From: Candidatus Binatia bacterium | GTDB taxonomy: Bacteria; Patescibacteriota; Patescibacteriia; SG8-24 | NCBI GenBank assembly: GCA_035495855.1 | Contig: DATJFD010000076.1 | Coordinates: 7,185-71,184 of the forward strand | Direction of reading: 5' to 3' | DNA: 64,000 bases | Part shown: one piece after another, positions 1-64,000 of the stretch | How positions within the stretch are numbered: position 1 is the stretch's first letter | Layout of the letters: each line of letters opens with the position of its first letter | The notes under the pieces: model-generated | Seen by the model: the letters and a program-made list of their open reading frames with translations, nothing else | Database searches by the model: none | Told to the model about the DNA's origin: nothing | Program-made: the position numbers and the translations under genes

Positions 1-222
1 CATGCCGACGTCGATGACGTCCGCACCCTGGGACATGACGCCCTTGGCGAGGGCGGCGAAGAGCTTCGGGGTAGTGTCGCGCATGTCCTTTCCGACCACC
101 ACGGTCTTGGCTTTCGTGAACTTCACGACCGCTTGACCGACCCGATAAGCGAAATCCTCGTCGATCTGTTCGGGGGCCAGCCCGCGGATGTCGTAAGCCT
201 TGAAGAGTTTTGGGTCCATCAT
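1..222 (-). CDS. phosphomannomutase/phosphoglucomutase family protein, N-terminal fragment (runs off window start)
   Basis: Reverse-strand translation from ATG at 222 gives MMDPKLFKAYDIRGLAPEQIDEDFAYRVGQAVVKFTKAKTVVVGKDMRDTTPKLFAALAKGVMSQGADVIDVGM. The FKAYDIRG ... VVVG.DMR ... V.D.G pattern is the N-terminal signature of alpha-D-phosphohexomutases. Too short and partial to appear in the ORF track. Confidence 0.75.
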   Translation of the reverse strand, partial: MMDPKLFKAYDIRGLAPEQIDEDFAYRVGQAVVKFTKAKTVVVGKDMRDTTPKLFAALAKGVMSQGADVIDVGM

Positions 223-295
223 AGACGAGAAACGCGGCTAGGTTGCGCCGCATTTTCCACCCTGGCGGGCGTTCGAGTTATGCACCGCGGCCTTT

Positions 296-324
296 TTGCC
301 TGACCGCGCTTTTTTCCGTATAAT
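296..324 (+). promoter_or_regulatory. candidate sigma70-type promoter for lemA
   Basis: TTGCCT (296-301), 17-nt spacer, TATAAT (319-324), with a second TATAAT at 331-336. Lies in the AT-richer divergent gap between the phosphohexomutase start (222, -) and lemA start (373, +). Confidence 0.3.
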
Positions 325-372
325 TCAGGCTATAATAGTGTAGAGATTAATTCCTTCGCTCGCAACGTCCCT

Positions 373-936
373 ATGGGAACTCTTAACGCCATCATGATCG
401 TCCTCGGCCTGCTCGTGGTGGTCGTGGTCGCCTGGCTCATCGCCGTCTACAACGGCCTTATTACGCTGCGAAACCGCACCGACGAAGCCTGGTCCGACAT
501 CGACGTCCAGCTCAAGCGTCGTTACGACCTCATCCCCAACCTCGTCGAGACGGTGAAGGGCTACGCCAAGCACGAATCCGAGACCATGGAGAAGGTCATC
601 CAGGCCCGGGCGGCCGCCATGGGCGCGCAGACCACCGCCGCCAAGGCCGAAGCGGAGAACCAGCTCTCCCAGACCCTCAAATCGCTGTTCGCCATCGCCG
701 AGAACTACCCCGACCTGAAGGCCTCGCAGAACTTCCTCCAGCTGCAGGACGACCTCAAGGACGCGGAGGACAAGATCCAGGCCGCGCGCCGCTTCTACAA
801 CGCCAACGTCCGCGACTTCAACACCAAGATCCAGGTGTTCCCGAACAACCTCATCGCCGAGCGGCTGAGCTTCAAGAAGTACGAGTTCTTTGAGATCGAC
901 AACGCGGAGCGGCAGAACGTGCAGGTGAAATTCTAG
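373..936 (+). CDS. lemA: LemA family membrane protein
   Basis: 187-aa ORF with an N-terminal TM helix, then YNGLITLRNRTDEAWSDIDVQLKRRYDLIPNLVETVKGYAKHE ... YPDLKA ... RFYN..V..FN, the typical LemA pattern. Confidence 0.9.
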   Translation: MGTLNAIMIVLGLLVVVVVAWLIAVYNGLITLRNRTDEAWSDIDVQLKRRYDLIPNLVETVKGYAKHESETMEKVIQARAAAMGAQTTAAKAEAENQLSQTLKSLFAIAENYPDLKASQNFLQLQDDLKDAEDKIQAARRFYNANVRDFNTKIQVFPNNLIAERLSFKKYEFFEIDNAERQNVQVKF

Positions 937-940
937 CCCC

Positions 941-1010
941 AAGCTTCAAGCGCCGAGTTCCGAGGGGCTGAAAAGCAGCTCGAAGCTCTCAGCTCGAAGC
1001 TCGAAGCTCG
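941..1010. repeat. heptamer-periodic imperfect inverted repeat (AGCTCGA/AGCTTCG word family)
   Basis: Between the lemA stop and the htpX ATG. Right arm is CAGCTCGA AGCTCTC AGCTCGA AGCTCGA AGCTCG (7-nt units). Left arm AAGCTTCAAGCGCCGAGTTCCGAGG is partly complementary. Confidence 0.55.
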
Positions 1011-1910
1011 ATGACGACATACGACTTCATCGCCGCCAACAAGAGGAAGACCGTGATCCTCATCGCGGTCTTTTCCGCGCTCGTGCTCGCCATCGGCTGG
1101 ACCATCGACCAGTACTACGGCGGAGGAGGGTTCTTCGTCGGCGTCGCCGCCATCTACTCGACCATCTCGGCGCTGGTGAGCTACTACGCCGGCGACAAGG
1201 TCGCGCTGGCCGTCTCCGGCGCGCGCCCGGTGACCGGCGCGGAATCGCCCTACGTCGTGCGCATGGTCGAGAACCTAGCCATCTCGCAGGGCATGCCGAC
1301 GCCGAAGGTCTATCTGATCGAGGACGAGGCCATCAACGCCTTCGCCACCGGCCGCGACCCGAAGCACGCGTCCATCGCGGTGACGACCGGCGCGGTACGG
1401 AAGCTGGCGAACGAGGAGCTCGAGGGCGTGCTCGCGCACGAGATGTCGCACGTGAAGAACTACGACATCCGGGTGATGACCATCGTGATCGTGCTCGTCG
1501 GCATCATCTCGGTGCTCGCCAACATGATGTTCCGGGCGACCTTCTACGGCGGCCGCCGGCGCGACAACCGCAACAGCGCCAGCGGGGTGTTCCTCCTGAT
1601 CGGCCTGGTACTGATGATCTTCGCCCCTTTCATCGCCCAGCTCATCAAGCTGGCCGTATCGCGAAGGCGGGAATACCTCGCCGACGCGTCCGGCGCGCTG
1701 ATGACGAGATTCCCCGAAGGCCTGGCGCGGGCGCTCAGGAAGATACAGCAGGAATCGATGCCCATGGCCCACGCTTCCGCCGCCACCGCGCACCTGTTCA
1801 TCGCCAACCCTTTCACCGGAAAAACGCTCGAAGGCCTCTTCTCCACGCACCCGCCGATCGAAATGCGCATCGCGGCGCTCGAGAAGATGGCCAGCGTGCC
1901 CGGCACTTAA
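1011..1910 (+). CDS. htpX: zinc metalloprotease HtpX (peptidase M48)
   Basis: 299 aa with multiple TM segments, the HEMSHVKNYD (HExxH) motif, and EY.AD ... THPP...R at the C-terminus. Confidence 0.9.
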   Translation: MTTYDFIAANKRKTVILIAVFSALVLAIGWTIDQYYGGGGFFVGVAAIYSTISALVSYYAGDKVALAVSGARPVTGAESPYVVRMVENLAISQGMPTPKVYLIEDEAINAFATGRDPKHASIAVTTGAVRKLANEELEGVLAHEMSHVKNYDIRVMTIVIVLVGIISVLANMMFRATFYGGRRRDNRNSASGVFLLIGLVLMIFAPFIAQLIKLAVSRRREYLADASGALMTRFPEGLARALRKIQQESMPMAHASAATAHLFIANPFTGKTLEGLFSTHPPIEMRIAALEKMASVPGT

Positions 1911-2018
1911 GTCGAAAGTGGAGAGTCGAAAGTCGAAAGCCCGCCGGGCTCCGCCACTCTCGTCTCTCCGCTTCCCACATCAATCTTTCCACTCTCGACT
2001 TTCCACTTTCTACTCTCG
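1911..2018. repeat. heptamer-periodic inverted repeat (GTCGAAA/GTGGAGA word family)
   Basis: Left arm is GTCGAAA GTGGAGA GTCGAAA GTCGAAA G (1911-1939). Right arm CTTTCCACTCTCGACTTTCCACTTTCTACTCTCG (1985-2018) is built from the complementary words. It fills the htpX-clpC gap. Confidence 0.6.
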
Positions 2019-2019
2019 T

Positions 2020-4579
<2,560 letters not shown>

Positions 4580-4587
<8 letters not shown>

Positions 4588-6313
4588 CGAACTGCAGCAT
4601 TCCGCGACCCTCGATGATCAGCTGCGCTGGAAGCGCGAGCTGGATTCGACGCGCGCCATGGCGCGGCAGACCATCCCCGGCTTCTTTCCGGGCCCTGGCG
4701 CTGCTGCGGGCGGCGGAGGTGGCGGAGTGGCCGCGGGAGGGGGCGGAGGCGCCCCGGCCGGCGGCGGCGCGCCTGCGGCAGGAGGCGGCGGAGCGGGCGG
4801 CGCCCAGGGACAAAAGGGCGGTCCGCAGCAGCCGCAGAAAGGCGGGCTCGGCCAGATGGGCGGTGGCGGAGGCGGCGGCACGCCCGGAACCCCCGGCCAG
4901 CAGTTCAGCGAAGACGAGATCGAGGAGATGCTCGAGCAGGGCTACTCCATGGATGACATCGAGAAAGCGCAGCAAGGCACGCCGGGAACCAAACCCCGAC
5001 GTTCCCTGGCGGACCGCGCCGGCGGCGCCGTCGAGTCGGCCGGCAACCTGACCGAAAAGGGCGGCAAGGCGGTCGAGACGGGCGGCAAAGCCATCGAAGG
5101 CGCGGGCAAAGGACTCGAGACCGCCGGCAAGGGCGTGGAAGCGGCCGGCCAGGCGGCCGAGACCGCCGGCAAAGGCATCGAAGCCGCCGGGTCCGCCGTG
5201 AAGGAAGCCGGCAAGGCCACCATGGAAGCCAGCAAAGGACTGACCGAGGCGGGAGTGGAGCTCTCGTCCACCGGCCTCGGCGCCATCGTCGGCGTGCCGC
5301 TCGCGGCCGTCGGCGTCGTCGGCATGGCCGGCGGCGGCGCGGCCATGGGCGCGGGCGCCGGCATGGAGGCCGGCGGCAAAGGCGCCCAGGCGGCCGGCAA
5401 AGGCGCGCAGTCGGCGGGCAAAGGCATGCAGGAGGGCGGCAAAGGCATGCAGCAGGCCGGCAAGGGCGTCCAGGATGCCGGCAAAGGCATGCAGGACACG
5501 GGCGGCCAGATGCAGCAAATGGGCAAGCAGATGAAGCAGATGACGCCCGGCGCTGAGGGCGCGGACAAGGCCAAGGATTCCATGACCCCGAGCGCGCCGA
5601 CCGGCATCGGCGGCGGAGCGCAGGCCGAGAGCCCGACCGGCAGCATGAAGGACACCGTCGGCGGCGGCCCCGCCAAGGACATCGCCATGAGCGCCGCGGG
5701 TGGCGCAGGCGGCGGAGGAGGCGGGGGCGGAGGAGGAGGCGGAGGAGGCGGGGGCGGCGGCATGCCCGGCGGAGGAGGGATGCCCGGCGGCAAGGTCATG
5801 CAGGCCTACCAGCAGGGCGGCAGCAAGAGCGACCAGATGATGCGGATGGGCGGCGCGGCCGCCGGCGAAGGCGCGGAGGCGGTCGGTTCGGCCTTCGGAC
5901 CCGAAGGCAAGGTGATCGGCAAGGCGGCCTCGGAAGCGATCACGATGGGCACGGAAGGAGCTATCGCCGCGAAGAACCTGGTCATGTCGGGCGGCAGCCT
6001 GGCGTCGCAGAAGGCGGCGGCGAAAGCGTTCAAGCAACAGGTCGTCGACAAGATATGGTGGCCCGGCATGATGCAGTTCCCGATGAACTTCCTCCTCTTC
6101 TTCCCCATGCTCCAGGTGTACTGGTTCGCGAGCATGACGAAGAGCAGCTGGACCACGGAGATGCGGCAATGGGAGCACGGCGTCATCCTGTTCTTCTCCT
6201 TCCTGGAGTTCATGATGGTCATGACCTTCCTCGCCATCATCGGCGCCATCGGATGCCTCATCGACTACTCGAACTGCGGCCACACGTATGTCAGCAATCT
6301 TCTCGGCGTCTAA
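4580..6313 (+). CDS. Gly-rich heptad-repeat protein with hydrophobic Trp/Phe/Met-rich C-terminal membrane region (unknown function)
   Basis: ATG overlaps the clpC stop (ATGCCTGA). Two blocks of 7-aa repeats (GKG.E.A about 5056-5250; GKGMQ.A about 5372-5545) and a long poly-Gly run (about 5695-5790). C-terminus has 3-4 hydrophobic segments (MMQFPMNFLLFFPML..., VILFFSFLEFMMVMTFLAIIGAIGCL). Third codon positions are G/C-biased, as in neighbouring genes. Confidence 0.6.
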
Positions 6314-6325
6314 ACCCTCGATCCT

Positions 6326-7537
6326 ATGAACTGGAAAAGGCTCCTCCTCATCATCTTGTTCATCGGCGTGACCCTCGGCATCGGGTACGCCCTGTTCAGG
6401 CTTTTTTTCGCCGCGCCGCAGGAAGTCGTCCCCACGGAAGAACAGAACGCCAACGGCGCCGTCGGCGGCCTGCCGTCGGCCAACGTCGGCGGCGTGCCCG
6501 GCGCTCCCCCGCCGACCGGTGCGCCGGGGCTTCCCCCGGGCGTCTCCCCCGTCGCGAACGGCGGGCTGACGGTCGTGACGCCGGTCGCTCCGGTGCCGAC
6601 CACCGGCGCGACGCTCAGCGCCAGCGGCCAGCTCAACTATTACAACCGCAATGACGGCAAGTTCTACCGCCTCAACCCCGACGGCACGACCACGTCGCTC
6701 TCCAACAAGACCTTTTTCAACGTGAGCAATGCGAAGTTCGACCCGCAGGGCAACAAGGCCATCCTCGAATATCCGGACGGCTCCAACATCATGTTCAACT
6801 TCCAGACCGGCGAACAGGCGACGCTGCCGGCGCACTGGGAGGGCTTCGACTTCAACCCCACGGGCACGCAGATCGTGGCGAAGAGCGTCGGCGTCGATCC
6901 GGATGCGCGCTTCCTGGTGGTCGCGAACCCCGACGGTTCCGGTGCCAAGGCGGTGCAGGAGCTGGGCGAGAACCAGGACAAGGTGCAGGTGAACTGGTCG
7001 CCGAACAACGAGGTCATCGCGACGGCCACGACCGGCCGGAGCTTCGGCGTCGACCGGCAGGAGGTCTACCTCATCGGCCAGAACGGCGAGAACTTCAAGT
7101 CGATGATCGTCGAGGGCCTGGACTTCCGGCCGAAGTGGGCGCCCGGCGGCGAGCAGCTGATGTACAGCGTGGCCGGCTCGCTCTCCGACTGGAAGCCGCA
7201 GCTCTGGATCGTCGACGCGCAGGGCGACAATATCGGCCGCAACCGCCGCAGCATCGCCGTGAACACCTGGGCGGACAAATGCACGTTCCAGGACAAGGAC
7301 AACCTGTACTGCGCGGTCCCCGACGATCTCCCCCGCGGCGCCGGCCTCCAGCCCGACATCGCCAATGACACGCCGGATTCCATCTACAAGATCAACCTCA
7401 CGACCGGCCTGCAGACCAAGATCGCGGTCCCCGAAGGCTCGCACACGATCGGTTCGGTCATGCTCACCCCGGACAAGAAGAGCCTCTTCTTCACGGACAA
7501 GGGTTCCGGCGTGGTCAACAAGATCGCGCTGCCGTGA
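6326..7537 (+). CDS. membrane-anchored TolB-like/PD40 beta-propeller repeat protein
   Basis: N-terminal TM helix (LLLIILFIGVTLGIGYALFRLFF) followed by a Pro/Gly linker. Then repeated units of the type F.P.G..I....DG...I......G (KFDPQGNKAILEYPDGSNI, FNPTGTQIVAKS, WSPNNEVIATA, WAPGGEQLMYS, LTPDKKSLFFTD), typical of PD40/TolB blades. Confidence 0.6.
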   Translation: MNWKRLLLIILFIGVTLGIGYALFRLFFAAPQEVVPTEEQNANGAVGGLPSANVGGVPGAPPPTGAPGLPPGVSPVANGGLTVVTPVAPVPTTGATLSASGQLNYYNRNDGKFYRLNPDGTTTSLSNKTFFNVSNAKFDPQGNKAILEYPDGSNIMFNFQTGEQATLPAHWEGFDFNPTGTQIVAKSVGVDPDARFLVVANPDGSGAKAVQELGENQDKVQVNWSPNNEVIATATTGRSFGVDRQEVYLIGQNGENFKSMIVEGLDFRPKWAPGGEQLMYSVAGSLSDWKPQLWIVDAQGDNIGRNRRSIAVNTWADKCTFQDKDNLYCAVPDDLPRGAGLQPDIANDTPDSIYKINLTTGLQTKIAVPEGSHTIGSVMLTPDKKSLFFTDKGSGVVNKIALP

Positions 7538-7565
7538 GGCCGCGGCGGCCGGATATGGTAGAGTG

Positions 7566-7595
7566 AAGAGTGGCGGACGTTCCGCCACTCTTTTT
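7566..7595 (+). terminator. rho-independent terminator
   Basis: AAGAGTGGCGGA cgt TCCGCCACTCTT followed by TTT, directly after the stop of the TolB-like gene. It overlaps the track start (7570) of the next ORF, which argues for the later ATG at 7603. Confidence 0.7.
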
Positions 7596-7602
7596 CGGCC
7601 TT

Positions 7603-8292
7603 ATGCGCCATTCGAACGCCTTCCTCGGCGCCGCGATCCTCGCCGCGCTGCTCATCCTGGTCGTCTACGGCATCGCCGCGCTGTCGCCCGTCAATCCGGC
7701 GCCCAAGAGCGTGAACCAGATCGACCTGAGCGCCGCTCCGCTCGACAAGCCGACGGTCTCTTTCGGCAACCCTTCGCGGGGCCCGAAGGACGCCGCGGTG
7801 ACGGTATTCGTGTTCGGCGACTACGTCTGCCCGCCGTGCGCCGAATACGAGGCCACGACCTCCCAGCTCCTGACGGAGTTCCCGAAGGACGTCCGCATCG
7901 TCTGGAAGGACATGCCCAACACGCAGCTCCATCCCGAATCCATCAACGCCGCGGTGGCCGCGCGCTGCGCCGCGGACCAGGGGGCTTTCTGGCAGTATCA
8001 CGACCTTCTGTACCAGGAGCAGGCGTCCATCGGCCCCAAGAACTACACCCCCTTCGCGGCCCAGCTCGGCCTCGACCTCGAAGCCTTCCAGTCCTGTTAC
8101 GACTCCCGCCAGACGCAGCCGCTCGTGCAGCGGGATTACGACGAGGGGCAGCGGCTCCGCGTCGACAGCACGCCGTATACCTTCGTGAACGGCCGCAGGG
8201 TCGCCGGAGCCGTCAGTTACGAGCAGCTGCGCGGCTTCGTCGTCGCCGCGTTGAGCGAAGCGGGCATCCAGCCGGCCCAGGCGGCGCCATGA
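7603..8292 (+). CDS. DsbA-family thiol:disulfide oxidoreductase (membrane-anchored)
   Basis: Start re-picked at MRHSNAFLGAAILAALLILVV (a TM anchor). Thioredoxin-fold CPPC active site (FGDYVCPPCAEYE), then FWQYHD ... P.. and a conserved T-P (VDSTPYTFVNG) cis-Pro loop region. Confidence 0.75.
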   Translation: MRHSNAFLGAAILAALLILVVYGIAALSPVNPAPKSVNQIDLSAAPLDKPTVSFGNPSRGPKDAAVTVFVFGDYVCPPCAEYEATTSQLLTEFPKDVRIVWKDMPNTQLHPESINAAVAARCAADQGAFWQYHDLLYQEQASIGPKNYTPFAAQLGLDLEAFQSCYDSRQTQPLVQRDYDEGQRLRVDSTPYTFVNGRRVAGAVSYEQLRGFVVAALSEAGIQPAQAAP

Positions 8293-8316
8293 TGCCGAAA
8301 ACCGCCGAAAAATAAG

Positions 8317-8337
8317 GCCGGGACCCCGTGTCCCGGC
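8317..8337 (+). terminator. terminator-like GC hairpin (no U-tract)
   Basis: GCCGGGAC cccgt GTCCCGGC, 25 nt after the dsbA-like stop. Confidence 0.35.
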
Positions 8338-8445
8338 ACCCTCCGCAGCACCTCATATCCGCGTCGCAGTAAAGCCGGAGAGGTGCTATTATTTATGGGT
8401 CGGAAGCCCAAACCTTTGGACCGCCCTGAACACCCCGATCGGCTT

Positions 8446-9585
8446 ATGAACGAGAGGAAAATACTCCCTTTTGCGCGGGCGTTCGTCTTCCTCTCTTTGG
8501 CTCTCTTCGCCGCGAATGCTGGCGCGGTCGTCCAGGAACGTCCTGTGCTGGCCATTAACATTCCGACGATCCAGTTCACCAACGTTTCGGTCGTGAACGG
8601 CGACGGTTATCGCAAGATCGACGTGCCCTGGATCGGGCAATACGTTTCCGGCGTGTACAGCTACGCCGTCGCCATCGCCGGCGTGCTCGCGGGGGTCATG
8701 TTCGTCATCGGGGGGTTCCAATACCTGACCGCCGGAGGCGATGCCAGCCGCGTATCGAAGGCCAAAGAACGCATCCGGGACGCGGTCGTCGGACTGCTCC
8801 TGGCCTTCGGCGCCTACACGATCCTTACCACGCTCAACCCCAGCCTCGTGTCGTTCGAAGCGCTCAATGTCAGGACCGTGGCGCGGCGGACCTTCACGGC
8901 GGAGGAACGCGAGGATTACGGGGACAACACCAACCCTCCGGTCGGGGGCGTGGCCTCCACGAACTCGCCGCCGGTCGCGGGCGGCGCGGGCGCGCAGGCG
9001 GTATGCACGACCATCGAATCCTGTCGGACCATGTGCAACGGCACGCATCCCACGAGCACGCCCGGCGTCATGGACGCGTCTCTCGCCAGGCCGATCCCGA
9101 CGCTTCCCGGTCTGGTCGGCGGCGGTCAGTCGGCGTCGCAGGCCGTCATCGACGGTCTGACCCGCGCGGCCGCGGACGCGCACGCCCGCGGACTGACCAT
9201 CGTGGCGGCCTCCGGCTACCGGCCGCTGGCCACGCAGATCGCGCTCGTCTGCGCCCGCATGGGTGATCCCGCCAGGGAGGCCGGCATCGGCTCCGCGGTC
9301 GCCTGGCCGGGAGGTTCGAACCATGGCGCCGGCTATGCGGTCGATATCCAACTGCGCGAGGACAGCTCCGGGCGCACGCTCGTCGGCAGCGGCAACTGCG
9401 CGGCGCAGGCGGCAGGGACCCTCGCCACGCCCGCCAATTCCCAACTTTTCGATCAGATCATGACGGCCGCGGGCGCACGCAGGTACTCGAACGAGATCTG
9501 GCATTATGAGTTCGGCAGCTCGTCCGGATGCCGCTGCACGTATCCGAACTGCCCCCCGCCGCCGAAAGCCTGCAGCGGTTGCTGA
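8446..9585 (+). CDS. VirB2/TrbC-like pilin module fused to M15 (VanY-type) peptidoglycan peptidase domain
   Basis: Start at MNERKILPFARAFVFLSLALFAANAGA (signal-like); upstream in-frame starts at 8383 and 8395 are possible. Pilin module is LAINIPTIQF ... IDVPWIGQYVSGVYSYAVAIAGVLAGVMFVIGGFQYLTAGGDASRVSKAKERIRDAVVGLLLAFGAYTILTTLNPSLVSF. C-terminal domain carries M15 motifs SGYRPLATQ, GGSNHGAGYAVD and EIWHYEF, plus a Cys-rich tail. Confidence 0.8.
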   Translation: MNERKILPFARAFVFLSLALFAANAGAVVQERPVLAINIPTIQFTNVSVVNGDGYRKIDVPWIGQYVSGVYSYAVAIAGVLAGVMFVIGGFQYLTAGGDASRVSKAKERIRDAVVGLLLAFGAYTILTTLNPSLVSFEALNVRTVARRTFTAEEREDYGDNTNPPVGGVASTNSPPVAGGAGAQAVCTTIESCRTMCNGTHPTSTPGVMDASLARPIPTLPGLVGGGQSASQAVIDGLTRAAADAHARGLTIVAASGYRPLATQIALVCARMGDPAREAGIGSAVAWPGGSNHGAGYAVDIQLREDSSGRTLVGSGNCAAQAAGTLATPANSQLFDQIMTAAGARRYSNEIWHYEFGSSSGCRCTYPNCPPPPKACSGC

Positions 9586-9586
9586 T

Positions 9587-10801
9587 ATGAACGTCCCACG
9601 TCATTCCCGCCTTGCCATCGTCCTCCGGCAGATCTTCCTGCCTGCCTTCCTTTTCGCGGCCCTTTTCTCGGTCGGACAGGACGTCCTCGGGCAAGGTACG
9701 GAACAGTTCCGGCCGAACCTCGCCATCAACATCCCGACCGTCACCTTCGAGAAGATCGTGCGCACCACGGTTCCGGGCGAACAGGGCGCGACCGCCCAGG
9801 ACGTCATCGACGTTCCCTGGATCACGAACTACGTCGCGGGCGTCTACCGCTACGCCACTTCCGTCGCGGTCATCATCGCGGGAGTCATGTTCCTCGTCGG
9901 CGCGTTCCAATATCTGACCGCCGGCGGCGACTCGGGCCGCGTCTCGCAGGGACGCGACAGGATCACGAACGCGGTCATCGGCCTGTTCCTGGTGTTCGGC
10001 GCGTACGTGATGCTGCTGACCATCAACCCCGACCTCGTTTCCCTCCGGTCGCTGCAGATCAAAACGGTCGCGAAGAAGACCTTCACCATCATCTCTGCCG
10101 CCGATTACCAGCGCCTGACCGGGCACGCGCCGCCGCCGACCGGCAGCGGAGGCGGGCCCGGCGGCACCGGCGGCACGTCCGCGGGTGGCAGCGGCATGAT
10201 CGGCATGGCCATGGAGGCTGCGCGGGCCACGAACATCCCAGAGCTCCCCTGCTTCGTGAAGGGCTCGATGCTGGAGGAGTCCGGGGGCAAGGCCAACGCG
10301 CTCGGCCATGACGAGAACGCCGCGACGACGGTGTTCAGCGTCGGCGCGCGGCGCCAGTTCATCAATAGCGGCGTTTTCAAGAGCGGCGCGACCTTCCCGC
10401 CGGTCGGCTGCAACGACAAGTCCTGCCAGAACCAGGGCCCGCGCGCCAACGACGACAACTTCACCGCCTCGTCCCCGCCGGACTACGGCCTCGACTGGCG
10501 GTACTCGCACGGCTTCGGCTCGGGACAGTCGACCATCTTCCCCGGCAGCGCGCCCTGCCCCGGCAACGAGGCGCAAGGGCGCGGCTTCCGGATGGGCAAC
10601 CACTGCTACAGCGCCGCGCAGCTGCTCGACCCGCCTTCGCAGGTCGCCGCCATGGTGGACCACTACAAGATGTGCTGGCAGCGCGGCGGCGGCGACCCCG
10701 CCAGGGCCTACGTCTGCTACGCCGGCACCATCGCGCCGGACAACCCCATCATCGTCAAGCGCGTGAACAACTATAATGCCTGCCGCGCCGCCGGGGGCTA
10801 A
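9587..10801 (+). CDS. VirB2/TrbC-like pilin module fused to lytic-transglycosylase (SLT)-like domain
   Basis: ATG lies 1 nt after the previous stop. Signal-like N-terminus, then LAINIPTVTF ... IDVPWITNYVAGVYRYATSVAVIIAGVMFLVGAFQYLTAGGDSGRVSQGRDRITNAVIGLFLVFGAYVMLLTINPDLVSL. C-domain has MLEESGGKANALGHDE (E-S catalytic-type box), HGFGSGQS and AYVCYAG, resembling SLT motifs. That last call is by eye only. Confidence 0.7.
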   Translation: MNVPRHSRLAIVLRQIFLPAFLFAALFSVGQDVLGQGTEQFRPNLAINIPTVTFEKIVRTTVPGEQGATAQDVIDVPWITNYVAGVYRYATSVAVIIAGVMFLVGAFQYLTAGGDSGRVSQGRDRITNAVIGLFLVFGAYVMLLTINPDLVSLRSLQIKTVAKKTFTIISAADYQRLTGHAPPPTGSGGGPGGTGGTSAGGSGMIGMAMEAARATNIPELPCFVKGSMLEESGGKANALGHDENAATTVFSVGARRQFINSGVFKSGATFPPVGCNDKSCQNQGPRANDDNFTASSPPDYGLDWRYSHGFGSGQSTIFPGSAPCPGNEAQGRGFRMGNHCYSAAQLLDPPSQVAAMVDHYKMCWQRGGGDPARAYVCYAGTIAPDNPIIVKRVNNYNACRAAGG

Positions 10802-10805
10802 GCCT

Positions 10806-12299
10806 ATGCGGAAGAGCCATCACGTCGGAGCGCTCGTCGCCCTCATCGTCTTCGCGCCCCTGGTCGCGGCGGCTTTGCTGTTGTCGCCGGAGGCGGACGC
10901 GGCGCTCAAGAACCGCAACGCCAACACGCCCGCCGCCATCGAAGGGTTCCGTCCGACGCTGGCCATCAACATCCCGACCATCACGTTCTCGGGCATCCAG
11001 GTCGACTCGAACACCAATGGCCAGGAGGGTATCAGCGGTTACATCGACATCCCCTGGCTCGGCGAATACATGAAGGGCATCTATTCGTACGCCGTCGGCG
11101 TCGCCGTGGTGCTCGCGGGCGTCATGATGGTCATCGGCGGCTTCTATTACCTGACCGCGGGCGGCGATGCCTCGCGCGTACAGAAGGGTAAGCAGCGCAT
11201 CGCCGACGCGGTCATCGGGCTGTTCCTCGTCTACGCCGCCTACACCATCCTCATCACGGTCAATCCGCAGCTGACGACCTTCGAATCGCTGCGGATCAAG
11301 CGGTTGCGGCAAAGCCCGTTCGAACTCATCGACGAAGCGCTGCGCACGACGCACGCCGATACCGGCACCGAAAGCAGCTCTTCGGGTTCCACGGGCACGC
11401 CGCCCCCCTACACGCCGCCGCCGGGCGCCGTGGACGCGCCGAACAGCCCGCTGCCGCCGCCCAGCGGCCAGAATTACGTGCAGCTCTACGCCAGCTGTCC
11501 CCTCACGTCACTTCCCGACAAGCACGTGGTCCCCTGCCACGGCGCTTGGGGCGCGGGGGTGACATGCGGGGACGAATCGCCCACGGGGCCTCGCGGCGTC
11601 GCTTTCCGGGACGGCATGCGCGCCCTCATCGCCAGCGAACCGGACATGCGCAGGAAGATCGCCATGGTGGCGGAGGCCGGCGTGAAATGCTTCTCGCACT
11701 ACGGTTCCTGCGGCGCGACGGCGACGACCTGGGCCCGCATCGCCGGCGTCGGTCCCGATCAGCTCGGCCAGAACAGCCCCAGCGCCGGGCAGACGACGCT
11801 CTGGAACCACATCAACCATGAGACCCCCAGGGCGATCGCCCAGCAGCTCCTCGGCGTCGCCTGCGAGACCACCTGCTCAGGCTCGGCCTTCGCGACCGCA
11901 TGCGGGGCGCGCTGCGATCCCGCCACGCCCGCCGCCACGGCGTCCGAGTGCGGAGGACACACCCCCTGCAACACGGTCAAAAGGGACTGCGTGACCGGCG
12001 CCGCCGCGAGGGCCGCGGTGCGCGCCATGTTCGAAGGCCCCGGCGGCCCCGCCGGCTGGCCTGACTCCTGGACCACGGGCCTGGAGATCGGCGATCATGT
12101 CCACATCTACAACGGCAACAGCAGCTGCGGTTCTTCCCATGCCATGATCTTCCTCGGCTGGGCGAGCCCCGGACGCGCCAGGACCGCCAACGGGCAGTGG
12201 GCCGGTCCGCAATGGGAGGACACGAAGTGCTTCATGCGCTCATGCGGAAATTTCTCGATCGTCACGCGCATCTACAAACCCTCCTCGCTCGCGCATTGA
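10806..12299 (+). CDS. VirB2/TrbC-like pilin module fused to Cys-rich putative NlpC/P60-CHAP-like (papain-fold) domain
   Basis: Start at MRKSHHVGALVALIVFAPLVAAALLL. Then LAINIPTITF ... IDIPWLGEYMKGIYSYAVGVAVVLAGVMMVIGGFYYLTAGGDASRVQKGKQRIADAVIGLFLVYAAYTILITVNPQLTTF. A Pro-rich linker follows. C-domain has a candidate nucleophile Cys (YGSCGATATTWARIAG) and His (GDHVHIYNGNSSCGSSHAMIFLGW). Confidence 0.65.
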   Translation: MRKSHHVGALVALIVFAPLVAAALLLSPEADAALKNRNANTPAAIEGFRPTLAINIPTITFSGIQVDSNTNGQEGISGYIDIPWLGEYMKGIYSYAVGVAVVLAGVMMVIGGFYYLTAGGDASRVQKGKQRIADAVIGLFLVYAAYTILITVNPQLTTFESLRIKRLRQSPFELIDEALRTTHADTGTESSSSGSTGTPPPYTPPPGAVDAPNSPLPPPSGQNYVQLYASCPLTSLPDKHVVPCHGAWGAGVTCGDESPTGPRGVAFRDGMRALIASEPDMRRKIAMVAEAGVKCFSHYGSCGATATTWARIAGVGPDQLGQNSPSAGQTTLWNHINHETPRAIAQQLLGVACETTCSGSAFATACGARCDPATPAATASECGGHTPCNTVKRDCVTGAAARAAVRAMFEGPGGPAGWPDSWTTGLEIGDHVHIYNGNSSCGSSHAMIFLGWASPGRARTANGQWAGPQWEDTKCFMRSCGNFSIVTRIYKPSSLAH

Positions 12300-12312
12300 G
12301 CCGTCCCCGGAT

Positions 12313-14085
12313 ATGACCGTGCGGAGCCTTCTTCGCAGGATCCTTCCTTCGCTCGCCTTCCTGACGGCGGCCTTCCCGGCCTCGGCCCTGCAGGACAAAC
12401 CCGTCCTCGCCATCGAGATACCGACGGTGCATCTTTCGAATCTCACGTCGGAGAGCGGTTCGTACGGCATCCCCTGGCTCGGCGAGTATGTCGCCGGCGT
12501 TTATTCTTACGCCGTCACGGTCGCCGCGGTCATCGCGGGCATCATGCTCGTGATCGCGGGCTTCCAGTACGTCACGGCGGGCGGCGACGCCTCGCGCGTC
12601 AGCAGGGCCAAGGACCGCATCAAGGACGCCGTCATCGGCCTGTTCCTCGTGTTCGGGGCTTATACCGTCCTCGTCAATCTCAATCCCGAGCTCGTCTCCT
12701 TCAGGCCCATCGCGGTGCAGAAGGTCCTCGGCCATCAGATCGAAATGCAGAACCAGTTCGGCGGCGCCGATCCGGCGTCGTTCACGCGGGGTCCTGCTCC
12801 CGGGGTCGCCTCTCCGGAACAACCCGTGCAGACGGGCGCGACGTTCGACAGCGGCGGCAATTCCAAGATCTCGCTCGACGCGACCCTTCCGCCGAACGTC
12901 GATCCGTACGGCAGCAACGTGGTCCGGGAACCCGTGCCGAACGTCCCGCAGGGAGGCGCGCAGGGCGGGAACGTGAACGCGGGCGAGGGCGGAGGGGCGG
13001 CCACGGGCAGCCAGAACGCGCCGCCGGCGACGCCCGGAAGGCTCGTCGACCTCTATGCCCAGGGGAACCCTTACGGCGTGCGCGTGCAGGGCGATGACAC
13101 CAATTTCGCCAGCAAGATGAACAGCATCTGCGTGGACCGGATGAAGGGCGGCGGGAACCTCTCGAAAGAGGAGGTCATGCAGCGCGCCGCCGCCGTCGTA
13201 CGGGTCTGGATCAACGAATCGATGCGGGGCGGTTCGGCGTACGTCCGCAACCCTTCGGGGAACGGCAACGCGGTGCCGGACTGGGGCTTCGTCGTCGCCT
13301 CGAACGCCGGCGACCCCTGCCAGATCGCCGAGGCGTCGGCACGGGGCGCCGACCCGGCGAAGGTAGAGTCCTGCAAGGCCTGCATGAATCCCGTGCTGCA
13401 GTACCAGGTCAACACCACCGGCGCGTGGGGACACGATGCTGCCGTGCAAAAATACAACGAGATGGGCTGCCCGGGGCTGAACTGCCCGGGCGTGCACGCC
13501 GCGCTGCAGCAGGCGTATTCGGTCTGCTATGCGAAGCCCGCCTTCGATGCGCACATCGTCGGCGGCGACTGCACCAATTGGCTGCTGTCCCTCACGCGCT
13601 GCGCGCTTGGCGCAAAGTTCGTCGGCACGGCGTTCACCGCTCCGCAGAAGGCCGACAAGATCTGGACGAACGGGCCTCCCATCACCGTCGGCAAGAACAA
13701 GAAGGTCGTCAATCCGGGCCCGTGGCGCGACGCCATCCAGCCGCTCGGCGGTCCGCAGTTCATGGATTTCTACCATGGCGGCAACGACAGCCTCTGCCAT
13801 TCGTTCATGTACGTGGGCGGCATGGGCCTCAAGACGACCGCCGGCCAGGTCATCTACTGGATCGAGATGGGCGGCGGCGGCGCCTTCGACACCGTCATCA
13901 GGCCCACGAACGCGCAGGAAGGGTTCCAGGCGGTGGCCAACGTGCCCGGTCACGGCGCCAGCATGGGCATCAAGCTGCATTTCATCCCTTCGATCTCCGC
14001 CATGGTCACCGGATGCTTCCTGGGCGACAAATCGAAGTTCTGGTACTACCGGACGATAGACAAATACATGGCGACGCAGAAATAG
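12313..14085 (+). CDS. VirB2/TrbC-like pilin module fused to large Cys-rich putative NlpC/P60-like domain
   Basis: Signal-like N-terminus, then LAIEIPTVHL ... YGIPWLGEYVAGVYSYAVTVAAVIAGIMLVIAGFQYVTAGGDASRVSRAKDRIKDAVIGLFLVFGAYTVLVNLNPELVSF. C-domain has GGDCTNWLLSLTRC and MDFYHGGNDSLCHSFMYVGG, paralleling the Cys/His boxes of the preceding gene. Confidence 0.65.
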   Translation: MTVRSLLRRILPSLAFLTAAFPASALQDKPVLAIEIPTVHLSNLTSESGSYGIPWLGEYVAGVYSYAVTVAAVIAGIMLVIAGFQYVTAGGDASRVSRAKDRIKDAVIGLFLVFGAYTVLVNLNPELVSFRPIAVQKVLGHQIEMQNQFGGADPASFTRGPAPGVASPEQPVQTGATFDSGGNSKISLDATLPPNVDPYGSNVVREPVPNVPQGGAQGGNVNAGEGGGAATGSQNAPPATPGRLVDLYAQGNPYGVRVQGDDTNFASKMNSICVDRMKGGGNLSKEEVMQRAAAVVRVWINESMRGGSAYVRNPSGNGNAVPDWGFVVASNAGDPCQIAEASARGADPAKVESCKACMNPVLQYQVNTTGAWGHDAAVQKYNEMGCPGLNCPGVHAALQQAYSVCYAKPAFDAHIVGGDCTNWLLSLTRCALGAKFVGTAFTAPQKADKIWTNGPPITVGKNKKVVNPGPWRDAIQPLGGPQFMDFYHGGNDSLCHSFMYVGGMGLKTTAGQVIYWIEMGGGGAFDTVIRPTNAQEGFQAVANVPGHGASMGIKLHFIPSISAMVTGCFLGDKSKFWYYRTIDKYMATQK

Positions 14086-14126
14086 GCATTGCGGCCATTC
14101 CTGCGCCGTGCCACAGTCCATGCGTT

Positions 14127-15500
14127 ATGAAGACCCCCGCGACCGTCTACACGTGCAGTGAATGCGACGCCCAGAGCCCGAAGTGGACCGGCCAATGCCT
14201 CGAGTGCGGGGCCTGGGGCTCGATGGGCGCGGCGCCCGCCGCCCGACGCTCCCCCGCCGCCGCGGCAGCGCGCCCGGCCAAGACCCTCGCCTTCGGCGAG
14301 CTCGCTTCCGAGAAGGAGCGCCGCCTGCCGACCGGCATTGCCGAAGCCGACCGCGTGTTCGGCGGCGGCATCGTGCCCGGTTCGGTCACGCTCCTGGGCG
14401 GCGAGCCCGGCATCGGCAAATCGACGCTCGCCATGATCATCGCCTCGCGGCTCGCGGGCGGCGGCCGCAGGACGCTCTATTGCTCCGGCGAGGAATCGGC
14501 GAGCCAGGTGAAGATGCGCGCCGACCGGCTGGCGCTCGCGCAGCAGGGCCTGTTCTTCCTGAGCGAGACCGACGTGGCGACGCTCATCGCCACGCTCGAG
14601 GCCGAGAAGCCGGCGTTCGCGGTCATCGACTCCGTGCAGATGCTCCGCTCCGACGACATTCCGGCCGAGGCCGGCGCCGTCGGCCAGGTGCGCGCGGCCG
14701 CGGCGCGGCTCGTGGGCTTCGCCAAGGCCTCCGGCATCCCGGTTCTGCTCATCGGCCACGTCACCAAGGACGGCATGGTCGCGGGCCCCAAGACCCTCGA
14801 GCATCTCGTGGACACCGTGCTGTCCTTCGAAGGCGAGCGCACGCATCCGCTCCGGACGCTGCGCGCCCTCAAGAACCGCTTCGGCTCCACCGACGAGACC
14901 GGCATCTTCGAGATGCGGGACGAGGGACTGGCAGAGATCAAGAACCCGTCCGCGTACCTCCTCGAGGCGCGCCAGGAAGGCGTTCCGGGCTCGGCGGTGT
15001 CGTGCATCATGGAAGGCAGCCGGCCGGTGCTCGTGGAAGTGCAGGCGCTCGTCCAGAAGTCCCCCTTTGGCTATCCGGCGCGGAAGTCCTCGGGCATCGA
15101 CCAGTCGCGCATCGACATGCTGCTCGCGGTCCTCGCGCGGCGCGCGGGGCTCGACTTCGGCCAGCACGACGTCTTCGTGAACGTGGTCGGCGGGCTCAAG
15201 ATCAAGGAACCCGCGGCCGACCTGGCCGTGGCGCTGGCGCTCGCGTCCGCCCTGCGGCACGCGCCGCTCCCTCCGCGCTTCGCCGCCTGGGGCGAGATCG
15301 GGCTCGGCGGCGAGCTCCGCCCCGCTCCCGGCCATGACCGCCGCGCCGCCGAAGCCGCGGCGCTCGGCATCGTCCGCGCCGCCGCGCCGGTCCCCCGCTC
15401 CGCGGGCAAGAAAGCGGCCGGCATCACCATCATCGACGTCAGGAACGTGAAAGACGCCGTCGCCGCGGCGCAAGCCCCCGCTCCGCGACAGGTCGCCTGA
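14127..15500 (+). CDS. radA: DNA repair protein RadA/Sms
   Basis: Start re-picked at MKTPATVYTCSECDAQSPKWTGQCLECGAWGSM (zinc finger). Walker A GGEPGIGKST, the KNRFG motif (LRALKNRFGSTDE) and a Lon-like C-terminal domain are present. The track ORF (13425..) carries a spurious N-terminal extension overlapping the previous gene. Confidence 0.9.
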   Translation: MKTPATVYTCSECDAQSPKWTGQCLECGAWGSMGAAPAARRSPAAAAARPAKTLAFGELASEKERRLPTGIAEADRVFGGGIVPGSVTLLGGEPGIGKSTLAMIIASRLAGGGRRTLYCSGEESASQVKMRADRLALAQQGLFFLSETDVATLIATLEAEKPAFAVIDSVQMLRSDDIPAEAGAVGQVRAAAARLVGFAKASGIPVLLIGHVTKDGMVAGPKTLEHLVDTVLSFEGERTHPLRTLRALKNRFGSTDETGIFEMRDEGLAEIKNPSAYLLEARQEGVPGSAVSCIMEGSRPVLVEVQALVQKSPFGYPARKSSGIDQSRIDMLLAVLARRAGLDFGQHDVFVNVVGGLKIKEPAADLAVALALASALRHAPLPPRFAAWGEIGLGGELRPAPGHDRRAAEAAALGIVRAAAPVPRSAGKKAAGITIIDVRNVKDAVAAAQAPAPRQVA

Positions 15501-15523
15501 ACGGAACATATAGAGTAAAAGAA

Positions 15524-15560
15524 AGACCGGCCGAGAAGCATCTCGGCCGGTTTCGTTTTT
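15524..15560. terminator. bidirectional rho-independent terminator
   Basis: AAAGACCGGCCGAGA agca TCTCGGCCGGTTTCGTTTTT, between convergent radA (+) and the 15578..15994 gene (-). Confidence 0.7.
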
Positions 15561-15577
15561 CACGCGATGGTGCGCGA

Positions 15578-15994
15578 TCAGGCGCGGGAACGGCGGGACT
15601 TGCCGTTGGGCGCGGGCGGAGAGGACCGCTCGTCCTCTCCCGCGTCGATGTCGACGTTCAGCTTGGCGCCGATCTCGTTCGCGACCGCGGTCACCGCGCC
15701 CTTCTTGCGCGGATCGTCGAGGCCGTCGCGGTACTTCCTGAGCACCGTCCCCACCAGCTTCCCGAAGTCGCGGGTCGAGACGACCTTGGCGAACTTGATC
15801 TCGAAGGCCCTGGCCTCGAAGTTCGCGCCGCGGGAGAGGAGGAAGGCGGAACAGAGGTTCCGGGCCGCCGCATAGGCGTGCTTGTCGCGCCTGACGCAGC
15901 TGTCATGCGCGGCCTGGCCGGCGTGTTCGATGCGGTCGCTCGCGGCGGGGGCGACGAGAATGTGGCAGAAAGGGCAGTAATCGTTCCTGTTCAT
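15578..15994 (-). CDS. hypothetical protein (N-terminal Cys/His cluster, basic C-terminus)
   Basis: Start re-picked at MNRNDYCPFCHILV (ATG 15994). 138 aa with no recognisable family. G/C-biased third positions support coding. Confidence 0.45.
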   Translation of the reverse strand: MNRNDYCPFCHILVAPAASDRIEHAGQAAHDSCVRRDKHAYAAARNLCSAFLLSRGANFEARAFEIKFAKVVSTRDFGKLVGTVLRKYRDGLDDPRKKGAVTAVANEIGAKLNVDIDAGEDERSSPPAPNGKSRRSRA

Positions 15995-16130
15995 GCGTTG
16001 GCTCCTGTATCGGTGGTCGAAGGGACGGATCCCGGATATTCGGCCGAAGTTGGCCCTTTTCCGGCTTGTGCGACTGCACAAGGCCGCACCTTATCACGGG
16101 CGCGGTTCCGGGTCAACGGGACGTTTTTTG

Positions 16131-16203
16131 CGTTTTCCGTTTTCCGTTTACCGTTTTCAGCGCGGTCCGAAAACCAAAAACGGTAAACGGAAAACGGAAA
16201 ACC
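16131..16203. repeat. heptamer-periodic inverted repeat (CGTTTTC word family), near-perfect hairpin
   Basis: Left arm CGTTTTC CGTTTTC CGTTTAC CGTTTTC (16131-16158). Right arm AAAAACG GTAAACG GAAAACG GAAAACC (to 16203) is complementary at about 26 of 28 positions. It abuts the recG stop (TAG, 16203-16205). Confidence 0.8.
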
Positions 16204-18296
16204 TACTCCAAATGCGCGTCCTCGATCTCCGCCGCCAGAAAGGCCCGGAGCGCGGGGTGGCGGGCGAGGTCGGGATCGCCGTCGAGCAGCGTCGCGGCGG
16301 CGTCCCTGGCCGCGGCGATGAGGTCGAGGTCGGCGAGCGAGGCCATCGCCAGCGCCGGCCGTCCCGACTGGGCGACGCCGAGCAGGTCGCCGGGGCCGCG
16401 CAGCTCGAGGTCCTTTTCGGCCAATGCGAAGCCGTCGGCGTGGGTCGTCATCGCAGAAAGGCGCTCGTCGACGGCAGGCGACGGCGCGCTCGGCAGCAGG
16501 AAGCAGACCGAACGGTGCGCTCCGCGCCCGACGCGGCCGCGGAACTGGTGCAGCTGCGACAGGCCGAAACGCTCCGCTCCTTCGATGCACATGACGGTGG
16601 CGTTGGGCACGTCGACGCCCACTTCGACGACCGAGGTCGAGACGAGCACGGAGACCTTGCCGTCGACGAGGTCGGCCATGACCCGCTCCTTCTCGTCGGC
16701 GGGCATCTTGCCGTGCAGCATGGCCATGGCGATGCCGGGGAACTCGTCCTTGCGCAGGCGCTCGTACGCCTCCGCGACCGATTCGACGCCGAGCGTGTCG
16801 GACGGGTCGATGAGCGGGCAGATGACGAACGCCTGGCGGCCGGCGGCGACCTCCTCACGGATGCGGGCGTAGGCCTGCGCTTTGGCGCGCGGACCGAGCA
16901 CGAAGGTCGCGATCTCCTGCCGGCCCTTCGGCTTCTCGCGCAGGATGGAAAGGTCGAGGTCGCCGAACGCGGTCAGCGCGAGGGAACGCGGGATGGGCGT
17001 CGCGGTCATGGACAGGAGATGCGGCTCGACGCCGGGAATGCCGCTCTTGGTGCACAGCAGCTGGCGCGTGCGCACGCCGAAGCGGTGCTGCTCGTCGATG
17101 GCCGCGAAGGCGAGCGACGAGAAACGCAATTTCTCCTCGACGAGCGCGTGCGTGCCGATGACCGCCGCGACCTCGCCGGCGGCGATGGCGCCGCGCAGCG
17201 CCTCGATCTCCTTCTTGGCGGCGCACTCGATCTCCTTGCCGTCCGCGGCGCTGCGCCGGTAGTTGTTGGTCCAGAGCGCGATGCCGATCCCCTGGCCGGC
17301 GAAGAAGCGCTTGAAGGTCTCGAAATGCTGGCGGGCGAGGATCTCCGTCGGGGCCATGAGCGCGGACTGGAAACCCGCCTTGGCCGCGTTGACCATGGCG
17401 ACCGCGGCGACCGCCGTCTTGCCGCTGCCGACGTCGCCGTCGAGCAGGCGGTGCATCGGCGAATCCTTGGCCATGTCCTTGAGCGCCGCCCAGGCCGCCT
17501 TGCGCTGGTCGTCGGTGAGCGTGAAGGGCAGCGAACGGACGAACGCCTTGGTCCCCTCTTCGTCGAACGGCACGCGCACGGCGCGCTTGGCCCCGCGCAG
17601 CCGCTTGGTGCGACCGATGGACAGCTGCAGCGCCAGGACCTCGTCGAAAGCGAGGCGTCGGCGCGCGGCGTCGCGTTCCTCGAGGGTTTCGGGGAAATGC
17701 GCCCCGCGGACCGCCTCGGCCTTGCCAACGAGGCCGTTGGCCTTGCGGAGCGCCGGCGGGAGCGGATCGCTGATGGCGCCGATCGCTTCCTTGCAGGCGG
17801 CCGCGAGCTTGCGCATGGCGAACTGGCTGAGGCCGCCGACGAGCGGATAGACCGGCATGAGAGGCCGGACGAGGCCGTTGCCGCCGCCGATCGGCTCGTA
17901 CAGCGGGTTCGCCAGCCGCACGCCGAACTTGGTCTTCACCGCCTTGCCGGCGAAACGGAACTCGGCCCCGGGCTTCAGCGACTGCGCCAGGTACGGCTGA
18001 TTGAACCAGATGGCGACCATCTCGCCGCTGTCGTCCTCGATGGCGGCCTCGGTGATGGTCAGGCGTCGCCGGAAGCTCTTGCGGTTGCGCGCGGACACGA
18101 TCCTGGCCGCGACCGTGACCTGGCTGCCCGGCTTCACGGACGCGAGCGGCAGATGCGAGGTGAAGTCCTCGTAGCGGTTGGGGTAGCAGGCCAGCAGGTC
18201 GCCGACCGTGGCGACGCCCGCGGCGCGCAACGCCGAAGCCTGGCGTTTCAGGACGCCCTTGAGCTCGGCGATCGGGGTGGCGAGGTTCGGAGCCAT
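16203..18296 (-). CDS. recG: ATP-dependent DNA helicase RecG
   Basis: OB-fold wedge N-terminus. Helicase motifs GDVGSGKT, DEQHRFGV, TATPIPRSL and QLHQFRGRVGRG. ATG at 18296; the track start at 18299 is a TTG one codon upstream. Confidence 0.9.
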   Translation of the reverse strand: MAPNLATPIAELKGVLKRQASALRAAGVATVGDLLACYPNRYEDFTSHLPLASVKPGSQVTVAARIVSARNRKSFRRRLTITEAAIEDDSGEMVAIWFNQPYLAQSLKPGAEFRFAGKAVKTKFGVRLANPLYEPIGGGNGLVRPLMPVYPLVGGLSQFAMRKLAAACKEAIGAISDPLPPALRKANGLVGKAEAVRGAHFPETLEERDAARRRLAFDEVLALQLSIGRTKRLRGAKRAVRVPFDEEGTKAFVRSLPFTLTDDQRKAAWAALKDMAKDSPMHRLLDGDVGSGKTAVAAVAMVNAAKAGFQSALMAPTEILARQHFETFKRFFAGQGIGIALWTNNYRRSAADGKEIECAAKKEIEALRGAIAAGEVAAVIGTHALVEEKLRFSSLAFAAIDEQHRFGVRTRQLLCTKSGIPGVEPHLLSMTATPIPRSLALTAFGDLDLSILREKPKGRQEIATFVLGPRAKAQAYARIREEVAAGRQAFVICPLIDPSDTLGVESVAEAYERLRKDEFPGIAMAMLHGKMPADEKERVMADLVDGKVSVLVSTSVVEVGVDVPNATVMCIEGAERFGLSQLHQFRGRVGRGAHRSVCFLLPSAPSPAVDERLSAMTTHADGFALAEKDLELRGPGDLLGVAQSGRPALAMASLADLDLIAAARDAAATLLDGDPDLARHPALRAFLAAEIEDAHLE

Positions 18297-18297
18297 C

Positions 18298-18368
18298 AAA
18301 AAAGTGGAAAAGCGGGAAAGCGCGAGAGCGGGTGGCCGCTCTACCGCTCTTCCACTTTTCCACTTTGT
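18298..18368. repeat. 8-nt-periodic inverted repeat (AAAGTGG/AAAGCGG word family)
   Basis: Left arm AAAAGTGG AAAAGCGG GAAAGCGC GAGAGCGG. Right arm CCGCTCTACCGCTCTTCCACTTTTCCACTTT. Lies between the tRNA-Arg 3' end and the recG start. Confidence 0.65.
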
Positions 18369-18379
18369 CGCTTTTTTTG

Positions 18380-18456
18380 TGGTGCGTCCGAGACGATTCG
18401 AACGTCTGACCTCAGCCTTCGCAGGGCTGCGCTCTATCCAACTGAGCTACGGACGC
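18380..18456 (-). tRNA. tRNA-Arg (anticodon GCG)
   Basis: Reverse complement is GCGTCCGTAGCTCAGTTGGATAGAGCGCAGCCCTGCGAAGGCTGAGGTCAGACGTTCGAATCGTCTCGGACGCACCA. It folds as a cloverleaf with a 7-bp acceptor stem GCGTCCG/CGGACGC, anticodon loop CU-GCG-AA, T-loop TTCGAAT and an encoded CCA. Confidence 0.9.
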
Positions 18457-18493
18457 ATGGGTTGTGACGGGGACGAGGCGCCCCGCGCCCGCG

Positions 18494-19021
18494 TCAGATC
18501 TTCAGCACCCTCCCGATGAAATCCGAGAACGGTTCGTCGTCCTCGTTGAAATCCTCGCGCACGAAGTTGGCGAGGACCTGGCGCACCTGGTTCGGGTTCA
18601 TGGACCCCATGTCCACGGTGACGCGCGGACGCAGGGTGTTCTTGAACTCGAAATAGAGAGCGCGGACCGCGGGCGGTTCGTAGATGAACCAGAAACGGCT
18701 GATGTCCCGGTACATGTAGAACGCGTTCCCGATGCGGATGCCCGTATCGGTGATCGCGAACCTGATCTGCTTCGGCTCGGACACGGACGCGAGGTACGTG
18801 ACGAGCGCGAACATGATGATGATCAGCGCGAAGAGAAAATTAGCAGAGACCACCGAGTAAATCAAGAGCCCTCCTCCCAGGAGCCCCATGGTGACGTACC
18901 AGGCCCTGCCCCGCTCGTATTTGGGGTATTCCAGGATGTTCCAGGCGACGTATTCGTTCGAATAATCGCCGACGGGGACCTCGTCCTCGAGGTCCAATTG
19001 TTCGATCATGGCGTCCGCCAT
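18494..19021 (-). CDS. hypothetical membrane protein (two TM helices)
   Basis: Start re-picked at MADAMIEQLDLEDEV (ATG 19021). Has the hydrophobic hairpin WYVTMGLLGGGLLIYSVVSANFLFALIIIMFALVTYL followed by a soluble beta-rich domain. Confidence 0.55.
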   Translation of the reverse strand: MADAMIEQLDLEDEVPVGDYSNEYVAWNILEYPKYERGRAWYVTMGLLGGGLLIYSVVSANFLFALIIIMFALVTYLASVSEPKQIRFAITDTGIRIGNAFYMYRDISRFWFIYEPPAVRALYFEFKNTLRPRVTVDMGSMNPNQVRQVLANFVREDFNEDDEPFSDFIGRVLKI

Positions 19022-19172
19022 AAGGCTGGCTTGAGGGGTTCTCTCCCCCTCTTTATACACGGAAAACGCCGTGCGCGCCAGTTGTCCGGATAAGGCGGAA
19101 AGAGCGTTGACAAAGCCAATTCCGCGTGCTAAAGCTACCCGTTCCTTTCCGCTCTTTTTCCGGAGGTGCCAT

Positions 19173-19889
19173 GTGAGCGAACCCTTGAGCCGGCAGGACA
19201 GGCTGGAGAAGATCAACGGCATCCTGGCCGAATACCGCCTTCCGCCGTGGAAGGACGCCCGCCTCGGCGACCCCGCCGAGGGCCAATGCGAGGTCCTGGA
19301 CCTCGCCGACCTGCAGGAACTGGGCGATCGGCGCATCGCGCTGACGCTCAGGGTGCGAGACCCGCTCGGCGAAGAACGGCGCGTCACCGTCAATGTCGGG
19401 GGCGCGCTCGTCTACGTCGTGCCGCTCCTCAACCTGCTCGACGGGGAGGACGCCGGCAACGGGCCGATGTGCTGCTTCGTGAAACGCTGGCGCATCGAGC
19501 ACGGCGAGTTCTCCTACGAACTGCCGCACGCGCTCGTCCCCGAGGGCTCGCTCGGCGGCACGCTGGACCCGATGGACTCGCCCAGCCACCGCGTGCTCGC
19601 GGCGGCGTTCGGACCGGAGTCCGTCGACGCGCTCACCGCCGCGAAGATCGTCCCCGTCGGGACGTTCCGGGTGAAAGGCGAAGCGCGTCCCGCCGAAGCC
19701 TACATCCTCGCCGCGACGGTGCTGAAACCGTTCATGCGCAGGAAGGGCGACGGCGCGGTCGTGAAGCTGGCCTGGCCGAAGGTCGCGCCGCTCGTCGAGA
19801 GCGGCAAGCACGTCACCGAACCGGTGTCCGCGGCCGCGCTCCATCTCGCGCTGCGCATGTACCCTCCGCAGAAGAAGAACGAACGATAA
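19173..19889 (+). CDS. hypothetical protein
   Basis: GTG at 19173, preceded by GGAGG (19162-19166). 238 aa with no family recognised. Confidence 0.45.
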   Translation: MSEPLSRQDRLEKINGILAEYRLPPWKDARLGDPAEGQCEVLDLADLQELGDRRIALTLRVRDPLGEERRVTVNVGGALVYVVPLLNLLDGEDAGNGPMCCFVKRWRIEHGEFSYELPHALVPEGSLGGTLDPMDSPSHRVLAAAFGPESVDALTAAKIVPVGTFRVKGEARPAEAYILAATVLKPFMRRKGDGAVVKLAWPKVAPLVESGKHVTEPVSAAALHLALRMYPPQKKNER

Positions 19890-19891
19890 GG

Positions 19892-19921
19892 ACGGCGGCC
19901 GCTCGGCCGCCGTTTTCTTTT
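19892..19921 (+). terminator. rho-independent terminator
   Basis: ACGGCGGCC gctc GGCCGCCGT TTTCTTTT, immediately after the stop at 19889. Confidence 0.75.
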
Positions 19922-19958
19922 GTGCCGCCGCGACGTGCGCATAAAAAAAGACCCCCGC

Positions 19959-20582
19959 TCAGGGGGTCGGGGGCTCGTAAGGACGCTGCGCCGGTACCTT
20001 CACGATGACCTCGTCGCCTTCGTGGACGAAGCCGGAGCAGTAGACGCTGCCGACGACGCCGCGCAGGCCCGCCGCGGCCTTCGGGAACTTGGCCGCGAGC
20101 CCGGGGATGCCGGGATGCTGCGCCTGGATGGCCTCGCCGGGCGCGGTGCACGGGCCGTTCTCGCGCCAGACGAGCAGGACCGCGGTCCGCTTCGACGCGT
20201 CGTTCTTCTGGAAGAACAGCATGGTGCCCGTCGGCAGTTCGGTGAGCCGCGGGATGCCGCTCAGCACGAGGTTCTCGCCGAGGCTGCCGGGAACGATCGA
20301 CGGGACGCCCATGGCCGCGGCGATCGCCGCCAGGTCCTCGACGGAGACCGCCGAAAACTCGCGCAGGTTGGCGACCTCGATGCCCTTGGGGAGGCCGAAG
20401 CCGAGCAGCTCGCGCTCGCGGACGTCCGCGAGCCGGACGCCGGCATGGCCGTCCCCTTTCACGCCGTGGCCGCGCAGGAACTGCGCCTTGCGCGCGGGGA
20501 AGGACACGGACGTCGCGGGGTCCCTGGAAACGAGGACGGCCTCGACGCGGCCGCGGAGCTCGAAAGGTGCGATGGTGGTCAT
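19959..20582 (-). CDS. MOSC domain-containing protein
   Basis: Start re-picked at MTTIAPFELRG, with AGGAGG 6 nt upstream. Motifs HGVKGDGHAG and LGENLVLSGI are typical of MOSC beta-barrel proteins. A hairpin GACCCCC gctca GGGGGTC (19950-19968), preceded by an A-run, overlaps the stop. Confidence 0.8.
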   Translation of the reverse strand: MTTIAPFELRGRVEAVLVSRDPATSVSFPARKAQFLRGHGVKGDGHAGVRLADVRERELLGFGLPKGIEVANLREFSAVSVEDLAAIAAAMGVPSIVPGSLGENLVLSGIPRLTELPTGTMLFFQKNDASKRTAVLLVWRENGPCTAPGEAIQAQHPGIPGLAAKFPKAAAGLRGVVGSVYCSGFVHEGDEVIVKVPAQRPYEPPTP

Positions 20583-20655
20583 GATGCCTCCTTTGCGACC
20601 GGTCGAAGGGTAGCGCCTACGCAAAATGACGTCCATCGACGTCACGTCGGAAGCC

Positions 20656-20682
20656 TTGCGAAAATCACCGCGAGCGTATAGT
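20656..20682 (+). promoter_or_regulatory. candidate promoter for the tRNA-Ser cluster
   Basis: TTGCGA (20656-20661), a short 15-nt spacer, TATAGT (20677-20682). It sits 17 nt upstream of the tRNA 5' end. Confidence 0.3.
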
Positions 20683-20699
20683 TTATAAGCACTTTAAGG

Positions 20700-20788
20700 G
20701 GAGGGTTGCGCCGAATGGTAAGGCAGCAGTTTGCTAAACTGCGACCTCGAAAGGGGTCTTGTGGGTTCGATCCCCACACCCTCCGCCA
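20700..20788 (+). tRNA. tRNA-Ser (anticodon GCU)
   Basis: GGAGGGTTGCGCCGAATGGTAAGGCAGCAGTTTGCTAAACTGCGACCTCGAAAGGGGTCTTGTGGGTTCGATCCCCACACCCTCCGCCA. Has a long variable arm, anticodon loop UU-GCU-AA, and acceptor GGAGGGT/ACCCTCC with an encoded CCA. Confidence 0.9.
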
Positions 20789-20790
20789 TA

Positions 20791-20830
20791 GCAAATCGGA
20801 CATGGCCCTGTGCCATGTCCGATTTGCTTT
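20791..20830 (+). terminator. long perfect hairpin after tRNA-Ser(GCU), terminator-like
   Basis: GCAAATCGGACATGGC cctgt GCCATGTCCGATTTGC followed by TTT. Confidence 0.45.
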
Positions 20831-20838
20831 GATGCCGA

Positions 20839-20995
20839 GGAGGGTGTGGGGATCGAACGGGTCGGGGCTGACCCGGGGGTCGCGTCCACCTGACGCGACA
20901 CAGCGAACGGGCGCAAGGAAACGGATATATCCGCCCGTTCCACGCAAACCCCGCCGCGTTCGGCGGCGGGTACGGAATCCCCACACCCTCCGCCA
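20839..20995 (+). other. 157-nt MITE-like or structured element bounded by inverted copies of the tRNA-Ser(GCU) 3' end
   Basis: 5' end GGAGGGTGTGGGGATCGAAC is the reverse complement of the tRNA 3' part GTTCGATCCCCACACCCTCC. 3' end ATCCCCACACCCTCCGCCA is a direct copy. The termini form a 15-bp perfect stem enclosing 3-4 strong internal hairpins: GGGTC/GACCC, GTCGCGTC/GACGCGAC, GAACGGGCG/CGCCCGTTC and CCCGCCGC/GCGGCGGG. Confidence 0.5.
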
Positions 20996-21029
20996 AGAAA
21001 CCGAACAAATAGGCTATGATACGAAGCAT

Positions 21030-21117
21030 GGAGAGGTGGCCGAGCGGTTTAAGGCAGCGGTCTTGAAAACCGCCGTGCTGAAAGGCACCGTGAGTTCGAA
21101 TCTCACCCTCTCCGCCA
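21030..21117 (+). tRNA. tRNA-Ser (anticodon UGA)
   Basis: GGAGAGGTGGCCGAGCGGTTTAAGGCAGCGGTCTTGAAAACCGCCGTGCTGAAAGGCACCGTGAGTTCGAATCTCACCCTCTCCGCCA. Has a long variable arm, anticodon loop CU-UGA-AA and an encoded CCA. Confidence 0.9.
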
Positions 21118-21125
21118 TCGACGTG

Positions 21126-21156
21126 AAGACCCCCGAAAGGGGGTCTTTGCGTTCTT
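21126..21156. terminator. rho-independent terminator (between tRNA-Ser and convergent comF)
   Basis: AAGACCCCC gaaa GGGGGTCTT TGCGTTCTT. Confidence 0.7.
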
Positions 21157-21163
21157 CCGCCCG

Positions 21164-21907
21164 TCATACGGGACGGTTCTTTTGACCGCTGAGCAGCGTC
21201 ACCGCCCGGACGCTCACCGCGCCGGCCGCCCTAAGGGCCGCGGCGCAGGCCGACAAGGTCGCTCCGGTCGTCACCACGTCGTCGATGAGCACGAAGGACC
21301 GGCCGGCCGCCTGCACGGAAGCGCGCACGCTCCCCTGCGCGTTCTTTGCCCGGGCCGCGTCATCCGCGAGCGCGGCCTGCGCCGACCAGCGGAAGCGCCT
21401 CCGGAGGACGCCCGGGGCCGCCGGCGCGCCGGTCACGCCCCGGAACGCCTCGGCCAGGAGCGCCGCCTGGTCGAAGCCGCGATAGGCCTCCCGGAAAGGG
21501 TGCATCGGCACGGGCATGACCGCGGCCGGGCCGGCGAACGCGTCGAACGCGTGCCTGTGCCGACGGACGAAGGCCTCGAAATGGCGGAGCAGCGCCTCCC
21601 CGGCCTCGTCGACCCGTTCGTACTTCCAAAGACGCACCAGCTCTCGCAAAGCGGGGCGGGCGTACGGCGCCGCCGAGGCGATGCCGTCGAGCGGCGAAGC
21701 CGCGCGGCATTTCGGGCGGCCGCACTGCGAACCCAGCGGCGAGCGGGTCCCGCAGCCCGGACAAACAAAGATCCCCTCCAGGGGGACCAGTTCGGCCGCG
21801 GCGCAGCCTTCGCAGAGCACTTTTCCTTCGGCGCCGCAGGAGCGGCAGGAGTGCGGGAACGCGGCCCGGGCGAGAAGGCTCGCGGCCTCCCGTCCGGTCC
21901 GGATCAT
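21164..21907 (-). CDS. comF: ComF family protein (phosphoribosyltransferase-fold competence protein)
   Basis: Start at MIRTGREAAS, in an ATGA overlap with the upstream stop. N-terminal Cys4 zinc finger (CRSCG...CEGC...CPGCG...C). C-terminal PRTase motif FVLIDDVVTTGATL. Confidence 0.8.
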   Translation of the reverse strand: MIRTGREAASLLARAAFPHSCRSCGAEGKVLCEGCAAAELVPLEGIFVCPGCGTRSPLGSQCGRPKCRAASPLDGIASAAPYARPALRELVRLWKYERVDEAGEALLRHFEAFVRRHRHAFDAFAGPAAVMPVPMHPFREAYRGFDQAALLAEAFRGVTGAPAAPGVLRRRFRWSAQAALADDAARAKNAQGSVRASVQAAGRSFVLIDDVVTTGATLSACAAALRAAGAVSVRAVTLLSGQKNRPV

Positions 21908-22521
21908 CGCGGTTGCCAGGTCGCGGTGTTCACCTTCCATGCATCGCCGGCCTTCACGAATTCGAGCTTCAGGTCCTGGTAATACACCACCGCGGCGCCT
22001 CCTGTCGAGCCCGTCTCGCGGCGCTGGGTCTTCACGGTCACGCTGGCCGTCCCCGCCGCCTGGTCATAGGCCGTGATGTCGACGCTGAGCGCCCTGGTGG
22101 TCGTGCCGAAGAAGTTCGCGGCCGGAGGCTTGGCGCGCTGCTCGGCGACGTAGGAATCGGCCCAGGCCTTGAGCGCCGGGGTCATGTAGAATTCCGCGTC
22201 GACGATGTTCTGGTAGTTTCCCTCGGTCGAGAAGCTGCCGAAAAGCTCCGCGAAGGACTTGGCCGTCGCGCGGAGATTGTTGCGCTCGTCCGCCTTCTTC
22301 GGCGGCGGCGCGGGGGCGGGCGCAGGCGCGGTCGTGTTGGTGTTGCCGGTGCCCACGGAGTAGTTGACCCCCAGGCCCGCACGGTTCACGATCACGCCGT
22401 TCTGATTGAGCTCGTCCGGCAGCAGCGGCGCGGACCGCGGCCGCAGCAAGAGCAGCCAGCCCAGGAGCAGGAGCAGCAGGATGACGACGACGGCGATGAT
22501 GATCTTGGTGCGGCGGGACAT
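21904..22521 (-). CDS. membrane-anchored protein, possible VirB8/PrgL-like component
   Basis: N-terminal TM helix (KIIIAVVVILLLLLLGWLLLL), a Pro/Ala linker, and an alpha+beta C-domain of about 120 aa (AKSFAELFGSFS...AWADSYV...SVTVKTQR...YYQDLKLEFVKAGDAWKV) reminiscent of NTF2-like folds. Sits immediately downstream of virB4. The functional call is inference from position and architecture. Confidence 0.45.
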   Translation of the reverse strand: MSRRTKIIIAVVVILLLLLLGWLLLLRPRSAPLLPDELNQNGVIVNRAGLGVNYSVGTGNTNTTAPAPAPAPPPKKADERNNLRATAKSFAELFGSFSTEGNYQNIVDAEFYMTPALKAWADSYVAEQRAKPPAANFFGTTTRALSVDITAYDQAAGTASVTVKTQRRETGSTGGAAVVYYQDLKLEFVKAGDAWKVNTATWQPR

Positions 22522-22527
22522 GGCGGT

Positions 22528-24426
22528 CTATTTCTTCTGGCCTTCCGCGAGCGACGCCTCGTACTCCTTCTTGGCCGCTTCGATCTCGAGCAGCTGCTGC
22601 GGGTTGGTGGTGACGACCTGGTCCTCGGCGTACGACGCGACCACCTTCACCGCCGCGTGCTTGTTGCCCGCGAAGAAGATGCCCTCGCCGACGCCGCACT
22701 CGAGCAGCAGGTACTTCTCGCCCTCGGTCAGGAGGAAGGTCTTGGCGATGTTGTCGATGGCGGCCGGCGACTGCTTGAGCAGCATCTGCATGGCCGAGTT
22801 GGTGACGATGGCCTGCCCGTAGGTGTTGCGGAGGAAGTCGTTGACGTCCTGCGTGATGGTCGTGACGCCGAGATAGTATTTGCGGCAGCGTTTCACCAGC
22901 GCGAAGATGAACTTCGCCGAGTCCTCGTTCTGCATGAGCCACCAGGCTTCGTCGATGACGAGGATGCGCTTCTTGCGCTCGGAGCGGACCACGTTCCAGA
23001 TGTAGTTGACGATGGCGTAGATGGCGAGCGGCCGGAGCTCGTCCTCGAGGTCGCGGACGGAGAAGGTCACGAGGATGTTCTTCATCGTCACGGTCGACGG
23101 CGAGTTGAACAGGCCGGCGAACGTGCCCTCGGTGAACTTCTTGAGGCGGATGACGAGGTCCTTCGTCCCCTCCATGCCCTCAAGCACCTCGACGAAGTCC
23201 TGCATGATCGGCGGCTCCGCCGTGGCGAGGTCGGCGTCCGGCGTGATGTCCTTCTTGGCGTAGGTCTCGAGCAGCGCGCGGTCGAGGATGGAGTCCTCCT
23301 GCGGGGTGACGCTCTGCAGCATGATGCGCAGCAGGCCCTTCACGGTGATGACGGCGCTGCGGATGATGTCCTCGGTGGTGATCTGCTCGCCGACGGCGCG
23401 CGGCAGGTCGAACGGGTTGATCTTCGCGTCCGACGCGAGGGAGATGTTGATGTACGTCCCGCCGACCGCGTCGGACAGGTGCTTGTACTCCATTTCAGGG
23501 TCGATGACGATGACCTCCACGCCCATCATGAGCGAGCGGAGGATCTCCAGCTTGACGGTGTAGGATTTGCCGGCGCCCGAGGTGGCGAACACGATATAGT
23601 TCGCGTTCTGCATCGAGAAGCGGTCGAACAGCACGAGGCTGTTGTTGTGGCGGTTGATGCCGAAAAGGATGCCGTTGTCGGAGGTGAGGTCGGCGGAGAT
23701 GAACGGGAACGACGACGCCACCGGGCTCGAGTTCATGTTGAACGTGATCATGAGCTCGTCGTTGCCCTGGGGGATCGTCGAATTGAAGCCCTGCTCGGCC
23801 TGGTAGAAGACGCGCTTGGTGTAGATGAGCTTGCCGCCGAAGAGCGCTTCGACGTCCTCCGTCTGCTTGTCGAGCTCCTTCTTGTCGGCGCCGTACACGG
23901 TGACGTAGAGCGCGAACTGGAAGAAATGCTCGGTCCCCTGCGAGAGCGAGTCGCGCAGGTCTTCGATGTCGCGGAGCGCGGTCTCCCGGATCGGGTCGCG
24001 CGGCGCGCCCTTCTCGGCGTCGGAGAGGATCTGCGCCTCGAGCGTACCGACCTTCTTCTTGAGCTGCTTCAGGATGACGTCAGGCTTCACCGGATAGAAG
24101 AACATGGCCACGTCGAGCGGGTGGTTCATGTTCACGATCGGCGCGAACCAGCCGAGCGAGATGTAGCGCGGGTACGTGACGACGAAGACCGTCCTCACGA
24201 ACGTCTCGTTGAGGACGAGGTAGGTCGGCTCGACCTTCAGGCCGGCGGGCGCGATGATGTCCTTGATGGAGACGACGCCCTTGCGGTAGATGCGCTCCTC
24301 TTCGAGGAGCTCGCGCTCCTTGGCGATCTGCTCCTGCTCCTGGGCGCCCTTGCCCGGCGGCGCGGCCTTCTTGGGAGGCGCGCCCGCTGCCGGCGACGGC
24401 GTGAATTGTCCGGGCTGGAATGCCAT
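22528..24426 (-). CDS. virB4: VirB4/TrbE-family type IV secretion ATPase, central + ATPase part
   Basis: 632 aa. Walker A FATSGAGKSYT, Walker B ILVIDEAWWLM, and a TQDVNDF motif. The preceding segment (YPRYISLGWFAPIVNMNHPLDVAMFFYP) is typical of the VirB4 middle domain. Confidence 0.9.
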   Translation of the reverse strand: MAFQPGQFTPSPAAGAPPKKAAPPGKGAQEQEQIAKERELLEEERIYRKGVVSIKDIIAPAGLKVEPTYLVLNETFVRTVFVVTYPRYISLGWFAPIVNMNHPLDVAMFFYPVKPDVILKQLKKKVGTLEAQILSDAEKGAPRDPIRETALRDIEDLRDSLSQGTEHFFQFALYVTVYGADKKELDKQTEDVEALFGGKLIYTKRVFYQAEQGFNSTIPQGNDELMITFNMNSSPVASSFPFISADLTSDNGILFGINRHNNSLVLFDRFSMQNANYIVFATSGAGKSYTVKLEILRSLMMGVEVIVIDPEMEYKHLSDAVGGTYINISLASDAKINPFDLPRAVGEQITTEDIIRSAVITVKGLLRIMLQSVTPQEDSILDRALLETYAKKDITPDADLATAEPPIMQDFVEVLEGMEGTKDLVIRLKKFTEGTFAGLFNSPSTVTMKNILVTFSVRDLEDELRPLAIYAIVNYIWNVVRSERKKRILVIDEAWWLMQNEDSAKFIFALVKRCRKYYLGVTTITQDVNDFLRNTYGQAIVTNSAMQMLLKQSPAAIDNIAKTFLLTEGEKYLLLECGVGEGIFFAGNKHAAVKVVASYAEDQVVTTNPQQLLEIEAAKKEYEASLAEGQKK

Positions 24427-24432
24427 AGGTCG

Positions 24433-25137
24433 TCAAACGGTGGTGATCTCTTCCTGCACGCGCAGCTTCGCCGAATCCTGCATCTTCTGGCTGTCGTACA
24501 CCTCCGGGTTGTAGACGCGGTAGAACAGCTCGATGAGGCTCTGGGTGTCGAGCTGCACCGCCTTGAGGCCCATGCTGTTGAGGTTGCCGATGATGTGCTC
24601 GACGCGCACCTGGAGGTCGTTCTTGCGCTGCCGGAACCGCTCCTCGGCGAGCTTGACGAACAGGGCCGGCGTGAAGGCCTCCGACATCCGGGCCACGAAG
24701 CCCTTCTGCTTGTCCGACAGCGGGTTGTACGGGACGATCACGAAGAACGACTTCTGCATGATCTGCCCGAGGGTGACGAGCTCGGTCACGAAGTTCCTGT
24801 AGTCCGCGATCTGGATGCGGAGCAGCTCGTTGGTCTGGTTCTTCTCCGATTCCTTCAGGCGCTCGATGTAGTTGTCGATGTTGAGCTTGCGCGACTGGAT
24901 GACGACCTGCAGCGGGAACTCCAGCGCGTTGAGGAACTGCACGTACGCGGCGATGATGGCGTTCTGCTCGTCCTCCGACTTCAGCGCGAAGTTGATGCTC
25001 GCGACGATGAGCACGGCGCGCAGGGTGCCGTCCTTCATGATCACGACGTCCTCCTTGATCTCGTTGATGTCCAAATAGCGCTGGGTCGCGGGACCCGGCT
25101 TGCTGCCGGCGAGTTTCGGGGATTGCATTTCGGGCAT
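24433..25137 (-). CDS. virB4: VirB4 N-terminal domain protein (separate ORF, in frame with the ATPase ORF)
   Basis: 234 aa. YLDINEIKEDVVIMKDGTLRAVLIVASINFALKSEDEQNAIIAAYVQFLNALEFPLQVVIQSRKLNIDNYI matches the N-terminal pattern of Gram-positive-type VirB4 (PrgJ/TraE-like). The stop TGA (24433-24435) is in frame with the downstream ATG (24426), only 2 codons apart. Confidence 0.75.
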   Translation of the reverse strand: MPEMQSPKLAGSKPGPATQRYLDINEIKEDVVIMKDGTLRAVLIVASINFALKSEDEQNAIIAAYVQFLNALEFPLQVVIQSRKLNIDNYIERLKESEKNQTNELLRIQIADYRNFVTELVTLGQIMQKSFFVIVPYNPLSDKQKGFVARMSEAFTPALFVKLAEERFRQRKNDLQVRVEHIIGNLNSMGLKAVQLDTQSLIELFYRVYNPEVYDSQKMQDSAKLRVQEEITTV

Positions 25138-25206
25138 AGCTGCGAGCTTCGAGCTGCGAGCTTCGAGCTTGTGTCGTCACAAGCTCCAGGCTCACGGCTC
25201 GAGGCT
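25138..25206. repeat. heptamer-periodic inverted repeat (AGCTKCG word family)
   Basis: Left arm AGCTGCG AGCTTCG AGCTGCG AGCTTCG AGCTTGT G. Right arm CACAAGCTCCAGGCTCACGGCTCGAGGCT. It fills the gap between the prgI-like stop and the virB4-N start exactly. Confidence 0.65.
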
Positions 25207-25630
25207 AATCCTCGGGGTTGTAGACTCCGCCGGTGTTCACGACGAGCGAGAGCTCGGTGAGCTTGGTCGCGGCGAGCGGCTCCTTCCGGATGCGCGCGGG
25301 CGGCGGAGGCGGCGGCGGCTTCTTGATGATGTCCATGAGCTCGCCGTCGGTATACTCCTTGTTCCAGATGCGCAGGCCGGGCCGTCGGAACGTCTGGATC
25401 ATGTTCAGCAGGAAGAAGTGGAACGGCTGGCCGTTGACCCGGAAGAAGGCGAAGATGCCGCCGATGACGAAGGTCGTGAGGCCGACGAGGAGGAAGAGGC
25501 CGAAATCCGCGAGCTTGTACTCGATGAACATGATCAGCGTCGTGACGAGCAGGATCAGGAACTGCCGCGTCGTGAGGGGGCCGATGATCTTGTCCTCTAC
25601 GTCGATGAATTGGGGTACGACGTACCGCAT
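25205..25630 (-). CDS. PrgI-family (VirB3-like) T4SS membrane protein
   Basis: Start re-picked at MRYVVPQFIDVEDKIIGPLTTRQFLILL (ATG 25630). Two TM helices. The YxVPxxxxxEDKIxGxLTxRQF opening is characteristic of PrgI/VirB3-like proteins encoded just upstream of VirB4. A poly-Pro tract follows. Confidence 0.7.
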   Translation of the reverse strand: MRYVVPQFIDVEDKIIGPLTTRQFLILLVTTLIMFIEYKLADFGLFLLVGLTTFVIGGIFAFFRVNGQPFHFFLLNMIQTFRRPGLRIWNKEYTDGELMDIIKKPPPPPPPARIRKEPLAATKLTELSLVVNTGGVYNPED

Positions 25631-25684
25631 GGGCGCATTATACCATAGAAGGAGCAGGATTGTCCCCAAGTGAGCCAAAAAACG

Positions 25685-27058
25685 TCAGCCGAACCGCAAT
25701 TTCCGGTTAAGCTCCATGACGGAGTCGAACTCGGCCTTGGAAAGGTAGGGGGCGGCCTTGCTCTCAAGCTCGGCAATGACCTCGGTGACCGGCTTCCCCT
25801 CGAGGCTTTTGCGGAGGATGTCGAGGTACAGCTTATTGACCTCGCTGTCCTGCCAGGCGCGGATGCCCTGCGTTTTGACGTCGAAGGACTGTTCCTCGAG
25901 CAGGTCGATCTTGTCCTTGAGCTTGAGCGTTGCCTCGCGGGGATCCTTGGAGAGCCTCCGGAAGTCCTTGATGGTCATGGAGCGCAGCTCTTCTACGGGG
26001 CCGGTGAGCTTGGGCGAGAATTTCACGTCGGACATGACGGGCTGGGCCTGGGGAGAGGCCTGCGCCGGCTGCTGGGCCGAGGGCTGCGGCGCAGGGCGGA
26101 CGGCGGGCTGGGCTGGCTGCGCCGGCGCGGGGCCGGACGGAGACGCGGGCGGCGGTTCGACGACGACGGTCGTCGGCGTCGGCTTGCCTGAAGAATCGAG
26201 GCCCACCACGGGGACGACCTTCGGTTCGCTGGGCGCCGCATGGACCGGTTCCCGCGGCGGGGCGGCGGCGACGCCGGAAGCGGCGACGCCGGAACGCTGC
26301 AGCAGGTCGCTGAACGTCTGCTCCCTGTTGGCCTGGTCCTTCTTGTCGGCGGTGTCCTGTCCGGTCAGCACCTTCTCGGTCTGCTCGGCGACGTACTTGG
26401 CCTTCTCGCCCGCCTTCTCGCCCGCGAGGCCCGAGTGGAAGTCGCGGTTCTTGCGCTGGAGCTCGTCCATCACGCGATCCGCGTCGGCGTCGCTCATGCC
26501 CATGCCGCCGCTCTGCACCGGCATCGTGAACTTCGATTTGGTCTCCAGTCCGTCACGAAGGTCGCGGAAGAACAGGGAGACGAGCATCCTGAAACGGCGT
26601 TTGACGTCCTCGTCGGGCATGGGCACGCCGCTGGCAGCCACGGCCTCGTCGACGATGGCGTCAAGATGCGTGACCTCGGACTTCTTTTCCGGCTGGACGT
26701 CCTTCTTGGCGATGATGGCTTCGATCTTCTTGAGATCGGCCGCGTCCTTGCCCGCGTCCTGGACGTAGTCGTCCTTGGTGACCTTCGCGAGGGAGACTTC
26801 CGGCTGGGAGGCCGCGACAGGCTCCGCCTTCTCGACCAGGGTAAGGGCGGGCGGCCGCACCGAGGGCGCGGACCCTTCTACCGCGGCGGCGGGGCCGGTC
26901 GGCAGGTTCGGCGGCGGCGCCGCTTCTTTTTTGGCGCCGGAATCGACGAAATCAAGCCCCTTCACGAGGAGCTTCTTGCCGGACTTGTCGACGACGGGGA
27001 TGTCCTCGTCGAGTAGGTCGAGCCAAGGCGTTGGAGGGGTTCCGGGAGCATCAGCCAT
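25685..27058 (-). CDS. hypothetical soluble Pro/Ala-rich protein sharing a domain with the upstream gene
   Basis: 457 aa with no TM segment. Contains DVKRRFRMLVSLFFRDLRDGLETKSKFTMPVQSGGMGMSDADADRVMDELQRK (motif at nt 26468-26509), a long P/A/Q linker, and a conserved-looking C-terminal about 110 aa. Confidence 0.6.
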   Translation of the reverse strand: MADAPGTPPTPWLDLLDEDIPVVDKSGKKLLVKGLDFVDSGAKKEAAPPPNLPTGPAAAVEGSAPSVRPPALTLVEKAEPVAASQPEVSLAKVTKDDYVQDAGKDAADLKKIEAIIAKKDVQPEKKSEVTHLDAIVDEAVAASGVPMPDEDVKRRFRMLVSLFFRDLRDGLETKSKFTMPVQSGGMGMSDADADRVMDELQRKNRDFHSGLAGEKAGEKAKYVAEQTEKVLTGQDTADKKDQANREQTFSDLLQRSGVAASGVAAAPPREPVHAAPSEPKVVPVVGLDSSGKPTPTTVVVEPPPASPSGPAPAQPAQPAVRPAPQPSAQQPAQASPQAQPVMSDVKFSPKLTGPVEELRSMTIKDFRRLSKDPREATLKLKDKIDLLEEQSFDVKTQGIRAWQDSEVNKLYLDILRKSLEGKPVTEVIAELESKAAPYLSKAEFDSVMELNRKLRFG

Positions 27059-27073
27059 ACGCGGGAGGGACGT

Positions 27074-28390
27074 CTAGATCTCGATCTTGTCTTTCCAAGA
27101 GAACGATCCTTTTTCCATGTCGAAAGCGACGAGGTCGGCGTAACGGTCGTAACCCTGCTTCTTGAGGACATTGATGACGCGCAGGCCGAACCGGGCCGAC
27201 TCGCCATCGTCATAGCCCGCGATGCCGCGCAGGATCAGCTGGAAGAGCATGTTCATGAACCTGGGATCGGTGCGCTCGTTCGGATACCGCTCGAGGTCGG
27301 CCTGCATCCCCTTGTCGGCGAGGTACTGGCTCACGATGTTGGCGTAGCGCTCATCGTTGTCGACCGACTCGGAGACCTGGTCGCCGTCGGCCATGGCGAT
27401 CAGCCCGGCCACGACGTACAGAGGGTCGGTGGGGCGGAGGTCCGGCGGGAACAGCACCTGGTAATACGCGTCGCGCATCTTCACCGGGTCCTTCTCCGTG
27501 ACCTGCGTGAAACGCTGGACCCGTTTGGAGAGTCCTTCCTGTTCTTCCGCCGTGCCGCTGTAGAGCTTCTTGATCTCAATGGCGCTGAGCTCTCTTTTTG
27601 GCGCGGGACTTTCGGCGGACGGCGCGGCGCCTTCGGGGCTTTTTTTTTCCTCCTTGGGAGCGGCGTCCTCGCTGAACGCCACCATGCGCATCTTGCTCGA
27701 AAGGATCGACATCACGCGCTCGGCGTCCGCGTCCGACATCTCAAGGCCGCCCGTCTTCTTCGCTTTCATGAGCATCTCCTTCGTGTCGGCGTCGTCGCGC
27801 ACGGCGCGAAGGCGCGATTCGATGATGTGGGCGAGCCGTTTGCGGGCGTCCTCGTCGAGGCTTTCGATGCCCGTCGCCTCGGCGATCTCGCGGGCGCCTT
27901 CCCTGTACCCGACCCGCCGCATCTCGATCTGCTTCTCCGGATACTTCTTGATGTCGCCGCCGAGCTCGGACACGAGGCCCGCGACGTCTCCGAGATACGC
28001 CTGCGCGGGCAGGAAGACGTAGCCGAGGACGTCGGTGATGACCGCCGCGGCCTTCTCTTCCTTGTCGTCCGGCCAATCCAGCCGGATCCACGCGCGGTCG
28101 GGAAAATCGGCGAGCGGAATGTCGGTGAAGAAGGTCTGCAGCTCGGTCCAGTAGATGAGGTCCCTATCGTCCTGCGACAACCCGTGCTCGTCGAAGATCT
28201 TCTTATGCAGGGCCGCGACCTCGTCGGAAAGCAGGTATTTCCGGATGGCGACCGGGACGTCCTGGAGCTTGGCCAGGATGACCTTGAGCGCGTTCGGCTG
28301 CGCGGGCGCCGCCGGGGCGTCCTCCGCGGGAGCGCCCGCGGCTTCGGCCGCGACCGCGCCCTCTTCGGTTGTCATCGTTTCATCGGCCAT
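27074..28390 (-). CDS. hypothetical soluble protein sharing a domain with the downstream gene
   Basis: 438 aa with no TM segment. Contains DARKRLAHIIESRLRAVRDDADTKEMLMKAKKTGGLEMSDADAERVMSILSSK (motif at nt 27710-27751). Confidence 0.6.
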   Translation of the reverse strand: MADETMTTEEGAVAAEAAGAPAEDAPAAPAQPNALKVILAKLQDVPVAIRKYLLSDEVAALHKKIFDEHGLSQDDRDLIYWTELQTFFTDIPLADFPDRAWIRLDWPDDKEEKAAAVITDVLGYVFLPAQAYLGDVAGLVSELGGDIKKYPEKQIEMRRVGYREGAREIAEATGIESLDEDARKRLAHIIESRLRAVRDDADTKEMLMKAKKTGGLEMSDADAERVMSILSSKMRMVAFSEDAAPKEEKKSPEGAAPSAESPAPKRELSAIEIKKLYSGTAEEQEGLSKRVQRFTQVTEKDPVKMRDAYYQVLFPPDLRPTDPLYVVAGLIAMADGDQVSESVDNDERYANIVSQYLADKGMQADLERYPNERTDPRFMNMLFQLILRGIAGYDDGESARFGLRVINVLKKQGYDRYADLVAFDMEKGSFSWKDKIEI

Positions 28391-28402
28391 AGTGCGTGTC
28401 GT

Positions 28403-31108
28403 TTAACGGCGGCGTCCCCTGCGGCCGGCCATCAGCTTCTTCTCCATCGCCTCGCCCGCCTCCGCGAGCTTCCGGGCGGCCTCGGCCTGCTTCGCTTCAT
28501 TGCGGTCGGCCTGCGCGAAGACCTTGTTCCATTTCTCCGCGTCCTTCATCGCGCCCTTGTCGGCGTCGGCGCTGAGCAGCGCGCCCTTGGTCATAACCGC
28601 CTTGAGCTGATCGTTGTTGAGCATCATGCCGGGATTCGCCACCTGGATGGCCTCGAGAGCTTCCTTCGAATCGCTCATCGAACCGAGCTTCTTGGCGACA
28701 TCAAGGACCGCGGCCGCCTGATCGTTGTTCCCGCTTTCGACCATCTTGGTGATGTCCTGGAAGCTGAGGTTGTTGACCATGGAAAGCGCGACCTCGTTCA
28801 TGCCGCCGTTCTTCGTGATGGCGTCCGCGGGCACGGCGCCGGCGCCTTCGGCCTTCTTGTCCTGGATGAAGCTCTCGAACCTGCCGCGGCTCGCGCTGTC
28901 CGCGAAGTTGCCGTCGGCCTCATAGCCTTTGAACGCCTGGCCCATGCTGGCGCCGCCGGCGAGCGCGGTCGCCGCGCCCTGGGCCTCGGCGACGAGCGGC
29001 CGCAGGACGTTGGCGATGTTATCGGGCAGATGGCCGAGCGCGGTGGCGCTGATGCCCTGCGCCACTTTCTGGGCAAGGTCGGTGTTCTCGCGCAGTTTGT
29101 CGTAATCGAGCACGACCGAGACCTTGTCAGCAAGACCGGTCTTGCTGTCCGCGAGCGCGCCGCTGGCGGCCAGCGCGTCGAGCGCGGCGCCCGTCAGGTG
29201 CTCGGGGCGGACGTCGCCGCTCGCGCCGAGCGCTGCCAGCGCCTTCGGGTCCTTCATGCCAGTGATGAGATCGGCGCGCTCCTGCTCGGACAACAGCTTG
29301 AAGTTCTCCGGCCTGGCGCGAAGCCTGTCCTGGTTCTCCATGATCTCCTTTTCGGAGCCGCCCATCTTCTTGAGGGCGGTAAGCTGGTCGCCGCTCGCGG
29401 TCTCCTGCGCCTTGAGCACCGCTTTCGGGTTGGCGAAAGCCAGGAACTGTTCGCTGAGCTCCTTGGGGTCCATGTCCGCCATCCTGGCAGCGTTGAAGCC
29501 GCCGGCCGACTTCCGGAACGACTTCTCCTGCCGCTCACGCTCCTTCGCATCGGCCTCGTTGGGATCCATGATGAGGCTCGGGCGCTTGTTCTCGAAATCG
29601 CCGAGGTCCTTGAGGATGGCGGCGCCGCTGCCCGGTCTCTCCTTGTTGGCCTTGTCGGCGGTCTGCCGCAGGTCTTTGCGCCACTTGTTGAGGTCCTGGA
29701 CGTCCTTCGGATCGGTCGGCGGCTTGTTGGCGGCATCCTTCAGCATGTCGCGCTGCGCCTTCTGCTTCTGCGCCTTGCCCTGGTCGGTGATGGCGAAACT
29801 GTTGGCGACGCGCTTGGTCTGGCCGGGCGAAAGCGTCTCGGCGATGGCCGCGGCCCTGGATTCCTTCTGTTTCCTTTCCTGCGCCCTCGCGAGGCGCGCA
29901 TCGCCGGCGACGCGGCTCACGACCGGGATGCCCGCCGTGGCGAGCCGGCCGCCGGAAGCGCGGTCGACGCCGGAAATGGTCTTCTTCGCGGCCTTCTGGG
30001 CCAGGCTCAACCCCTTCTTGGCAAGTCCCGGCGCGGCGCCCGCGGACTCGGAGCTGATCTGCTTCGAGATCTGGAGGCCGCCCATGAGCAGGCAGATGGC
30101 GATGATGAAGGCCTCGATCTCGCTGCCTTCGAACGCCTGGCTGATGTCGCCGTTGACCTGTTCGGAACCCGCGCCCGTCTGCGCCGCCGGGAAGCCGTTG
30201 GAGAGGTTGTTGCTGGCGACGGAAACGAGAGACAGCCAGAGGAAGAAGGCCATCACGGGGCCGACGACCACCTGGCCGGTGAACATCTTCCACCACATGC
30301 CGTAGTAGCCGGAAGCCGAGCCGCCCGGGACCGCCTTGAGGAAGAACGCCAGCGGCGAAAGCACCACGAGCAGCCAGAGGTAGACGATGCGGATGGCGAG
30401 CGTGATGGTCATGAGGATGACGACCACGAGCGCGATGAGGGTCATGAAGAACGCCAGGATCATCGCGACCGCGATGGACCAGGCGCTGACGCCTCCCCCG
30501 CCGGCGTCGTCCGCGATGCGCGCCTGCATGAGCGAGGTGATGCGGAAGGCGTCGGCGAAGTTGCCGCCCGCCGCTTCCTTGAAGCCGTAGACGAAGGTGA
30601 GCATGACGACCTGCGCGAAGTCGATGAGCAGGCCGCAGATGGTGCGCGAAAAGTTCACGACGACCGCCATGATGAGCAGCCGCGAGAGCATCTTGTTCTT
30701 GTAGCTGTAGGCATCGACGCCGAGGATGGTGCCGAAGGCGATGACGAGCAGCACCAGGATGAAGAACATGTTCGTGACGTCGCGCACGATCGACCAGCCG
30801 TTGGCCACCGGCGCGGAGGTCACGAAGCCGTTGTACTGCGCCACCCAGATGAGCGCGGACACGACGATGAGCAGGAGCTGGCCGACCCAGCCGGTGAAGA
30901 TGTTGAAGATCCAGGCGATGCCGAGCGCGAAGATGTCGCCGATGCCGGCGTGCGCCGGCCTGGTGACGAGGAAAATGCCGCTCGCGACGATGAGCGCGAC
31001 GGCGGCCGCCATGGCGGCGTGGAGGGCGGCTTGGGACGTACGGCCGTCGATGACGGCAACGGCCGCGGCGGGACTGTGCCTGCGGCCCGAGGACGATGAG
31101 GACGGCAT
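28403..31108 (-). CDS. VirB6/TrbL-like polytopic membrane protein with long hydrophilic C-terminal domain
   Basis: Start re-picked at MPSSSSSGRRHS (ATG 31108). About 390 aa with at least 7 hydrophobic helices (IAWIFNIFTGWVGQLLLIVVSALIW, MFFILVLLVIAFGTILG, LLIMAVVVNFSRTICGLLIDFAQVVMLTFVYGF, and others), as in VirB6/TrbL/PrgH-type channel proteins. Then about 500 aa of Lys/Ala/Glu-rich hydrophilic sequence. The family call rests on architecture and context. Confidence 0.6.
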   Translation of the reverse strand: MPSSSSSGRRHSPAAAVAVIDGRTSQAALHAAMAAAVALIVASGIFLVTRPAHAGIGDIFALGIAWIFNIFTGWVGQLLLIVVSALIWVAQYNGFVTSAPVANGWSIVRDVTNMFFILVLLVIAFGTILGVDAYSYKNKMLSRLLIMAVVVNFSRTICGLLIDFAQVVMLTFVYGFKEAAGGNFADAFRITSLMQARIADDAGGGGVSAWSIAVAMILAFFMTLIALVVVILMTITLAIRIVYLWLLVVLSPLAFFLKAVPGGSASGYYGMWWKMFTGQVVVGPVMAFFLWLSLVSVASNNLSNGFPAAQTGAGSEQVNGDISQAFEGSEIEAFIIAICLLMGGLQISKQISSESAGAAPGLAKKGLSLAQKAAKKTISGVDRASGGRLATAGIPVVSRVAGDARLARAQERKQKESRAAAIAETLSPGQTKRVANSFAITDQGKAQKQKAQRDMLKDAANKPPTDPKDVQDLNKWRKDLRQTADKANKERPGSGAAILKDLGDFENKRPSLIMDPNEADAKERERQEKSFRKSAGGFNAARMADMDPKELSEQFLAFANPKAVLKAQETASGDQLTALKKMGGSEKEIMENQDRLRARPENFKLLSEQERADLITGMKDPKALAALGASGDVRPEHLTGAALDALAASGALADSKTGLADKVSVVLDYDKLRENTDLAQKVAQGISATALGHLPDNIANVLRPLVAEAQGAATALAGGASMGQAFKGYEADGNFADSASRGRFESFIQDKKAEGAGAVPADAITKNGGMNEVALSMVNNLSFQDITKMVESGNNDQAAAVLDVAKKLGSMSDSKEALEAIQVANPGMMLNNDQLKAVMTKGALLSADADKGAMKDAEKWNKVFAQADRNEAKQAEAARKLAEAGEAMEKKLMAGRRGRRR

Positions 31109-31302
31109 GTGCTCGGTCACGACATGGCGGAGTTCTTTTTTGGCAGGGTGTGTACAACTCCCTGCTGACTCCGTCTTCCGCCTTATGATACCACGAACGG
31201 CGCTGCCGACGAAGCGGCGGGGATAAGCCCGCGCGACCCATGAAAAATACCGCCTCTCCCTGGCTGGGAAAGGCGGTATTTTCGCTAGATCAAGCGGATT
31301 TT

Positions 31303-34300
31303 TTACGATCTCACCTTGACCGCCGCGCCCTCGGTCCAGGGCTGGAGCTTGCTCGGACCCTGGCGGATGTCGTAATGGGTGTCCTTGAGGTTCCAGCACT
31401 CGTTCCTATTGCCCGTGAACCCGTTCACGGTGCAGGTCGACCCGGCGCACGTGAGCGACGGCGTCGATGCGGCCGGCGTCAGGTTGATCGGGTCGCTCGC
31501 GCTGGTGATGCCGAGGCTGTTGAAGCAGAAGTCACCGCTCTCGCCCGACGCGCCGCCCGGACAGCTGCCGTTGCACATGCCCCAGTTGTCGAGGACCTGG
31601 ACGCGCGGTTTGAAGACGCAGTCGTCGCCGTCGCGGCAAGGGTACGGATGGCCGGGGTCCGTGCAGGCCGGCAGCGTGGCCAGCTTCTGCGGGTTGCACG
31701 TGTAGGTATGGCGGTCCGAGAAGTAGCGCGATTCGCAGGACTGCGGCGTCAGGCCGAACGGTACTGCCGTCTCGCCGCCGGGGATCGTGTTGCACTGCTG
31801 GTCCTCGGGCCCGCAGCCGGCCGGAGCGTTGTCCGTGCCGGTCGCCGGGCAGCCGCGGTGGTTCTTGTAGAAGCCGGGCGTCTCCAGGATGGACGTGCCA
31901 TCGCCGAAGTCGACGATGCGGCGCCTGATCGGCATGTGCTCGCGGTCCGCGAAGGCGTAGTACTTGATCGACGCGGTGACCCTGCCCTGGTAGTCCGTGC
32001 AGCCGCCGCAGTTCGGCAGGTCCACGGTGATGCCCTCGGCGCCCTCCTGACAGAGGCCGTCGGCCGCCTGCGAGCAGTTCCCCGTGGCGACGGTCAGGAT
32101 CTTCGGCGCGTTGCCGACGTTCATGTAGAGCAGGCGCTTGTCGTAGCCGGCGCCGTCGAGGTGATAGACCGGCGCGGTGAGCGAGAGGCCGGTCGGGCTC
32201 GTCGGATCGTAATTGAAGTGGACGAAGCTCTTCACGAACATCCTGCTGAGGAGCGTATAGCCGTCATCGCGCGTCTTGCCGGACATGCCGGCCATGTCGC
32301 ACTGGCCGAGGCAGGCGTAGGGATAACCCGCGGCCGTCCTTTGTGCGTTCGCGTTATACGTTCCCGAATCAGGGTCCTGCGGATGGGCGACGTCGGGCAG
32401 ATGCGGGTCCGCGGCGACGTGCGACCAGCAGTCAGAACCTTCTCCCATCGGAGGATCGTACGGCGAGTTCACGCCGGTCGCGGTCGGATAGCCGCAGAAC
32501 GTCCAGAGCTGCAACCCCTCGCGCCGGAGGACGGTGAACGGACTGCCGCCTTCGGACTTGAACACGGGGAGAGGCCAGCGCACGTCCAGGGTCGTCTGTC
32601 CGTTGTAATTCACCGCGCCGAGGGACGGCGTGACGGGACCGAAGGGCTTGAGGTCGGCGGGATTTGCGTTCGGCCTCGTCGTGTGGTGGTTGTATTCGAA
32701 CGCGGCGGGGAGGCCGACGGCGCCGGCGTTGCCGTTCTGCGCCTTCCACAGGCGATCGGTCCAGGCGATGTTCTGCACCGGATTCGAGGCGTTGTGCGTC
32801 TGCACGACGTCCGTGCAGGCCTCGCGGAGCATGGCGTAGGAGCTCGCGGAGATGTGGTGGCTGAACGTCGATTCGTTATGGCAGAGCACGGTCCTGATCT
32901 TGTCGAGATTGTGGTTCGAGTCGAACACCGCCTCGACGCCGATGCAGTTGTGCATGCCGTCGTCGCCGCCGCGGTCCTCGATGCTCTCGCATTCGTCCTC
33001 GTTGTCGACGCCGCCGCTGAGAATGTGCGCGCACGGGCTGGTGCTGTCGCCATAGTCGCCGATGGCCATGTCCCCTACGCGCTGGTTCCTGCCCGGACCG
33101 GCGGCCGTGCCGAGGCTGCTGTTGTCGTCGAACTCGAAGGTGGACTTCCAATGGCCCGGGTAGAGGTACAGGCGGCCATTGACGCCGCCGTTGGATTCGT
33201 CGGGGAACTGGATCCTGACGGCGACGAGATCGTTCTCCTTGATCCCCTGTCCTCGCATCGTGCAATCCTCCATGACCGTCGCGTCCTGCCAGCTGGTGTC
33301 GAAGTACGAGCCGGCAAGCGTGCAATCGTTGCCGCCCGGCAGCGCCCTGCTGTGGCAGGTCGCGAGGCCGTCGCACCAGCCTGCGATGCCCGAGTAGCAG
33401 AGACCCGCGCCGGCAGCCGCGCCCGCGAACCCTCCGAAGATGCCGCCGAGGATGATGGCCGCGGTGCAATTGTCGTCCGCCGCCTTGAAGGCCGCGCGGT
33501 CGCAAGCGCCGTAGTTGGCGGGCACCTGCGTCTTGTTGTTGAAGTCCGTGTTCCAGGAGCCGTCGCCGGTCATGGTCGCGTTCGGCTGTGCCGGCGGGTT
33601 GTCGGCGTTCGTGAACGCGACGCCGTCGTCGGTCGCGACCTTGTCGACGCACTTCCCGCCGACCACCGCGCACGCGTCGGTGTTCGAAGTGCTCATGTCG
33701 CTGAAGCCGGCGCTGGAGTTGTTCTTGAGCCCCGTGCAGGTGGCCAGGCTCCTGCCGGCGCACTGGTTGTCCGTGACGCAGATGGAATACGGCTGCGACT
33801 TGCCGCCCGATTCCAGATGCAGCGGGAATTCGTAGGTGCCGCTGTGCTTGGCGCCTTCAGCCGCGGCGCAGTAGAGCAGCGACTGCTGGTCGGTGGTGAA
33901 GCCGGCCTCGACGAACTGGTTGAAGTTGTCGGGCGAGCCCGCGAGCTGGTCGACCGGCAGCCAGACGTTGCAATTGAACTGGTCCGGCCTGCCGTTCACG
34001 AGGATCGACTTGTCGGGGTCCATGCAGAAGCCGGACCAGCCGTTCACGTGCGTGAGCTTGGTGAGCTTCTGGCAGGTGCCCGCGTCGGTGGCGTCGTCGG
34101 GGTTCGTGCAGTCCTTGTTCGGCTTGTTCTCGGGATGGCCGATGGCGCGGCAGGGCTTGCCGTCGAGCGAGCCGCCCTGGCAGACGCCGACGTTCGGGTC
34201 GATGTCCGTGTTGGTGGTCCAGGGCTTGATCATCTGGCCGCTCTCCAGGCCGTAGAAGTGGGAGACGCCGGTCTTGCCGTAATCGTAGCGCTGGTAGTTG

Positions 34301-37300
34301 CATTCGCAGTCGTTGTTGAGCGAGCAGACGTTCGATCCGCTGAACTGGGCCTTCTTGTTCAGCGCCTGGCCGTTCGTGCAGTCGAACCCGCGGCAGTTCC
34401 CCGTCCTCTCAAGGACGGATTCCGCGTAAGGAGAGTCTTCCTCCGGATAGGCGCGGCACTGCGCCTGGTTGATGGCATCGGCCGGGTTCAGTATGCCGCC
34501 GCCGTACGGGTAGAAGCACTTGTGCTCGAGGCAGGTGCCGTTGGCGGCCTGGCCGGTCTTGGAACACTGGTTCGTGGCGATGCACTTGGCGATGCGGTTG
34601 GTGGCCGTGCGGCAATTATCGTCGTTGCCGACCGTGCAGGTCCCGCCGCCGCCAGGAGGCGTGCTGGGGCTCTCGTCGCCCGTGCAATCGGTGTCGTCCT
34701 TGCAGACGTAGCCGGGGTCGAGCAGGATGGCGTACCGCGTGGTGGCGAAGAAGCTCTTGGCGCAATAACCGACGCCGCAATCGGAGTTCGCGTCGCACGA
34801 CGTGCCGAGACGGTCGCCGAGGCAGACGCCGGTGTACATCTTGCAATAGTCGGTCGGGGCTCCGCCGCCGGTGGTGCACTTGAGGCTGTCCACGCACTCG
34901 CCGCGCGCGGTCGCCGTGCCGCCCGTGTTCACGCAGCGTCCCTTGACGATGCTGAACGGCGAGAGGTACTGGGCCGGGTAGCGGCCCGGGATCGAGTAAC
35001 CCGAGTACTCGAGGCCCGAGAAGGTCACGTCGCGGGCGGTGTAGTCCCTGTCCGTCAGCACCGTCTTCGGCGGATCGAAGGTATGCGCGCACTCGAAGGC
35101 GCTGGCCGTCTGGCCGCGGATCTCGTCGCAGAGGCTGAAGGCCGAGCAGACCGGCTTGATCTTGTTCTGCTGCTCGTCATAGACCGTGTCGTAGCTCGTG
35201 CAGGTGTACCACTGCGCGCACTCGCGGTCCGGCCGCACCTTGATGATGACGTTCGCGTCGTTCTTGGTGATGCCGGCCTCGGACTTGAGGATGTGGATGT
35301 TCTGCGTGGCCGGGTTCGGCGTGCAGGTCTCGCCGCCGGGGCAGTCACCGTTCACGTCGCAGAACTTCGAGGTCGTGATGGAACAATGCGACACGCCGGC
35401 GCACTGCTCGCCGATGGCCTTGTTGCAATCCTTGTTGGGATTGGCCGTGTCCGACGTGGAACAGCCGTTGCCGTAGCGCTTGCGGCCGGTGCAATAGTTG
35501 GTCGCTCCCGGGCAGCCGAGCTCGGGGTCCTCGGTGTCCTGCTTGCAGAACTTCTCGGGCGTGGCTGAACAGACGCCTTCGGGGATGCTGAAGCAGCGCT
35601 GTTCGCAATACGGGCTGCGCGGATCGCTGTCGCAGTTGACCGGCGGCACGAAGCCGCTCGAGGCCTCGGTCACGCTGCGCAGATAGGACGAAGCGGCGGA
35701 GTAGAGGTTCTGGGTCTTGCTGGTCTGCTTGAAGAGCACGCAGCCCTGCTTGAGGCTCGCTTTGCCGGAGCAGGTCTTGAGGTCCAGCTTCGTGTTCACG
35801 ATGTAGTAGTACGGTTCCCCGGCGGGATGCGCGTTGCTGGTCGAGACCGGATCGACGAACTCCTCGCAGCGGTCGTACTTGGCCTCGCAGACGCCGACCC
35901 AGCCCTGGTAGCCGCAAGTCGTGTTGTCCTTGTACACCTTGCAGGCCGGCACCGGATCGGGCGCGACGAAGCACTGGCAGCCGTCGGCCTTGCAGCGTCC
36001 GGCGTCGATGATCTTGCAGGAGGACGAGCCGTTCGGAATGACGCAGGTCGAGCCGTTGCTGGTGCAGCCGCAACCGGCCGGGTTGGAGCAGAACGAGCCG
36101 GAGCAGGTCGTGGTGATGTTCGGCAGCGTGCAGACGCGGTCCGCGTTCTTGTACAGCGCGTAGTAGTCGCCCGACTGGAGCAGTTCCGGATAGCACGGGA
36201 AGAGCGCGCCGGTCGAGCTGCGGCGGAAGAAGCCGGAGACCGTCTGGCCGTTCACGATGGCGTTGTCCTTATACTCGCAGACCTTGTCGACGGGGTCCCT
36301 GAAGTAGTACGTGCCGTCGGAAGCGGTGTACTCCTCGCAGTTCAGCGTCTTCGACGTGCAGAGCGTCTGCTCGTACTTGGACGGGTCGTCCTTGATGGCG
36401 ATGGCGTTCCATTTGTCGATCACGCCGAGTTCGAACGAGACCTTGCAGCCTTTCTCGCCGTTCGCAACGGGGCAGGTGCCGCCATTGACCGGGCCGCAGA
36501 CGCAGCCGGTGGCGCTGTTGCAGACGCCGTTGACGACCGTGCCCGAAACGGTGAACCCGGGACCGAGATCGCACTGGCCTTCGAAGCCGTAGTGCGGAAG
36601 GCCCATGGCGCGGCAGCCGACCTGGTCGGCGGTGCACTGACCCGCCGAGTTGTCGACGAGGTACACACGGCGGTCAGCCTCGATATTGGCGCGGTCGGGA
36701 TTCTCGTCGGGGCGGGTCGAATCGTCCCAGGCGTCATACTTGAAGCGGCAATCGGTCTCGCCGACCGCGACGCGGCAGACGTCGGCCAGCATCTGGGGAG
36801 CCGTGGACATCGCGGCGGGATGGCGGACGTCGTAGTTGCAGACGCAGGCGGTGCCGGCATCGGCCGCGACGGGGATGTCGCAGGTCGTGCCGTTGTTCGG
36901 GATGAGGCAGGAGCCCTCCGGCTTGGTGCAGGAGCAACCGCCGCCCACGGTGCAGTGGTCCCCCGGGCCCGTGTAATTACAGGCGACGGACCCGCACTTG
37001 CGCGGCGTGACGCCGTCCGTCTCGTACAGGCGGCAGACCGCGTTGAAAGACTCCTCGAAGGGGTTCTGCGGCGTGTTCTGCTGGGCCGAGAAGGCGCGGC
37101 AGCCGACGGCCTTATCGCGGCACAGATTGGTGAACGACCGCAGATAGGCTTTCTCGTTCTTGCTGGTGGTGTATTCCCTGCAGCCGAGCATCTCCTGGGG
37201 CGAAGCGATGCCGTCCGCGGTCTGATCGCAGGAGGCCGGCGTCGTCCACGAATCGCGGACCACATAGACGCTGTCCTGGACCGCCTTGAGATCGACGTTG

Positions 37301-40300
37301 TCGACGAAGACATCGGACGTGCCGACGGCCTCGAAGTTGAGCTTCACCGAGGTCTGGCCCCACGGGGTCTGGCCGGGCGTGGGATTGCAGGCCGCCCCGC
37401 CGCCGCACTCGAGGTTCGTGGCGCAGGCCCTGGTGGCGTCATTGCTGCACCGTCCGGATTCGATGATGACCGGACCGAGCGTGTACTGCTTCCATTCCGA
37501 CGAGAGGGTGATCTTCGGAGCGGTGGTGCGCGGCGGCACGGAAGCTTCGTCGTCGTCGGCGAAGTTCGAGCTTCGCGGCGGAGCGGACGTGGCGGTCGTG
37601 AACGAGCAGGTGCCGTCGGGGCAGTTCGAACCGGTCGTGCAGGCCAGGCCGTTGTTGGCGCCGCCCTTGCAGGTGCCCGGCGAGACGCCCGGCACGCCTG
37701 AGGCGGCCGAAATGGTGCAGGAGGTCGCGACGCCGTTGTTCGGGACCATGCAGGTCAGGCCGGTGCTCGTCGAGCAGGGGCAGCCTTCGGTCGAGGCCAC
37801 GGGGCAAGCCGTATCGATGTTGCAGGTGATCGTCGCGCCGCCGTCGCGGAAGCCGACGTTCAGCGAGCCGGTGCCGCGCGCCCAGAAGGTGAGGATATAG
37901 GCGCTTCTCGGCTGGACCAGGCCGCCGATCTCGCGGCGCGCCAGACGCGTGCCGCCCGTGCCGATCTTCATGGAATGCCCGCCGACGGTGACGGATTCGC
38001 CGGACTGGGTGAGGACCCCGAGGGTCACGTCGCCGCTGCCCTTCCAATTGCCCGGCCAATCCTCGAAATCGTCATGGAGCAGCGACTGGACGTTGGTGGA
38101 AGCGTTGCCTTTGTACGCGCGGCAGCCGTTCTGTTCCTTCGGGCATACGTTGCTCGCGCCGGCGTCGGCGAAGTAGACGCACTGACCCTTCGCGGAATCC
38201 CAGCGGCCGTTGGATTTCTCGCAGTCCGCCTGCGTCGAGGTGGTGATGCGGTACTGAACGCAGGACGAGGACGCGATGATGGTCTTCGACAGCTGGCGGT
38301 AATGGCGGTTGCCGAGCGCATCGTAGAACTCGCGGCAATCGAAGTCGCCTCCGTCGATGGCCGAGCGGTTGCAGTAGCCCGCCGTATCGGAAGAGCCGTT
38401 GCCGATGGCCTGGCTCGCGCAGGCGGTCGCCTGGGCGTTCAGCCTGGTGCACGGCGCGGGACCCGCGTTCGCGCAGCCGGCATCCGCGCAGATGTCGTTC
38501 GCAAGGCCGGCGGTGATGTCGGCGGGCGAGCCGTTCACGACCGGAGCGGCCGTCGTGTTGGTGGTGTCGGTGGTGTTCTTGAGGTTCCAGACGAGCAGCT
38601 GGTAGCCGGTCGTGTCGGAGCCCTCCCAGCTATAGTAGACGCCCTTGGTCGCGTCATCAGGCTTGATGCAAAGACGGAGATGCGAGTAATACTCGACCTT
38701 CTCGGTCTCGAGGTTGGTGAACTCCGAGCATCCGACCTCGTTCTCCGTGCAGGAGGTCGCGGTCGTCGGGATGAAATAGACCGGGAACTTCACGGTGTCG
38801 AAGTCGGACTCTTCCTGTTTGAAGACGTCATACCCGGCGCATTCCTGCGGGCAGCGGTCCTGCGGGCCGGCGATGCCGGGAACCGTGGCGTCGCCGTTCG
38901 TGGGCGTGTAGGCGTCGCAGCCGACCTCGTTCTCGCGGCACACGCCGGCGAACGCGTTGCATTCCGGCCGGTCGCCCTCATCGCCGGTGCAGCCCAGGAA
39001 ATCCGGCGGGACCTTGATGGACGCGGTTTCGCTCGTGTTCGCGCCTCCGTAGGCGGAATGGTAGGAGGATCCGCCGCCTTCCTCGAACTGGACCGCGTCG
39101 GCGTAGACGGTGCCGCTCGTGGTGTAGAGCCAGAGGGTCGCGTGCGAAACGTCCTTGTTGTCGATGACGAACGTGCAGGAAGCGCGCAGGCCCTTCTCGG
39201 TCGCGGCCTTGGTGCCGGACGCGCGCATGTTGATCTCGCCGGAGGCCGCGCCGCCGGAAGTGCCGTCGACGGTGGCGGCGCAGTTCACCGTGGGCGTGGT
39301 CCCTTCCGCCTCGCCCGAGTAGCCGGTCGTGGTGACGACGTCGTCCTGCGCGAGCGTGACGGTCGCGCCGTTCGCGTCCCGGAAGGTCAGGCCGATGCCG
39401 CCGCTGACGTCGTTGCCCGAGTCAGGGATGAAGGTGGCGGAAACGGTGTAGGTGGTCTTCCTTCTCACGGGCAGGCCCTGCTGCGCCACGTTCTCCGTGA
39501 CCGAGCACTTCTGCTGTCCCTTGATGACCTTGCAGGTGTCGTTCAGGACGTTGCCGGCCGTGCCGTACGTGCAGGGGCAGCCGAGATCGGCGATGCAGGT
39601 GCCGGCATTGATGGTGGCGTTCGTGACGAGCGGCAGCGTGCAGGCCGCGACGGTGCCCAGCGTGCCCGGCGGATTGAAACCCGTCGCCAGGACCGGAAGG
39701 CGCATGGCGTTCGCGCCATCCACGGCCTTGCTCCCGTCCTTGCTCAGGAAACCCTTGTTGGCGGACGGAACCTCGCCGAACGGGGTCCAGCTGGTCGCGT
39801 GATCGGGCGTGCCGTCGTTGTCCCCGTCCTCGACGTCCTCGAAGCTCGGGTTGCGGACGAGGTTGAGGGCGTCGCCCGCGTCCAGCCGCACGAGCGAGGA
39901 ACAGCCGTTGCTCGTGGCGCTGCAGGTCTGGGCGTTCTTGTTGAAGAATCGCGACGGGTCGATCTGCCAGTCATCGCCCTCGGCCTTGGCGCCGGTGAGC
40001 GACGAGCAGGAGCGCTGGCCCTTCTCGACCTCGCAGGTCAGGCCGGCGGTGCAGGAGCAGGAAGCGGTGTTGCACGGGTAGGGCTGGCGGCAGACGGCGC
40101 CGTTGGGCGCGGTGCACGACGTGTTGTTCTTCGTGATGGTGCAGGATCCCGTGTTGAACGCCGTGCCCGAGTTCGGCGGGACCGTGCAGGTGCAGGACTT
40201 GATCGGGTCCGAAGCGTCGACGGGATGCGTACAGACCGACGAAAGACTGCAGGTCACGGTGCTCAAATTGAGCGCGTACTGGCGGCAGCCGGCGTTGTCG

Positions 40301-42090
40301 GCGTTGCAGACGCCGTGGTCGATGGTGTTGAGGACGTAGTTCTTGATCTCGCCGGTGCGGGCCTTGAGCGTGCGGCACGTGTTGTAGGCAGCAGGGCAGG
40401 AATCGCCGTTGAAGCGCCAGACGTTCCGCTCGCGCGCGCAGTAGCCCCAGCCGCCGGTGCAGTTGCCGTTGTCGTCCTGCTTGAGGCAGGTCTGCGGATC
40501 CACGCACTGCTCGGCGCGGCTCGCGATCTCGCTCGACAGCGGGACGGGACCGAAGGCCATCGCGCGGCATTGCGTCGGCGGGATCTTCAGCACCCAGTCG
40601 GGGTCGATGAGATGGCACCACGGGTGGGCGGCGTCGATGGTCCCCTGGTCGTTGCAGTTATTGAAGCCGGCCATCACCTCGCGGAGCTTGGTGTTGGGAC
40701 CGGCCTTGCGCGCGGCGATCTCCCAGCCGATCGGCAGGATGCGGGCCGCGCGGAGCTTCTTGATGTTGCTCTCGCAGTACGCGTAGGTATAGCAGAAAGG
40801 ATCCTGGTCCTTGACCGGATCGGAGGACGCCACGAACGGCCAGTCGCCGTGGAGCATGTTCTTGTCGACGGCCTCCCTGACGGTCACCGGCGTGACGTCG
40901 GCCACGCGGACGGCGTTCGCGAACTGCTGATCGATGACGCAATTGTTCGGGCCGCGCTCCGCGCCGGGACAGACGCTGAACTCGAGCAGGGGGTCGATGA
41001 TGCCGGTATCCTTCGGCTGCGCGGCGGTGAACCGCGGCGCCAAGGCTTCGGTCGCGCCGGTGGTCCCCGGCGGCTGCAGCAGGCCTTCGGGGTTCAGGAT
41101 GAGGTCCGGCTGGAGGGCGATGAGCTCCTCCGTCGACATGAGGCCGTTGATGAGCTTGTTGAGCAGGCGCGAAATGAGGGTCATCGCGAACGTCTGCACG
41201 GCGTTCACGACGATGGAGATGACCGCCTTGGAGGCGATCTGGCCGGCGGCGTAGGAAGCCGAATACTGCTGCGGGTTGTCCTGCTGCATCTTCTTCATGC
41301 GCTGGAACTCGTCGTGCGTCACCGACGACGGCGCCTTGGCGCGGCCCGAAACGGGATCACGGACGTCGGAGAACCCGCCGCCCGCGGAAGCGTCCATGAT
41401 GCGTTTCATGACGTCGGCCCTCTTGGCCTCTTCCTTCACTTCATAGAGGCCGCTCTGCGCGCCGAGCGCGACCGACAGCGGGGCTTGTCCCCTCTCGAAG
41501 GTCGGCTTGAGGCCCTTGAGCACCTCGCCGCTCGTGACCGAATCCTTGAAGTTCGACCAGTTGCTCGCGACCGCGTTGAAGTCGCACTTCGGCGGCGGCG
41601 GCTTGATCTCGTCGAGGGCGCCCAGCTGGATCTTGAGGGAGAACTTGATGCCCGGGTTGCAAAGGTCGAAACCGAGCTTGGTGAAACCGCCTTGCGTGGA
41701 AAGGGTGCCGATGGCCTCGCCGATGGCGCCCTGCCATGCCTGCTTGAAGCCGTCTTCGAACGCCTTGCTGTTCCAGCAGACGACCTGGCCGGGGCAGTCG
41801 GACGTGAGGGCGACGGCCGCGGTGTAGGCGAGCTGCGAGGTGAAATAGTTGACGCCGTTGACGACGGCGGTGACGGCCGCCTCGACGAACGCGTCCTTGA
41901 TGGTGGTCCAGACGTTGGTGGTCGTGGTCTGGACGCTGGTGATGGGGTCGGTGTATTGCGCGTTGGCCTGGCGGGGCGACCCGAAGAGGAGGGTCGACGA
42001 GGCCAGGAAGAAGCCGAACAGGAAAAGCAGGAACGTCGCCATCGCCTTCCTCCCCGAGCGTCCGGGGTCCTTGCTGTAGAAAATCCCCAT
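31303..42090 (-). CDS. giant (3595 aa) secreted or surface Cys-rich protein with CBM-like and PKD-like domains
   Basis: Single uninterrupted ORF. Signal or anchor segment MATFLLFLFGFFLASSTLLFGSPRQANA. Very high Cys content with recurring Cys motifs. Two NPSFED/DDFEDW-type jelly-roll (CBM4/9-like) regions (nt about 39079-39861 and 37276-38082). A DFGDGT PKD-like box near the C-terminus (nt about 31711-31983). Confidence 0.85.
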   Translation of the reverse strand: MGIFYSKDPGRSGRKAMATFLLFLFGFFLASSTLLFGSPRQANAQYTDPITSVQTTTTNVWTTIKDAFVEAAVTAVVNGVNYFTSQLAYTAAVALTSDCPGQVVCWNSKAFEDGFKQAWQGAIGEAIGTLSTQGGFTKLGFDLCNPGIKFSLKIQLGALDEIKPPPPKCDFNAVASNWSNFKDSVTSGEVLKGLKPTFERGQAPLSVALGAQSGLYEVKEEAKRADVMKRIMDASAGGGFSDVRDPVSGRAKAPSSVTHDEFQRMKKMQQDNPQQYSASYAAGQIASKAVISIVVNAVQTFAMTLISRLLNKLINGLMSTEELIALQPDLILNPEGLLQPPGTTGATEALAPRFTAAQPKDTGIIDPLLEFSVCPGAERGPNNCVIDQQFANAVRVADVTPVTVREAVDKNMLHGDWPFVASSDPVKDQDPFCYTYAYCESNIKKLRAARILPIGWEIAARKAGPNTKLREVMAGFNNCNDQGTIDAAHPWCHLIDPDWVLKIPPTQCRAMAFGPVPLSSEIASRAEQCVDPQTCLKQDDNGNCTGGWGYCARERNVWRFNGDSCPAAYNTCRTLKARTGEIKNYVLNTIDHGVCNADNAGCRQYALNLSTVTCSLSSVCTHPVDASDPIKSCTCTVPPNSGTAFNTGSCTITKNNTSCTAPNGAVCRQPYPCNTASCSCTAGLTCEVEKGQRSCSSLTGAKAEGDDWQIDPSRFFNKNAQTCSATSNGCSSLVRLDAGDALNLVRNPSFEDVEDGDNDGTPDHATSWTPFGEVPSANKGFLSKDGSKAVDGANAMRLPVLATGFNPPGTLGTVAACTLPLVTNATINAGTCIADLGCPCTYGTAGNVLNDTCKVIKGQQKCSVTENVAQQGLPVRRKTTYTVSATFIPDSGNDVSGGIGLTFRDANGATVTLAQDDVVTTTGYSGEAEGTTPTVNCAATVDGTSGGAASGEINMRASGTKAATEKGLRASCTFVIDNKDVSHATLWLYTTSGTVYADAVQFEEGGGSSYHSAYGGANTSETASIKVPPDFLGCTGDEGDRPECNAFAGVCRENEVGCDAYTPTNGDATVPGIAGPQDRCPQECAGYDVFKQEESDFDTVKFPVYFIPTTATSCTENEVGCSEFTNLETEKVEYYSHLRLCIKPDDATKGVYYSWEGSDTTGYQLLVWNLKNTTDTTNTTAAPVVNGSPADITAGLANDICADAGCANAGPAPCTRLNAQATACASQAIGNGSSDTAGYCNRSAIDGGDFDCREFYDALGNRHYRQLSKTIIASSSCVQYRITTSTQADCEKSNGRWDSAKGQCVYFADAGASNVCPKEQNGCRAYKGNASTNVQSLLHDDFEDWPGNWKGSGDVTLGVLTQSGESVTVGGHSMKIGTGGTRLARREIGGLVQPRSAYILTFWARGTGSLNVGFRDGGATITCNIDTACPVASTEGCPCSTSTGLTCMVPNNGVATSCTISAASGVPGVSPGTCKGGANNGLACTTGSNCPDGTCSFTTATSAPPRSSNFADDDEASVPPRTTAPKITLSSEWKQYTLGPVIIESGRCSNDATRACATNLECGGGAACNPTPGQTPWGQTSVKLNFEAVGTSDVFVDNVDLKAVQDSVYVVRDSWTTPASCDQTADGIASPQEMLGCREYTTSKNEKAYLRSFTNLCRDKAVGCRAFSAQQNTPQNPFEESFNAVCRLYETDGVTPRKCGSVACNYTGPGDHCTVGGGCSCTKPEGSCLIPNNGTTCDIPVAADAGTACVCNYDVRHPAAMSTAPQMLADVCRVAVGETDCRFKYDAWDDSTRPDENPDRANIEADRRVYLVDNSAGQCTADQVGCRAMGLPHYGFEGQCDLGPGFTVSGTVVNGVCNSATGCVCGPVNGGTCPVANGEKGCKVSFELGVIDKWNAIAIKDDPSKYEQTLCTSKTLNCEEYTASDGTYYFRDPVDKVCEYKDNAIVNGQTVSGFFRRSSTGALFPCYPELLQSGDYYALYKNADRVCTLPNITTTCSGSFCSNPAGCGCTSNGSTCVIPNGSSSCKIIDAGRCKADGCQCFVAPDPVPACKVYKDNTTCGYQGWVGVCEAKYDRCEEFVDPVSTSNAHPAGEPYYYIVNTKLDLKTCSGKASLKQGCVLFKQTSKTQNLYSAASSYLRSVTEASSGFVPPVNCDSDPRSPYCEQRCFSIPEGVCSATPEKFCKQDTEDPELGCPGATNYCTGRKRYGNGCSTSDTANPNKDCNKAIGEQCAGVSHCSITTSKFCDVNGDCPGGETCTPNPATQNIHILKSEAGITKNDANVIIKVRPDRECAQWYTCTSYDTVYDEQQNKIKPVCSAFSLCDEIRGQTASAFECAHTFDPPKTVLTDRDYTARDVTFSGLEYSGYSIPGRYPAQYLSPFSIVKGRCVNTGGTATARGECVDSLKCTTGGGAPTDYCKMYTGVCLGDRLGTSCDANSDCGVGYCAKSFFATTRYAILLDPGYVCKDDTDCTGDESPSTPPGGGGTCTVGNDDNCRTATNRIAKCIATNQCSKTGQAANGTCLEHKCFYPYGGGILNPADAINQAQCRAYPEEDSPYAESVLERTGNCRGFDCTNGQALNKKAQFSGSNVCSLNNDCECNYQRYDYGKTGVSHFYGLESGQMIKPWTTNTDIDPNVGVCQGGSLDGKPCRAIGHPENKPNKDCTNPDDATDAGTCQKLTKLTHVNGWSGFCMDPDKSILVNGRPDQFNCNVWLPVDQLAGSPDNFNQFVEAGFTTDQQSLLYCAAAEGAKHSGTYEFPLHLESGGKSQPYSICVTDNQCAGRSLATCTGLKNNSSAGFSDMSTSNTDACAVVGGKCVDKVATDDGVAFTNADNPPAQPNATMTGDGSWNTDFNNKTQVPANYGACDRAAFKAADDNCTAAIILGGIFGGFAGAAAGAGLCYSGIAGWCDGLATCHSRALPGGNDCTLAGSYFDTSWQDATVMEDCTMRGQGIKENDLVAVRIQFPDESNGGVNGRLYLYPGHWKSTFEFDDNSSLGTAAGPGRNQRVGDMAIGDYGDSTSPCAHILSGGVDNEDECESIEDRGGDDGMHNCIGVEAVFDSNHNLDKIRTVLCHNESTFSHHISASSYAMLREACTDVVQTHNASNPVQNIAWTDRLWKAQNGNAGAVGLPAAFEYNHHTTRPNANPADLKPFGPVTPSLGAVNYNGQTTLDVRWPLPVFKSEGGSPFTVLRREGLQLWTFCGYPTATGVNSPYDPPMGEGSDCWSHVAADPHLPDVAHPQDPDSGTYNANAQRTAAGYPYACLGQCDMAGMSGKTRDDGYTLLSRMFVKSFVHFNYDPTSPTGLSLTAPVYHLDGAGYDKRLLYMNVGNAPKILTVATGNCSQAADGLCQEGAEGITVDLPNCGGCTDYQGRVTASIKYYAFADREHMPIRRRIVDFGDGTSILETPGFYKNHRGCPATGTDNAPAGCGPEDQQCNTIPGGETAVPFGLTPQSCESRYFSDRHTYTCNPQKLATLPACTDPGHPYPCRDGDDCVFKPRVQVLDNWGMCNGSCPGGASGESGDFCFNSLGITSASDPINLTPAASTPSLTCAGSTCTVNGFTGNRNECWNLKDTHYDIRQGPSKLQPWTEGAAVKVRS

Positions 42091-42116
42091 CGTCGTTTTC
42101 TTAAAAAGATTGACGG

Positions 42117-42926
42117 CTACGGCGCGTTGACGTTCGTTCCTCCGGCCGGCGCATTCGTGTTGGTCGCGGGTTCGTTGGTGTTCACATCCGGCACGGCGAT
42201 CTCCGACAGCGTGTCGGTGACCAGCTTGCGGAGGGTCGCGTCATCGGCTTTCTGGAGCGCCTGCGCCGGTATGCCCAGCTTGCCCAGGAAGATCCGGAGA
42301 TCGGCCGCCGACATCGTTTCCAATCCGTCCTTGATCTTCTGCGGCGTCAGCGTGGCGACGGGCCCGAAGGTCTCTTCGATGACCGCCATGACCTTGGCCT
42401 CGGCGTCGCTGCTCGTCCCCGTCGTCGGCGCGCCTGCCGCGCCCGTGGCCGGGTTCGAGCTTCCGGTGTTCCCTCCTCCGGTCGTGCCGCCGGTCTCCTG
42501 CTGGGCTGCCGCGAAGATCTTGGCTTGCCGGCAGGTTCGTCCTTTCGGGCAGTTCGGGTCCGTCTCGGCGGCGACCTCGGCGCCGTCGTTGATGCCGTCC
42601 GAGTCCGAATCCTCGAGGAAGGGGCTCGTGCGGAAGACGTAGAGCTCGTCGTAATCAGTCAGGCCGTCGCCGTCCGTGTCCTGCGTGCGCAATTTCTGCG
42701 TCCTCTCCTTCTCGATCTGGTCCGCGGTCTTGAACGTGAACTGCGTGTTGCGCTTGAACGGCAGCACGATCGCTTTGTTCAAGCGAAACAGACCCAGGAC
42801 GATCGTCGAAAGACCAATAACGATAAAAACCCCGAGACTCAACTTCTGATGTGAAGAAAGGGAATCCCAGTTGGTCACATGGTTCGTCGACAGTATAACA
42901 TGCGCGTTCTTCGAGCGTCCACGCAC
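42117..42926 (-). CDS. membrane-anchored protein with thrombospondin-type-3-like Ca-binding repeats
   Basis: GTG start at 42926; the start is uncertain. TM helix LSLGVFIVIGLSTIVLGLF. DTDGDGLTDYDE and DSDSDGINDGAE (D.D.DG..D..E) motifs at nt about 42576-42680. Gly/Thr-rich linker and a helical C-terminus. Confidence 0.55.
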   Translation of the reverse strand: MRGRSKNAHVILSTNHVTNWDSLSSHQKLSLGVFIVIGLSTIVLGLFRLNKAIVLPFKRNTQFTFKTADQIEKERTQKLRTQDTDGDGLTDYDELYVFRTSPFLEDSDSDGINDGAEVAAETDPNCPKGRTCRQAKIFAAAQQETGGTTGGGNTGSSNPATGAAGAPTTGTSSDAEAKVMAVIEETFGPVATLTPQKIKDGLETMSAADLRIFLGKLGIPAQALQKADDATLRKLVTDTLSEIAVPDVNTNEPATNTNAPAGGTNVNAP

Positions 42927-42947
42927 CGTAGCTTACCAAAAATCGGG

Positions 42948-43811
42948 CTAACCGGTAAGCGCAAGCACGAGGCGGCGCCAGTCCTCTACGGAGAGCGTTT
43001 CGGGGCGGGCCTCCGGCCGGATGCCGGCCGCCGAAAAGGCCTTAAATAGGCCCGTTTCGTCGATACCGATGCCCTGGAGCGAGTTCTTGAGCTGTTTCCG
43101 CTTGCCGGCGAAGGCCGCCCGCACGATGGCGAAGAAGCGGTCCTGCCCGAAGCCGGTGAAGAACGCTTCGAGGATGACGGGGTCTTTGCGCGCAATGTGG
43201 ATAACCGACGAATCGACGCGCGGCGGAGGGTAGAACGACCTGGCCGGCACCTTCACCACGCTGCTCGCCTCCCCGATCGAACGGACGAGCACGGCCATGC
43301 CGCTCATGTCGCCCGTCTTGGCGAGCAGGCGGTCGGCCACTTCCCGCTGGATCATCACGGTGACCGATATCGGGTACGGCGGTTCGAGCAGGAATTTCCT
43401 GATGGCGTTCGAAGTGATGGCGTACGGGAGGTTCGCGACCACCTTATAACTAGGAGCTCGGAGCTCGGAGCTCGGAGCTCCGAACGCCGAGACGATCTCG
43501 GCGTTCGAGAAGTTCAGGGCATCGCCTTCAAGGAGATGGAAGCGCGGGTTCGCGCCGAAGCGGTCACGGAGCAGCGCCGCGAGCTTGCGGTCGAGCTCGA
43601 TGGCCGTGACCTCGGCGCCGCGGCCGAGCAGTTCTTCGGTGAGGATGCCGGGGCCGGGGCCGATCTCGACCACGCGTGAGCCGGGACCGACGCCTGCGGC
43701 GTCGACCATGGCCTTCACGACGCGGCCGTCGAGCAGGAAATGCTGGCCGCGGTCGCGGATGGGGCGGATGCCGTAGGGTTCGAGCAGGGCGCGAAGCTCG
43801 TCGGCGGTCAT
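42948..43811 (-). CDS. rsmA: 16S rRNA (adenine1518/1519-N6)-dimethyltransferase RsmA/KsgA
   Basis: Start re-picked at MTADELRALLEPYGIRPIRDRGQHFL (ATG 43811, in an ATGA overlap with the upstream stop). SAM motif VVEIGPGPGILT and the NLPY motif (VVANLPYAITS). Confidence 0.85.
   Translation of the reverse strand: MTADELRALLEPYGIRPIRDRGQHFLLDGRVVKAMVDAAGVGPGSRVVEIGPGPGILTEELLGRGAEVTAIELDRKLAALLRDRFGANPRFHLLEGDALNFSNAEIVSAFGAPSSELRAPSYKVVANLPYAITSNAIRKFLLEPPYPISVTVMIQREVADRLLAKTGDMSGMAVLVRSIGEASSVVKVPARSFYPPPRVDSSVIHIARKDPVILEAFFTGFGQDRFFAIVRAAFAGKRKQLKNSLQGIGIDETGLFKAFSAAGIRPEARPETLSVEDWRRLVLALTG
43453..43480. repeat. (GGAGCTC)x4 tandem heptamer inside the rsmA coding sequence
   Basis: GGAGCTC GGAGCTC GGAGCTC GGAGCTC on the + strand. 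It encodes ...GAPSSELRAPSY... on the - strand, just before the NLPY motif. Confidence 0.8.
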
Positions 43812-44995
43812 GCGGCTTGGGGTCGAGGTTCCTTGAGCGCGGAAAAGAGCAGCGTGAAGCAGGCGCCGAGGACGAACACCGCCCACCACGAATCGTGCCA
43901 GAGCCAGAGGAGCAGGGCGGCGAGCAGCGCGGCGGCGATCTTGCCGAGCGACAGCGACATCTCGAAGAGCACGACGTCGTCCATCACCTCTCCCCTCTTG
44001 GCGCCGTCGTAGAGCCCGGCGAGGAGCGGCACGTTCACCATGTTCTTGGAGATGCGGTAGAAGGAGTCGATGAGGAAGGCGCCGAACCCGCCGCTCACGA
44101 GGATGCGGACGAGCCAGGACGCGGAGGTGTAGAGCGTGCCGCTGCGGAGCACCGCGGTCTTGTCGCCGTCGTCGCTCACGCGGCCCACGTAGAGCGTGGC
44201 GGCGACGTTAGCGAGCATGGCGAAGGAGATGATGGCGCCGAGGAGCGCGGCGTCCGGCACCATGATGGCGAGGAACAGCGGCCAGGCGACGAGCGCGAGC
44301 AGTTCCTCGCCGAAGCCCATGAAGCCGATGACCTTGCGACGGTTCTCCTTCCGGGCGATGCGGCGCATGGCAGGGACGTAGGCGAAGGGCTGCGGCATGT
44401 AGAGCTCAGGCGTGCGCAGGAGCGGGACGTTGGAGAGCAGGATGAGGACGCTCACGCCGATGAACAGGGCCTGATAACCGGCCGCGCGGATAAGCAGGCC
44501 GCCGAAGGCCGGCGCGAAGGTGGCGGCGAGTCCGGCGACCGCGGCCATGGTGGAGACTTCGCGGCCGCCTTCCTTGCCGTCGCTCCAGGTCGCGAAGTTC
44601 GCGTGGTAGCCGGGCCAGTAGAGGATCTTTTGGATGGCGAGCGACAGGATGGCCACGGCGATGAAGGCGGGATGCATCGGAATGGCGAAGAACGCCAGGT
44701 ACCAGACGATGAGGAACGGCGAGCTGAAGAGGATGGTGTGCTCGTAGCCGTGGCGGCGGCAGATCTTGCCGCCGAGAGGGAGGAGCAGGAAGTAGACGAC
44801 GTAGAGCGCGGCGTAGAACAGGAGCACCTGCACGATGGAGAGGCCGACGCTGTGGAGGTAGATCGGCTCGAAGAGCATCACCGCGCCGGTCGCGAAGTTG
44901 AGGAGCGCGCTCGACAGGAAAAGCTCCTTCATCTGCTGGGAAGGATGCGGCGCGAAGTAATGTTCGATGACGTTGCGGAGATGACCGGAGGGCAT
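43808..44995 (-). CDS. MFS-type transporter-like polytopic membrane protein
   Basis: Start re-picked at MPSGHLRNVIEHYF (ATG 44995). About 12 hydrophobic helices in a 6+6 arrangement, with a basic central loop (MRRIARKENRRK). Confidence 0.6.
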   Translation of the reverse strand: MPSGHLRNVIEHYFAPHPSQQMKELFLSSALLNFATGAVMLFEPIYLHSVGLSIVQVLLFYAALYVVYFLLLPLGGKICRRHGYEHTILFSSPFLIVWYLAFFAIPMHPAFIAVAILSLAIQKILYWPGYHANFATWSDGKEGGREVSTMAAVAGLAATFAPAFGGLLIRAAGYQALFIGVSVLILLSNVPLLRTPELYMPQPFAYVPAMRRIARKENRRKVIGFMGFGEELLALVAWPLFLAIMVPDAALLGAIISFAMLANVAATLYVGRVSDDGDKTAVLRSGTLYTSASWLVRILVSGGFGAFLIDSFYRISKNMVNVPLLAGLYDGAKRGEVMDDVVLFEMSLSLGKIAAALLAALLLWLWHDSWWAVFVLGACFTLLFSALKEPRPQAA

Positions 44996-45007
44996 GGGAA
45001 GAGCGTC

Positions 45008-45086
45008 GAGTCGAAAGTCCAAAGTCCAAAGTCGAAAGTTCCGCACGCTTGCGCTCTCGACTTTCGACTATCGACTCTCGACTTTC
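45008..45086. repeat. heptamer-periodic inverted repeat (AGTCGAA/AGTCCAA word family)
   Basis: Left arm GAGTCGAA AGTCCAA AGTCCAA AGTCGAA AGT. Right arm CTCTCGACTTTCGACTATCGACTCTCGACTTTC. The right arm overlaps the last codons and stop of tsaC (45068). Confidence 0.7.
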
Positions 45087-45685
45087 ACGGCACCTGGCCG
45101 CAGCACCACCATCTTACCTCTTTTCAGGGCCGCGATGGTGGAGGGGCGGCGGACGGGCAGCTTGCCGGCGTCGAGCACGAGCGCGGGCGCGGTACGGCGG
45201 CCGCGGAACGACGCGACGACCTTGGCGGCGTCGTAGAGCGTGGCCTCGCCCGAAACGTTGGCGGAGGTCGAGGTGATGAGACCGCCGGCGGCCTTGGCAA
45301 GCGCGCGGGCCCAGACGGAAGCCGGCACGCGCACCGCGGCGGTCGGTCCGGGCGACGCGGGCAGGCGGCCTCCCCTCTTATATGGCAGCACGAGCGTGAG
45401 CGGCCCCGGCCAGTGCGCGGTGGCGAGCTTCCGGGCCGGGCCCGCGAGCACGAACCGCTCGCGGACGTCCGCGGCAGATGCGGCGATGAGCGGCAGCGGC
45501 TTGCCGCCGGGCCGTCCTTTGATGCGGAAGACCGAGGCGACCGCCGCGCGAACGGCGGGGTCCGCGGCGAGGCCGTAGGCAGTCTCGGTCGGCATGACGA
45601 TCACGCCGCCGGCGCGAAGGACCGCGGCGGCTTCGGCGAGCGCCTTCTTCGAGACCCGGCGCCGGTCGATCTTGATGATGCGCAT
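45068..45685 (-). CDS. tsaC: L-threonylcarbamoyladenylate synthase (TsaC/YrdC family)
   Basis: Start re-picked at MRIIKIDRRR (ATG 45685). Motifs GGVIVMPTETAYGLAADP, IFRIKGRP..KPL and LTSTSANVSGE. Confidence 0.85.
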   Translation of the reverse strand: MRIIKIDRRRVSKKALAEAAAVLRAGGVIVMPTETAYGLAADPAVRAAVASVFRIKGRPGGKPLPLIAASAADVRERFVLAGPARKLATAHWPGPLTLVLPYKRGGRLPASPGPTAAVRVPASVWARALAKAAGGLITSTSANVSGEATLYDAAKVVASFRGRRTAPALVLDAGKLPVRRPSTIAALKRGKMVVLRPGAVKVESR

Positions 45686-45690
45686 GCTTT

Positions 45691-45762
45691 TCGAGTCGAA
45701 AGTCCAGAGTCGAGAGCGCACAGATCCACCCTCTCGACTTTCAACTCTCGACTCTCGACTTC
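45691..45762. repeat. heptamer-periodic inverted repeat (AGTCGAA/AGTCGAG word family)
   Basis: Left arm TCGAGTCGAAAGTCCAGAGTCGAGAG. Right arm CTCTCGACTTTCAACTCTCGACTCTCGACTTC. Lies between the epimerase stop and the tsaC start. Confidence 0.7.
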
Positions 45763-45768
45763 AAGTCT

Positions 45769-46698
<930 letters not shown>

Positions 46699-46709
46699 GC
46701 GGGTGCGGG

Positions 46710-47820
46710 TTATTTCTTCATTTGATCCTTGAGCCAGGCCTCGACGAACGCGTCCAGATCGCCGCCGAGCACGCCCTGGGTGTCGGTCGTCTCGTGCTTG
46801 GTGCGGTGGTCCTTCACCATCTGGTACGGATGGAGGACGTACGAGCGGATCTGGTTCCCCCACTCCGCGCTCGTGAACTCGCCGCGCAGCTTCTTCTTCT
46901 CCGCGGCCCGCTCCTCGAGGTACTGCTTATGGAGCTTGGCGCGCAGGATGCGCATGGCGGTCTCCTTGTTCTGCGTCTGCGAGCGCTCGTTCTGGCAGGT
47001 GACGACGATGCCCGTCGGCAGGTGGGTGATGCGCACGGCCGAGTAGGTCGTCTGCACGCCCTGGCCCCCGTGGCCGCCCGCGAGATAGGTGTCGATGCGC
47101 AGGTCCTGGGGATCGATCTTCACCTCTTTGATCTCTCCCAGTTCCGGCAGGACCTCGAGCAGCGCGAAGGAGGTCTGGCGCAGCGCGTCCGAGTTGAACG
47201 GCGACTGCCTGACCAGGCGATGCACGCCGGCCTCTGCCTTGAAATGTCCGTAAGCGTAGCGGCCCTCGATGGATAGCGTCGCGCTCTTGATGCCGGCTTC
47301 AGTGCCGCGGCTCTCGTCGAGCATCTTCACGGTCCAGCCTTTCCGCTCGGCGTAGCGCATGTACATGCGGAGCAGCATCTCGGCCCAGTCCTGCGCGTCG
47401 GTGCCGCCCGCGCCCGCATGGATGGCGATGATGGCGTCGCGTTCGTCGTACTCCTCGCCCATGAGCGTCGCGAACTCGAGGGACGCGAAGTCCTTCTTGA
47501 GCCCGGCGAGCTTTTCGTTGATGTCGGCCTCGGCGTCGGCGTCGACCTCCGACTCTTCCATGAGCAGCTTCGCGAAGGCCTGCAGGTCCGCGGACTCGGT
47601 CCGCAGCCGCTCCCATTTGCCGTAGTAGTCCTTGAGGTCGGCGAGCTTGCGGCTCACTTGCTGCGCGTGGGACTGGTCCTTCCAGAAGTCGGGCTGCTGC
47701 GTTTCCCACTCGGTCGCTTCTATCTCTTTCGCGGTCTTGTCCAGGTCAAAGTAACCCCCAAGTATCGGAGACCTTGCGCACAAGTTCCTCGATGTCCTGG
47801 AGGTTTTGTTTATTCACCAT
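46710..47820 (-). CDS. prfB: peptide chain release factor 2, with programmed +1 frameshift
   Basis: Frame 0 is ATG 47820 ... MVNKQNLQDIEELVRKVSDTWGLL, then CTT TGA C (47751-47745). After a +1 shift it continues DLDKTAKEIEA... through the 46710..47747 ORF. An SD-like GGGGG lies 3 nt upstream of CTT. SPF and GGQ motifs (QSPFNS, GGHGGQGVQTT) are present. Coordinates: complement(join(46710..47747,47749..47820)). Confidence 0.9.
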
Positions 47821-47845
47821 ATGCGTCGAGCTTCGAGCTCCGAGG

Positions 47846-48163
47846 TTAGAGGTTGATCTTCTTGGCGTACCTTCCGAGGACGGGCAATTCCCATTGCCGG
47901 CCCGCGAGCGCCTGCAGCATGCCGTAGAGCGAGGCGATGGCCGGGACGGCGAGCGCGAACCAGCCGATGAACGGCACGGCGGAGAACAGCGCCTCGATCA
48001 CGAACAGCACGATGCCCTGGCGGACGTGGAACTGCAGGAAGGGCGATTTCTTGCGCGCCAGGAAGAGCGGGATGACGAAGAAGATGCCGATGTAGGCGAT
48101 GGCCGCGAGGAAGCGCTCGTTGTCGCGGTCCTTGTCGCCGGTCGGGTACGTTTGGTCGGGCAT
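47846..48163 (-). CDS. small membrane protein (DUF4870-like)
   Basis: 105 aa. ERFLAAIAYIGIFFVIPLFLARKKSPFLQFHVRQGIVLFVIEALFSAV matches the pattern of the small 3-TM DUF4870/TM2-like family. Confidence 0.6.
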   Translation of the reverse strand: MPDQTYPTGDKDRDNERFLAAIAYIGIFFVIPLFLARKKSPFLQFHVRQGIVLFVIEALFSAVPFIGWFALAVPAIASLYGMLQALAGRQWELPVLGRYAKKINL

Positions 48164-48269
48164 AGTGACGTCATTGTAGCGCTTCTTTCGCTGAGTTTCA
48201 AGGAAAAAATATGAGTCCTTATGAGCCGGCCGGCGGGAGACGGCTTGCGGCGGCTTTCATGTATGTACC

Positions 48270-48453
48270 CCGCGGGTCCTGTCACGGTCCACCCCCAATG
48301 GGTGCTCGGGACTCGGCCCTGCGCGCCCATTGGGGGACCCCCGGACCGTGCCACCCGCGGTCCTTGGACCGGCGCTCTCAGGAAATGGGGGCGGAAAGGA
48401 AATCCGGCCTGCGTGTCGCGGACGATCGCCTATGCACGGAAGGGCCGGATTTC
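48270..48453. other. two long imperfect hairpins in a 360-nt non-coding gap (candidate ncRNA, strand unknown)
   Basis: Hairpin A (48270-48360) stacks three helices: CCGCGGGT/ACCCGCGG, ACGGTCC/GGACCGT and CCCCCAATGGG/CCCATTGGGGG. Hairpin B (48399-48453) has an 11-bp stem GAAATCCGGCC/GGCCGGATTTC. Confidence 0.25.
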
Positions 48454-48498
48454 TCGCAGGATCTCAAAACTCAGCTTCGATGGTGCGGCTTTATTGTA

Positions 48499-48524
48499 TG
48501 AAAAAACCCGCGGTGTAGGCGGGT
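48499..48524 (-). terminator. rho-independent terminator (minus strand)
   Basis: On the - strand: ACCCGC ctacacc GCGGGT TTTTTCAT, directly after the stop at 48524-48526. Confidence 0.5.
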
Positions 48525-48835
48525 CAGCTCGCGGCCGAGGCCGGAGAGAGGGCGAGATCGAGCTCGCGGTGGAGAGAGGCGACGATGCGACGCTGCAGCG
48601 TGAAGTGCGGCGTCTCGGTGCCGTTCGCCCAGCGCAGGACGCTGTGCGGCGAGCATTCGAACTCGACGGCGAGCTCGCGGATGAGGGAGGTCCCCTCGTT
48701 CCAGAGCGTCATGAGGAAGAGCGTGTTCTGCATGCAGACCTTGAACGGAAGCCCCGCGGGGCTCCAGCGCTCGATCTGGCTCATGAACTTGCGGGCGTCC
48801 AATTCAAGGTGCACGGAGGTGTCTGATGCTTCCAT
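48524..48835 (-). CDS. hypothetical protein, possible helix-turn-helix
   Basis: 103 aa. IRELAVEFECSPHSVLRWANG looks like an HTH recognition region. No family was recognised with confidence. Confidence 0.4.
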   Translation of the reverse strand: MEASDTSVHLELDARKFMSQIERWSPAGLPFKVCMQNTLFLMTLWNEGTSLIRELAVEFECSPHSVLRWANGTETPHFTLQRRIVASLHRELDLALSPASAAS

Positions 48836-48881
48836 GGTCGGTTACCTCGTGGGCTCAACCTTGCAGAAAAATGACGATCTG

Positions 48882-49100
48882 TCAACCCCCATCGGGACCG
48901 TCCTGCCCGCCGCGCTTGCCGCTCCTGGCGGCGAGCCTGAAGAGGACGACCATGTCGAGCACGAAGAGCGCGCAGCCGATGGCGACCGCGGGCTTCGGGC
49001 CCAGGAAACGCCACAGGACGGCGGTCAGCATGATGATGAGGATGGGCAGATACCGGAACACCGCGAAGTACGCAAGCATCGCCTTGGATCGCTTTTCCAT
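48882..49100 (-). CDS. small membrane protein (2 TM)
   Basis: Start re-picked at MEKRSKAMLAYFAVFRYLPILIIMLTAVLW, with GGGGAG 7 nt upstream. 72 aa. Confidence 0.45.
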   Translation of the reverse strand: MEKRSKAMLAYFAVFRYLPILIIMLTAVLWRFLGPKPAVAIGCALFVLDMVVLFRLAARSGKRGGQDGPDGG

Positions 49101-49159
49101 CGAGTTCTCCCCTTGGTCGAAAGAGCCTGCCAAGGCTACCGAGAACCCCTGCAAAACGC

Positions 49160-49185
49160 AAAAACGGCCCTTTCGGACCGTTTTT
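49160..49185. terminator. bidirectional terminator downstream of groEL
   Basis: AAAAACGGCCC tttc GGACCGTTTTT. Confidence 0.6.
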
Positions 49186-49198
49186 GGCTTGGTTGAGC

Positions 49199-50921
<1,723 letters not shown>

Positions 50922-50926
50922 TGAAA

Positions 50927-51217
50927 TTATTGAAGGACCGCCAGGATGTCCGACTCCTCGAGGATGAGGAGCTCGGCGCCGTCCACCTTGATCTCGTCGG
51001 GGGAATACTTCTTGAAGACGACCTTGTCGCCGGCCTTCACGGTCATGGCGGCGCGCTGGCCGTTCTCGAGCATCTTGCCGGGGCCGGTCGCGACGACCTC
51101 GCCCTTCTCCGGCTTCTCCTTCTCGACGGTGTCGGGAATGATGATGCCCGCCTTCGTCGCCTGCTCCTCGGAGAGCGGCTTCACGAGCACCCTGTCGTTC
51201 AGCGGTTTCACCTGCAT
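50927..51217 (-). CDS. groS: co-chaperonin GroES
   Basis: Start re-picked at [30 protein letters not shown]. 96 aa. Confidence 0.95.
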
Positions 51218-51338
51218 ACGAATGATGAAAGTTTCGGTTGAGTTACGCGCAAAAGAATATACCGTTAGCACTCGAAATAGTCGAGTGCCAATATGATAAA
51301 AAATCCTGACGAAGTGTCAAGAACCGTCCGACAGGCGG

Positions 51339-52683
51339 TCAGCGGGCCTTTTTGAGGTCGAGATAGGCGGCATGGAGGAGGCCGGCGACGCACCAGAACA
51401 ATAGCTGGCCGAACCAGGAGCTCCACAGGAAATGGTCGAAGAGGGAGGCGACGAGCATGGCGAGGAAGGCCGCGGCGTAGACGGTGACGCCGGACGAGAC
51501 CGCGGACTTGTGCATGAGCCGGTCGCGGACCACGAGCAGCGTCGCGCCGACGAAGCCGAGCCAGGCGATCAGGCCGAGGATGCCGGTCTCGACGGCCACG
51601 AGCACGGGGACGTTGTGCACATAGTCGTACTGCCACCAGTTGCGCGCGTTGGCGGATTCGCGGGCCAGCGCGAGCGGCATCTGGCCGATGCCGACGCCGG
51701 TGAAGAGATGGTCGGCGAGCAGCGACATGGCGTCGGTGTACTGGTTGCCGCGGTCCCCTATCGACTGCGCTTCCAGCCTTCCGTTCGCCGTCGCGCGGGT
51801 GAGCAGCGGGTCGCCGTAAAAGAGCGCAAGCGCCGCCGCGGTCACCGCGATGATGATGAACGACGGGACGAGCACGCGGCGGTATTCCGGCGCGGCCACG
51901 CTGCCGTAGGCGCTCACCACCATCCAGAGGAAGCCCGCGGCGACGCCGAGGATGGCGCTCCGCGAGAACGAGAACAGCAGGCCGGCGGCGATGAGCGGCA
52001 TGAGCGCGTAGAAGCGGGTGTGCCGGCCGTGCCCGCGGTAGGCCGCGAGCGCGATGCACATGAGCAGGCCGATGCCGACGTAGAGACCGAAGATGTTCGG
52101 ATGCGAGAGCGAGCCGTAGGCGCGCAGCCAGCGGCCGGATCCCGTCTCGACGACGAAGGCGCCGAGCTGGTCGGCGGAGTGCGTGGCCATGCCGAGCCAC
52201 TTCGAAGCGAACGCCGATTGCGTGAAGAACTGGTAGCCGCCGAGCGCGACCTGGAAGACCGCGCCGCCGACGAAGCCGGTCAGCACTTCGCGCGGGTCCG
52301 GGCGGAACATCTGGATGGCGAGGAAGACGGCCACGGCGGTCACGGCGAACGAGGCGGAGGTCAGCCCCGCGAGCGCGTCCTGGGCCTGGAAGGACGACAG
52401 CATCGCCGCGAGCGCGACGCAGGCGGCGAACATGCCGGCGGGGCGGCGGACCGCGTCCGTGACCCCCTTCCAGCCGTACGCGCCGAACACGAGCGCGGCG
52501 AACGCGATGGCGACGAGCTGCATGCCGAAGACGCTGACCGTGCCCGGCTCGACCGGGTGGCCGGCGATGCTCCCGGTCTTGAGGATCCATCGCGTGCCGC
52601 TCGGCGCGAAGGCCACGAGCACGGTGAAGACCAGCGAGGTGATCTCGCGGAGGGTGAACGTCCGTTTTTTGAGGACGGCCATG
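51339..52683 (-). CDS. O-antigen ligase/polymerase (Wzy_C) family membrane protein
   Basis: ATG at 52683 (MAVLKKRTF); the track start at 52691 is a TTG. At least 10 TM helices. The box FSFSRSAILGVAAGFL is typical of the Wzy_C/O-antigen ligase loop region. Confidence 0.7.
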
Positions 52684-52687
52684 GGGT

Positions 52688-53695
52688 TCAAGCTTCGAGT
52701 GCCGAGCTTCGAGCTTCAAGCTTCGAGCTTCGAGCTTCGAGCTTGGAGCTTGGAGCTTGGAGCTTTTCCACCGTCGGCGCGTCCAAACCCAGTTCGCGCA
52801 ATTTCGCTTCGAAGAGCGCCTGGTATTCGGCCCGGCGGTCGTTGACGTGGAACTTGAGCACGCCGTCCGTCACGACGACGCGGCTGTCCTTGTTGGCCAT
52901 GGCCGCGATGTCGGGCGGGAACATGCGCGTCTGCAGGCGACGGAGCGGCGCTTCGGCCAGACGCAGGAGCGGGAGGAGGGGCGAGGTCCAGCGCGGCGCG
53001 CCGGCGCGCAGCTTGCGGGCGGAAGGCGCCGAGGCTCCGGGGAGCCGCTCGCGCACCCAGGCGTTGGCCGCCGAGAACCGCGCGAAGGCGCCTCCCGCGT
53101 CGTAGAGCGGCACGAGCGTCGCCGTCCAGTAGCGGAGGTAGGTGTCATCGGGAGCGAGCGCGAAGCGGGAAAGGTCCTGTTCGGGCTCGGCCACGTAGAA
53201 GCTCATGCAGACCTTGTCGGCGTGCGTATGCTCGTCCGGCCGCAGCCCCAGCGCGGCGAGCGCGCTCGCGACCACGAACCGCGTGGCCCAGACGGTGCCG
53301 GGCCGCGCCACGACGAACATGTCGATGTCGCTCTCCTCGTCCGCGCCGGAGATCGCCAGGCTGTTGCAGACGGCCGCGAGCCGCACGGACGGCAGCAGGC
53401 GCAGGAACCGCGCGACGCGGCGGGCGCGGGCGAACTTCTTCTCCGACAGGCGGTGCCGGCGCTCGCGTTCGGCGACGAGTTCGTCGCGGCCGGCGAGATG
53501 CCAGAACCCGTCGCGGCCGCCGAACGCGGGATCGTCGAGCGCGTCGAGCGCGTCCGCGGCCGTCGGCGCCTCACCCGTCTCGCCCGGGAAACGGTAACGA
53601 TGCCGCAGGAGCTCGGCGAGCGTCAGCGGATGGTCGAAGAGGTCGAAATAGGCGAGGGTCGCGGCGAGCGAGCGGCGGAGGGCCGGCGTCTCCAT
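52688..53695 (-). CDS. putative nucleotidyltransferase-fold protein
   Basis: Start at METPALRRSL (ATG 53695); a GTG at 53734 is also open. GADEESDIDMFVV resembles the G[SA]x9-12DxD nucleotidyltransferase motif. The C-terminal 20 aa derive from the heptamer array. Confidence 0.5.
   Translation of the reverse strand: METPALRRSLAATLAYFDLFDHPLTLAELLRHRYRFPGETGEAPTAADALDALDDPAFGGRDGFWHLAGRDELVAERERRHRLSEKKFARARRVARFLRLLPSVRLAAVCNSLAISGADEESDIDMFVVARPGTVWATRFVVASALAALGLRPDEHTHADKVCMSFYVAEPEQDLSRFALAPDDTYLRYWTATLVPLYDAGGAFARFSAANAWVRERLPGASAPSARKLRAGAPRWTSPLLPLLRLAEAPLRRLQTRMFPPDIAAMANKDSRVVVTDGVLKFHVNDRRAEYQALFEAKLRELGLDAPTVEKLQAPSSKLEARSSKLEARSSALEA
52691..52767. repeat. eleven tandem heptamers (AGCTTCG/AGCTTGG), direct array
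   Basis: AGCTTCG AGTGCCG AGCTTCG AGCTTCA AGCTTCG AGCTTCG AGCTTCG AGCTTGG AGCTTGG AGCTTGG AGCTTTT. On the - strand it encodes the C-terminal ...KLQAPSSKLEARSSKLEARSSALEA of the 52688.. gene. Confidence 0.85.
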
Positions 53696-53742
53696 AACGA
53701 AAAGCGGGTGGACTTCCACCCGCCACTGTACCACCTACCGCG

Positions 53743-53807
53743 GAGAATTGAGAGTTGAGAGTTCAGGAATGAGAGCCTCTCGATTCTCAATTCTAAACTC
53801 TCATTTC
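53743..53807. repeat. heptamer-periodic inverted repeat (GAGAATT/GAGAGTT word family)
   Basis: Left arm GAGAATT GAGAGTT GAGAGTT CAGGAAT GAGAG. Right arm CTCTCGATTCTCAATTCTAAACTCTCATTTC. The right arm overlaps the stop of the PRC-barrel gene (53801). Confidence 0.7.
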
Positions 53808-54118
53808 TTCAAAGCCATGGTGCTCGTGCCGCCCGCGGCCGGCTCGGCCGCCCGCTTGGCCAGCTGCCGCGCCTCGGCGCGCTCCGTCACCGCCGCGTCC
53901 TCGACCACCATCATCTCCCCGTCGAGCGAGACCACCTGGCCCGGATGGACCAGCAGCTCGTCCGGCATGATGGACGACAGCAGGCTGGCCCGCGCCACGA
54001 CGTACTGCGCGACCTCGTGATGCTCGGCGTCGATGACGAAGGCGGCGAGCTTGCCCACCTTGTCCCCGCTCTTGGTGATGACCGGGATGCCCCGGAGGTC
54101 GGCGTCGCGATAGCGCAT
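53801..54118 (-). CDS. PRC-barrel domain protein
   Basis: 105 aa. LRGIPVITKSGDKVGKLAAFVIDAEHHEVAQYVV matches the PRC-barrel pattern (G..V....G..lG.v.d..id...g.v..l.v). Confidence 0.6.
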   Translation of the reverse strand: MRYRDADLRGIPVITKSGDKVGKLAAFVIDAEHHEVAQYVVARASLLSSIMPDELLVHPGQVVSLDGEMMVVEDAAVTERAEARQLAKRAAEPAAGGTSTMALKK

Positions 54119-54121
54119 AGC

Positions 54122-54877
54122 TCAGGTCTTCGAAGCGGCGGCCGCGGCGGCGTCCGGTCCCTTGTCGGCGTTGCGGAAATACACCTTCTGCTGCAGGACG
54201 GTCAGAAGGTTGGTCAGCAGCCAGTACAGCGCGAGGCCGCCCGGCAGCTTCCAGCCGAGGACGACGGTGAGCGCCGGCATCATGTACAGCATCTGCTTGT
54301 TCATCGTGGCGAGCATGTCCTCGTCCTTGGCCCCCGGGGTCTTCCTCGGCTGCTGCCGCGTGACCATCATCTTGGCCTGGAGGTACTGCGAGGCGCCGGC
54401 GAGGAGCGCGAGCGCGATGTTCGGCTTGGCCAGGTCGATGAAGCCGAAGAGCGACGGGACGATCGTCCCCGGGTTCGTCACGAAGGGGTAGAGCATCTCG
54501 AAGCCGTTCGACTTCAGGCCGTGCGACAGCGCCCGGTAGAGCGCGATGAACACCGGCAGCTGGATGAGCACCGGCAGGCACGACGAGAACGGCGAGACCT
54601 TCTCCTTCGAGTAGAGCGCCATCATCGCCTTGGCGAGCTCTTCCTGCTTCTCTTTGCCTTCGTACTCCTTCTTGAGCGCGTCGAGCTTCGGCTGGATGTC
54701 GGAGAGCGCCTTCTGCGAGCGCAGCGCGCCGTTCGACAGCGGCCAGAGCACGAGCTTGATGATGATCGTCAGCAGGATGATGGCGATGCCGAGGTCATGC
54801 CCCGGGATCGCGTCGTACAGGAAGATCAGCAGGTTGAAGATCGGCTGGTAGAAGATCGCCTGGAAGAAATGCGTCAT
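54122..54877 (-). CDS. yidC: membrane protein insertase YidC (short, Gram-positive type)
   Basis: Start re-picked at MTHFFQAIFYQPIFNLLIFLY. Motifs GIAIILLTIIIKLVLWPL, PKLDALKKEY, SSCLPVLIQLPVFIALY and GLALYWLLTNLLTVLQQ. Confidence 0.85.
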   Translation of the reverse strand: MTHFFQAIFYQPIFNLLIFLYDAIPGHDLGIAIILLTIIIKLVLWPLSNGALRSQKALSDIQPKLDALKKEYEGKEKQEELAKAMMALYSKEKVSPFSSCLPVLIQLPVFIALYRALSHGLKSNGFEMLYPFVTNPGTIVPSLFGFIDLAKPNIALALLAGASQYLQAKMMVTRQQPRKTPGAKDEDMLATMNKQMLYMMPALTVVLGWKLPGGLALYWLLTNLLTVLQQKVYFRNADKGPDAAAAAASKT

Positions 54878-54990
54878 ACGCGCTGCGGCGCCTTTCCGAT
54901 GCCCGCGATGCGGACGGCCGGACACGGGCGAGGCGTGGGATTACGGGAACCGGAACATCGTACTACGTCCTGTCGCGCGACACGAGCCTT

Positions 54991-56283
54991 CTATTCCGCG
55001 GCGGGCTCGGCCGTCTCGTCGGCGGCGCCCTTCTCCTCGGCGGCCTCGGCCTGGGCGACGGCGGACTCTTCCGGCGTCTCCGGCGTCCCTTCGGCCTCCT
55101 CGGCCTTGCCGCGCGCGCCTGACTCGCGGATGTTGATCTTCCAGCCGGTCAGGCGGGAGGCGAGGCGGACGTTCTGCCCGCCCTTGCCGATGGCAAGCGA
55201 GAGCTGGTCCTCGGGGACGATGACCTCGGCGGTGCGCATCTCCTCGCGCAGCTCGATGCTCGTGACCTTCGCCGGCGACAGCGAGTTCATGATGAACTTC
55301 TTGGGGTCCTCGTCGAACTGGATGATGTCGATCTTCTCGCCGCCGAGCTCTCCGATGACGGTCTGGATGCGCGTGCCGCGCTGGCCGATGCAGGAGCCGA
55401 TCGGGTCGACGTTCTCCTGGGTCGACGACACGGCGACCTTCGAGCGCGAACCGGCTTCGCGGGCGATGGCGTGGATCTTCACGACGCCGCCGGCGACCTC
55501 GGGGATCTCGAGGGTGAAGAGCTTGCGGACGATCTCGGGGTGGGCGCGGGAGACGACGACCTCCGGGCCGCGGGTGGTCATGCGGACGTCGGTGACGAAC
55601 ACCTTGATGCGGTCGCCCGGCATGTAGCGCTCGGTCATGATCTGCTCCTCCGGCGGCATCACCGCGGTGGTGCGGCCGAGGTCGATGAGGACCGCGCGGC
55701 CCTCGCGGCGCTGCACGGTGGCGTTGATGAGCTCGCGCTCGCGCTCCTTGAACTCGCCGAACAGCTTGTTGCGCTCGGCCTCGCGGAGCTTCTGGATGAT
55801 GACCTGCTTGGCGGTCTGCGCGGCCATGCGTCCGAAGGCGGCCGGCACCTCGAGCTTGGTGCGGATCTCATCGCCGAGCTCCGCGTCCTTCTTCAGCGTC
55901 TCGCGGGCGGCGGTGACCATGATCTCGGTCTTGGGGTTGAACTTCTTCTCGATGATCGGGTTGCCGGCCTCGTCGAGCAGCGGCGGCGCGGGCGGCGTCG
56001 CGGGCTCCATCCTGTCCATGCGGCGGCCCGGCCTCTCCTCTTCCTCGGGGGCCTCGAGCTCCTCCGGCGGCAGCTCCTGGTCCTCGACCACCGTCTTCAC
56101 GTCGAACACCTCGAAATCGCCCGTCTCGGCGTCGAAGACGACCTTTGCGTTCTGGTTCTTCTGACCGAAGTCCTTGCGGTACGCGGCCGCGAGGGCGGCC
56201 TCGATCGTCTCGATGACCGACTCGGCGGAGATGTTCTTCTCGTCGCTGATCTGCTTGATGGCCTGCAGTATCGGGGATGACAT
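54991..56283 (-). CDS. nusA: transcription termination/antitermination factor NusA
   Basis: Start re-picked at MSSPILQAIKQISDEKNISAESVIETIEAALAAAYRK. S1 domain and two KH domains (GSCIGQRGTRIQ, LAIGKGGQNVRLA), with an acidic C-terminal tail. The 831-aa track ORF is this gene plus a spurious upstream run. Confidence 0.9.
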   Translation of the reverse strand: MSSPILQAIKQISDEKNISAESVIETIEAALAAAYRKDFGQKNQNAKVVFDAETGDFEVFDVKTVVEDQELPPEELEAPEEEERPGRRMDRMEPATPPAPPLLDEAGNPIIEKKFNPKTEIMVTAARETLKKDAELGDEIRTKLEVPAAFGRMAAQTAKQVIIQKLREAERNKLFGEFKERERELINATVQRREGRAVLIDLGRTTAVMPPEEQIMTERYMPGDRIKVFVTDVRMTTRGPEVVVSRAHPEIVRKLFTLEIPEVAGGVVKIHAIAREAGSRSKVAVSSTQENVDPIGSCIGQRGTRIQTVIGELGGEKIDIIQFDEDPKKFIMNSLSPAKVTSIELREEMRTAEVIVPEDQLSLAIGKGGQNVRLASRLTGWKINIRESGARGKAEEAEGTPETPEESAVAQAEAAEEKGAADETAEPAAE

Positions 56284-56369
56284 AGCGTCGTGGGCTTTTG
56301 TGCGCGAATGCGCGTTTTGAGGTAAAAAAATGACCAGTTTCATGCAGAAACAGGTCGATAGAGGGGACT

Positions 56370-56957
56370 CTACACCACTTCGAGGGGCCGCGCAAGGGCC
56401 GACGCGCAGAGCAGGTTGAACCGGTGCTCCATGCGGTCGAAGTGGCCGTTCGCCAGGTGGGGCGAGGCGCGGACCAGGTCCCGTTCGTCGCGGAAGAACT
56501 GCTCGACGGCGCCCTGGTCCACCTTTCCTTCGAGCATGCCGCGCTGGTACAGGCGCGCGACGCGGGCGATGTCGGCGTCGGACATGGACCCGAGGTAGCG
56601 CGCCGCTTCGGCGCGCTTCCGTTCCAGGTGGCCCTCCACGACGGCGAAGGTCGCGAGCTCGCGGGCGGCCCGCAGGCCTTCCTGCCCGAGCTCCTCGGCC
56701 ATGCGCTTCTCGAGCCCGTCGCGGAACTCGACGGCGGTCTCCAGGTCTCCCATGGCGCGCGCGTAGCGGTCGAGCCGGCGCGCATCGGGATCGAAGGCGT
56801 GCCGGAGCGAGGTGAACGCGCGCCGCAGGGCCAGCCGGACGAACGTCCGCCGGAACACGAAGGCCTCGTAGGAAGGCACGTGCTGGTGGATGAGCGCGGC
56901 GGTCGCCATGGCGGCGAGCGCGATGCAAAAGAAGACGGGTGCGGTGCTGGCGTCCAT
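56370..56957 (-). CDS. hypothetical membrane-anchored helical protein
   Basis: Start re-picked at MDASTAPVFFCIALAAMATAALI (TM helix), then an Arg/Glu/Ala-rich helical region. Confidence 0.45.
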   Translation of the reverse strand: MDASTAPVFFCIALAAMATAALIHQHVPSYEAFVFRRTFVRLALRRAFTSLRHAFDPDARRLDRYARAMGDLETAVEFRDGLEKRMAEELGQEGLRAARELATFAVVEGHLERKRAEAARYLGSMSDADIARVARLYQRGMLEGKVDQGAVEQFFRDERDLVRASPHLANGHFDRMEHRFNLLCASALARPLEVV

Positions 56958-57068
56958 CGGACGGTGCTCCTCTCTGAAAAGGACTTGACGCGCACCGTAC
57001 GCCGGATATCGCGGACTGTAAAGCCTGCGAGGCAAAAGAAAAGCCCCCGTGAAGCACGGGGGCTGCGG

Positions 57069-57626
57069 TCATGTGGCCTCGGGCCGGGCCGCGAACCGGG
57101 CGGTCAGGCGCTTCGCGTGGTCGGCGGCGAATTCCGGCGAGCCGGAGATGAGGGCGCGTTCCTCTTCGAGGAAAGCGCGGAGGTCCTCGGCGGGCCGCCG
57201 CCCCTGGAACAGGTCGGCGTTCAGCCGGTCTGCGATGTCGCCGACGACCTCGGCGCCGAGGCCGCGCATGTATTCCTGCGCGACGACCTGCATGCCCTGG
57301 TAGCGGGCGTCCACGTCCTCGGCGAGCGCGTCGAGGAAGCGCGCCGCGGCGTCGCCGGCTTCCCGGCGGTCGCGCGCGATCTTGTCGCGCTGCGCGCGCA
57401 GGACGAGCAGGCTGCCGAAGATCGACAGGTAGTGGTCGACCGACTCCTGCCGCCGGCGGTAGGCGGGATCCCGGAAGCGCTTCCACGCTTCGGGGCGCGA
57501 CCGCAGCCAGCCGCGGAGCCGCCCGTACAGGTAGACGTTCGACGGCCAGGCCGCCTTCGTCACGAGCGCGAACGCGAGGATGGAAATGGCGAGCACCGCG
57601 GCCGCCTGCAAGTACAGAGCCGTCAT
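57069..57626 (-). CDS. hypothetical membrane-anchored helical protein
   Basis: MTALYLQAAAVLAISILAFALV (TM helix), then an Arg/Asp/Ala-rich helical region. 185 aa. Confidence 0.45.
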   Translation of the reverse strand: MTALYLQAAAVLAISILAFALVTKAAWPSNVYLYGRLRGWLRSRPEAWKRFRDPAYRRRQESVDHYLSIFGSLLVLRAQRDKIARDRREAGDAAARFLDALAEDVDARYQGMQVVAQEYMRGLGAEVVGDIADRLNADLFQGRRPAEDLRAFLEEERALISGSPEFAADHAKRLTARFAARPEAT

Positions 57627-57700
57627 GGGTCGCCTCCTTTCGGGACGTGAAAGTACGTCACTTGCGTCGTAGCACCAACGGGCCGCACGGTCAATGCTAA

Positions 57701-57768
57701 GAGTTGAGAATTGAGAGTTTAGAATTGAGGGACGTCTCTAAATTCTCAATTCTCATTTCTCAATTCTC
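57701..57768. repeat. heptamer-periodic inverted repeat (GAGAATT/GAGAGTT word family)
   Basis: Left arm GAGTT GAGAATT GAGAGTT TAGAATT GAGGGA. Right arm TCTCTAAATTCTCAATTCTCATTTCTCAATTCTC. Same word family as 53743-53807. Confidence 0.75.
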
Positions 57769-57779
57769 CGCATGCGCGG

Positions 57780-58154
57780 TCATCCCTCTTCTCCCACCGC
57801 GGAGCGGAAGTGGGCGAGCCGCGCGCCTTCCGGGACGAGCGAGATCGCGACGATGTCGATGCGGAAAGGACGGTGCGCGAGCCGTTTCGCCTGGAGGTAC
57901 GCCGCGGCGCAGGCGCGCAGATGCTCCCGCTTCTTCGCCGTGACCGCCTCCTCGGGCAGTCCGTAGCCCGCGCCGCGCCGCGTCTTCACCTCTACGAAAA
58001 CGATCTCGCCGCGGTCTTCCGCGACGAGATCGATCTCCCCGTAGGCCGAGCGCCAGCGGCGCTCGAGGATCCTGCAGCCGGCGGCAGCGAGGTGGCGGGC
58101 GGCGATGTCCTCGCCGCGCAGCCCCGTCTCGTCCCGGTCGGCATGCAGCGTCAT
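57780..58154 (-). CDS. yraN: YraN family (UPF0102) endonuclease-like protein
   Basis: Start re-picked at MTLHADRDETGLRGEDIAARHL (in an ATGA overlap with the upstream stop). GEIDLVAEDRGEIVFVEVKTR is the family signature. Confidence 0.8.
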   Translation of the reverse strand: MTLHADRDETGLRGEDIAARHLAAAGCRILERRWRSAYGEIDLVAEDRGEIVFVEVKTRRGAGYGLPEEAVTAKKREHLRACAAAYLQAKRLAHRPFRIDIVAISLVPEGARLAHFRSAVGEEG

Positions 58155-58576
58155 TTCTTCTTCGGCAGGTATTTCTCGATGCGATGCTTCTCGGCGTCCT
58201 CGCGCCGCAGCGACGGGTACTCCTGCACGGCGAAGGCGACGGCCCTGCCCGTCTGCCAGGCGAACAGCACGAGCGTGAGCAGGAACCACAGCCGGATGTT
58301 CAGGATCGGGACCTGCTCGAAGGCGCAGAACAGGCAGAGCAGGCCGAGCAGGCCGGCGGTCAGGAGCGGCCCCGCGAACCGCTTGAGCAGGTTCGAGAGG
58401 CGCGGGTCCTTCTTCTTCAGCGTGCGCGCGGCGATCCAGAGCGCCACCGAAGCGACGATGAACCAGGCGAAGAACGAGAAGATCCCGCCCACGAGCGAGG
58501 GCCCGAGCGGGACGGGATGGAGATTGAGCCAGTAGCGATAGTCGAGGAGCGGGGCGTAGCCGCGGAGGGAACCCAT
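58151..58576 (-). CDS. hypothetical membrane protein (4 TM)
   Basis: 141 aa with four hydrophobic helices and a basic C-terminus. Confidence 0.55.
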   Translation of the reverse strand: MGSLRGYAPLLDYRYWLNLHPVPLGPSLVGGIFSFFAWFIVASVALWIAARTLKKKDPRLSNLLKRFAGPLLTAGLLGLLCLFCAFEQVPILNIRLWFLLTLVLFAWQTGRAVAFAVQEYPSLRREDAEKHRIEKYLPKKK

Positions 58577-58718
58577 AGGCGCTCAAAAAAAATCATTGCC
58601 CTGAGGCACGAGTGGGCATTGTAGAGGAAGGCCGCGCGAACTTGCAAGCGGCGCGAAAAAAAAGACGAGGGCCGGACCCGGCCCCCGTCTCTCAATGCTC
58701 ATTTCTCATCGCTTCCGG

Positions 58719-59273
58719 TCACGGTTTCCGGTAGACGAACCCGTAGTGGTACGGGCCGGGCGCGATCTCCTTGAGGAGCTGCAGGCCCGCGTCGGTGCCG
58801 AGCTTCATGGCCGTCTCCGCGCTCACGCGGGTCTTCGGGTCGGGGCCGAACGTCGCGCCGGAGGGCTTCCAGTCGACGAGGACGAAGGTGCCGCCGGGCT
58901 TCACCATGCGGACGCATTCCTTCACCATCTCGCTCTGCTGTTTGGAAAGGTAGAGATTGTTGATGAGCAGGCCGATGTCGAGGACGCCGTCGGCGATCTT
59001 CACGCCGCCCACGCGCTCGAGGTCGCCCCAGACGGTCTCGATGTTGGTGACGCGCTCGATCTTGATCATGCTCTCGACGCCGTCGAGCACGGATTTCAGG
59101 ATATCGACGGCGTAGACCTTGCCGCCCGGCCCGACGAGCTTCGACGCGGCGAAGACGTAATGCCCGAGCGTGCCGCAGCCGAAATCCGCGACCTTCATGT
59201 CGGAGCGGATGCCCGCCTCTTCGAGGACCTTGAACGGATCGATGAGTTCCTTGCCGGTGGGGATGTAGGCCAT
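58719..59273 (-). CDS. class I SAM-dependent methyltransferase
   Basis: Motif I VADFGCGTLGHY, and post-I GKVYAVDI. Confidence 0.8.
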   Translation of the reverse strand: MAYIPTGKELIDPFKVLEEAGIRSDMKVADFGCGTLGHYVFAASKLVGPGGKVYAVDILKSVLDGVESMIKIERVTNIETVWGDLERVGGVKIADGVLDIGLLINNLYLSKQQSEMVKECVRMVKPGGTFVLVDWKPSGATFGPDPKTRVSAETAMKLGTDAGLQLLKEIAPGPYHYGFVYRKP

Positions 59274-59283
59274 AGGTCTGTCG

Positions 59284-59553
59284 TTAGGACTGAGGCTCGG
59301 GCGGCACGAACAGCTTGCCGACGCTGCCGATGAGGGCCGGGCCCAGCATGCCGGTGGCCATCATGATGCCGACCAGGCAGATGATCACGCCGAGGAGTTT
59401 GTAGAAAAGCCGCGTTCCCCCGTCCAGGCCCAGCTTCTCTTCGGCCCACTGGACCTTGCCGAAGTTCTGAAGGAACCACTCGCTCTTGATGACGAGGAGG
59501 ACGCCGATGAAAACGATGAACATGCCGCCGAGGACGCGTAGGACGGTGCGCAT
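59284..59553 (-). CDS. small membrane protein (2 TM)
   Basis: 89 aa. Segments VLGGMFIVFIGVLLVI and LLGVIICLVGIMMATGML. Confidence 0.5.
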   Translation of the reverse strand: MRTVLRVLGGMFIVFIGVLLVIKSEWFLQNFGKVQWAEEKLGLDGGTRLFYKLLGVIICLVGIMMATGMLGPALIGSVGKLFVPPEPQS

Positions 59554-59590
59554 AGTGACGGGTATGCCGCGGTGCGGCGGAAGGCGTTGG

Positions 59591-59667
59591 TGGTGGACGA
59601 TGTAGGGATCGAACCTACGACCTCCTCGGTGTAAACGAGGCGCTCTGACCAGCTGAGCTAATCGTCC
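59591..59667 (-). tRNA. tRNA-Val (anticodon UAC)
   Basis: Reverse complement is GGACGATTAGCTCAGCTGGTCAGAGCGCCTCGTTTACACCGAGGAGGTCGTAGGTTCGATCCCTACATCGTCCACCA. Anticodon loop is UU-UAC-AC. Confidence 0.9.
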
Positions 59668-59732
59668 GTAGGGTCTCCTTGTCCGTCTGTAAGTATAGCG
59701 GAGAAAGCGGTTGCGGGCAATTTCGAGCCTGA

Positions 59733-59759
59733 ACGAAAAAGACCCGGCCTTGCCGGGTC
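59733..59759 (-). terminator. rho-independent terminator after tRNA-Leu (minus strand)
   Basis: On the - strand: GACCCGGC aagg CCGGGTC TTTTTCGTT. Confidence 0.6.
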
Positions 59760-59767
59760 GCTTTCGT

Positions 59768-59854
59768 TGGTGCGGTCGGAGAGATTTGAACTCTCACGAG
59801 GTTGCCCCCGCCAGCCCCTCAAGCTGGTGCGTCTGCCAGTTTCGCCACGACCGC
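59768..59854 (-). tRNA. tRNA-Leu (anticodon GAG)
   Basis: Reverse complement is GCGGTCGTGGCGAAACTGGCAGACGCACCAGCTTGAGGGGCTGGCGGGGGCAACCTCGTGAGAGTTCAAATCTCTCCGACCGCACCA. Has a long variable arm and anticodon loop UU-GAG-GG. Confidence 0.9.
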
Positions 59855-59921
59855 ACGTGATTTCGTTGCCGCCCCAGCGTAACCGAAGATTTCCGGCTTG
59901 GCAAGGCCCCGCGGGCAGAGC

Positions 59922-60007
59922 GCGAAAGGGGTAAAGGAGTAAAGGGTGAAAGCGGGCTTGAACACGCCTTTCGCACTTTCGTCCTCTTCCCCTTTTCCCC
60001 TTTTTTT
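59922..60007. repeat. 8-nt-periodic inverted repeat (GTAAAGG word family)
   Basis: Left arm GCGAAAGG GGTAAAGG AGTAAAGG GTGAAAGC GGG. Right arm GCCTTTCG CACTTTCG TCCTCTTC CCCTTTTC CCC followed by T7. It abuts the stop of the lipid-kinase gene (60006). Confidence 0.7.
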
Positions 60008-60794
60008 AGGCGAACACCCGTTCCCGGCCCGTGATGACCTTGAGCCTGTCCGGCACGATCTCGATGGAAACGACGTTGTTGGAGAACTGGCGCCCGTCCG
60101 CCTCGACCTCGAAGGGCTCCTCGCTCGTGATGGAGAGCTTGCGCAACGGGATGACGGACCTGGAGCCCGGGCCGTTCTTGCGGAACATGCCCATGAACGC
60201 GCCCTGCCGGGGCATGATGAGCGCGTCGAGCCAGCCGTCCATCGGGTCGCCGACGGCATAGCCCTGCGGCGAGCCTTCGGCGCGCTCCCCCGCCCCTTCG
60301 GAGAGCCGGAGGTTGCTCACGACGACGTCGCAGTCGTTCGCGAGCGAGGTGATGCGGAACTTTCCTTCGCCTTCGATGGTGACGTTCGCGCCCGGCATGC
60401 GGACCTGCGACAGGAAAAGGTGGCCGTTGACCATGCCGAGGTCGATCTTCTGCGTAACGCGGCGCGAGAGGATGTCGCAGGCCTCCACGCCCTCGGGAAT
60501 GCCGAGCGAGCGCGCGATCTCGACCGGCGCGCCGACCGGGATGAAGCCCAGAGTGAGCCGCGCGTCGTCGAGGCCGCCGACCACCTTGGCGATGGTCTGG
60601 TCATTGCCGACGACCACGACCGTCTGCACGCCGCGGCGCACCTCGTCACGGATCAGGCCGCGCGCGTTGGTGAACGCCGTGAGCCGCCCGATCTTGCCGC
60701 TGATGCCGAGGTCGGTAAGACGCGTCTCCACCGAGGCGAGGACTCGTTCGTACTTCTTATCGGCCAGGAAGCTGTCGTAGAGGTAGTAATACAC
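60006..60794 (-). CDS. diacylglycerol/lipid kinase family protein (YegS/DagK-like)
   Basis: GTG start. N-terminal DAGK catalytic-domain pattern (VVVVGNDQTIAKVVGGL in place of GGDGT). 262 aa. Confidence 0.75.
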   Translation of the reverse strand: MYYYLYDSFLADKKYERVLASVETRLTDLGISGKIGRLTAFTNARGLIRDEVRRGVQTVVVVGNDQTIAKVVGGLDDARLTLGFIPVGAPVEIARSLGIPEGVEACDILSRRVTQKIDLGMVNGHLFLSQVRMPGANVTIEGEGKFRITSLANDCDVVVSNLRLSEGAGERAEGSPQGYAVGDPMDGWLDALIMPRQGAFMGMFRKNGPGSRSVIPLRKLSITSEEPFEVEADGRQFSNNVVSIEIVPDRLKVITGRERVFA

Positions 60795-60800
60795 GAACGT

Positions 60801-60872
60801 CAGCTGTTAGCTGTCGGCTGAGAAAAGCCGTCGGCGGCGCCTCTGAAAGCTGAGGGCTGAAAGCTAAAAGCT
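60801..60872. repeat. heptamer-periodic imperfect inverted repeat (AGCTGT / CTGAAAG words)
   Basis: Left arm CAGCTGT TAGCTGT CGGCTGA G.... Right arm CTGAAAG CTGAGGG CTGAAAG CTAAAAG CT. Lies between the bactofilin stop and the lipid-kinase start. Confidence 0.6.
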
Positions 60873-61349
60873 CTATCGCGTGATGAACGGCGCCATGATC
60901 TTCTCGACGGCGTCCTCCGTCTTCTTCTCCGCGACCGGCTGCTGCTCGGTCTTCGGACGCGGCTTGCGCTGCTCCTCGGCAGCGGCCTCGGCGCCCATGC
61001 TGATCTTGCCGTTGATGGTCGCGCCGCTCGCGACGACGAGGACCTTCGTGCGCACGTCGCCCTGGACGCGGGCAGTGGGCTCGAGCTCGAGGCGTTCGGC
61101 GACGACGAGGTTGCCGCGCACTTCGCCGGCCACCGTGGCGTTGGCCGCGTGGACGTCGGCCGCGATGCGCGCGCGTTCGCCGACGCGCAGGTCGCGCTCG
61201 GTCTTGAGGCTGCCTTCGACGACGCCCTCGATGAGGACGTTGCCCTGGCTCTGGAAGTCGCCTTCCAGTTTCACCGACGCGGCGATGACGGTCTCGGGTT
61301 CGTGAGCTGCTCCGGGTTCGCGGTTCGGCATAGCGTTCTTCTGAAACAT
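60873..61349 (-). CDS. bactofilin family cytoskeletal protein
   Basis: Start at MFQKNAMPNREPG; a later ATG at 61331 is possible. Beta-helix repeats of the form G.v.G.l.....l.v...a.v.g.v.a..v.v.G.v.G.v. Confidence 0.8.
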   Translation of the reverse strand: MFQKNAMPNREPGAAHEPETVIAASVKLEGDFQSQGNVLIEGVVEGSLKTERDLRVGERARIAADVHAANATVAGEVRGNLVVAERLELEPTARVQGDVRTKVLVVASGATINGKISMGAEAAAEEQRKPRPKTEQQPVAEKKTEDAVEKIMAPFITR

Positions 61350-61484
61350 ATGATTCAGGGCCGCGCGGCCGCGCGGCAGTGTGCGCAAAAATGAATACGC
61401 CTGCAGTATAACAACGAGAAAAGGGCTGTCAAAACGAAAAAAACGGGCTTCCATGTGGATGACGTTCGGGGAACGACTTCCTTA

Positions 61485-61568
61485 CGTTCTCCGTTTTCCG
61501 TTCACCGTTCACCGTTTTCGGTGGACCCGCCCTGAAAACCGGGAACGGCGAACGGAAAACGAAAAACC
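61485..61568. repeat. heptamer-periodic inverted repeat (CGTTTTC word family)
   Basis: Left arm CGTTCTC CGTTTTC CGTTCAC CGTTCAC CGTTTTC. Right arm GAAAACC GGGAACG GCGAACG GAAAACG AAAAACC. Same word family as 16131-16203. It abuts the histidine-kinase stop. Confidence 0.8.
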
Positions 61569-61570
61569 CC

Positions 61571-63238
61571 TCACGCCTCCGGTCGCAGGCACTTCGCCTT
61601 GGGCTGGCTCGGCAAGGTAACCGCCACGACGGTCCCCTCTCCCGGCGCGGAACGCTCGATCCAGACGTCGCCGCCCATGTTGCGCACGAAAATGGCGACG
61701 ATGTAGAGGCCGAGGCCGGTCCCCGTCTCGCGGGCCACGGCGACGTCCTTGGCGCGATAGAACTTCTGGAAGACGTTGGCCGCGGTCTCCGCGCTCATGC
61801 CGAGGCCCTGGTCCTCGACCGTGATCATCGCGCCCTTGGCCTTGGCCATCCTCTTGGCGCGCAGCGTGATGGTCCCCTTCGGCGAATATTTGATGGCGTT
61901 GTCGACGAGGTTGGTGAGGACCTCCTGCAGCTTCTCGCCGTCGACGTACGCCTCGAGCCCCTCGGAACCGGCGGCGTCGAACGCCAGCGCGAGACCTTTC
62001 TGCGAGGCCTTGAACGACATCTCCGTGACCGCGCGCTCCATGATCGGCGCGAGCTCGGTCGTCGCGCAGACGTAATCGATCTTGTTCTTCTCGATGCGCG
62101 TGACGTTGAGCATGTTGTTGATCATCTGCACGAGCCGCTCGTTCATGAGGCTCATGCTCTGGAGCTTCTCGCGGAGCGGGCCGTCGACCTTCCCGTACGC
62201 GCCCTCGAGCATGAGCGAGATGTAGCCCTTGATGACGGAGATCGGCGTGCGCAGCTGGTGCGATGCGATGGAGATGAACTCGCTCTTGAGCTGGTCCATC
62301 TCCTTGAGGTGCTCGTTGGCCTCCTCGAGCTTGAGGGTCAGGACGTGCAGCTCTTCGCGGCGGCGGACCTCGCTCGAGACGCTCTTCACGAGCAGCAGCG
62401 CGACGACGAGCGTGACGAGGAAGAGCAGGCCATGGTAGGCGAACTGGTCGACCGACTGCGCCTGGAAGATGTCCGTGAAGGAGATGAAGACCAGCGCCCC
62501 GGAAAAGAGCTCAGCCGCGATGACCTTCAGGTTCAGCAGGCCGTGGCGGAGGATCGCGTACATGGTGAGCACGACGAAGAAGGCGGTCGCCGCAGGCCCG
62601 ATCACGCTCGATTTCGTATAGTGGAAGACGAGCGGCAATACCAGGTTCGTGAACACGCCAGACACGACCACAAGGATCATGCCGAGGCACAGGAAGATGA
62701 TCTGCTTCTTCACGATCGGGTCCTGGGTCTTCTTGTAGGTGCTGACGAAATGACGGGCCGCGAGGCTGAAGTATAGGAGCAGTTGAACGAATAAGGCCGT
62801 GTAGAGCGGGCCGGGCGTGAAGTCCGTTCCCCAATCACGCAACGTGATCGATTCGATGTTGTAAGGCGTCGCGACGAGCAGCAGCGCGATGATGCTCGGC
62901 AGAAGGATCGCGAACGCCTTGGCGACGCTGATGTGCCCCGTTCTCGCAGGAAAATAGTAGGAGAAGATGAGGAAGGCCGCCGAAAGAAAGAACGGCCCGA
63001 TGATGGCCATGCGCGCCCAGAACAGGGCGACGTCATAGTCGCGGCTAACGTCCGCCATTGTCGATGAGAAGCTCCAGAAACCCGTGTTGAAGGCCACAAG
63101 AAAGAACAGCTGGTGGATCGCGCTGTCTTTCTTTTGCCACAGGACGGCCACGCCGATGAAGAAGGCGAAGGCTGCGGCCGAAAAGTTCACGATGGACGTG
63201 AACGTGACCTGCGTCGGAATGGCCAGAAATATTGACAT
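61571..63238 (-). CDS. sensor histidine kinase (polytopic N-terminal sensor domain)
   Basis: Start re-picked at MSIFLAIPTQVTF. About 8 TM helices. HisKA H-box FISIASHQLRTPIS. HATPase_c N, G1 and G2 boxes (LVDNAIKYSP, DQGLGM, GTGLGLYI). Confidence 0.85.
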   Translation of the reverse strand: MSIFLAIPTQVTFTSIVNFSAAAFAFFIGVAVLWQKKDSAIHQLFFLVAFNTGFWSFSSTMADVSRDYDVALFWARMAIIGPFFLSAAFLIFSYYFPARTGHISVAKAFAILLPSIIALLLVATPYNIESITLRDWGTDFTPGPLYTALFVQLLLYFSLAARHFVSTYKKTQDPIVKKQIIFLCLGMILVVVSGVFTNLVLPLVFHYTKSSVIGPAATAFFVVLTMYAILRHGLLNLKVIAAELFSGALVFISFTDIFQAQSVDQFAYHGLLFLVTLVVALLLVKSVSSEVRRREELHVLTLKLEEANEHLKEMDQLKSEFISIASHQLRTPISVIKGYISLMLEGAYGKVDGPLREKLQSMSLMNERLVQMINNMLNVTRIEKNKIDYVCATTELAPIMERAVTEMSFKASQKGLALAFDAAGSEGLEAYVDGEKLQEVLTNLVDNAIKYSPKGTITLRAKRMAKAKGAMITVEDQGLGMSAETAANVFQKFYRAKDVAVARETGTGLGLYIVAIFVRNMGGDVWIERSAPGEGTVVAVTLPSQPKAKCLRPEA

Positions 63239-63305
63239 TGTAGCGAAAAAATGCTTATATTGGCTCAGTCCTTTCACCCTCATCCTGCAAAAAAGGAGCC
63301 ATACC

Positions 63306-63878
63306 ATGAGCCAGAACGAGCCCGTTTGTGTCTCGACCGTTGCGGTCGAGGACCCCGCCGTGCGTGCAGCCCTGTGGGCCGTCTACGTGGCGGCCTTCGG
63401 CGACGCGGAGACCGCCTGCATCCAGGAGCAGCTCTGCTACTCGCGGGAGACGTTCGATGCTGCCCTCCTCGATCCCGATTACCGGAAGTTCGTGGCTATG
63501 GACGGCGCCGATCCGGTCGGCTTCTTCCTCTGCACCAACGACCTCGAGAAGGCGCGCGTCGCCTACGTGAATCCCAACCGGCTACGCAAGCAATTCCCCG
63601 AGTACGAGGGCCGGATCTGGTACTACACGGCGATCGCCGTGCGGCCGGACCGACAGGGGCGCCGGTTCACGGCGCCGCTCGTGGCCGCGGCGACCGCCTT
63701 CATGGACGAACAGGACGCGCTCGTCGCGTTCGATTACTCCCTGGAGAAGAACCCGATGCTGCCCGAGTTCCTCACCAGGGGCATGGAGGCGGCGCAGGCA
63801 AAGGCGGGCCTGAAGACGAGGACCTCGACGTTCGTGCCGCTGGGAGGCCAGCAGTACGGCGTCATCAAGCTGTCATAG
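63306..63878 (+). CDS. putative GNAT-family N-acetyltransferase
   Basis: ATG preceded by AAGGAG. 190 aa. AIAVRPDRQGRRFTAPLV resembles GNAT motif A (V.P..RG.G....L). Confidence 0.5.
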   Translation: MSQNEPVCVSTVAVEDPAVRAALWAVYVAAFGDAETACIQEQLCYSRETFDAALLDPDYRKFVAMDGADPVGFFLCTNDLEKARVAYVNPNRLRKQFPEYEGRIWYYTAIAVRPDRQGRRFTAPLVAAATAFMDEQDALVAFDYSLEKNPMLPEFLTRGMEAAQAKAGLKTRTSTFVPLGGQQYGVIKLS

Positions 63879-63885
63879 ACCGCGC

Positions 63886-63918
63886 GAGCGGGGACTTCGG
63901 TCCCCGCTCATTTTTTTT
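63886..63918 (+). terminator. rho-independent terminator
   Basis: GAGCGGGGAC ttcg GTCCCCGCTC A TTTTTTTT. Confidence 0.85.
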
Positions 63919-64000
63919 ATCGCTTGCCGCCCGCGAGCCCCGCGGCGGAGTGCACGGTCGGATACGGGAAGCCGTTGTAGTGCTCGTACGCGTTGGTGTA
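63917..64000 (-). CDS. C-terminal fragment of an unidentified gene (runs off window end)
   Basis: Reverse-strand frame is open to the window edge: ...YTNAYEHYNGFPYPTVHSAAGLAGGKR*. Only 27 codons are visible. Confidence 0.3.
   Translation of the reverse strand, partial: YTNAYEHYNGFPYPTVHSAAGLAGGKR

Follow-up and report, generated by a model that had tools for sequence, protein, structure and literature searches.

The heptamer arrays in this 64,000-nt stretch of DNA (the window), which belongs to a Patescibacterium (CPR) with a genome G+C content of 65%, are heptanucleotide simple-sequence repeats of a kind also seen in cyanobacteria, Beggiatoaceae and Xanthomonas. Array units have been gained through replication slippage and arms have been copied between junctions of one genome, and the elements persist at co-directional gene junctions in one polarity. 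Our best explanation, in which we place about as much belief as doubt, is that these arrays are slippage-born, self-copying spacers shaped by translational constraints, not transcription terminators.

Tandem Repeats Finder (TRF) identified 21 period-7 arrays in the window (starting at 977, 1909, 1985, 16126, 16169, 25138, 43453, 45009, 45057, 45693, 45731, 47826, 50842, 50891, 52687, 53743, 53778, 57700, 57737, 60799 and 61485), as well as four period-8 arrays that are AT-richer (18301, 18350, 59925 and 59983). The period-7 arrays consist of 2.7-11.3 head-to-tail copies with 75-100% matches. Their words (AGTCGAA, AGCTTCG, GAGAATT, CGTTTTC, GTAGGTT) are free of G-tracts, with GGGG runs found only in the 8-mer at 59925, and they draw on a limited number of word families, several of which co-exist and recur in the one genome. 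By our own gene map, intergenic DNA makes up ~4.3 kb (6.7%) of the window but holds 19 of the 21 period-7 arrays (binomial probability far below 1e-10, even with pairs counted once), confirming the preliminary description's view of a non-random family at gene boundaries. Arrays occupy 14 co-directional gaps and none of the seven convergent or divergent ones, an absence that alone is not significant (p ~0.02 for 19 arrays or ~0.1 for 11 elements); within the window, transcription direction is confounded with strand and possibly also with replication direction. None of the elements matches an Rfam family at the gathering threshold, at which only five tRNA genes were found in the window. The worry that the repeats are assembly artefacts is answered by identical repeat-bearing gaps in independent assemblies (L001/L002, L003/L004 and L088/L089). 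Gap lengths are identical in a second sample, so the proposed expansion or contraction of units was not seen at strain level.

Heptamer and octamer elements in the window. Words are given as 5' arm / 3' arm where two are listed; z is relative to dinucleotide shuffles.
Feature	Coordinates	Strand	Words	z	Remarks
lemA-htpX junction hairpin	941..1010	+	AGCTTCR / AGCTCGA	-2.0	Fills the gap from stop (936) to ATG (1011)
htpX-clpB junction hairpin	1911..2014	+	AGTCGAA, AGTGGAG / CTTTCCA, CTCTCGA	-5.2	5' arm 1911-1939, 3' arm 1985-2014; ATG at 2020
Hairpin directly 3' of recG stop (16203)	16126..16202	-	GTTTTCC / GGAAAAC	-6.7	26 nt paired at 100%; followed by a TTGACC promoter-like site, no start codon
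8-nt-unit hairpin between tRNA-Arg and recG ATG (18296)	18301..18366	-		-8.0	
prgI-virB4-like junction hairpin	25138..25206	-	AGCTTCG / AGCTGCG	-5.6	Stop 25205 to ATG 25137
Array inside ksgA/RsmA (rRNA adenine dimethylase)	43453..43480	-	GGAGCTC x4		Translated APSSELRAPS
sua5-mfs junction hairpin	45009..45086	-	AGTCGAR / CTTTSGA	-4.9	ATG 44995; 5' arm overlaps last sua5 codons
epimerase-sua5 junction hairpin	45693..45761	-		-5.2	31-nt arm same as 45054-45084
Short single array in 25-nt release-factor gene leader	47826..47844	-	TCGAGCT x2.7		No hairpin; same word in L098 ortholog
groES-groEL junction hairpin	50842..50920	-	AGGTTGT / CTACAAC	-7.7	3' arm without G; ends 4 nt before groEL ATG (50839)
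11-copy array, partly self-complementary	52687..52765	-	AGCTTCG	-1.7	No separate right arm
Hairpin 3' of PRC-barrel gene stop	53743..53808	-	GAGAATT / TCTCAAT	-2.4	Followed by a conventional terminator-like stem (53724-53703), then ATG at 53695
Hairpin 3' of yraN-like gene	57700..57768	-	GAGAATT / TCTCAAT	-6.0	Followed by a TTGACC-17-TACGAC promoter-like site and AAGGAGG Shine-Dalgarno of next gene
One-armed remnant array	58687..58711	-	GAGAAAT family		Adjoins conventional terminator; from sequence reading only
8-nt-unit hairpin 3' of dagK stop	59925..60004	-	AAAGGGGA / CCCTTTAC	-3.9	Upstream of tRNA-Leu
Weak hairpin, bactofilin stop to dagK start	60799..60870	-	AGCTTTC / CAGCTNA	-2.0	
Hairpin 3' of histidine-kinase stop	61485..61567	-	GTTTTCC / CGGWRAA	-6.4	Followed by promoter-like TTGACA-16-TATACT (61432-61405)

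Inverted pairs of arrays at 12 loci in the window form imperfect stem-loops with stems of 25-36 bp, built from arms of 24-34 nt that are uniform in length (4-5 units) and 78-100% complementary. We scored the RNA folds of 14 elements against 200 dinucleotide shuffles per element, a check proposed in the preliminary description. Ten are far more stable than these controls (z of -3.9 to -8.0, with 0-1 shuffles equally good), and four fold weakly (941, the 52683 array, 53735 and 60795; z about -1.7 to -2.4). Register-shifted pairings are available as foreseen there, the registers displaced by +/-7 nt (or +/-8 nt) being nearly equal to the best one. G-U versus A-C asymmetry showed no bias toward the sense strand: of 15 elements, 8 fold more stably in antisense, and there are 33 G-U pairs in sense against 41 in antisense. 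Because of this, the complementarity may reflect copying at the DNA level and not selection on the mRNA.

The claim that the elements lie exactly in the gaps between a stop codon and the next start has exceptions. Two of the 15 listed loci, 43453 and 52691, are translated arrays and no gap hairpins; the hairpins at 16126, 57700 and 61485 precede promoter-like sites instead of start codons, and those at 18301 and 59925 adjoin tRNA genes. The upstream ORF extends into the first units of the arrays at 45057 and 53778. Within the htpX-clpB element, the loop contains decayed 3'-arm units. The genes downstream of elements include htpX, clpB and groEL, but at least six others are not heat-shock genes. 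An identity as RNA thermometers (ROSE or fourU) was rejected, as the stem does not include the AUG and no Shine-Dalgarno (SD) sequence is present for it to occlude.

From 20 junction hairpins, we derived a common layout relative to transcription. The purine-rich arm starts right at the upstream stop codon or close to it (median d1 of 2 nt) and the G-poor arm ends a median of 7 nt (d2) before the next AUG, with a median sum of 10 nt. G and C counts are 237 and 87 in the 5' arms, and 83 and 269 in the 3' arms; the 5' arms contain 24 potential start codons, the 3' arms 5. This polarity is fixed in ~18 of the 20, corresponding to a binomial p of ~0.02-0.04 given only ~9-10 independent junctions and partly dependent samples. 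Of the four hairpins that have a promoter-like site or a tRNA gene downstream in place of a start codon (16126, 57700, 59925 and 61485), two show the opposite polarity. SD-like 4-mers lie upstream of 0 of 8 hairpin-abutted genes, 2 of 17 genes at tight junctions and 7 of 23 other genes, and groEL leaders lack an SD across Patescibacteria while having one in controls. The heptamer hairpins seem tied to translation without ribosome-binding sites. Neither the fixed polarity nor the link to start codons without an SD had been remarked on in the preliminary description.

Arrays of this period are common beyond the window. The window and its close relatives together carry 18.3 of them per 100 kb, against 8.0 for 38 other Patescibacteria-like loci and 0.9 for 42 non-CPR loci. 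In the first set, periods 6, 8 and 9 reach 5.7-6.3 per 100 kb compared with the 18.3 of period 7, and for periods 6 and 9 there is no density difference among the three sets. Inverted pairs account for 16 of 32 arrays in the window plus close relatives, 6 of 47 in other Patescibacteria-like loci and 0 of 6 in non-CPR loci. The CPR DNA (762 kb) contains 28 period-7 arrays that abut an ATG-initiated ORF, two of which proved spurious on inspection; C exceeds G in 20 of the 28. In 652 kb of non-CPR DNA there is a single case.

Orthologous junctions were seen in three states: some hold a hairpin whose word has drifted, some only the 3' arm, and at others the genes are 0-7 nt apart. At lemA-htpX, htpX-clpB, groES-groEL and sua5-mfs, the presence and type of element are kept in relatives, with length and sequence varying. 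The lemA-htpX gap of five relatives carries a heptamer hairpin with a different word, with two-sided changes in 10 of 26 consensus pairs. At groES-groEL, the gap measures 87 nt in the window and 88 nt (AGGTTAG/CTCTAAC) in the L098 ortholog. In both of these gaps the hairpin persists in relatives whose protein identity is 73-89%. Relatives keep either both arms or the 3' arm alone at htpX-clpB. A 3' arm alone is completely unstructured (MFE of 0 kcal/mol), and one-armed leaders of 36-43 nt exist in relatives; in L005 and L087, gaps without periodicity show no significant structure.

Two translated arrays record how units are gained. The ksgA array is an in-frame insert, and the Pfam domain RrnaAD spans residues 46-310 of the product in one stretch; the array is common to L098, and in L099 it is 21 nt (7 aa) shorter, an in-frame difference of 3 units. 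The array at 52687 encodes the last ~31 aa of orfM (ORF 52688-53695). The 21-nt in-frame gain in ksgA and the translated orfM array directly support slippage, which the preliminary description had listed among its candidate origins.

Arms have also spread between junctions. A single 31-nt arm recurs with at most 3 mismatches at three junctions, always in sense orientation, where 0 chance matches are expected; the copies share ~90% identity, their loops are unrelated and several word families co-exist. An odd 14-mer, AGACCTAAAGGTTA, is likewise confined to three junction hairpins in the genome GCA_035494885.1. This shared 14-mer and the 31-nt arm support another of the earlier candidates, a dispersed, REP-like family. 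The epimerase-sua5 element separates the conserved ends of epimerase and Sua5 as a clean insertion of 83 nt, and the two genes abut or overlap in two relatives. We saw neither terminal inverted repeats nor a clear target-site duplication at this insertion; a MITE identity was rejected for want of a convincing target-site duplication.

These observations can be read in terms of how ribosomes cross gene junctions. Internal cistrons in this organism lack an SD and normally start at most 15 nt after the upstream stop, and therefore probably depend on termination-reinitiation. A spacer arising at such a junction could be tolerated in two forms: a hairpin, which would fold away so that ~10 unpaired nt separate stop and start, or a lone arm, which would form a fully unstructured leader devoid of start codons. 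Were a spacer tolerated in these two forms only, the elements would thus be slippage-born, self-copying spacers under translational constraint. Protection of the 3' end of the upstream cistron is a possible secondary role. Against this reading, the hairpins at 16126, 57700, 59925 and 61485 cannot bridge stop and start, and the one-armed leaders of relatives, like the gaps of L005 and L087, indicate that bridging is not obligatory. A stable stem 2-7 nt before the AUG should also hinder de novo 30S binding, which casts doubt on the mechanism.

A stronger version, which we judge quite unlikely, is that the heptamer hairpins function as bridges over which translation re-initiates, in the manner of ribosome shunting but in bacteria. 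Internal cistrons of Patescibacteria lack an SD; a ribosome that terminates at one foot of the stem would be handed across to an AUG a few nucleotides past the other foot, and the 7-nt units would let slippage tune stem length and hence coupling strength.

Translationally constrained spacers must be weighed against accounts in which the arrays do nothing at all. Heptamer slippage and template-switch inverted duplication may simply be mutationally favoured in this lineage, producing a purely neutral by-product that builds up at any site where it is not lethal, without effect on RNA or translation. Such a by-product would fit the arrays inside a ksgA coding loop and in the translated orfM tail, the rapid gain and loss between relatives, junctions that work with gaps of 0-7 nt, and the lack of a G-U bias toward the sense strand; polymerase slippage has, moreover, already been invoked for the over-representation of heptamers in many bacteria, at least as Mrazek 2007 is cited in PMC4692102. 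We nonetheless consider a purely neutral origin unlikely, albeit the most plausible of the alternatives, given the fixed polarity of ~18 of 20 junction hairpins, the few start codons in the AUG-proximal arm, the precise stop-to-start fit with uniform 4-5-unit arms, and hairpins that persist at groES-groEL and lemA-htpX at 73-89% protein identity. RNA-level punctuation is distinctly unlikely. Here the elements would be sites for RNase III or other processing, or barriers to 3' exonucleases, dividing polycistronic mRNAs into units of differing stability as E. coli REP elements do. The absence of a sense-specific G-U pattern and the dispensability of the hairpin at orthologous junctions argue against it, and it leaves the 7-nt periodicity and one-armed states unexplained, even though stems of 25-36 bp are very stable, four hairpins end transcription units before promoter-like sites or tRNA genes, and one lies inside the groESL operon. 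Intercistronic cleavage of groESL is known in Agrobacterium.

The remaining accounts invoke proteins or termination. In one, the elements are binding arrays for a reader that takes ~7 nt per domain; this could be a DNA-binding protein, or else a cold-shock protein or S1 of the ribosome, whose binding of the pyrimidine-rich arm would compete with hairpin formation. Such arrays would suit a period of strictly 7, sometimes 8, a limited word-family set that recurs within the genome, and 3' arms (GACTTTG, CTTTCCA) resembling the T/C-rich heptamers bound one per CspB monomer (PMC4679880). Yet a sequence-specific reader is hard to square with the many unrelated words and their drift at an orthologous site, we identified no candidate protein and slippage explains the periodicity equally well, making this reading very unlikely. 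We see little chance that a transposase mobilises the elements as REP/REPIN- or MITE-like units targeting gene junctions. Near-identical arms at several junctions, extragenic palindromes and the clean epimerase-sua5 insertion are what such units might leave behind, but loops are not conserved between copies, neither terminal inverted repeats nor a clear target-site duplication marks the insertion, words at orthologous sites change in place, and our scan of ~40 ORFs within the 64-kb window revealed no Y1_Tnp or IS transposase domain. Least probable are intrinsic terminators or attenuators that lack a U-tract. The stems are stable and directly follow stop codons, three hairpins precede promoter-like sites and the one at 18301, alone among them, has a U-run; 12 of 13, however, have no U-tract, and hairpins occur inside conserved operons (groES-groEL), abutting the next start codon. 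Canonical GC-stem and T-tract terminators are present at operon ends, confirmed at 15524, 19889 and 63886, with more found at non-element sites. That the elements are distinct from the organism's canonical terminators, as the preliminary description held, is supported by this co-existence and by the absence of a U-tract from all but one.

Bacteria have been known to carry heptanucleotide repeats since about 1990. Many genomes contain them in excess (PMC4692102, PMC4679880). The suggestion that no such element class had been described therefore does not stand, tandem heptanucleotides having been reported in cyanobacteria and elsewhere (PMC4679880; PMC4692102); the element is not categorically new, because Xanthomonas GGGAATC pairs, TAACTGA repeats and STRR repeats are known. 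Xanthomonas genomes hold 70-75 convergent inverted pairs of GGGAATC repeats each (Rehm et al. 2015, PMC4692102). As in the window, these are intergenic tandem 7-nt units, typically about four per array, in a genome of ~65% G+C; most form convergent pairs able to fold into a stem-loop (PMC4692102), and from species to species the position and the type (single or pair) are conserved, with variation in length and sequence. Xanthomonas, however, uses one G-tract word with G-quadruplex potential, whereas the Patescibacterium has many words and no G-tracts, and its elements fit strictly from stop to start with one polarity relative to transcription. The two belong to different phyla.

Start-proximal heptamers offer a second comparison. 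TAACTGA repeats of Beggiatoaceae, cyanobacteria and Bacteroidetes end 1 nt before start codons (MacGregor 2015, PMC4679880). Like the arrays here, they and the Nostoc heptamers are forward arrays ending one or a few nucleotides before the start (PMC4679880; bioRxiv 10.1101/2022.06.06.494920); they are predicted to be unstructured and suspected of a role in translation, and the 3' arms and one-armed leaders behave likewise. TAACTGA arrays are, in contrast, almost always direct repeats of a single word with stop codons, only one of 170 sets being inverted (PMC4679880), whereas ours are usually paired with an upstream complement. The cyanobacterial STRR of Calothrix and Nostoc share several heptamer words per genome in tandem, mostly intergenic arrays, but belong to AT-rich genomes and, going by the secondary citation in PMC4692102, are not described as stop-to-start hairpins. 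REP, BIME and REPIN elements of Gammaproteobacteria (PMC3116915) are also extragenic imperfect palindromes in dispersed families, often between co-directional genes, and protection of mRNA 3' ends has been proposed for REP (PMC3116915); they differ in having no 7-nt periodicity, one conserved sequence and a link to RAYT, while the elements here have unrelated loops, drifting words and no transposase seen in the window. Rho-independent terminators similarly place stable stem-loops 3' of stop codons, but the window elements have no U-tract and form long, AT-richer periodic stems, inside operons and abutting the AUG.

Together, these findings add a very large lineage, the Patescibacteria/CPR (762 kb of loci sampled), to those in which heptamer repeats are common. 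The polarity rule and the stop-to-start fit tie these elements to translation, not to transcription termination. The elements have a bearing on annotation as well, since gene callers carry ORFs on into them. At orthologous junctions, the hairpin, the single arm and the absence of a gap form a natural 'allelic series' through which function could be tested with reporters. If bridging is true, it would be a new route of translational coupling in organisms largely without SD sequences, and could also explain the recurrence of start-proximal heptamers in other lineages that use few of them. Cyanobacteria and Bacteroidetes, which have start-proximal heptamer repeats, are such lineages. If bridging is false, the elements would still be a good model for the building of structured spacers by slippage and template switching in genomes that are streamlined.

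Tandem Repeats Finder returned 21 period-7 arrays in the window, together with four AT-richer period-8 arrays, and an inverted-repeat scan recovered paired arms, 24-34 nt long and 78-100% complementary. We inspected each of the 15 hairpin loci of the preliminary description directly in the sequence and compared the predicted RNA folds of 14 elements with 200 dinucleotide-preserving shuffles. Ten gave z scores from -3.9 to -8.0, with at most one shuffle equally stable, and four folded weakly. Arrays, inverted pairs and shuffle scores together bear out the proposed hairpin family, which is a genuine, non-random feature of these gene junctions. The register-shifted pairings suggested for it were likewise recovered, as pairings displaced by +/-7 nt (+/-8 nt at two octamer loci) nearly equal the best register. 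An Rfam search of the heptamer elements found no family.

Intergenic sequence amounts to ~4.3 kb (6.7%) of the window and holds 19 of the 21 period-7 arrays, largely as expected from the earlier claim that the hairpins sit exactly in gaps between stop and start codons; two coding arrays and three hairpins placed before promoter-like sites depart from it (table). Within the window, arrays occupy 14 co-directional gaps versus none of seven convergent or divergent gaps, a contrast that is not significant alone. Gaps between co-directional genes are either short (<=15 nt) or long (about 65-150 nt), and the majority of the long class contain a hairpin.

Across 20 junction hairpins, nine of them in the window and 11 in relatives, the stem begins a median of 2 nt after the stop codon and ends a median of 7 nt before the AUG, leaving about 10 unpaired nt between stop and start. 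The arms are strongly polar: the stop-proximal, purine-rich 5′ arms contain 237 G and 87 C, and the AUG-proximal 3′ arms 83 G and 269 C, with 24 potential start codons in the former versus 5 in the latter. The start codons of HtpX, ClpB, GroEL, Sua5 and MFS are supported by conserved N-termini. Shine-Dalgarno-like 4-mers precede 0/8 hairpin-abutted genes, 2/17 genes at tight junctions and 7/23 other genes, and the groEL leader has GGAG in controls but no Shine-Dalgarno sequence in Patescibacteria loci. A literature search for reports of Shine-Dalgarno usage in CPR/Patescibacteria yielded no relevant papers. Some operon-first genes carry a TATAAT-like hexamer 6-9 nt ahead of the ATG, suggesting possible translation from leaderless transcripts.

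Positions in the window of elements and features discussed in the text
Feature	Position	Observation
Hairpins	16126, 57700, 61485	Followed by promoter-like sites, not start codons
Hairpins	18301, 59925	Adjoin tRNA genes
Weak folds	941, 52683 (array), 53735, 60795	z -1.7 to -2.4
ksgA array	43453-43480	Coding
orfM array	52691	Coding; orfM 52688-53695
Canonical terminators	15524, 19889, 63886	
TATAAT-like hexamer, prgI	25631-25650	tataatgcgccc-ATG
TATAAT-like hexamer, orfK	48164-48185	tacaatgacgtcact-ATG
TATAAT-like hexamer, pilin-like gene	8380-8397	GGTGCTATTATTT-ATG; also in L001 and L003 (loci of relatives), conserved in three genomes
Strand switch	near 15.5 kb	
VirB4/TraC-like ATPase	22528-25137	Appears split into ORFs 24433-25137 and 22528-24426, 6 nt apart; heptamer hairpin immediately upstream
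Long ORF	31303-42090	Single ORF of 3,595 aa; L098 ortholog 3,557 aa, without a Pfam family on record
G+C-rich gap	48164-48523	360 nt, very G+C-rich, long helices, between two small ORFs; L098 counterpart 88 nt
tRNA-Ser	20700-20788	3′ end GTTCGATCCCCACACCCTCCGCCA
tRNA-Ser 3′ end with its inverted copy	20765-20858	Copy lies downstream
Partial direct copy of tRNA-Ser 3′ end	about 20975-20995	CCCCACACCCTCCGCCA; follows the inverted copy
tRNA-Ser	21030-21117	241-nt gap from the preceding tRNA-Ser folds at z = -9.9

We compared the lemA-htpX and htpX-clpB junctions in ten genomes with HtpX identities of 70-100%. Some carry a heptamer hairpin, with drift within a shared word family (AGGTTRA/TYAACCT or GTGAGAR/CTYTCYCAC); others carry the G-poor 3′ arm only (L001, L087), a 5-7-nt gap (L091, L092), a terminator with a promoter (L003) or non-periodic sequence (L005). 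The one-armed leaders have an MFE of 0 kcal/mol, and folding of the non-periodic gaps of relatives shows no significant structure. The groES-groEL hairpin is 87 nt long in the window (AGGTTGT/CTACAAC) and 88 nt in L098, a locus of the closest relative (AGGTTAG/CTCTAAC); its words differ in both arms, indicating that the arms changed together. Two-sided changes affect 10 of 26 pairs in the lemA-htpX consensus fold, in which many pairs are also broken. At the epimerase-sua5 junction, two relatives have a spacing of 0 or -4 nt, where the window has a clean 83-nt hairpin flanked by conserved protein ends.

For a strain-level comparison, we used the gene coordinates alone of a second sample's contig encoding an identical Sua5. 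Its gap lengths equal those of the window (87, 62, 83 and 72 nt), so the expansion and contraction of units proposed earlier finds no counterpart in unit-number variation between these strains. Relatives from a Sua5 search of metagenome contigs were only 28-45% identical.

The two coding arrays reveal how units arise. Four GGAGCTC units within ksgA encode APSSELRAPS, in the variable loop ahead of the VVANLPY motif, and leave the RrnaAD match of the ORF uninterrupted (Pfam); the insert is present in L098 (92% identical), and L099 (69% identical) is shorter by exactly 21 nt. The orfM array, 11 copies long, is translated as the final ~31 codons of this ORF, which the L098 ortholog lacks. Both cases show replication slippage as a source of units. 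In its own right, the ksgA array is an example of SSR-driven change in protein length: it has lengthened a surface loop of this essential rRNA methyltransferase by seven residues and is conserved in the closest relative.

Arms are also copied between junctions within a genome. Three window junctions share a 31-nt arm with <=3 mismatches, always in sense orientation (chance expectation, 0 matches), and a 14-mer that includes an odd unit, AGACCTAAAGGTTA, is confined to three junction hairpins in GCA_035494885.1. Copies that share an arm have unrelated loops. At the epimerase-sua5 insertion we saw no target-site duplication, and a scan of about 40 window ORFs showed no transposase.

To place these elements among lineages, we drew CPR and non-CPR controls from the contigs of a GroEL search (relatives at <=72% GroEL identity). 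The window and its close relatives carry 18.3 period-7 arrays per 100 kb, 16 of 32 in inverted pairs; 38 other Patescibacteria-like loci (33-59% G+C) carry 8.0 (6 of 47 paired), and 42 non-CPR loci 0.9 (0 of 6 paired). Period-6 and period-9 densities are similar across all three sets. Period-7 arrays abut an ATG-ORF 28 times in CPR loci (including two spurious ORF calls) versus once in controls, and those of CPR loci are G-poor (C>G in 20/28).

The window itself, at 63-68% G+C, has genes typical of Patescibacteria/CPR, among them five tRNAs, LemA, HtpX, ClpB, DsbA-like, pilin-like, RecG, VirB4/PrgI-like, KsgA, Sua5, release factor, GroES/GroEL, YidC, NusA, bactofilin and a very long ORF. Gene strands were set by the GC1>GC2 rule and Pfam, with curated calls. 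An exact-protein look-up of the window HtpX gave no match; its homologs, through which relatives were found, are labeled Parcubacteria, Uhrbacteria or Patescibacteria, with conserved synteny. The closest relative (L001/L098, GCA_035494885.1) is labeled 'Candidatus Eisenbacteria bacterium' at NCBI, yet agrees with this Patescibacteria window in both gene order and proteins; misbinning or misclassification probably explains the label. Throughout the window, plus-strand genes coincide with negative GC skew and minus-strand genes with positive skew, the sense strand being C-rich to either side of the strand switch. A leading or sense strand is usually G-rich instead, and skew therefore gives no indication here of the direction of replication. 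The 360-nt G+C-rich gap matches no Rfam family at E values up to 1 and folds no better than shuffles (z = -1.1). The copies of the tRNA-Ser end may be an att-like integration scar or a decayed tRNA gene.

Several other readings of the hairpins each fail a defining feature. The canonical terminators listed earlier are present in the window, along with several further sites, and the heptamer hairpins lack their U-tract, 18301 having the only U-run. An RNA thermometer is ruled out by an AUG that lies outside the stem and by elements not confined to heat-shock genes; G-quadruplexes by heptamer words without G-tracts; and MITEs by the lack of a visible target-site duplication. The arrays have no spacers, unlike a CRISPR-like array, and independent assemblies hold identical elements, which rules out an assembly artefact.

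The preliminary description knew of no comparable element class, a view that the literature overturns. Xanthomonas GGGAATC repeats form 70-75 convergent inverted pairs per genome, with positions that are conserved and lengths that vary (PMC4692102); TAACTGA repeats end 1 nt before start codons (PMC4679880); Nostoc heptamers are proximal to start codons (bioRxiv 10.1101/2022.06.06.494920); and cyanobacterial tandem heptanucleotides are cited in PMC4692102. The junction hairpins thus belong to a known, functionally unexplained kind. They share convergent inverted pairs with the Xanthomonas repeats but use many words and fit from stop to start; they share start-codon proximity with the TAACTGA and Nostoc repeats but are mostly hairpins spanning stop to start. 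Our literature search found no report of heptamer repeats in CPR/Patescibacteria. New here, it appears, are the phylum, the variety of word families, the strict fit of a hairpin from stop to start, and the polarity rule.

The sense strand shows no G-U versus A-C bias, our test of RNA-level selection, and the mirroring of variant units between arms, a mark of exact inverted duplication, is only marginally better in the best register than at +/-7. With both tests negative for selection on the RNA structure, arm complementarity could be maintained by a templated process at the DNA level. Translational constraints are nevertheless suggested by the arm polarity, by the scarcity of start codons in the arm next to the AUG, by the fit from stop to start and by a context without SD sequences. 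We infer that spacers would be born by slippage and then copied between junctions within the genome, and that survival at re-initiation junctions would require the spacer to fold out of the way or, alternatively, to persist as a single arm, unstructured and free of start codons. Secondarily, the hairpins may shield upstream mRNA 3′ ends.

Follow-up and report, generated by a model that had tools for sequence, protein, structure and literature searches.

Organization of the array and its neighborhood

Four genes (G1 to G4) of an ultra-small, Patescibacteria-like bacterium lie in tandem on the forward strand of the window, by which we mean the whole 64-kb stretch of DNA that was analyzed (Table 1). 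The sequence-only reading of this DNA had described four same-strand genes 1 to 13 nt apart, and the coordinates bear this out, with gaps of 1, 4, and 13 nt for G1-G2, G2-G3, and G3-G4, respectively; every motif that it quoted was also located at its position. All four products follow a common plan: behind the signal peptide come a LAI(N/E)IPT box, the T4SS_pilin module with its two helices, a flexible linker and, last, a Cys-rich C-terminal domain.

Table 1. Features of the array and of its genomic surroundings (positions in the window).
Feature	Position	Strand	Description
Membrane-anchored protein, 403 aa	6326..7537	+	Weakly beta-propeller-like; conserved upstream neighbor of the array
DsbA-like thiol-disulfide oxidoreductase	7570..8292	+	Thioredoxin_4 89.4 bits, DSBA 57.6 bits (Pfam)
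G1, 379 aa	8446..9585	+	Signal (aa 1-25), LAINIPT box, T4SS_pilin module, linker, VanY/M15 domain
G1 LAINIPT box	8548-8568	+	
G1 T4SS_pilin module	8632-8832	+	
G1 VanY/M15 domain	9136-9513	+	
G2, 404 aa	9587..10801	+	Signal, LAINIPT box, T4SS_pilin module, Gly-rich linker, putative SLT/lysozyme-like domain
G2 LAINIPT box	9719-9739	+	
G2 T4SS_pilin module	9818-10012	+	
G2 SLT/lysozyme-like domain (putative)	~10199-10798	+	
G3, 497 aa	10806..12299	+	Signal, LAINIPT box, T4SS_pilin module, Pro/Ser/Thr linker, orphan Cys-rich domain
G3 LAINIPT box	10959-10979	+	
G3 T4SS_pilin module	11058-11252	+	
G3 orphan domain	~11469-12296	+	
G4, 590 aa	12313..14085	+	Signal, LAIEIPT box, T4SS_pilin module, 110-aa linker, 348-aa domain
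G4 LAIEIPT box	12406-12426	+	
G4 T4SS_pilin module	12496-12672	+	
G4 C-domain	13039-14082	+	
T4SS gene cluster	22528..31399	-	VirB4-like ATPase, PrgI/VirB3-like and further ORFs; context of the array
VirB4-like ATPase	22528-24426	-	T4SS cluster
Possible VirB4 N-domain ORF	24433-25137	-	T4SS cluster
PrgI/VirB3-like	25205-25678	-	PrgI
Three more ORFs of the T4SS cluster		-	Unassigned; 457, 438, and 998 aa

The array occupies a variable slot between the DsbA-like gene, directly upstream of G1, and radA, in a neighborhood of housekeeping genes (ClpB, DsbA, RadA, RecG) that lies outside the T4SS cluster. The conserved upstream neighbor, whose product gave only faint WD40-type matches in Pfam, has correspondingly placed homologues in L096 and in 15 related loci. 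In 54 of 95 related loci, a DsbA-like homologue was found no more than 6 kb away from the module genes, and this enzyme probably oxidizes the exported, Cys-rich domains.

The T4SS cluster lies on the opposite strand, 8.4 kb from the array, with radA, recG, and tRNA genes in between, and its Pfam matches comprise P-loop_TraG (89.2 bits), AAA_10, PrgI (35.9 bits), and TraC_F_IV (E = 8.5e-4). No pilin or VirB1-like hydrolase family was matched by the cluster ORFs scanned against Pfam, and no relaxase or coupling protein by the scanned ORFs of the window. A search of the window with the module HMM returned no copy besides G1 to G4, and the window holds no short module-only gene able to form a shaft. 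The array and the T4SS cluster may be functionally linked; of the 95 related loci, one has virB4 at 6 kb or less from the module genes.

The shared N-terminal module

The family T4SS_pilin (PF18895) is matched by all four proteins, with 39.7, 37.0, 36.7, and 35.9 bits for G1, G2, G3, and G4, respectively, in each case above the gathering cut-off of 26.6 bits (E values from 5e-10 to 8e-9). There are also weak, lesser matches to conjugation pilin-like families (DUF4134 and the NCBIfam pilin-like Mbov_0395). The four N-modules share 54-65% pairwise identity, and at the DNA level the module appears as a 281-nt repeat in four copies of 64-72% identity. Hydropathy profiles show in each protein a signal-like hydrophobic segment followed by two more hydrophobic helices with a short basic loop between them. 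The AF2 model of the module, with a pLDDT of only 68.8, consists of a beta-hairpin followed by long helices at 36-70 and 75-105. Directly after helix 2 stands the motif N-P-x-L-(V/T)-x-(F/L), which is strongly conserved in all copies and in relatives; in the model this segment starts with a short helix (107-110), and a short strand (115-117) lies slightly beyond.

The proposal that the module is of TrbC/VirB2 type stands as regards the pilin family PF18895 and is not confirmed for TrbC/VirB2 proper; PF04956 matched none of the four proteins at E <= 1. No other direct sequence or fold signal of VirB2, TrbC, or TraA came from the module either: when the module profile was compared by hhalign with VirB2 of A. 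tumefaciens (a validated reference sequence), the probability was 0.8%, a profile search of PDB sequences found nothing, and Foldseek of the module model (pLDDT 68.8) against the PDB gave a best E value of 1.0, mostly to generic helical hairpins. Canonical VirB2/TrbC/TraA pilins likewise have a signal peptide and a pair of hydrophobic helices joined by a short basic loop, with the same N-out/C-out topology predicted. The module differs from them in its extra extracellular IPT box and beta-hairpin and in the conserved post-helix motif.

Canonical pilins end shortly after helix 2, whereas G1 to G4 run on for 237, 246, 333, and 455 aa, respectively, linkers included. Pairwise comparison of the four extensions detected no similarity among them, and each protein carries 8-15 Cys residues, every one in its C-terminal part. 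The earlier description of pilins continuing into long, mutually different, Cys-containing domains is thus accurate. The hydropathy profiles, the basic loop between the helices, the richness of the C-domains in Cys, and a DsbA-like gene directly upstream all argue for C-domains that lie outside the cell, as had been proposed.

Four different C-terminal domains

The C-domain of G1 is assigned by sequence to the VanY/M15 zinc peptidases, with 43.9 bits for VanY (cut-off 25) and 29 bits for Peptidase_M15 (cut-off 27). Its motifs are SGYR (aa 256-259), SNHGAGYAVD (291-300), and EIWHYE (350-355), so that the zinc-ligand and catalytic signatures S-x-H-x-x-G-x-A-x-D, E-x-x-H and SGYR are complete and can be aligned to those of YodJ and VanXYg in the PDB; the VanY/M15 claim of the sequence-only reading, zinc ligands included, is confirmed at this level.

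The G2 domain had been called SLT-like. It has no Pfam or PDB match of its own, and the profile of a four-member alignment of G2-type domains found nothing among PDB sequences, so the case is an indirect one and runs through homologues, which were found in five related loci (L040, L042, L003, L002, and L021). For SLT, where the cut-off is 21.3 bits, the L021 homologue (phmmer E = 8e-20) reaches 22.1 bits, and that of L002 gives a match with E = 0.006. Invariant in the four-member alignment are E73, S74, G151, G153, Q156, Y220, and G222, that is, a Glu-Ser motif followed by G-x-G-x-x-Q and Y-x-G boxes; in G2 the candidate catalytic pair is Glu231-Ser232, inside EESGGKANALGHDEN. Through these homologues, G2 appears to be a divergent SLT/lysozyme-like domain.

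G3 and G4 had been taken for divergent paralogues, which their C-domains are not to any detectable degree (hhalign probability 1.2%). The Cys-His pair expected in both is present. In G3, Cys302 (GSCG) and His445 (SHAMIFLG) are invariant across five sequences, with homologues limited to the close relatives L042, L040, and L041, and the domain has neither a Pfam nor a PDB match. In G4, Cys420, His496, and Glu518 are conserved. Its relatives number 10 among 1.84 billion representatives; in 7 of the 10 the sequence extends upstream of the G4-like domain, and inspection showed the same module there in all 7. The AF2 model of the G4 domain (pLDDT 78.3, pTM 0.83) is all-alpha in its first half and alpha+beta in its second, and places the Cys at a helix N-terminus and the His and Glu on successive strands, a papain-like order; the domain had no Pfam match and no Foldseek match. 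When compared with an NlpC/P60-like cluster of extensions, G4 reached an hhalign probability of 69.9% with Cys and His aligned, and G3 only 20% with the His region alone covered. The NlpC/P60-CHAP-like context suggested earlier therefore holds weakly for G4 and hardly for G3. Since neither domain has a Pfam, PDB, or Foldseek assignment, it is from the motifs that we infer both to be probable Cys-His thiol peptidases or amidases.

Distribution and variation among related loci

The sequence-only reading had raised the question of how often this module carries long extensions in Patescibacteria, and among 158 unique module proteins from 81 related Patescibacteria loci the fusion proved widespread, with extensions of at least 100 aa in 149 of the 158 (median 8 Cys) and of less than 50 aa in just 7. 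The enzyme families that Pfam recognized in the extensions are VanY, M15, SLT, SLT_3, 3D, NlpC/P60, glucosaminidase, Amidase_2, C39, and CHAP, which correspond to about seven peptidoglycan hydrolase classes and two papain-like peptidase families, the latter two matched by one protein.

Gene number (1-4) and enzyme types differ between close relatives. The locus L042 lacks G4 although its RadA is 87% identical to that of the window, with G1 and G2 at 87 and 79% identity, respectively, while L003 has a glucosaminidase at the position of G4. A 137-aa ORF lies inside the L096 array, and in about 17 relatives a single module gene lies inside the pyruvate:ferredoxin oxidoreductase (POR) operon. Modules of one genome resemble each other more than the modules of their orthologues. 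For example, the module of the G2-like protein of L003 is 61% identical to that of its neighbor and 52% identical to that of G2, whereas over the extension (linker plus C-domain) this protein and G2 share 65% identity. This within-genome likeness fits a shared docking or assembly partner.

Comparison with known systems

The conserved N-terminal trafficking module and variable C-terminal enzyme of polymorphic toxins and effectors, among them the wall-degrading Tae/Tge effectors of T6SS and LXG effectors of T7SS, resemble the present arrangement, in which one N-module is joined to many unrelated C-terminal hydrolases and content varies among close relatives. Polymorphic toxins are, however, each paired with an immunity gene, and no ORF lies in the gaps of 1 to 13 nt between the four genes. 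Because the N-module would form a membrane hairpin, its carriers probably stay with the cell and are not injected.

CwlT and TcpG are two-domain VirB1-like hydrolases, as are PrgK (pCF10) and TraG (pIP501), which are membrane-anchored and open the wall for the T4SS (PMC12102498). The Gram-positive VirB1-like proteins join a glycan-cleaving domain (SLT or glucosaminidase) to a peptide-cleaving one (CHAP or NlpC/P60) (PMC12102498). As judged from their sequences, G1 to G4 would likewise be membrane-anchored peptidoglycan hydrolases combining glycan and peptide cleavage, but here the activities are split over four genes encoded outside the T4SS operon, each product is anchored by a pilin-family two-helix hairpin, and among the four C-domains are an M15/VanY metallopeptidase and two orphans.

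VirB2-like pilin arrays in Patescibacteria, identified by PF18895 and PF04956 matches, have already been published (Quinonero-Coronel et al. 2025, PMC12102498). They resemble G1 to G4 in their Pfam family and in their tandem, same-strand arrangement of 2-11 divergent copies, and occur, as here, in genomes with a monoderm-type T4SS (VirB4, PrgI). In the published work these pilins are regarded as small, whereas every copy here bears its long extension, and, unlike the published arrays, this one lies between dsbA and radA rather than in the T4SS cluster. Of the enzyme fusions we found no published description, in agreement with the earlier supposition; C-terminal enzyme domains go unmentioned in PMC12102498, in PMC10633639, and in the supplement that was searched.

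Although epibiotic growth depends on them, the T4SS and the multiple VirB2-like pilins of Patescibacteria have been described as having no known role (PMC11665869, PMC12857230, PMC10633639). In the epibiotic Saccharibacterium Southlakia epibionticum the pilin array is essential (Wang et al. 2023, PMC10633639), and its T4SS locus is reported to encode pilins as separate proteins alongside a peptidase and a homologue of lysozyme, all of them essential (PMC12102498). The occurrence of separate essential pilins and wall enzymes there is an argument of the Rosetta-stone type for a shared function.

Proposed function and alternatives

The best explanation of these observations is that G1 to G4 make up an operon whose products are exported peptidoglycan hydrolases, tethered to the membrane by a common VirB2-like (T4SS_pilin) anchor. 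Each protein would be exported by Sec and its signal peptide removed, and the two hydrophobic helices would enter the membrane as a hairpin, leaving both termini outside and the basic loop (TAGGDASRVSKAKERIRDA) on the cytoplasmic side. A Pro/Gly/Ser-rich linker of 30-110 aa would keep the disulfide-bonded catalytic domain, probably oxidized by the adjacent DsbA-like enzyme, in the wall zone. The bond specificities combined in this way would be those of a stem-peptide peptidase of M15/VanY type (G1), an SLT-type cleaver of glycan strands (G2), and two probable Cys-His enzymes (G3 and G4), directed at the cell's own wall and possibly at a host wall at the contact site. Fused onto pilin-like subunits, the enzymes would act where those subunits gather.

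More specifically, G1 to G4 may supply the VirB1-type wall-opening activity of the Patescibacteria T4SS/pilin apparatus, fused onto pilin-like subunits, a proposal for which we judge the balance to be about even. It is supported by the T4SS_pilin match in all four proteins, VanY in G1, the link to DsbA, the wall-hydrolase families that Pfam recognizes in the extensions of relatives, the presence of virB4 and prgI 8.4 kb away, and the lack of any other module copy in the window and of a VirB1-like family in the cluster ORFs scanned. It is weakened by the missing VirB2/TrbC/TraA signal, the housekeeping location, the rarity of nearby virB4 in the related loci, the module gene in the POR operon of about 17 relatives, and the lack of a family assignment for G3 and G4. 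VanY-type enzymes, moreover, often serve wall maturation rather than wall opening.

Those same features of location would suit autolysins for which the hairpin is a mere membrane anchor and whose task is remodeling of the cell's own wall during growth and division, with no T4SS role. We consider this rather unlikely, even though the array has a conserved chromosomal slot amid housekeeping genes, about 17 species have one module gene embedded in the POR operon, virB4 hardly ever occurs within 6 kb, G1 and G2 show roughly the same degree of conservation as RadA when the window is compared with L042, and the linker tether limits reach to the cell's own wall. Left unexplained would be both the presence of one pilin-family module on more than 150 hydrolases of unrelated folds and the homogenization of modules within a genome, and the variation in gene number and enzyme types among close relatives is unusual for core autolysins. 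Additionally, the PF18895 family is reported to be linked to virB4 in general, with the pilin gene close to virB4 in 1135 of 1948 assemblies (PMC12102498).

Module homogenization is, on the other hand, expected of subunits that pack together, and the modules might polymerize, alone or together, into a T4SS-dependent VirB2-type filament whose surface or tip hydrolases digest the host wall at contact. Also consistent with this are the T4SS_pilin family itself, the absence of another module copy from a window that holds virB4 and prgI, the predicted outward-facing C-termini, the differing content of close relatives (no G4 in L042, a glucosaminidase in its place in L003), and the essential pilin arrays of the epibiotic Saccharibacterium (PMC10633639). 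We nevertheless think it unlikely: helical pilin packing could hardly accommodate a globular load of 240-455 aa on every subunit, the module has no sequence or structural link to solved pilins, genomic linkage to the T4SS is weak, a module-only shaft gene is absent from the window, and just 7 of 158 relatives have extensions of less than 50 aa. The proposal that Patescibacteria epibionts cut the host wall with a T4SS-dependent filament or surface array of VirB2-like subunits bearing different peptidoglycan hydrolases is, in our estimation, quite unlikely.

The RP4 TrbC propilin undergoes C-terminal trimming, and by analogy a cut after helix 2 at NP-x-L-V-x-F might release the hydrolase in soluble form and leave a short mature pilin; the strong conservation of this motif and the long disordered linker that follows would accommodate such processing, but we regard it as very unlikely, as it draws on analogy alone, neither a protease gene nor a recognizable cleavage motif was identified, and the helix and strand modeled there suggest that the segment may be structural.

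Significance

In one large lineage, represented by the window and about 80 loci, a pilin-family module is almost always fused to some class of wall hydrolase. This near-universal fusion leads to the testable hypothesis that pilin-like subunits and wall cleavage constitute one functional unit. The DsbA-like gene together with the module-hydrolase array provides a marker architecture for annotation of genes that are now called pilins or hypothetical proteins, and the array adds candidate enzymes, including two orphan Cys-His domains, one of which has a confident model and no known fold match. The array may explain how Patescibacteria open a cell wall, whether their own or that of a host, and an enzyme-armed filament or surface array, if real, would account for the essential T4SS and pilin arrays of Patescibacteria epibionts.

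Architecture of the gene array

The four array genes (G1-G4) are separated by gaps of 1, 4, and 13 nt given the ATG starts used here; the recorded gene call of G4 begins two codons downstream of our start. The array region has a G+C content of ~66%, and in all four frames G+C is in excess at the third codon position, as is typical of real genes. Each protein opens with a hydrophobic signal-like segment (with A-x-A sites in G1, G3, and G4), followed as second element by a LAI(N/E)IPT(I/V) box and then by two further hydrophobic helices that enclose a basic loop, e.g., TAGGDASRVSKAKERIRDA. Beyond the helix pair lie a conserved N-P-x-L-V-x-F segment and a Pro/Gly/Ser/Thr-rich linker of 30-110 aa, which leads into the C-domain. 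Pairwise identity among the four N-modules is 54-65%, and at the DNA level the module forms a 281-nt repeat of four copies with 64-72% identity, whereas the C-terminal parts could not be aligned with one another. Cys residues number 8-15 per protein and all fall within the C-terminal part. The sequence-only reading of four tandem genes with a shared N-module and differing C-domains is thus borne out, and the four-gene fusion pattern is real and not due to chance. No further module copies were found in the window with the module HMM, and a scan for promoters and terminators gave results at chance level.

Features of the array, its surroundings, and selected related loci (window positions unless a locus is named)
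Feature	Position	Strand	Description
LemA, HtpX, ClpB	upstream of array, in this order	+	first of upstream series
577-aa membrane protein	within 4580-7537	+	Gly-rich, C-terminal hydrophobic segments; after ClpB
403-aa protein	within 4580-7537	+	N-terminal membrane anchor, Pro/Gly linker, faint beta-propeller matches
DsbA-like oxidoreductase	7570-8292	+	last gene upstream of array
G1	8446-9585	+	ORF, 379 aa
G2	9587-10801	+	ORF, 404 aa
G3	10806-12299	+	ORF, 497 aa
G4	12313-14085	+	ORF, 590 aa
radA, recG, tRNA genes	downstream of array		recG on opposite strand
T4SS cluster	from 22.5 kb	-	VirB4-like ATPase, ORF weakly like VirB4 N-domain, PrgI/VirB3, three ORFs without assignment, 3595-aa ORF
VirB4	22528-25137	-	two adjoining ORFs, 6 nt apart
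3595-aa ORF, then TSP3_bac-repeat protein, KsgA	31303-43889	-	3595-aa ORF directly upstream of T4SS genes
Small membrane protein	L096, 10012-10425		137 aa, inserted within array
Fourth module gene	L096, 13660-15444		beyond radA; distant G4-like Cys-His domain
POR-embedded module gene	L001, within 6248-11128		between pyruvate:ferredoxin oxidoreductase alpha and beta genes

Identity of the N-module

All four modules exceed the Pfam gathering score for T4SS_pilin (PF18895; 35.9-39.7 bits against 26.6), and on these scores the module is a member of that family. Sub-threshold matches were to other pilin-like families connected with conjugation, namely DUF4134, DUF7103, and NCBIfam Mbov_0395 (a pilin-like conjugal transfer protein). 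The narrower assignment to TrbC/VirB2 proper found no support: PF04956 gave no match on G1-G4, alignment of the module with Agrobacterium tumefaciens VirB2 (reference sequence checked) had an hhalign probability of 0.8%, and G1-G4 lack the defining VirB2/TrbC trait of a short protein that stops after helix 2. Searching the module profile against PDB sequences found nothing. The AF2 model of the module, built from a seven-sequence alignment (pLDDT 68.8), consists of a small beta-hairpin followed by helices at 36-70 and 75-105. The Foldseek comparison proposed earlier cannot settle pilin membership, because its matches to the N-module were generic helical hairpins only.

The C-terminal domains

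The C-domain of G1 is the most readily assigned. It scores 43.9 bits against VanY and 29 bits against Peptidase_M15, can be aligned to the PDB sequences of YodJ and VanXYg, and carries the SGYR (aa 256-259), SNHGAGYAVD (aa 291-300), and EIWHYE (aa 350-355) motifs with a complete set of M15-family zinc ligands and catalytic Glu, confirming the VanY/M15 assignment made from the sequence alone. Weak endolysin and tape-measure matches in PHROGs were obtained for G1 only.

G2 has no Pfam or PDB match of its own, but its SLT-like character is supported indirectly, through its relatives. Clear homologues occur in the related loci L040, L042, L003, L002, and L021, of which the L021 protein scores above the SLT cut-off (22.1 against 21.3 bits) and the L002 protein matches SLT at the Glu-Ser region (E 0.006). 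The four-member alignment A4 shows no variation in the Glu-Ser, G-x-G-x-x-Q, and Y-x-G boxes. With moderate confidence, G2 would be a divergent SLT/lysozyme-like glycan cleaver.

G3 and G4 had been taken for divergent paralogues of NlpC/P60-CHAP-like type; their paralogy is rejected, with no detectable similarity between the two C-domains, and the proposed type is supported weakly for G4 and for G3 by motif only. When 1.84 billion representatives were searched exhaustively with HMMER, only ten relatives of G4 emerged. In seven of these the sequence extends upstream of the G4-like domain and, on inspection, shows the same pilin-like module there; the remaining three are fragments or begin at the domain. 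Conserved motifs of the G4 family are G-D-C, C-H-x-x-M-Y-x-G-G, and W-x-E-M-G-G-G-G, and the AF2 model (pLDDT 78.3, pTM 0.83) places the Cys at a helix N-terminus with His and Glu on successive strands, a papain-like order. G4 had no Pfam match and no PDB sequence match, and Foldseek found no match for its model in PDB or BFVD; against an NlpC/P60-like cluster of relatives' extensions, hhalign gave a probability of 69.9% with Cys and His aligned. For G3 the corresponding probability was only 20%, again with no Pfam or PDB match. Its homologues are confined to three close relatives, in which a Cys (GSCG) and a His (SHA-x-IF-x-G) are invariant; exact G3 C-domain peptides found nothing in a metagenome scan, but a second scan with the module alignment as query recovered the homologues. 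PDB sequence searches with the G2, G3, and G4 C-domains and with profiles A4 (G2 C-domain), A5, A6, and A7 (G3 C-domain) gave nothing meaningful.

Distribution of the fusion

With the module alignment as query, GTDB genomes and JGI metagenomes yielded 94 loci, and the sensibly named source records were all Patescibacteria MAGs (Uhrbacteria, Falkowbacteria, Komeilibacteria, and Nomurabacteria). Word-indexed searches, in an index evidently without this lineage, returned two proteins for the N-module, nothing for the G2 C-domain, and G4 itself plus one module relative for full-length G4. The survey of long extensions suggested by the sequence-only reading drew on 158 unique complete module-bearing ORFs in 81 loci, most of which have one to three. 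Past helix 2, the extension (linker plus C-domain) has a median length of 177 aa, being at least 100 aa in 149 ORFs, at least 200 aa in 52, and below 50 aa in only 7; the median number of Cys residues is 8.

When 85 extensions, including the four from the window, were scanned against Pfam, the matches were to VanY (9), 3D (7), SLT (6), Peptidase_M15 (5), SLT_3 (4), NlpC/P60 (4), Glucosaminidase (3), M15_4, Amidase_2, M15_3, and SLT_2 (2 each), and C39_2/C70, CHAP, and C-type lysozyme (1 each), where counts overlap when related families match one extension. Four further single weak matches were to non-enzyme families (DUF5496, Toxin_7, CBM_5_12; E 9e-4 to 7e-3). Because hydrolase-bearing extensions recur across relatives, the fusion is a family-wide design that reaches beyond this one genome. 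A scan of viral contigs for the module came back empty, and this speaks against an origin in a phage lysis cassette.

A variable slot with homogenised modules

Synteny among relatives extends over the slot "403-aa protein - DsbA - array - RadA", while the array content varies. L042, whose RadA is 87% identical to that of the window, has G1 (87%), G2 (79%), and G3 (65%), with G4 absent; L041 (RadA 83%) has a G1-like gene that has diverged to 36% identity and two further genes, of which one bears a distantly G3-like C-domain and the other is G3-like; L003 (RadA 74%) has a C-domain without assignment that BLAST grouped with G1 (no VanY Pfam match), a G2-like SLT gene, and a glucosaminidase; and L071 (RadA 46%) has a single G1-like gene (35% identity). 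In L096 (GCA_964407925.1), a pair of G4-like genes and an SLT gene are accompanied by a fourth module gene on the far side of radA, and the locus ends with an HTTM/VKGC-domain gene. That the array forms part of a mobile element is rejected, given flanks of conserved housekeeping genes and a slot syntenic across relatives.

In comparisons of the window with L003, L041, and L040, a module resembles the others of its own genome more closely than it does those of orthologous genes in more distant genomes, while orthology is kept in the C-domains. For example, the module of the L003 G2-like protein is 61% identical to its neighbour's module and 52% to that of G2, whereas its extension is 65% identical to that of G2. 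Because modules are similar within a genome and C-domains orthologous, this pattern suggests module gene conversion or C-domain cassette swapping.

The module also occurs inside the pyruvate:ferredoxin oxidoreductase (POR) operon, a conserved and odd place for a "pilin", in L001 and about 16 other loci (e.g., L006, L010, L012, L015). The extension of the embedded gene belongs to a 17-strong cluster without Pfam match, and a second module gene follows porB.

Genomic surroundings

The 577-aa and 403-aa proteins are conserved upstream neighbours of the array, the latter standing alongside it in 15 loci as well as L096. Of 95 loci, 54 have a DsbA-like gene no more than 6 kb away, and 1 has virB4 at such a distance. 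Among the scanned ORFs of the window's T4SS cluster, Pfam found no pilin or VirB1-like hydrolase families. The VirB4 of this cluster consists of a 234-aa ORF with weak TraC_F_IV/VirB4 N-domain likeness (E 8.5e-4) and a 632-aa P-loop_TraG/AAA_10 ATPase, and may reflect a gene split, a frameshift, or a VirB4 that truly comes in two parts. The order giant protein - TSP3 - KsgA is shared with the low-GC relative L001. G+C is 61-71% throughout the window (1-64000), a very high value for Patescibacteria; the Lys/Asn/Ile-rich P0002 suggests that related loci such as L001 are markedly richer in AT.

Proposed function

Tandem VirB2-like pilin arrays in Patescibacteria have already been published (PMC12102498, PMC10633639, PMC12857230). 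The full-text literature searched held no description of C-terminal hydrolase fusions of pilin modules, although domain-architecture database pages may show them; the supplement of PMC12102498 mentions none and lists its matches simply as VirB2. Relative to the known arrays, what appears to be new is the systematic fusion to diverse predicted wall hydrolases, the DsbA partner, and the variable chromosomal slot.

We put at about even the chance that G1-G4 serve the Patescibacteria pilin/T4SS apparatus as its wall-opening (VirB1-type) enzymes, fused to its pilin-like subunits. This reading is favored because 1135 of 1948 assemblies have a gene of the module's family close to virB4 (PMC12102498), because most genomes of this kind are without VirB1 according to the literature, and because the T4SS locus of Southlakia encodes separate pilins, a peptidase, and a lysozyme homologue, all of them essential (PMC12102498); module homogenisation within genomes, which suggests a common assembly partner, points the same way. 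It is held no more firmly because the neighbourhood of the array is housekeeping in nature, the T4SS linkage is loose, and G3 and G4 are without assignment. That the proteins are instead plain housekeeping autolysins with a pilin-derived anchor we consider rather unlikely, and a polymerising, enzyme-armed pilus directed at the host wall is a little less probable again: it is attractive but sterically demanding, and has no short shaft subunit in sight. Cleavage of a precursor at the conserved post-helix motif is very improbable.

The proteins are predicted to be exported by Sec and to adopt an N-out/C-out membrane hairpin, on the basis of hydropathy, the net positive charge of the loop, C-domains rich in Cys, and the link to DsbA; the placement of the C-domains outside the cell by the sequence-only reading is supported by these features. 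The flexible linker would tether the catalytic domains in the wall zone, where their bond specificities may be complementary, with G1 acting on the stem peptide, G2 on the glycan, and G3 and G4 each as a probable thiol peptidase or amidase.

Follow-up and report, generated by a model that had tools for sequence, protein, structure and literature searches.

The DNA analysed here, a 64-kb stretch that we refer to as the window, comes from a high-GC patescibacterium. Between positions 21164 and 42926 it carries ten minus-strand open reading frames, with the high third-position GC of coding sequence. All ten of the co-directional genes described in the original prediction are present; they are listed below in minus-strand order, followed by the features around them.

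42117..42926, minus strand: TSP3-repeat membrane protein, 269 aa (TSP3_bac, E 7e-10; one TM segment, residues 27-55)
31303..42090, minus strand: giant secreted Cys-rich protein, 3595 aa (206 Cys; Sec signal peptide)
31228..31298, minus strand: terminator-like hairpin, directly 3' of the giant gene's stop codon
28403..31108, minus strand: extended VirB6-like polytopic protein, 869-901 aa (TM prediction; Foldseek)
27074..28390, minus strand: cytoplasmic acidic protein, 438 aa, no Cys (family unassigned)
25685..27058, minus strand: cytoplasmic protein, 457 aa, no Cys (family unassigned), just upstream of PrgI
25205..25678, minus strand: PrgI/VirB3-like two-TM protein (Pfam PrgI; likely start 25630)
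24433..25137, minus strand: TrsD-like protein, 234 aa, similar to the N-terminal domain of VirB4 and encoded by its own gene
22528..24426, minus strand: VirB4 ATPase, 632 aa (monoderm CD1110/MPF-FATA type by profile)
21904..22521, minus strand: bitopic PrgL/VirB8-like protein, 205 aa (N-terminal TM segment; weak PrgL profile match)
21164..21940, minus strand: ComF-family phosphoribosyltransferase-fold protein (TIGR00201 comF, Pribosyltran; likely start 21907)
7570..8292, plus strand: membrane-anchored DsbA-like thiol-disulfide oxidoreductase (Thioredoxin_4 4e-25, DSBA 1.9e-15, CPPC motif, TM segment)
8383..14085, plus strand: four VirB2-like pilin-domain proteins, 400-590 aa (PF18895)
14127..15500, plus strand: radA, 457 aa (translation with zinc-finger and Walker A motifs)
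16203..18299, minus strand: recG helicase (RecG_wedge 2e-24 plus helicase domains)
18380-18456: tRNA-Arg, between the pilin array and the minus-strand T4SS genes
20700-21117: two tRNA-Ser, likewise between the pilin array and the minus-strand T4SS genes
near 59.6-59.9 kb: tRNA-Val and tRNA-Leu

The flanks are occupied by housekeeping genes (GroEL/ES, RF1, KsgA, NusA, YidC, ClpB, RecG and tRNAs, five tRNA genes in the window as a whole), and GC content is uniform. Pfam scans of about 55 ORFs over the 64 kb found no relaxase, VirD4, VirB11 or integrase. The locus is chromosomal and, within the window, has no relaxase or T4CP near virB4. Both the chromosomal neighbourhood and the T4SS gene order are conserved in relatives. 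The layout is inherited vertically with the chromosome across hundreds of species, and it is therefore not an ICE, which upholds the original view that this is not a conjugative element.

A T4SS-like apparatus had been proposed from the ORFs, and the PrgI and VirB4 profiles now place the machine in the monoderm, MPF-FATA-derived type. The PrgI protein scores 35.9 bits in Pfam against a cutoff of 27, and its gene is found in 46/53 related loci. VirB4 matches NCBIfam conju_CD1110 (330.3 bits, cutoff 325) and P-loop_TraG (2.9e-25), shares 70-91% identity with its relatives in Patescibacteria MAGs and gives a weak match to CedB (2e-13); by these profiles it is assigned to the monoderm MPF-FATA type. 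Next to it, the TrsD-like protein resembles the N-terminus of VirB4_plasma (NCBIfam, 2.5e-11) and TrsD (5.4e-6), both below the curated cutoffs. Its gene adjoins virB4 in 46 of the 53 loci. What had been taken for VirB4 in two ORFs is a pair of genes in an ancestral arrangement and not a broken gene, because the relatives show all three possible frames of one gene relative to the other; read-through or a pseudogene at the in-frame TGA was ruled out on the same grounds.

The VirB6-like protein starts at 31012 or 31108 and has about 7-8 predicted TM helices. The window protein is without a Pfam match, and a TrbL/VirB6 Pfam match was obtained for 2/27 relatives (best E 9e-5). Its AF2 model, with a pLDDT of 77.5 overall and above 90 in the C-terminal half, was paired by Foldseek with R388 TrwI/VirB6 (8rt9_F) at prob 0.95, but with E 0.12 and TM 0.31. 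The C-terminus is an ARM/HEAT-like alpha-solenoid (Foldseek to armadillo repeats, E 2.6e-4) that is probably cytoplasmic, and relatives of the gene are carried by at least 561 species. The PrgL/VirB8-like gene occurs in 43/53 loci; the sole PDB match to the profile of its C-domain was PrgL (7AED), a weak one at E 0.05. The two soluble proteins of 438 and 457 aa are paralogous, with a 68-aa domain common to both. The 457-aa protein, for which Pfam and NCBIfam gave no family match and the PDB sequence search nothing usable, is a conserved core neighbour, its gene holding the same position in 44/53 related loci. The gene for the 438-aa protein was detected in just 14/53 relatives, and a TAF match of this protein (E 2.4e-4, 21.6 bits against a cutoff of 21) was marginal and was taken as chance. 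Cysteine is nearly absent from the cytoplasmic T4SS proteins and abundant in the exported ones.

PF18895 (T4SS_pilin) is above cutoff in all four pilin-domain proteins on the plus strand. All four combine a signal peptide with a two-TM pilin hairpin and, at the C-terminus, a large domain that contains Cys, and the first bears a VanY/M15 peptidase (VanY 2.8e-11); PDB sequence searches with two of them were empty or spurious. In two related loci (L073 and L078) the T4SS genes are followed directly by pilin genes. The neighbouring DsbA-like oxidoreductase may help to fold the Cys-rich proteins that are exported. On the minus strand, ComF (TIGR00201 comF at 8e-22, below the curated cutoff; Pfam Pribosyltran) has a start codon at 21907 that overlaps the stop codon of the PrgL/VirB8-like gene (ATGA, read from the sequence), and by tblastn it lies downstream of the T4SS genes in 17/53 loci. 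Both radA and recG are adjacent to the T4SS genes, and radA, recG and comF are neighbours typical of ABY1-type T4SS loci (PMC12102498). The original description of the locus as lacking DNA-processing genes holds for relaxase, VirD4 and integrase but overlooked the ComF overlap and the adjacent radA and recG, and a role in DNA import is therefore possible.

The giant protein is of particular interest. Its 206 cysteines make up 5.7% of 3595 residues, and about 45 are invariant in the family. No Pfam or NCBIfam match exceeded cutoff, and a PDB sequence search was empty or spurious. The protein has a Sec signal peptide and a helical N-terminal region, together with an alpha/beta domain, a pair of CBM4/9-like beta-sandwiches, eight CxC mini-modules and, at the C-terminus, a PKD-like motif. 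CBM_4_9 was found in 11/16 family members (best E 1.3e-14); in the window protein the CBM Pfam matches reach 17 and 13.7 bits, under the cutoff of 25.9. An AF2 model of residues 1-1200 is of moderate confidence (pLDDT 60), and in it the beta-sandwich at about 740-1000 resembles CBM16/22 (Foldseek prob 1.0, TM 0.64). By this modelling the protein carries a CBM4/9-type beta-sandwich domain, and sugar binding is predicted. Pfam, NCBIfam and the sequence gave no LPXTG sortase anchor, PrgB adhesin domain or C-terminal hydrophobic anchor, and no toxin or enzyme domain was detected in Pfam or NCBIfam. A weak match of the N-terminus to DUF4141 (Bacteroides TraI), lying in the signal-peptide region of one relative, was dropped. 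An exhaustive representative search gave a family of at least 1,316 clusters (50% identity), whose members are typically some 3,000 aa long; other searches, with residues 380-620 and with the N-terminal 900 aa as queries, returned nothing (despite obvious relatives) and only 4 matches, respectively. A Sec signal peptide is present in every full-length relative examined and in 115/122 representatives. Because of this signal peptide, we read the giant protein as a partner of the T4SS and not as a cargo, the two options first suggested; it would bind the host at the cell surface.

In 18/20 genome loci and 66/66 metagenome loci a TSP3 gene immediately precedes the giant gene, and the two form a conserved gene pair. 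Linkage to the T4SS is looser. Synteny of the giant gene with VirB6 and VirB4, the check first proposed, is borne out in the nearest lineage: in 45/57 related genomes the giant gene precedes a co-directional VirB6, the two being immediate neighbours in about half, and the NCBI locus tags VL500_00335 and VL500_00340 are adjacent. This linkage spans species at 30-45% protein identity with GC from 31 to 64%. In the remaining 12/57 VirB6-anchored loci, the giant gene is absent from the surrounding 10 kb. The order KsgA-TSP3-giant (66/66 and 57/66 metagenome loci) is tighter than giant-VirB6 adjacency; VirB6 was within 4.6 kb in only 10/35 giant-anchored metagenome loci, a test limited by the 10-kb flank, which ends 3-5 kb past the giant gene.

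Between the giant gene and VirB6 stands the hairpin, whose 18-bp inner stem has an A-tract on one side and a U-tract on the other. Its folding energy is -47.2 kcal/mol (z -7.7), and 0/200 shuffled sequences were equally stable. Comparable hairpins occupy the same position in the related loci L004, L006, L008, L010, L012, L017, L026 and L043. A scan for consensus promoters and terminators gave matches no commoner than in shuffled sequence, and its loop-size limit made it miss this hairpin. Since such a strong terminator-like structure separates the giant gene from VirB6, the single ten-gene operon of the original prediction is doubtful; the ten genes are probably two transcription units, with the TSP3-giant pair on its own transcript.

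How might these parts work together? We favor, as probable rather than assured, an ABY1-type chromosomal T4SS, formerly monoderm (MPF-FATA) conjugation machinery, with the giant protein as its surface host-binding partner. The T4SS would descend from monoderm MPF-FATA conjugation machinery and have lost its conjugative use. The VirB6-like channel protein, PrgI/VirB3, the TrsD-like protein, the VirB4 ATPase and the PrgL/VirB8-like protein would make up a membrane core, presumably accompanied by the two paralogous cytoplasmic proteins, while the Sec-exported pilin-domain proteins may supply a surface filament and, through the VanY domain of one of them, cut the cell wall. Sec would export the giant protein, which about 100 disulfides would stabilise, with Ca2+ probably contributing by way of the TSP3 partner. 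Retained on the cell surface, it may bind host cell-wall glycans through its CBM4/9-type modules, and this binding would attach the epibiont to its host and bring the T4SS into place for a putative transfer of macromolecules. An attachment or contact-dependent function, as first proposed, is thus plausible.

The connection between the giant protein and the T4SS is solely one of gene order, in Patescibacteria genomes that are small and highly syntenic. The TSP3-giant pair could instead be a general ABY1 surface adhesin or envelope protein that acts independently of the T4SS and lies near it by inherited gene order, a tentative reading to which we give an appreciable chance. The intervening hairpin, the steadier order with KsgA, the T4SS loci that have no giant gene nearby and the fact that Sec-dependent export needs no T4SS would all fit such an adhesin; co-directional linkage retained in 45 of 57 species despite deep divergence argues against it, as linkage of this kind would usually reflect functional coupling. 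If the giant gene were merely a syntenic neighbour, the locus would be one more example of a published system. It is also conceivable, if unlikely, that the machine imports DNA or nucleotides like Helicobacter ComB or Ced and feeds ComF, RadA and RecG while the giant protein grips the host. This idea has already been raised in the literature, and the overlap of ComF with the last T4SS gene, the adjacent radA and recG with their reported ABY1 association (PMC12102498), the lack of a relaxase or T4CP and the weak CedB match of VirB4 are consistent with it. However, radA and recG are ordinary housekeeping genes, ComF is linked in a minority of loci, and comEC is absent from the 64-kb window. Moreover, deletion of comEC in S. 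epibionticum leaves viability unaffected, and the essential role of the T4SS in that species is therefore independent of ComEC-mediated competence.

A more specific arrangement, in which the TSP3-giant pair forms an extracellular docking stalk on the extended VirB6, replaces adhesins or VirB5-type tips and, with ComF, RadA and RecG, pulls in host DNA or other macromolecules, strikes us as rather improbable. Still less credible is a giant protein that serves as a T4SS effector or toxin and leaves the cell in two steps, Sec first and the T4SS second, in the manner of pertussis toxin and the T4CP-less Ptl system. The Sec signal, the T4SS genes encoded alongside and the lack of a nearby T4CP recall Ptl, but Patescibacteria are monoderm, so that Sec alone takes a protein out of the cell and no second step is needed; a chain of 3,000 aa with about 100 disulfides is hardly a plausible substrate for the channel, and it has no detected toxin or enzyme domain. 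Finally, an ordinary ICE with its relaxase, VirD4 and integrase beyond the window would be most surprising of all. The family of VirB4 is one that typifies conjugative elements, and the window covers only 64 kb, but the housekeeping flanks, the uniform GC and the neighbourhood conserved in relatives speak against it, as does a published survey in which relaxases lay near virB4 in only 15 cases among 2,474 virB4 genes.

A 2024 perspective called the role of the patescibacterial T4SS “completely unknown”. A giant, putative surface protein encoded beside the T4SS in the major class ABY1, with predicted glycan binding, is a concrete candidate for a host-contact component, and the glycans that its CBM modules would bind make host specificity accessible to experiment. 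DNA import, in turn, stays a testable hypothesis through the overlap with ComF.

Chromosomal, relaxase-less T4SSs of Patescibacteria have been published (Wang 2023; Quinonero-Coronel 2025; PMC10633639, PMC12102498), and include the TrsD and VirB4 pair, PrgI, VirB6, pilin arrays and a nearby KsgA. VirB8 is reported mainly in class ABY1. In Southlakia epibionticum, and for that species only, the T4SS was found by Tn-seq to be essential for epibiotic growth (Wang et al. 2023). Its cluster (SEML1_0006-0019) has, like the window locus, a TrsD-like gene before an MPF-FATA-type VirB4, PrgI/VirB3 and a VirB2-like pilin array. It also has an NTF2/VirB8-like protein and an extended VirB6, annotated with ARM repeats in the supplement; the window locus has probable counterparts of both, with an ARM-like C-terminus in its VirB6-like protein. 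The window also resembles the Patescibacteria-clade T4SS in being chromosomal, with no relaxase or T4CP nearby and KsgA close, and it has the ABY1-specific comF/recG/radA neighbourhood of the published survey. It differs in its pilin genes, which encode 400-590-aa fusion proteins, and in the TSP3 and ~3,000-aa Cys-rich, CBM-bearing genes upstream of VirB6. The latter are mentioned in neither paper; the Saccharibacteria T4SS cluster is without such a giant gene, and the phylum-wide survey states that no adhesins were detected (Quinonero-Coronel 2025).

With the conjugative MPF-FATA systems (pCF10 Prg/Pcf; CTn2/CD1110) the window has in common a CD1110-type VirB4, PrgI, a weak PrgL match, a probable VirB6-like polytopic protein and a cell-wall hydrolase function. 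Unlike them, it is without a relaxase, T4CP (PcfC/VirD4), oriT-associated genes or integrase and is inherited vertically, and it has the VirB2-like pilins that Gram-positive systems are without. Large surface proteins for cell-cell contact are encoded by other T4SSs, namely PrgB on pCF10 and TraN on the F plasmid. Conserved cysteines abound in TraN, and F-like systems encode disulfide isomerases of their own. PrgB and TraN are 3-6 times smaller than the giant protein, which has CBM4/9-like modules and lacks an LPXTG anchor; sequence or domain similarity to either was not detected, and the analogy is one of function alone. Like the window system, Helicobacter pylori ComB and archaeal Ced are VirB4-based machines without a relaxase or coupling protein, and the linkage to ComF and recombination genes in the window is suggestive, but ComB has VirB7/9/10 outer-membrane parts and Ced has CedA, and the window is without comEC. 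Bordetella Ptl likewise works without a T4CP and with Sec-exported proteins, but its cell is diderm, its pathway passes through a periplasmic intermediate, its VirB set is full, and it secretes one defined toxin. The locus is thus the already published chromosomal, non-conjugative T4SS of Patescibacteria (CPR) in its ABY1-type layout, with one undescribed feature: a conserved, disulfide-rich, probable surface protein of about 3,000 residues, predicted to bind sugars and encoded beside the T4SS.

The ten co-directional genes that the original prediction placed at 21164-42926 are real and were correctly read. Closely packed on the minus strand, they were delineated by frame-specific GC3 and supported in part by domain matches, and a pilin array lies on the opposite strand with radA, recG and tRNA genes nearby.

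8383-14085 (+), pilin array, four proteins with a T4SS_pilin domain
14127-15500, radA, after the pilin array and followed by recG
42117-42926 (-), gene 1 in transcription order, 269 aa, a single TM segment plus calcium-binding repeats of the TSP3 type (TSP3 gene)
31303-42090 (-), gene 2, giant protein, 3595 aa with 206 cysteines
28403-31108 (-), gene 3, VirB6-like polytopic protein, about 870-900 aa
25685-28390 (-), genes 4 and 5, soluble Cys-free proteins of 438 aa and 457 aa
(-), gene 6, PrgI
(-), gene 7, 234 aa, similar to the VirB4 N-terminus/TrsD
(-), gene 8, VirB4, 632 aa, assigned above the curated cutoff to the CD1110 family of conjugation ATPases
21904-22521 (-), gene 9, bitopic (PrgL/VirB8-like) protein, 205 aa
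(-), gene 10, ComF

From VirB6 to ComF the intergenic gaps are 6-67 nt, and an ATGA overlap links the VirB8-like gene and ComF. Three of the five tRNA genes in the window are placed after the pilin array, radA and recG. A scan of the window ORFs found no relaxase, VirD4, VirB11 or integrase, and the assignable remaining ORFs are all housekeeping (LemA, M48 peptidase, ClpB, DsbA-like, MOSC, KsgA, MFS, Sua5, epimerase, RF1, GroEL, Wzy, YidC, NusA, bactofilin and histidine kinase). The gene calls, the assignments and the missing conjugation genes therefore confirm what had been observed from the sequence. GC content is 61-71% across the whole window with no compositional island, and the locus is unlikely to be an ICE. 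The cumulative GC skew has its minimum at about 14-16 kb, where plus-strand genes on the left give way to minus-strand genes on the right; since C is enriched in the coding strand on either side, the skew tracks the direction of transcription and not a replication origin. Two plus-strand genes precede the pilin region: one (4580-6313) encodes a 577-aa low-complexity protein without a family match, extremely rich in Gly/Ala/Lys, which contains two hydrophobic stretches and repeats of the GKG(A/M)Q type, and the other (6326-7537) a 403-aa protein with no match in Pfam, which has a TM segment at the N-terminus and whose repeated motifs of the PDGS/WSP type suggest a TolB-like beta-propeller.

The giant protein has no Pfam or NCBIfam match and is the one component of the locus without coverage in the literature searched; the published survey of patescibacterial T4SS loci (Quinonero-Coronel et al. 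2025, PMC12102498) reports "no adhesins". Searched exhaustively with HMMER, residues 1-1200 recovered a family of at least 1,316 clusters at 50% identity, 1,059 of them at E<=1e-30. The best 148 new representatives have a median length of 3,050 aa and 2.9-6.2% Cys. Among the 122 that are near full length (>=2,500 aa), 115 begin with a hydrophobic signal segment and 104 carry a conserved C-terminal DNWG motif, and a Sec signal peptide ending in AxA stands at the start of all 24 full-length genes extracted. About 45 cysteines are invariant across sixteen members at merely 25-49% identity, with variable Cys-rich inserts interspersed among the conserved blocks. Between residues 633 and 2059 of the window protein, eight inserts are copies of a CxC...C...C mini-module of about 25 aa (e.g. 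GCPCSTSTGLTCMVPNNGVATSC), mostly missing in low-GC relatives. Of the sixteen members, 11 contain the Pfam family CBM_4_9 (best E 1.3e-14) and one a dockerin; the window protein has CBM matches at two sites, both sub-threshold. In the structural model of residues 1-1200, a beta-sandwich at about 740-1000 (pLDDT 75-91) matches CBM16, CBM22 and CBM4 structures (prob 1.0, TM 0.64), the remainder being of low confidence. The C-terminus, as read from sequence, bears a PKD-like signature, VDFGDG...HTY...DNWG.

What had been described as VirB4 in two ORFs is really a TrsD-like gene followed by VirB4. The TrsD-like ORF ends in an in-frame TGA with the VirB4 ATG two codons on (24424-24435, -). Across 51 related loci the spacing is 5-245 nt and all three relative frames are represented, which rules out a split or recoded VirB4 and makes the in-frame layout in the window seem coincidental. 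Separate TrsD and VirB4 genes are an ancestral arrangement, in agreement with the literature. The proposed ten-gene operon is doubtful: directly 3' of the giant gene stop there is a hairpin (31228-31298, -) with an 18-bp stem (dG -47 kcal/mol, z-score -7.7). With an A-tract before it and a U-tract after it, this hairpin resembles a bidirectional terminator. At least eight relatives have a hairpin, of differing sequence, at this same point, suggesting that the TSP3-giant pair is probably a transcription unit of its own.

The model of the VirB6-like protein (mean pLDDT 77.5) shows a helical membrane bundle at the N-terminus and, in its C-terminal half (28403-29750, -), an ARM/HEAT-like alpha-solenoid of about 450 aa with pLDDT above 90. 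Its best Foldseek matches are armadillo/importin-alpha repeats (E 2.6e-4); of the 50 matches listed, TrwI/VirB6 from the R388 T4SS is the sole membrane protein (prob 0.95, E 0.12). TrbL matches in Pfam were found in 2/27 relatives, and the C-terminal domain profile of the bitopic protein has a single, weak PDB match, PrgL of pCF10 (E 0.05). Both assignments are tentative and agree with those in print. The solenoid has no Cys and its length is conserved among relatives; since some 500 aa lack Cys, it is taken as cytoplasmic, and it could be a substrate-docking platform or receptor in place of a coupling protein. The two soluble proteins have in common a 68-aa domain (38% identity, E 1e-10) ending in GG(L/M)xMSDADA(E/D)RVM; the 457-aa protein is kept beside PrgI in 44/53 loci, the 438-aa protein detected in just 14/53. 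The four pilin-domain proteins (400-590 aa) combine a signal peptide and a VirB2-like two-TM hairpin with a C-terminal domain of 250-450 aa containing 8-15 Cys. The first includes a VanY/M15 D-Ala-D-Ala peptidase; for the C-terminal domains of the other three neither a family nor a PDB match was found. The four resemble enzymes anchored by pilin domains and are possibly cell-wall cutters of the VirB1 type, which are missing in the published survey. In the window, cytoplasmic T4SS proteins contain 0-2 Cys and exported ones 8-206. Directly upstream of the array (7570-8292, +) is a gene for a membrane-anchored DsbA-like oxidoreductase with a CPPC motif, a position that fits the heavy use of cysteine in the exported proteins.

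All matches to the giant N-terminus and to the VirB6-like protein are proteins from Patescibacteria/Parcubacteria MAGs. When GTDB species were scanned with one genome each, VirB6-like relatives turned up in at least 561 of them, the best 80 being Uhrbacteria, Falkowbacteria and "Patescibacteria group" MAGs, lineages that belong to GTDB class ABY1. Locus-bearing records labelled Acutalibacteraceae, "Candidatus Eisenbacteria" or "uncultured Gammaproteobacteria" (the related public loci and proteins L009, JBAIWZ010000085.1; P0009/P0125, HTK04012.1; and many CAZ*) are probably mis-binned or mislabelled. Among 57 species loci anchored on VirB6 with at least 8 kb upstream, 45 carry a homologue of the giant gene upstream on the same strand (2,000 to >3,250 aa, Cys 3.1-6.1%), directly adjacent in about half and otherwise 1-7 kb away, beyond intervening co-directional genes. 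Downstream, the 457-aa protein, PrgI, TrsD, VirB4 and the VirB8-like protein are each present in 43-46/53 loci, and ComF in at least 17/53, a lower bound because it was detected by tblastn. The nearest giant and VirB6 proteins have consecutive NCBI locus tags. Synteny of the giant gene with the VirB genes therefore holds in the window's lineage, so the refuting outcome named in the original prediction, a lack of this synteny, does not occur there; still, the link is not universal: 12/57 loci have ordinary genes at the giant gene's place. When metagenome contigs were anchored on the giant gene, a TSP3 gene stood before it in all 66 loci and KsgA in 57 of them, and VirB6 followed within 4.6 kb in just 10/35, a count limited by the loci ending 3-5 kb past the giant gene. 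The neighbourhood GroES/EL-RF1-Sua5-MFS-KsgA-TSP3-giant is common to the window and its close relatives.

We favour, with moderate confidence, the view that the TSP3 and giant proteins bind the host at the cell surface as partners of the T4SS machine. The giant protein had also been considered as cargo of the apparatus, a role that we reject because of its Sec signal in a monoderm cell; a two-step T4SS substrate is unlikely. The strongest rival, doubtful in our judgement, is an independent surface protein kept near the T4SS by inherited gene order; the hairpin after the giant gene, the tighter KsgA-TSP3-giant linkage and the lack of the gene in Saccharibacteria all speak for it. As for the machine itself, the ComF overlap with the VirB8-like gene and the radA/recG neighbours could point to DNA import, which we consider improbable; this reading is weakened by S. 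epibionticum, in which comEC is dispensable and the T4SS essential.

The locus very probably belongs to the published patescibacterial T4SS. Wang et al. (2023) found a T4SS gene cluster essential for epibiotic growth of the saccharibacterium Southlakia epibionticum; it is like Gram-positive conjugation systems and has pilin genes, without relaxase and coupling proteins. The survey of 2,474 patescibacterial virB4 genes (PMC12102498) describes exactly the window's kind of locus: an MPF-FATA-related VirB4 adjoining a TrsD gene, PrgI, VirB6 and VirB2 arrays, KsgA close by, relaxases almost absent, VirB8/PrgL homologues almost confined to class ABY1, and comF, recG and radA co-located in ABY1. The central idea of the original prediction, a chromosomal non-conjugative T4SS for cell contact, therefore proves right but had been published before. 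The window locus is an ABY1-type example of a known system, whose function is called unknown in a perspective of 2024 and a review of 2025; the roles suggested there are delivery of effectors and import of DNA. The domain type in the C-terminal half of the VirB6-like protein, ARM repeats, is also annotated on the Saccharibacteria VirB6 (SEML1_0013), whose neighbour is annotated as NTF2-like (Wang et al. 2023, supplement). In contrast, the giant gene of the window locus is absent from Saccharibacteria, and it is this conserved CBM-bearing protein and its TSP3 partner, earlier uncommented, that are new here.
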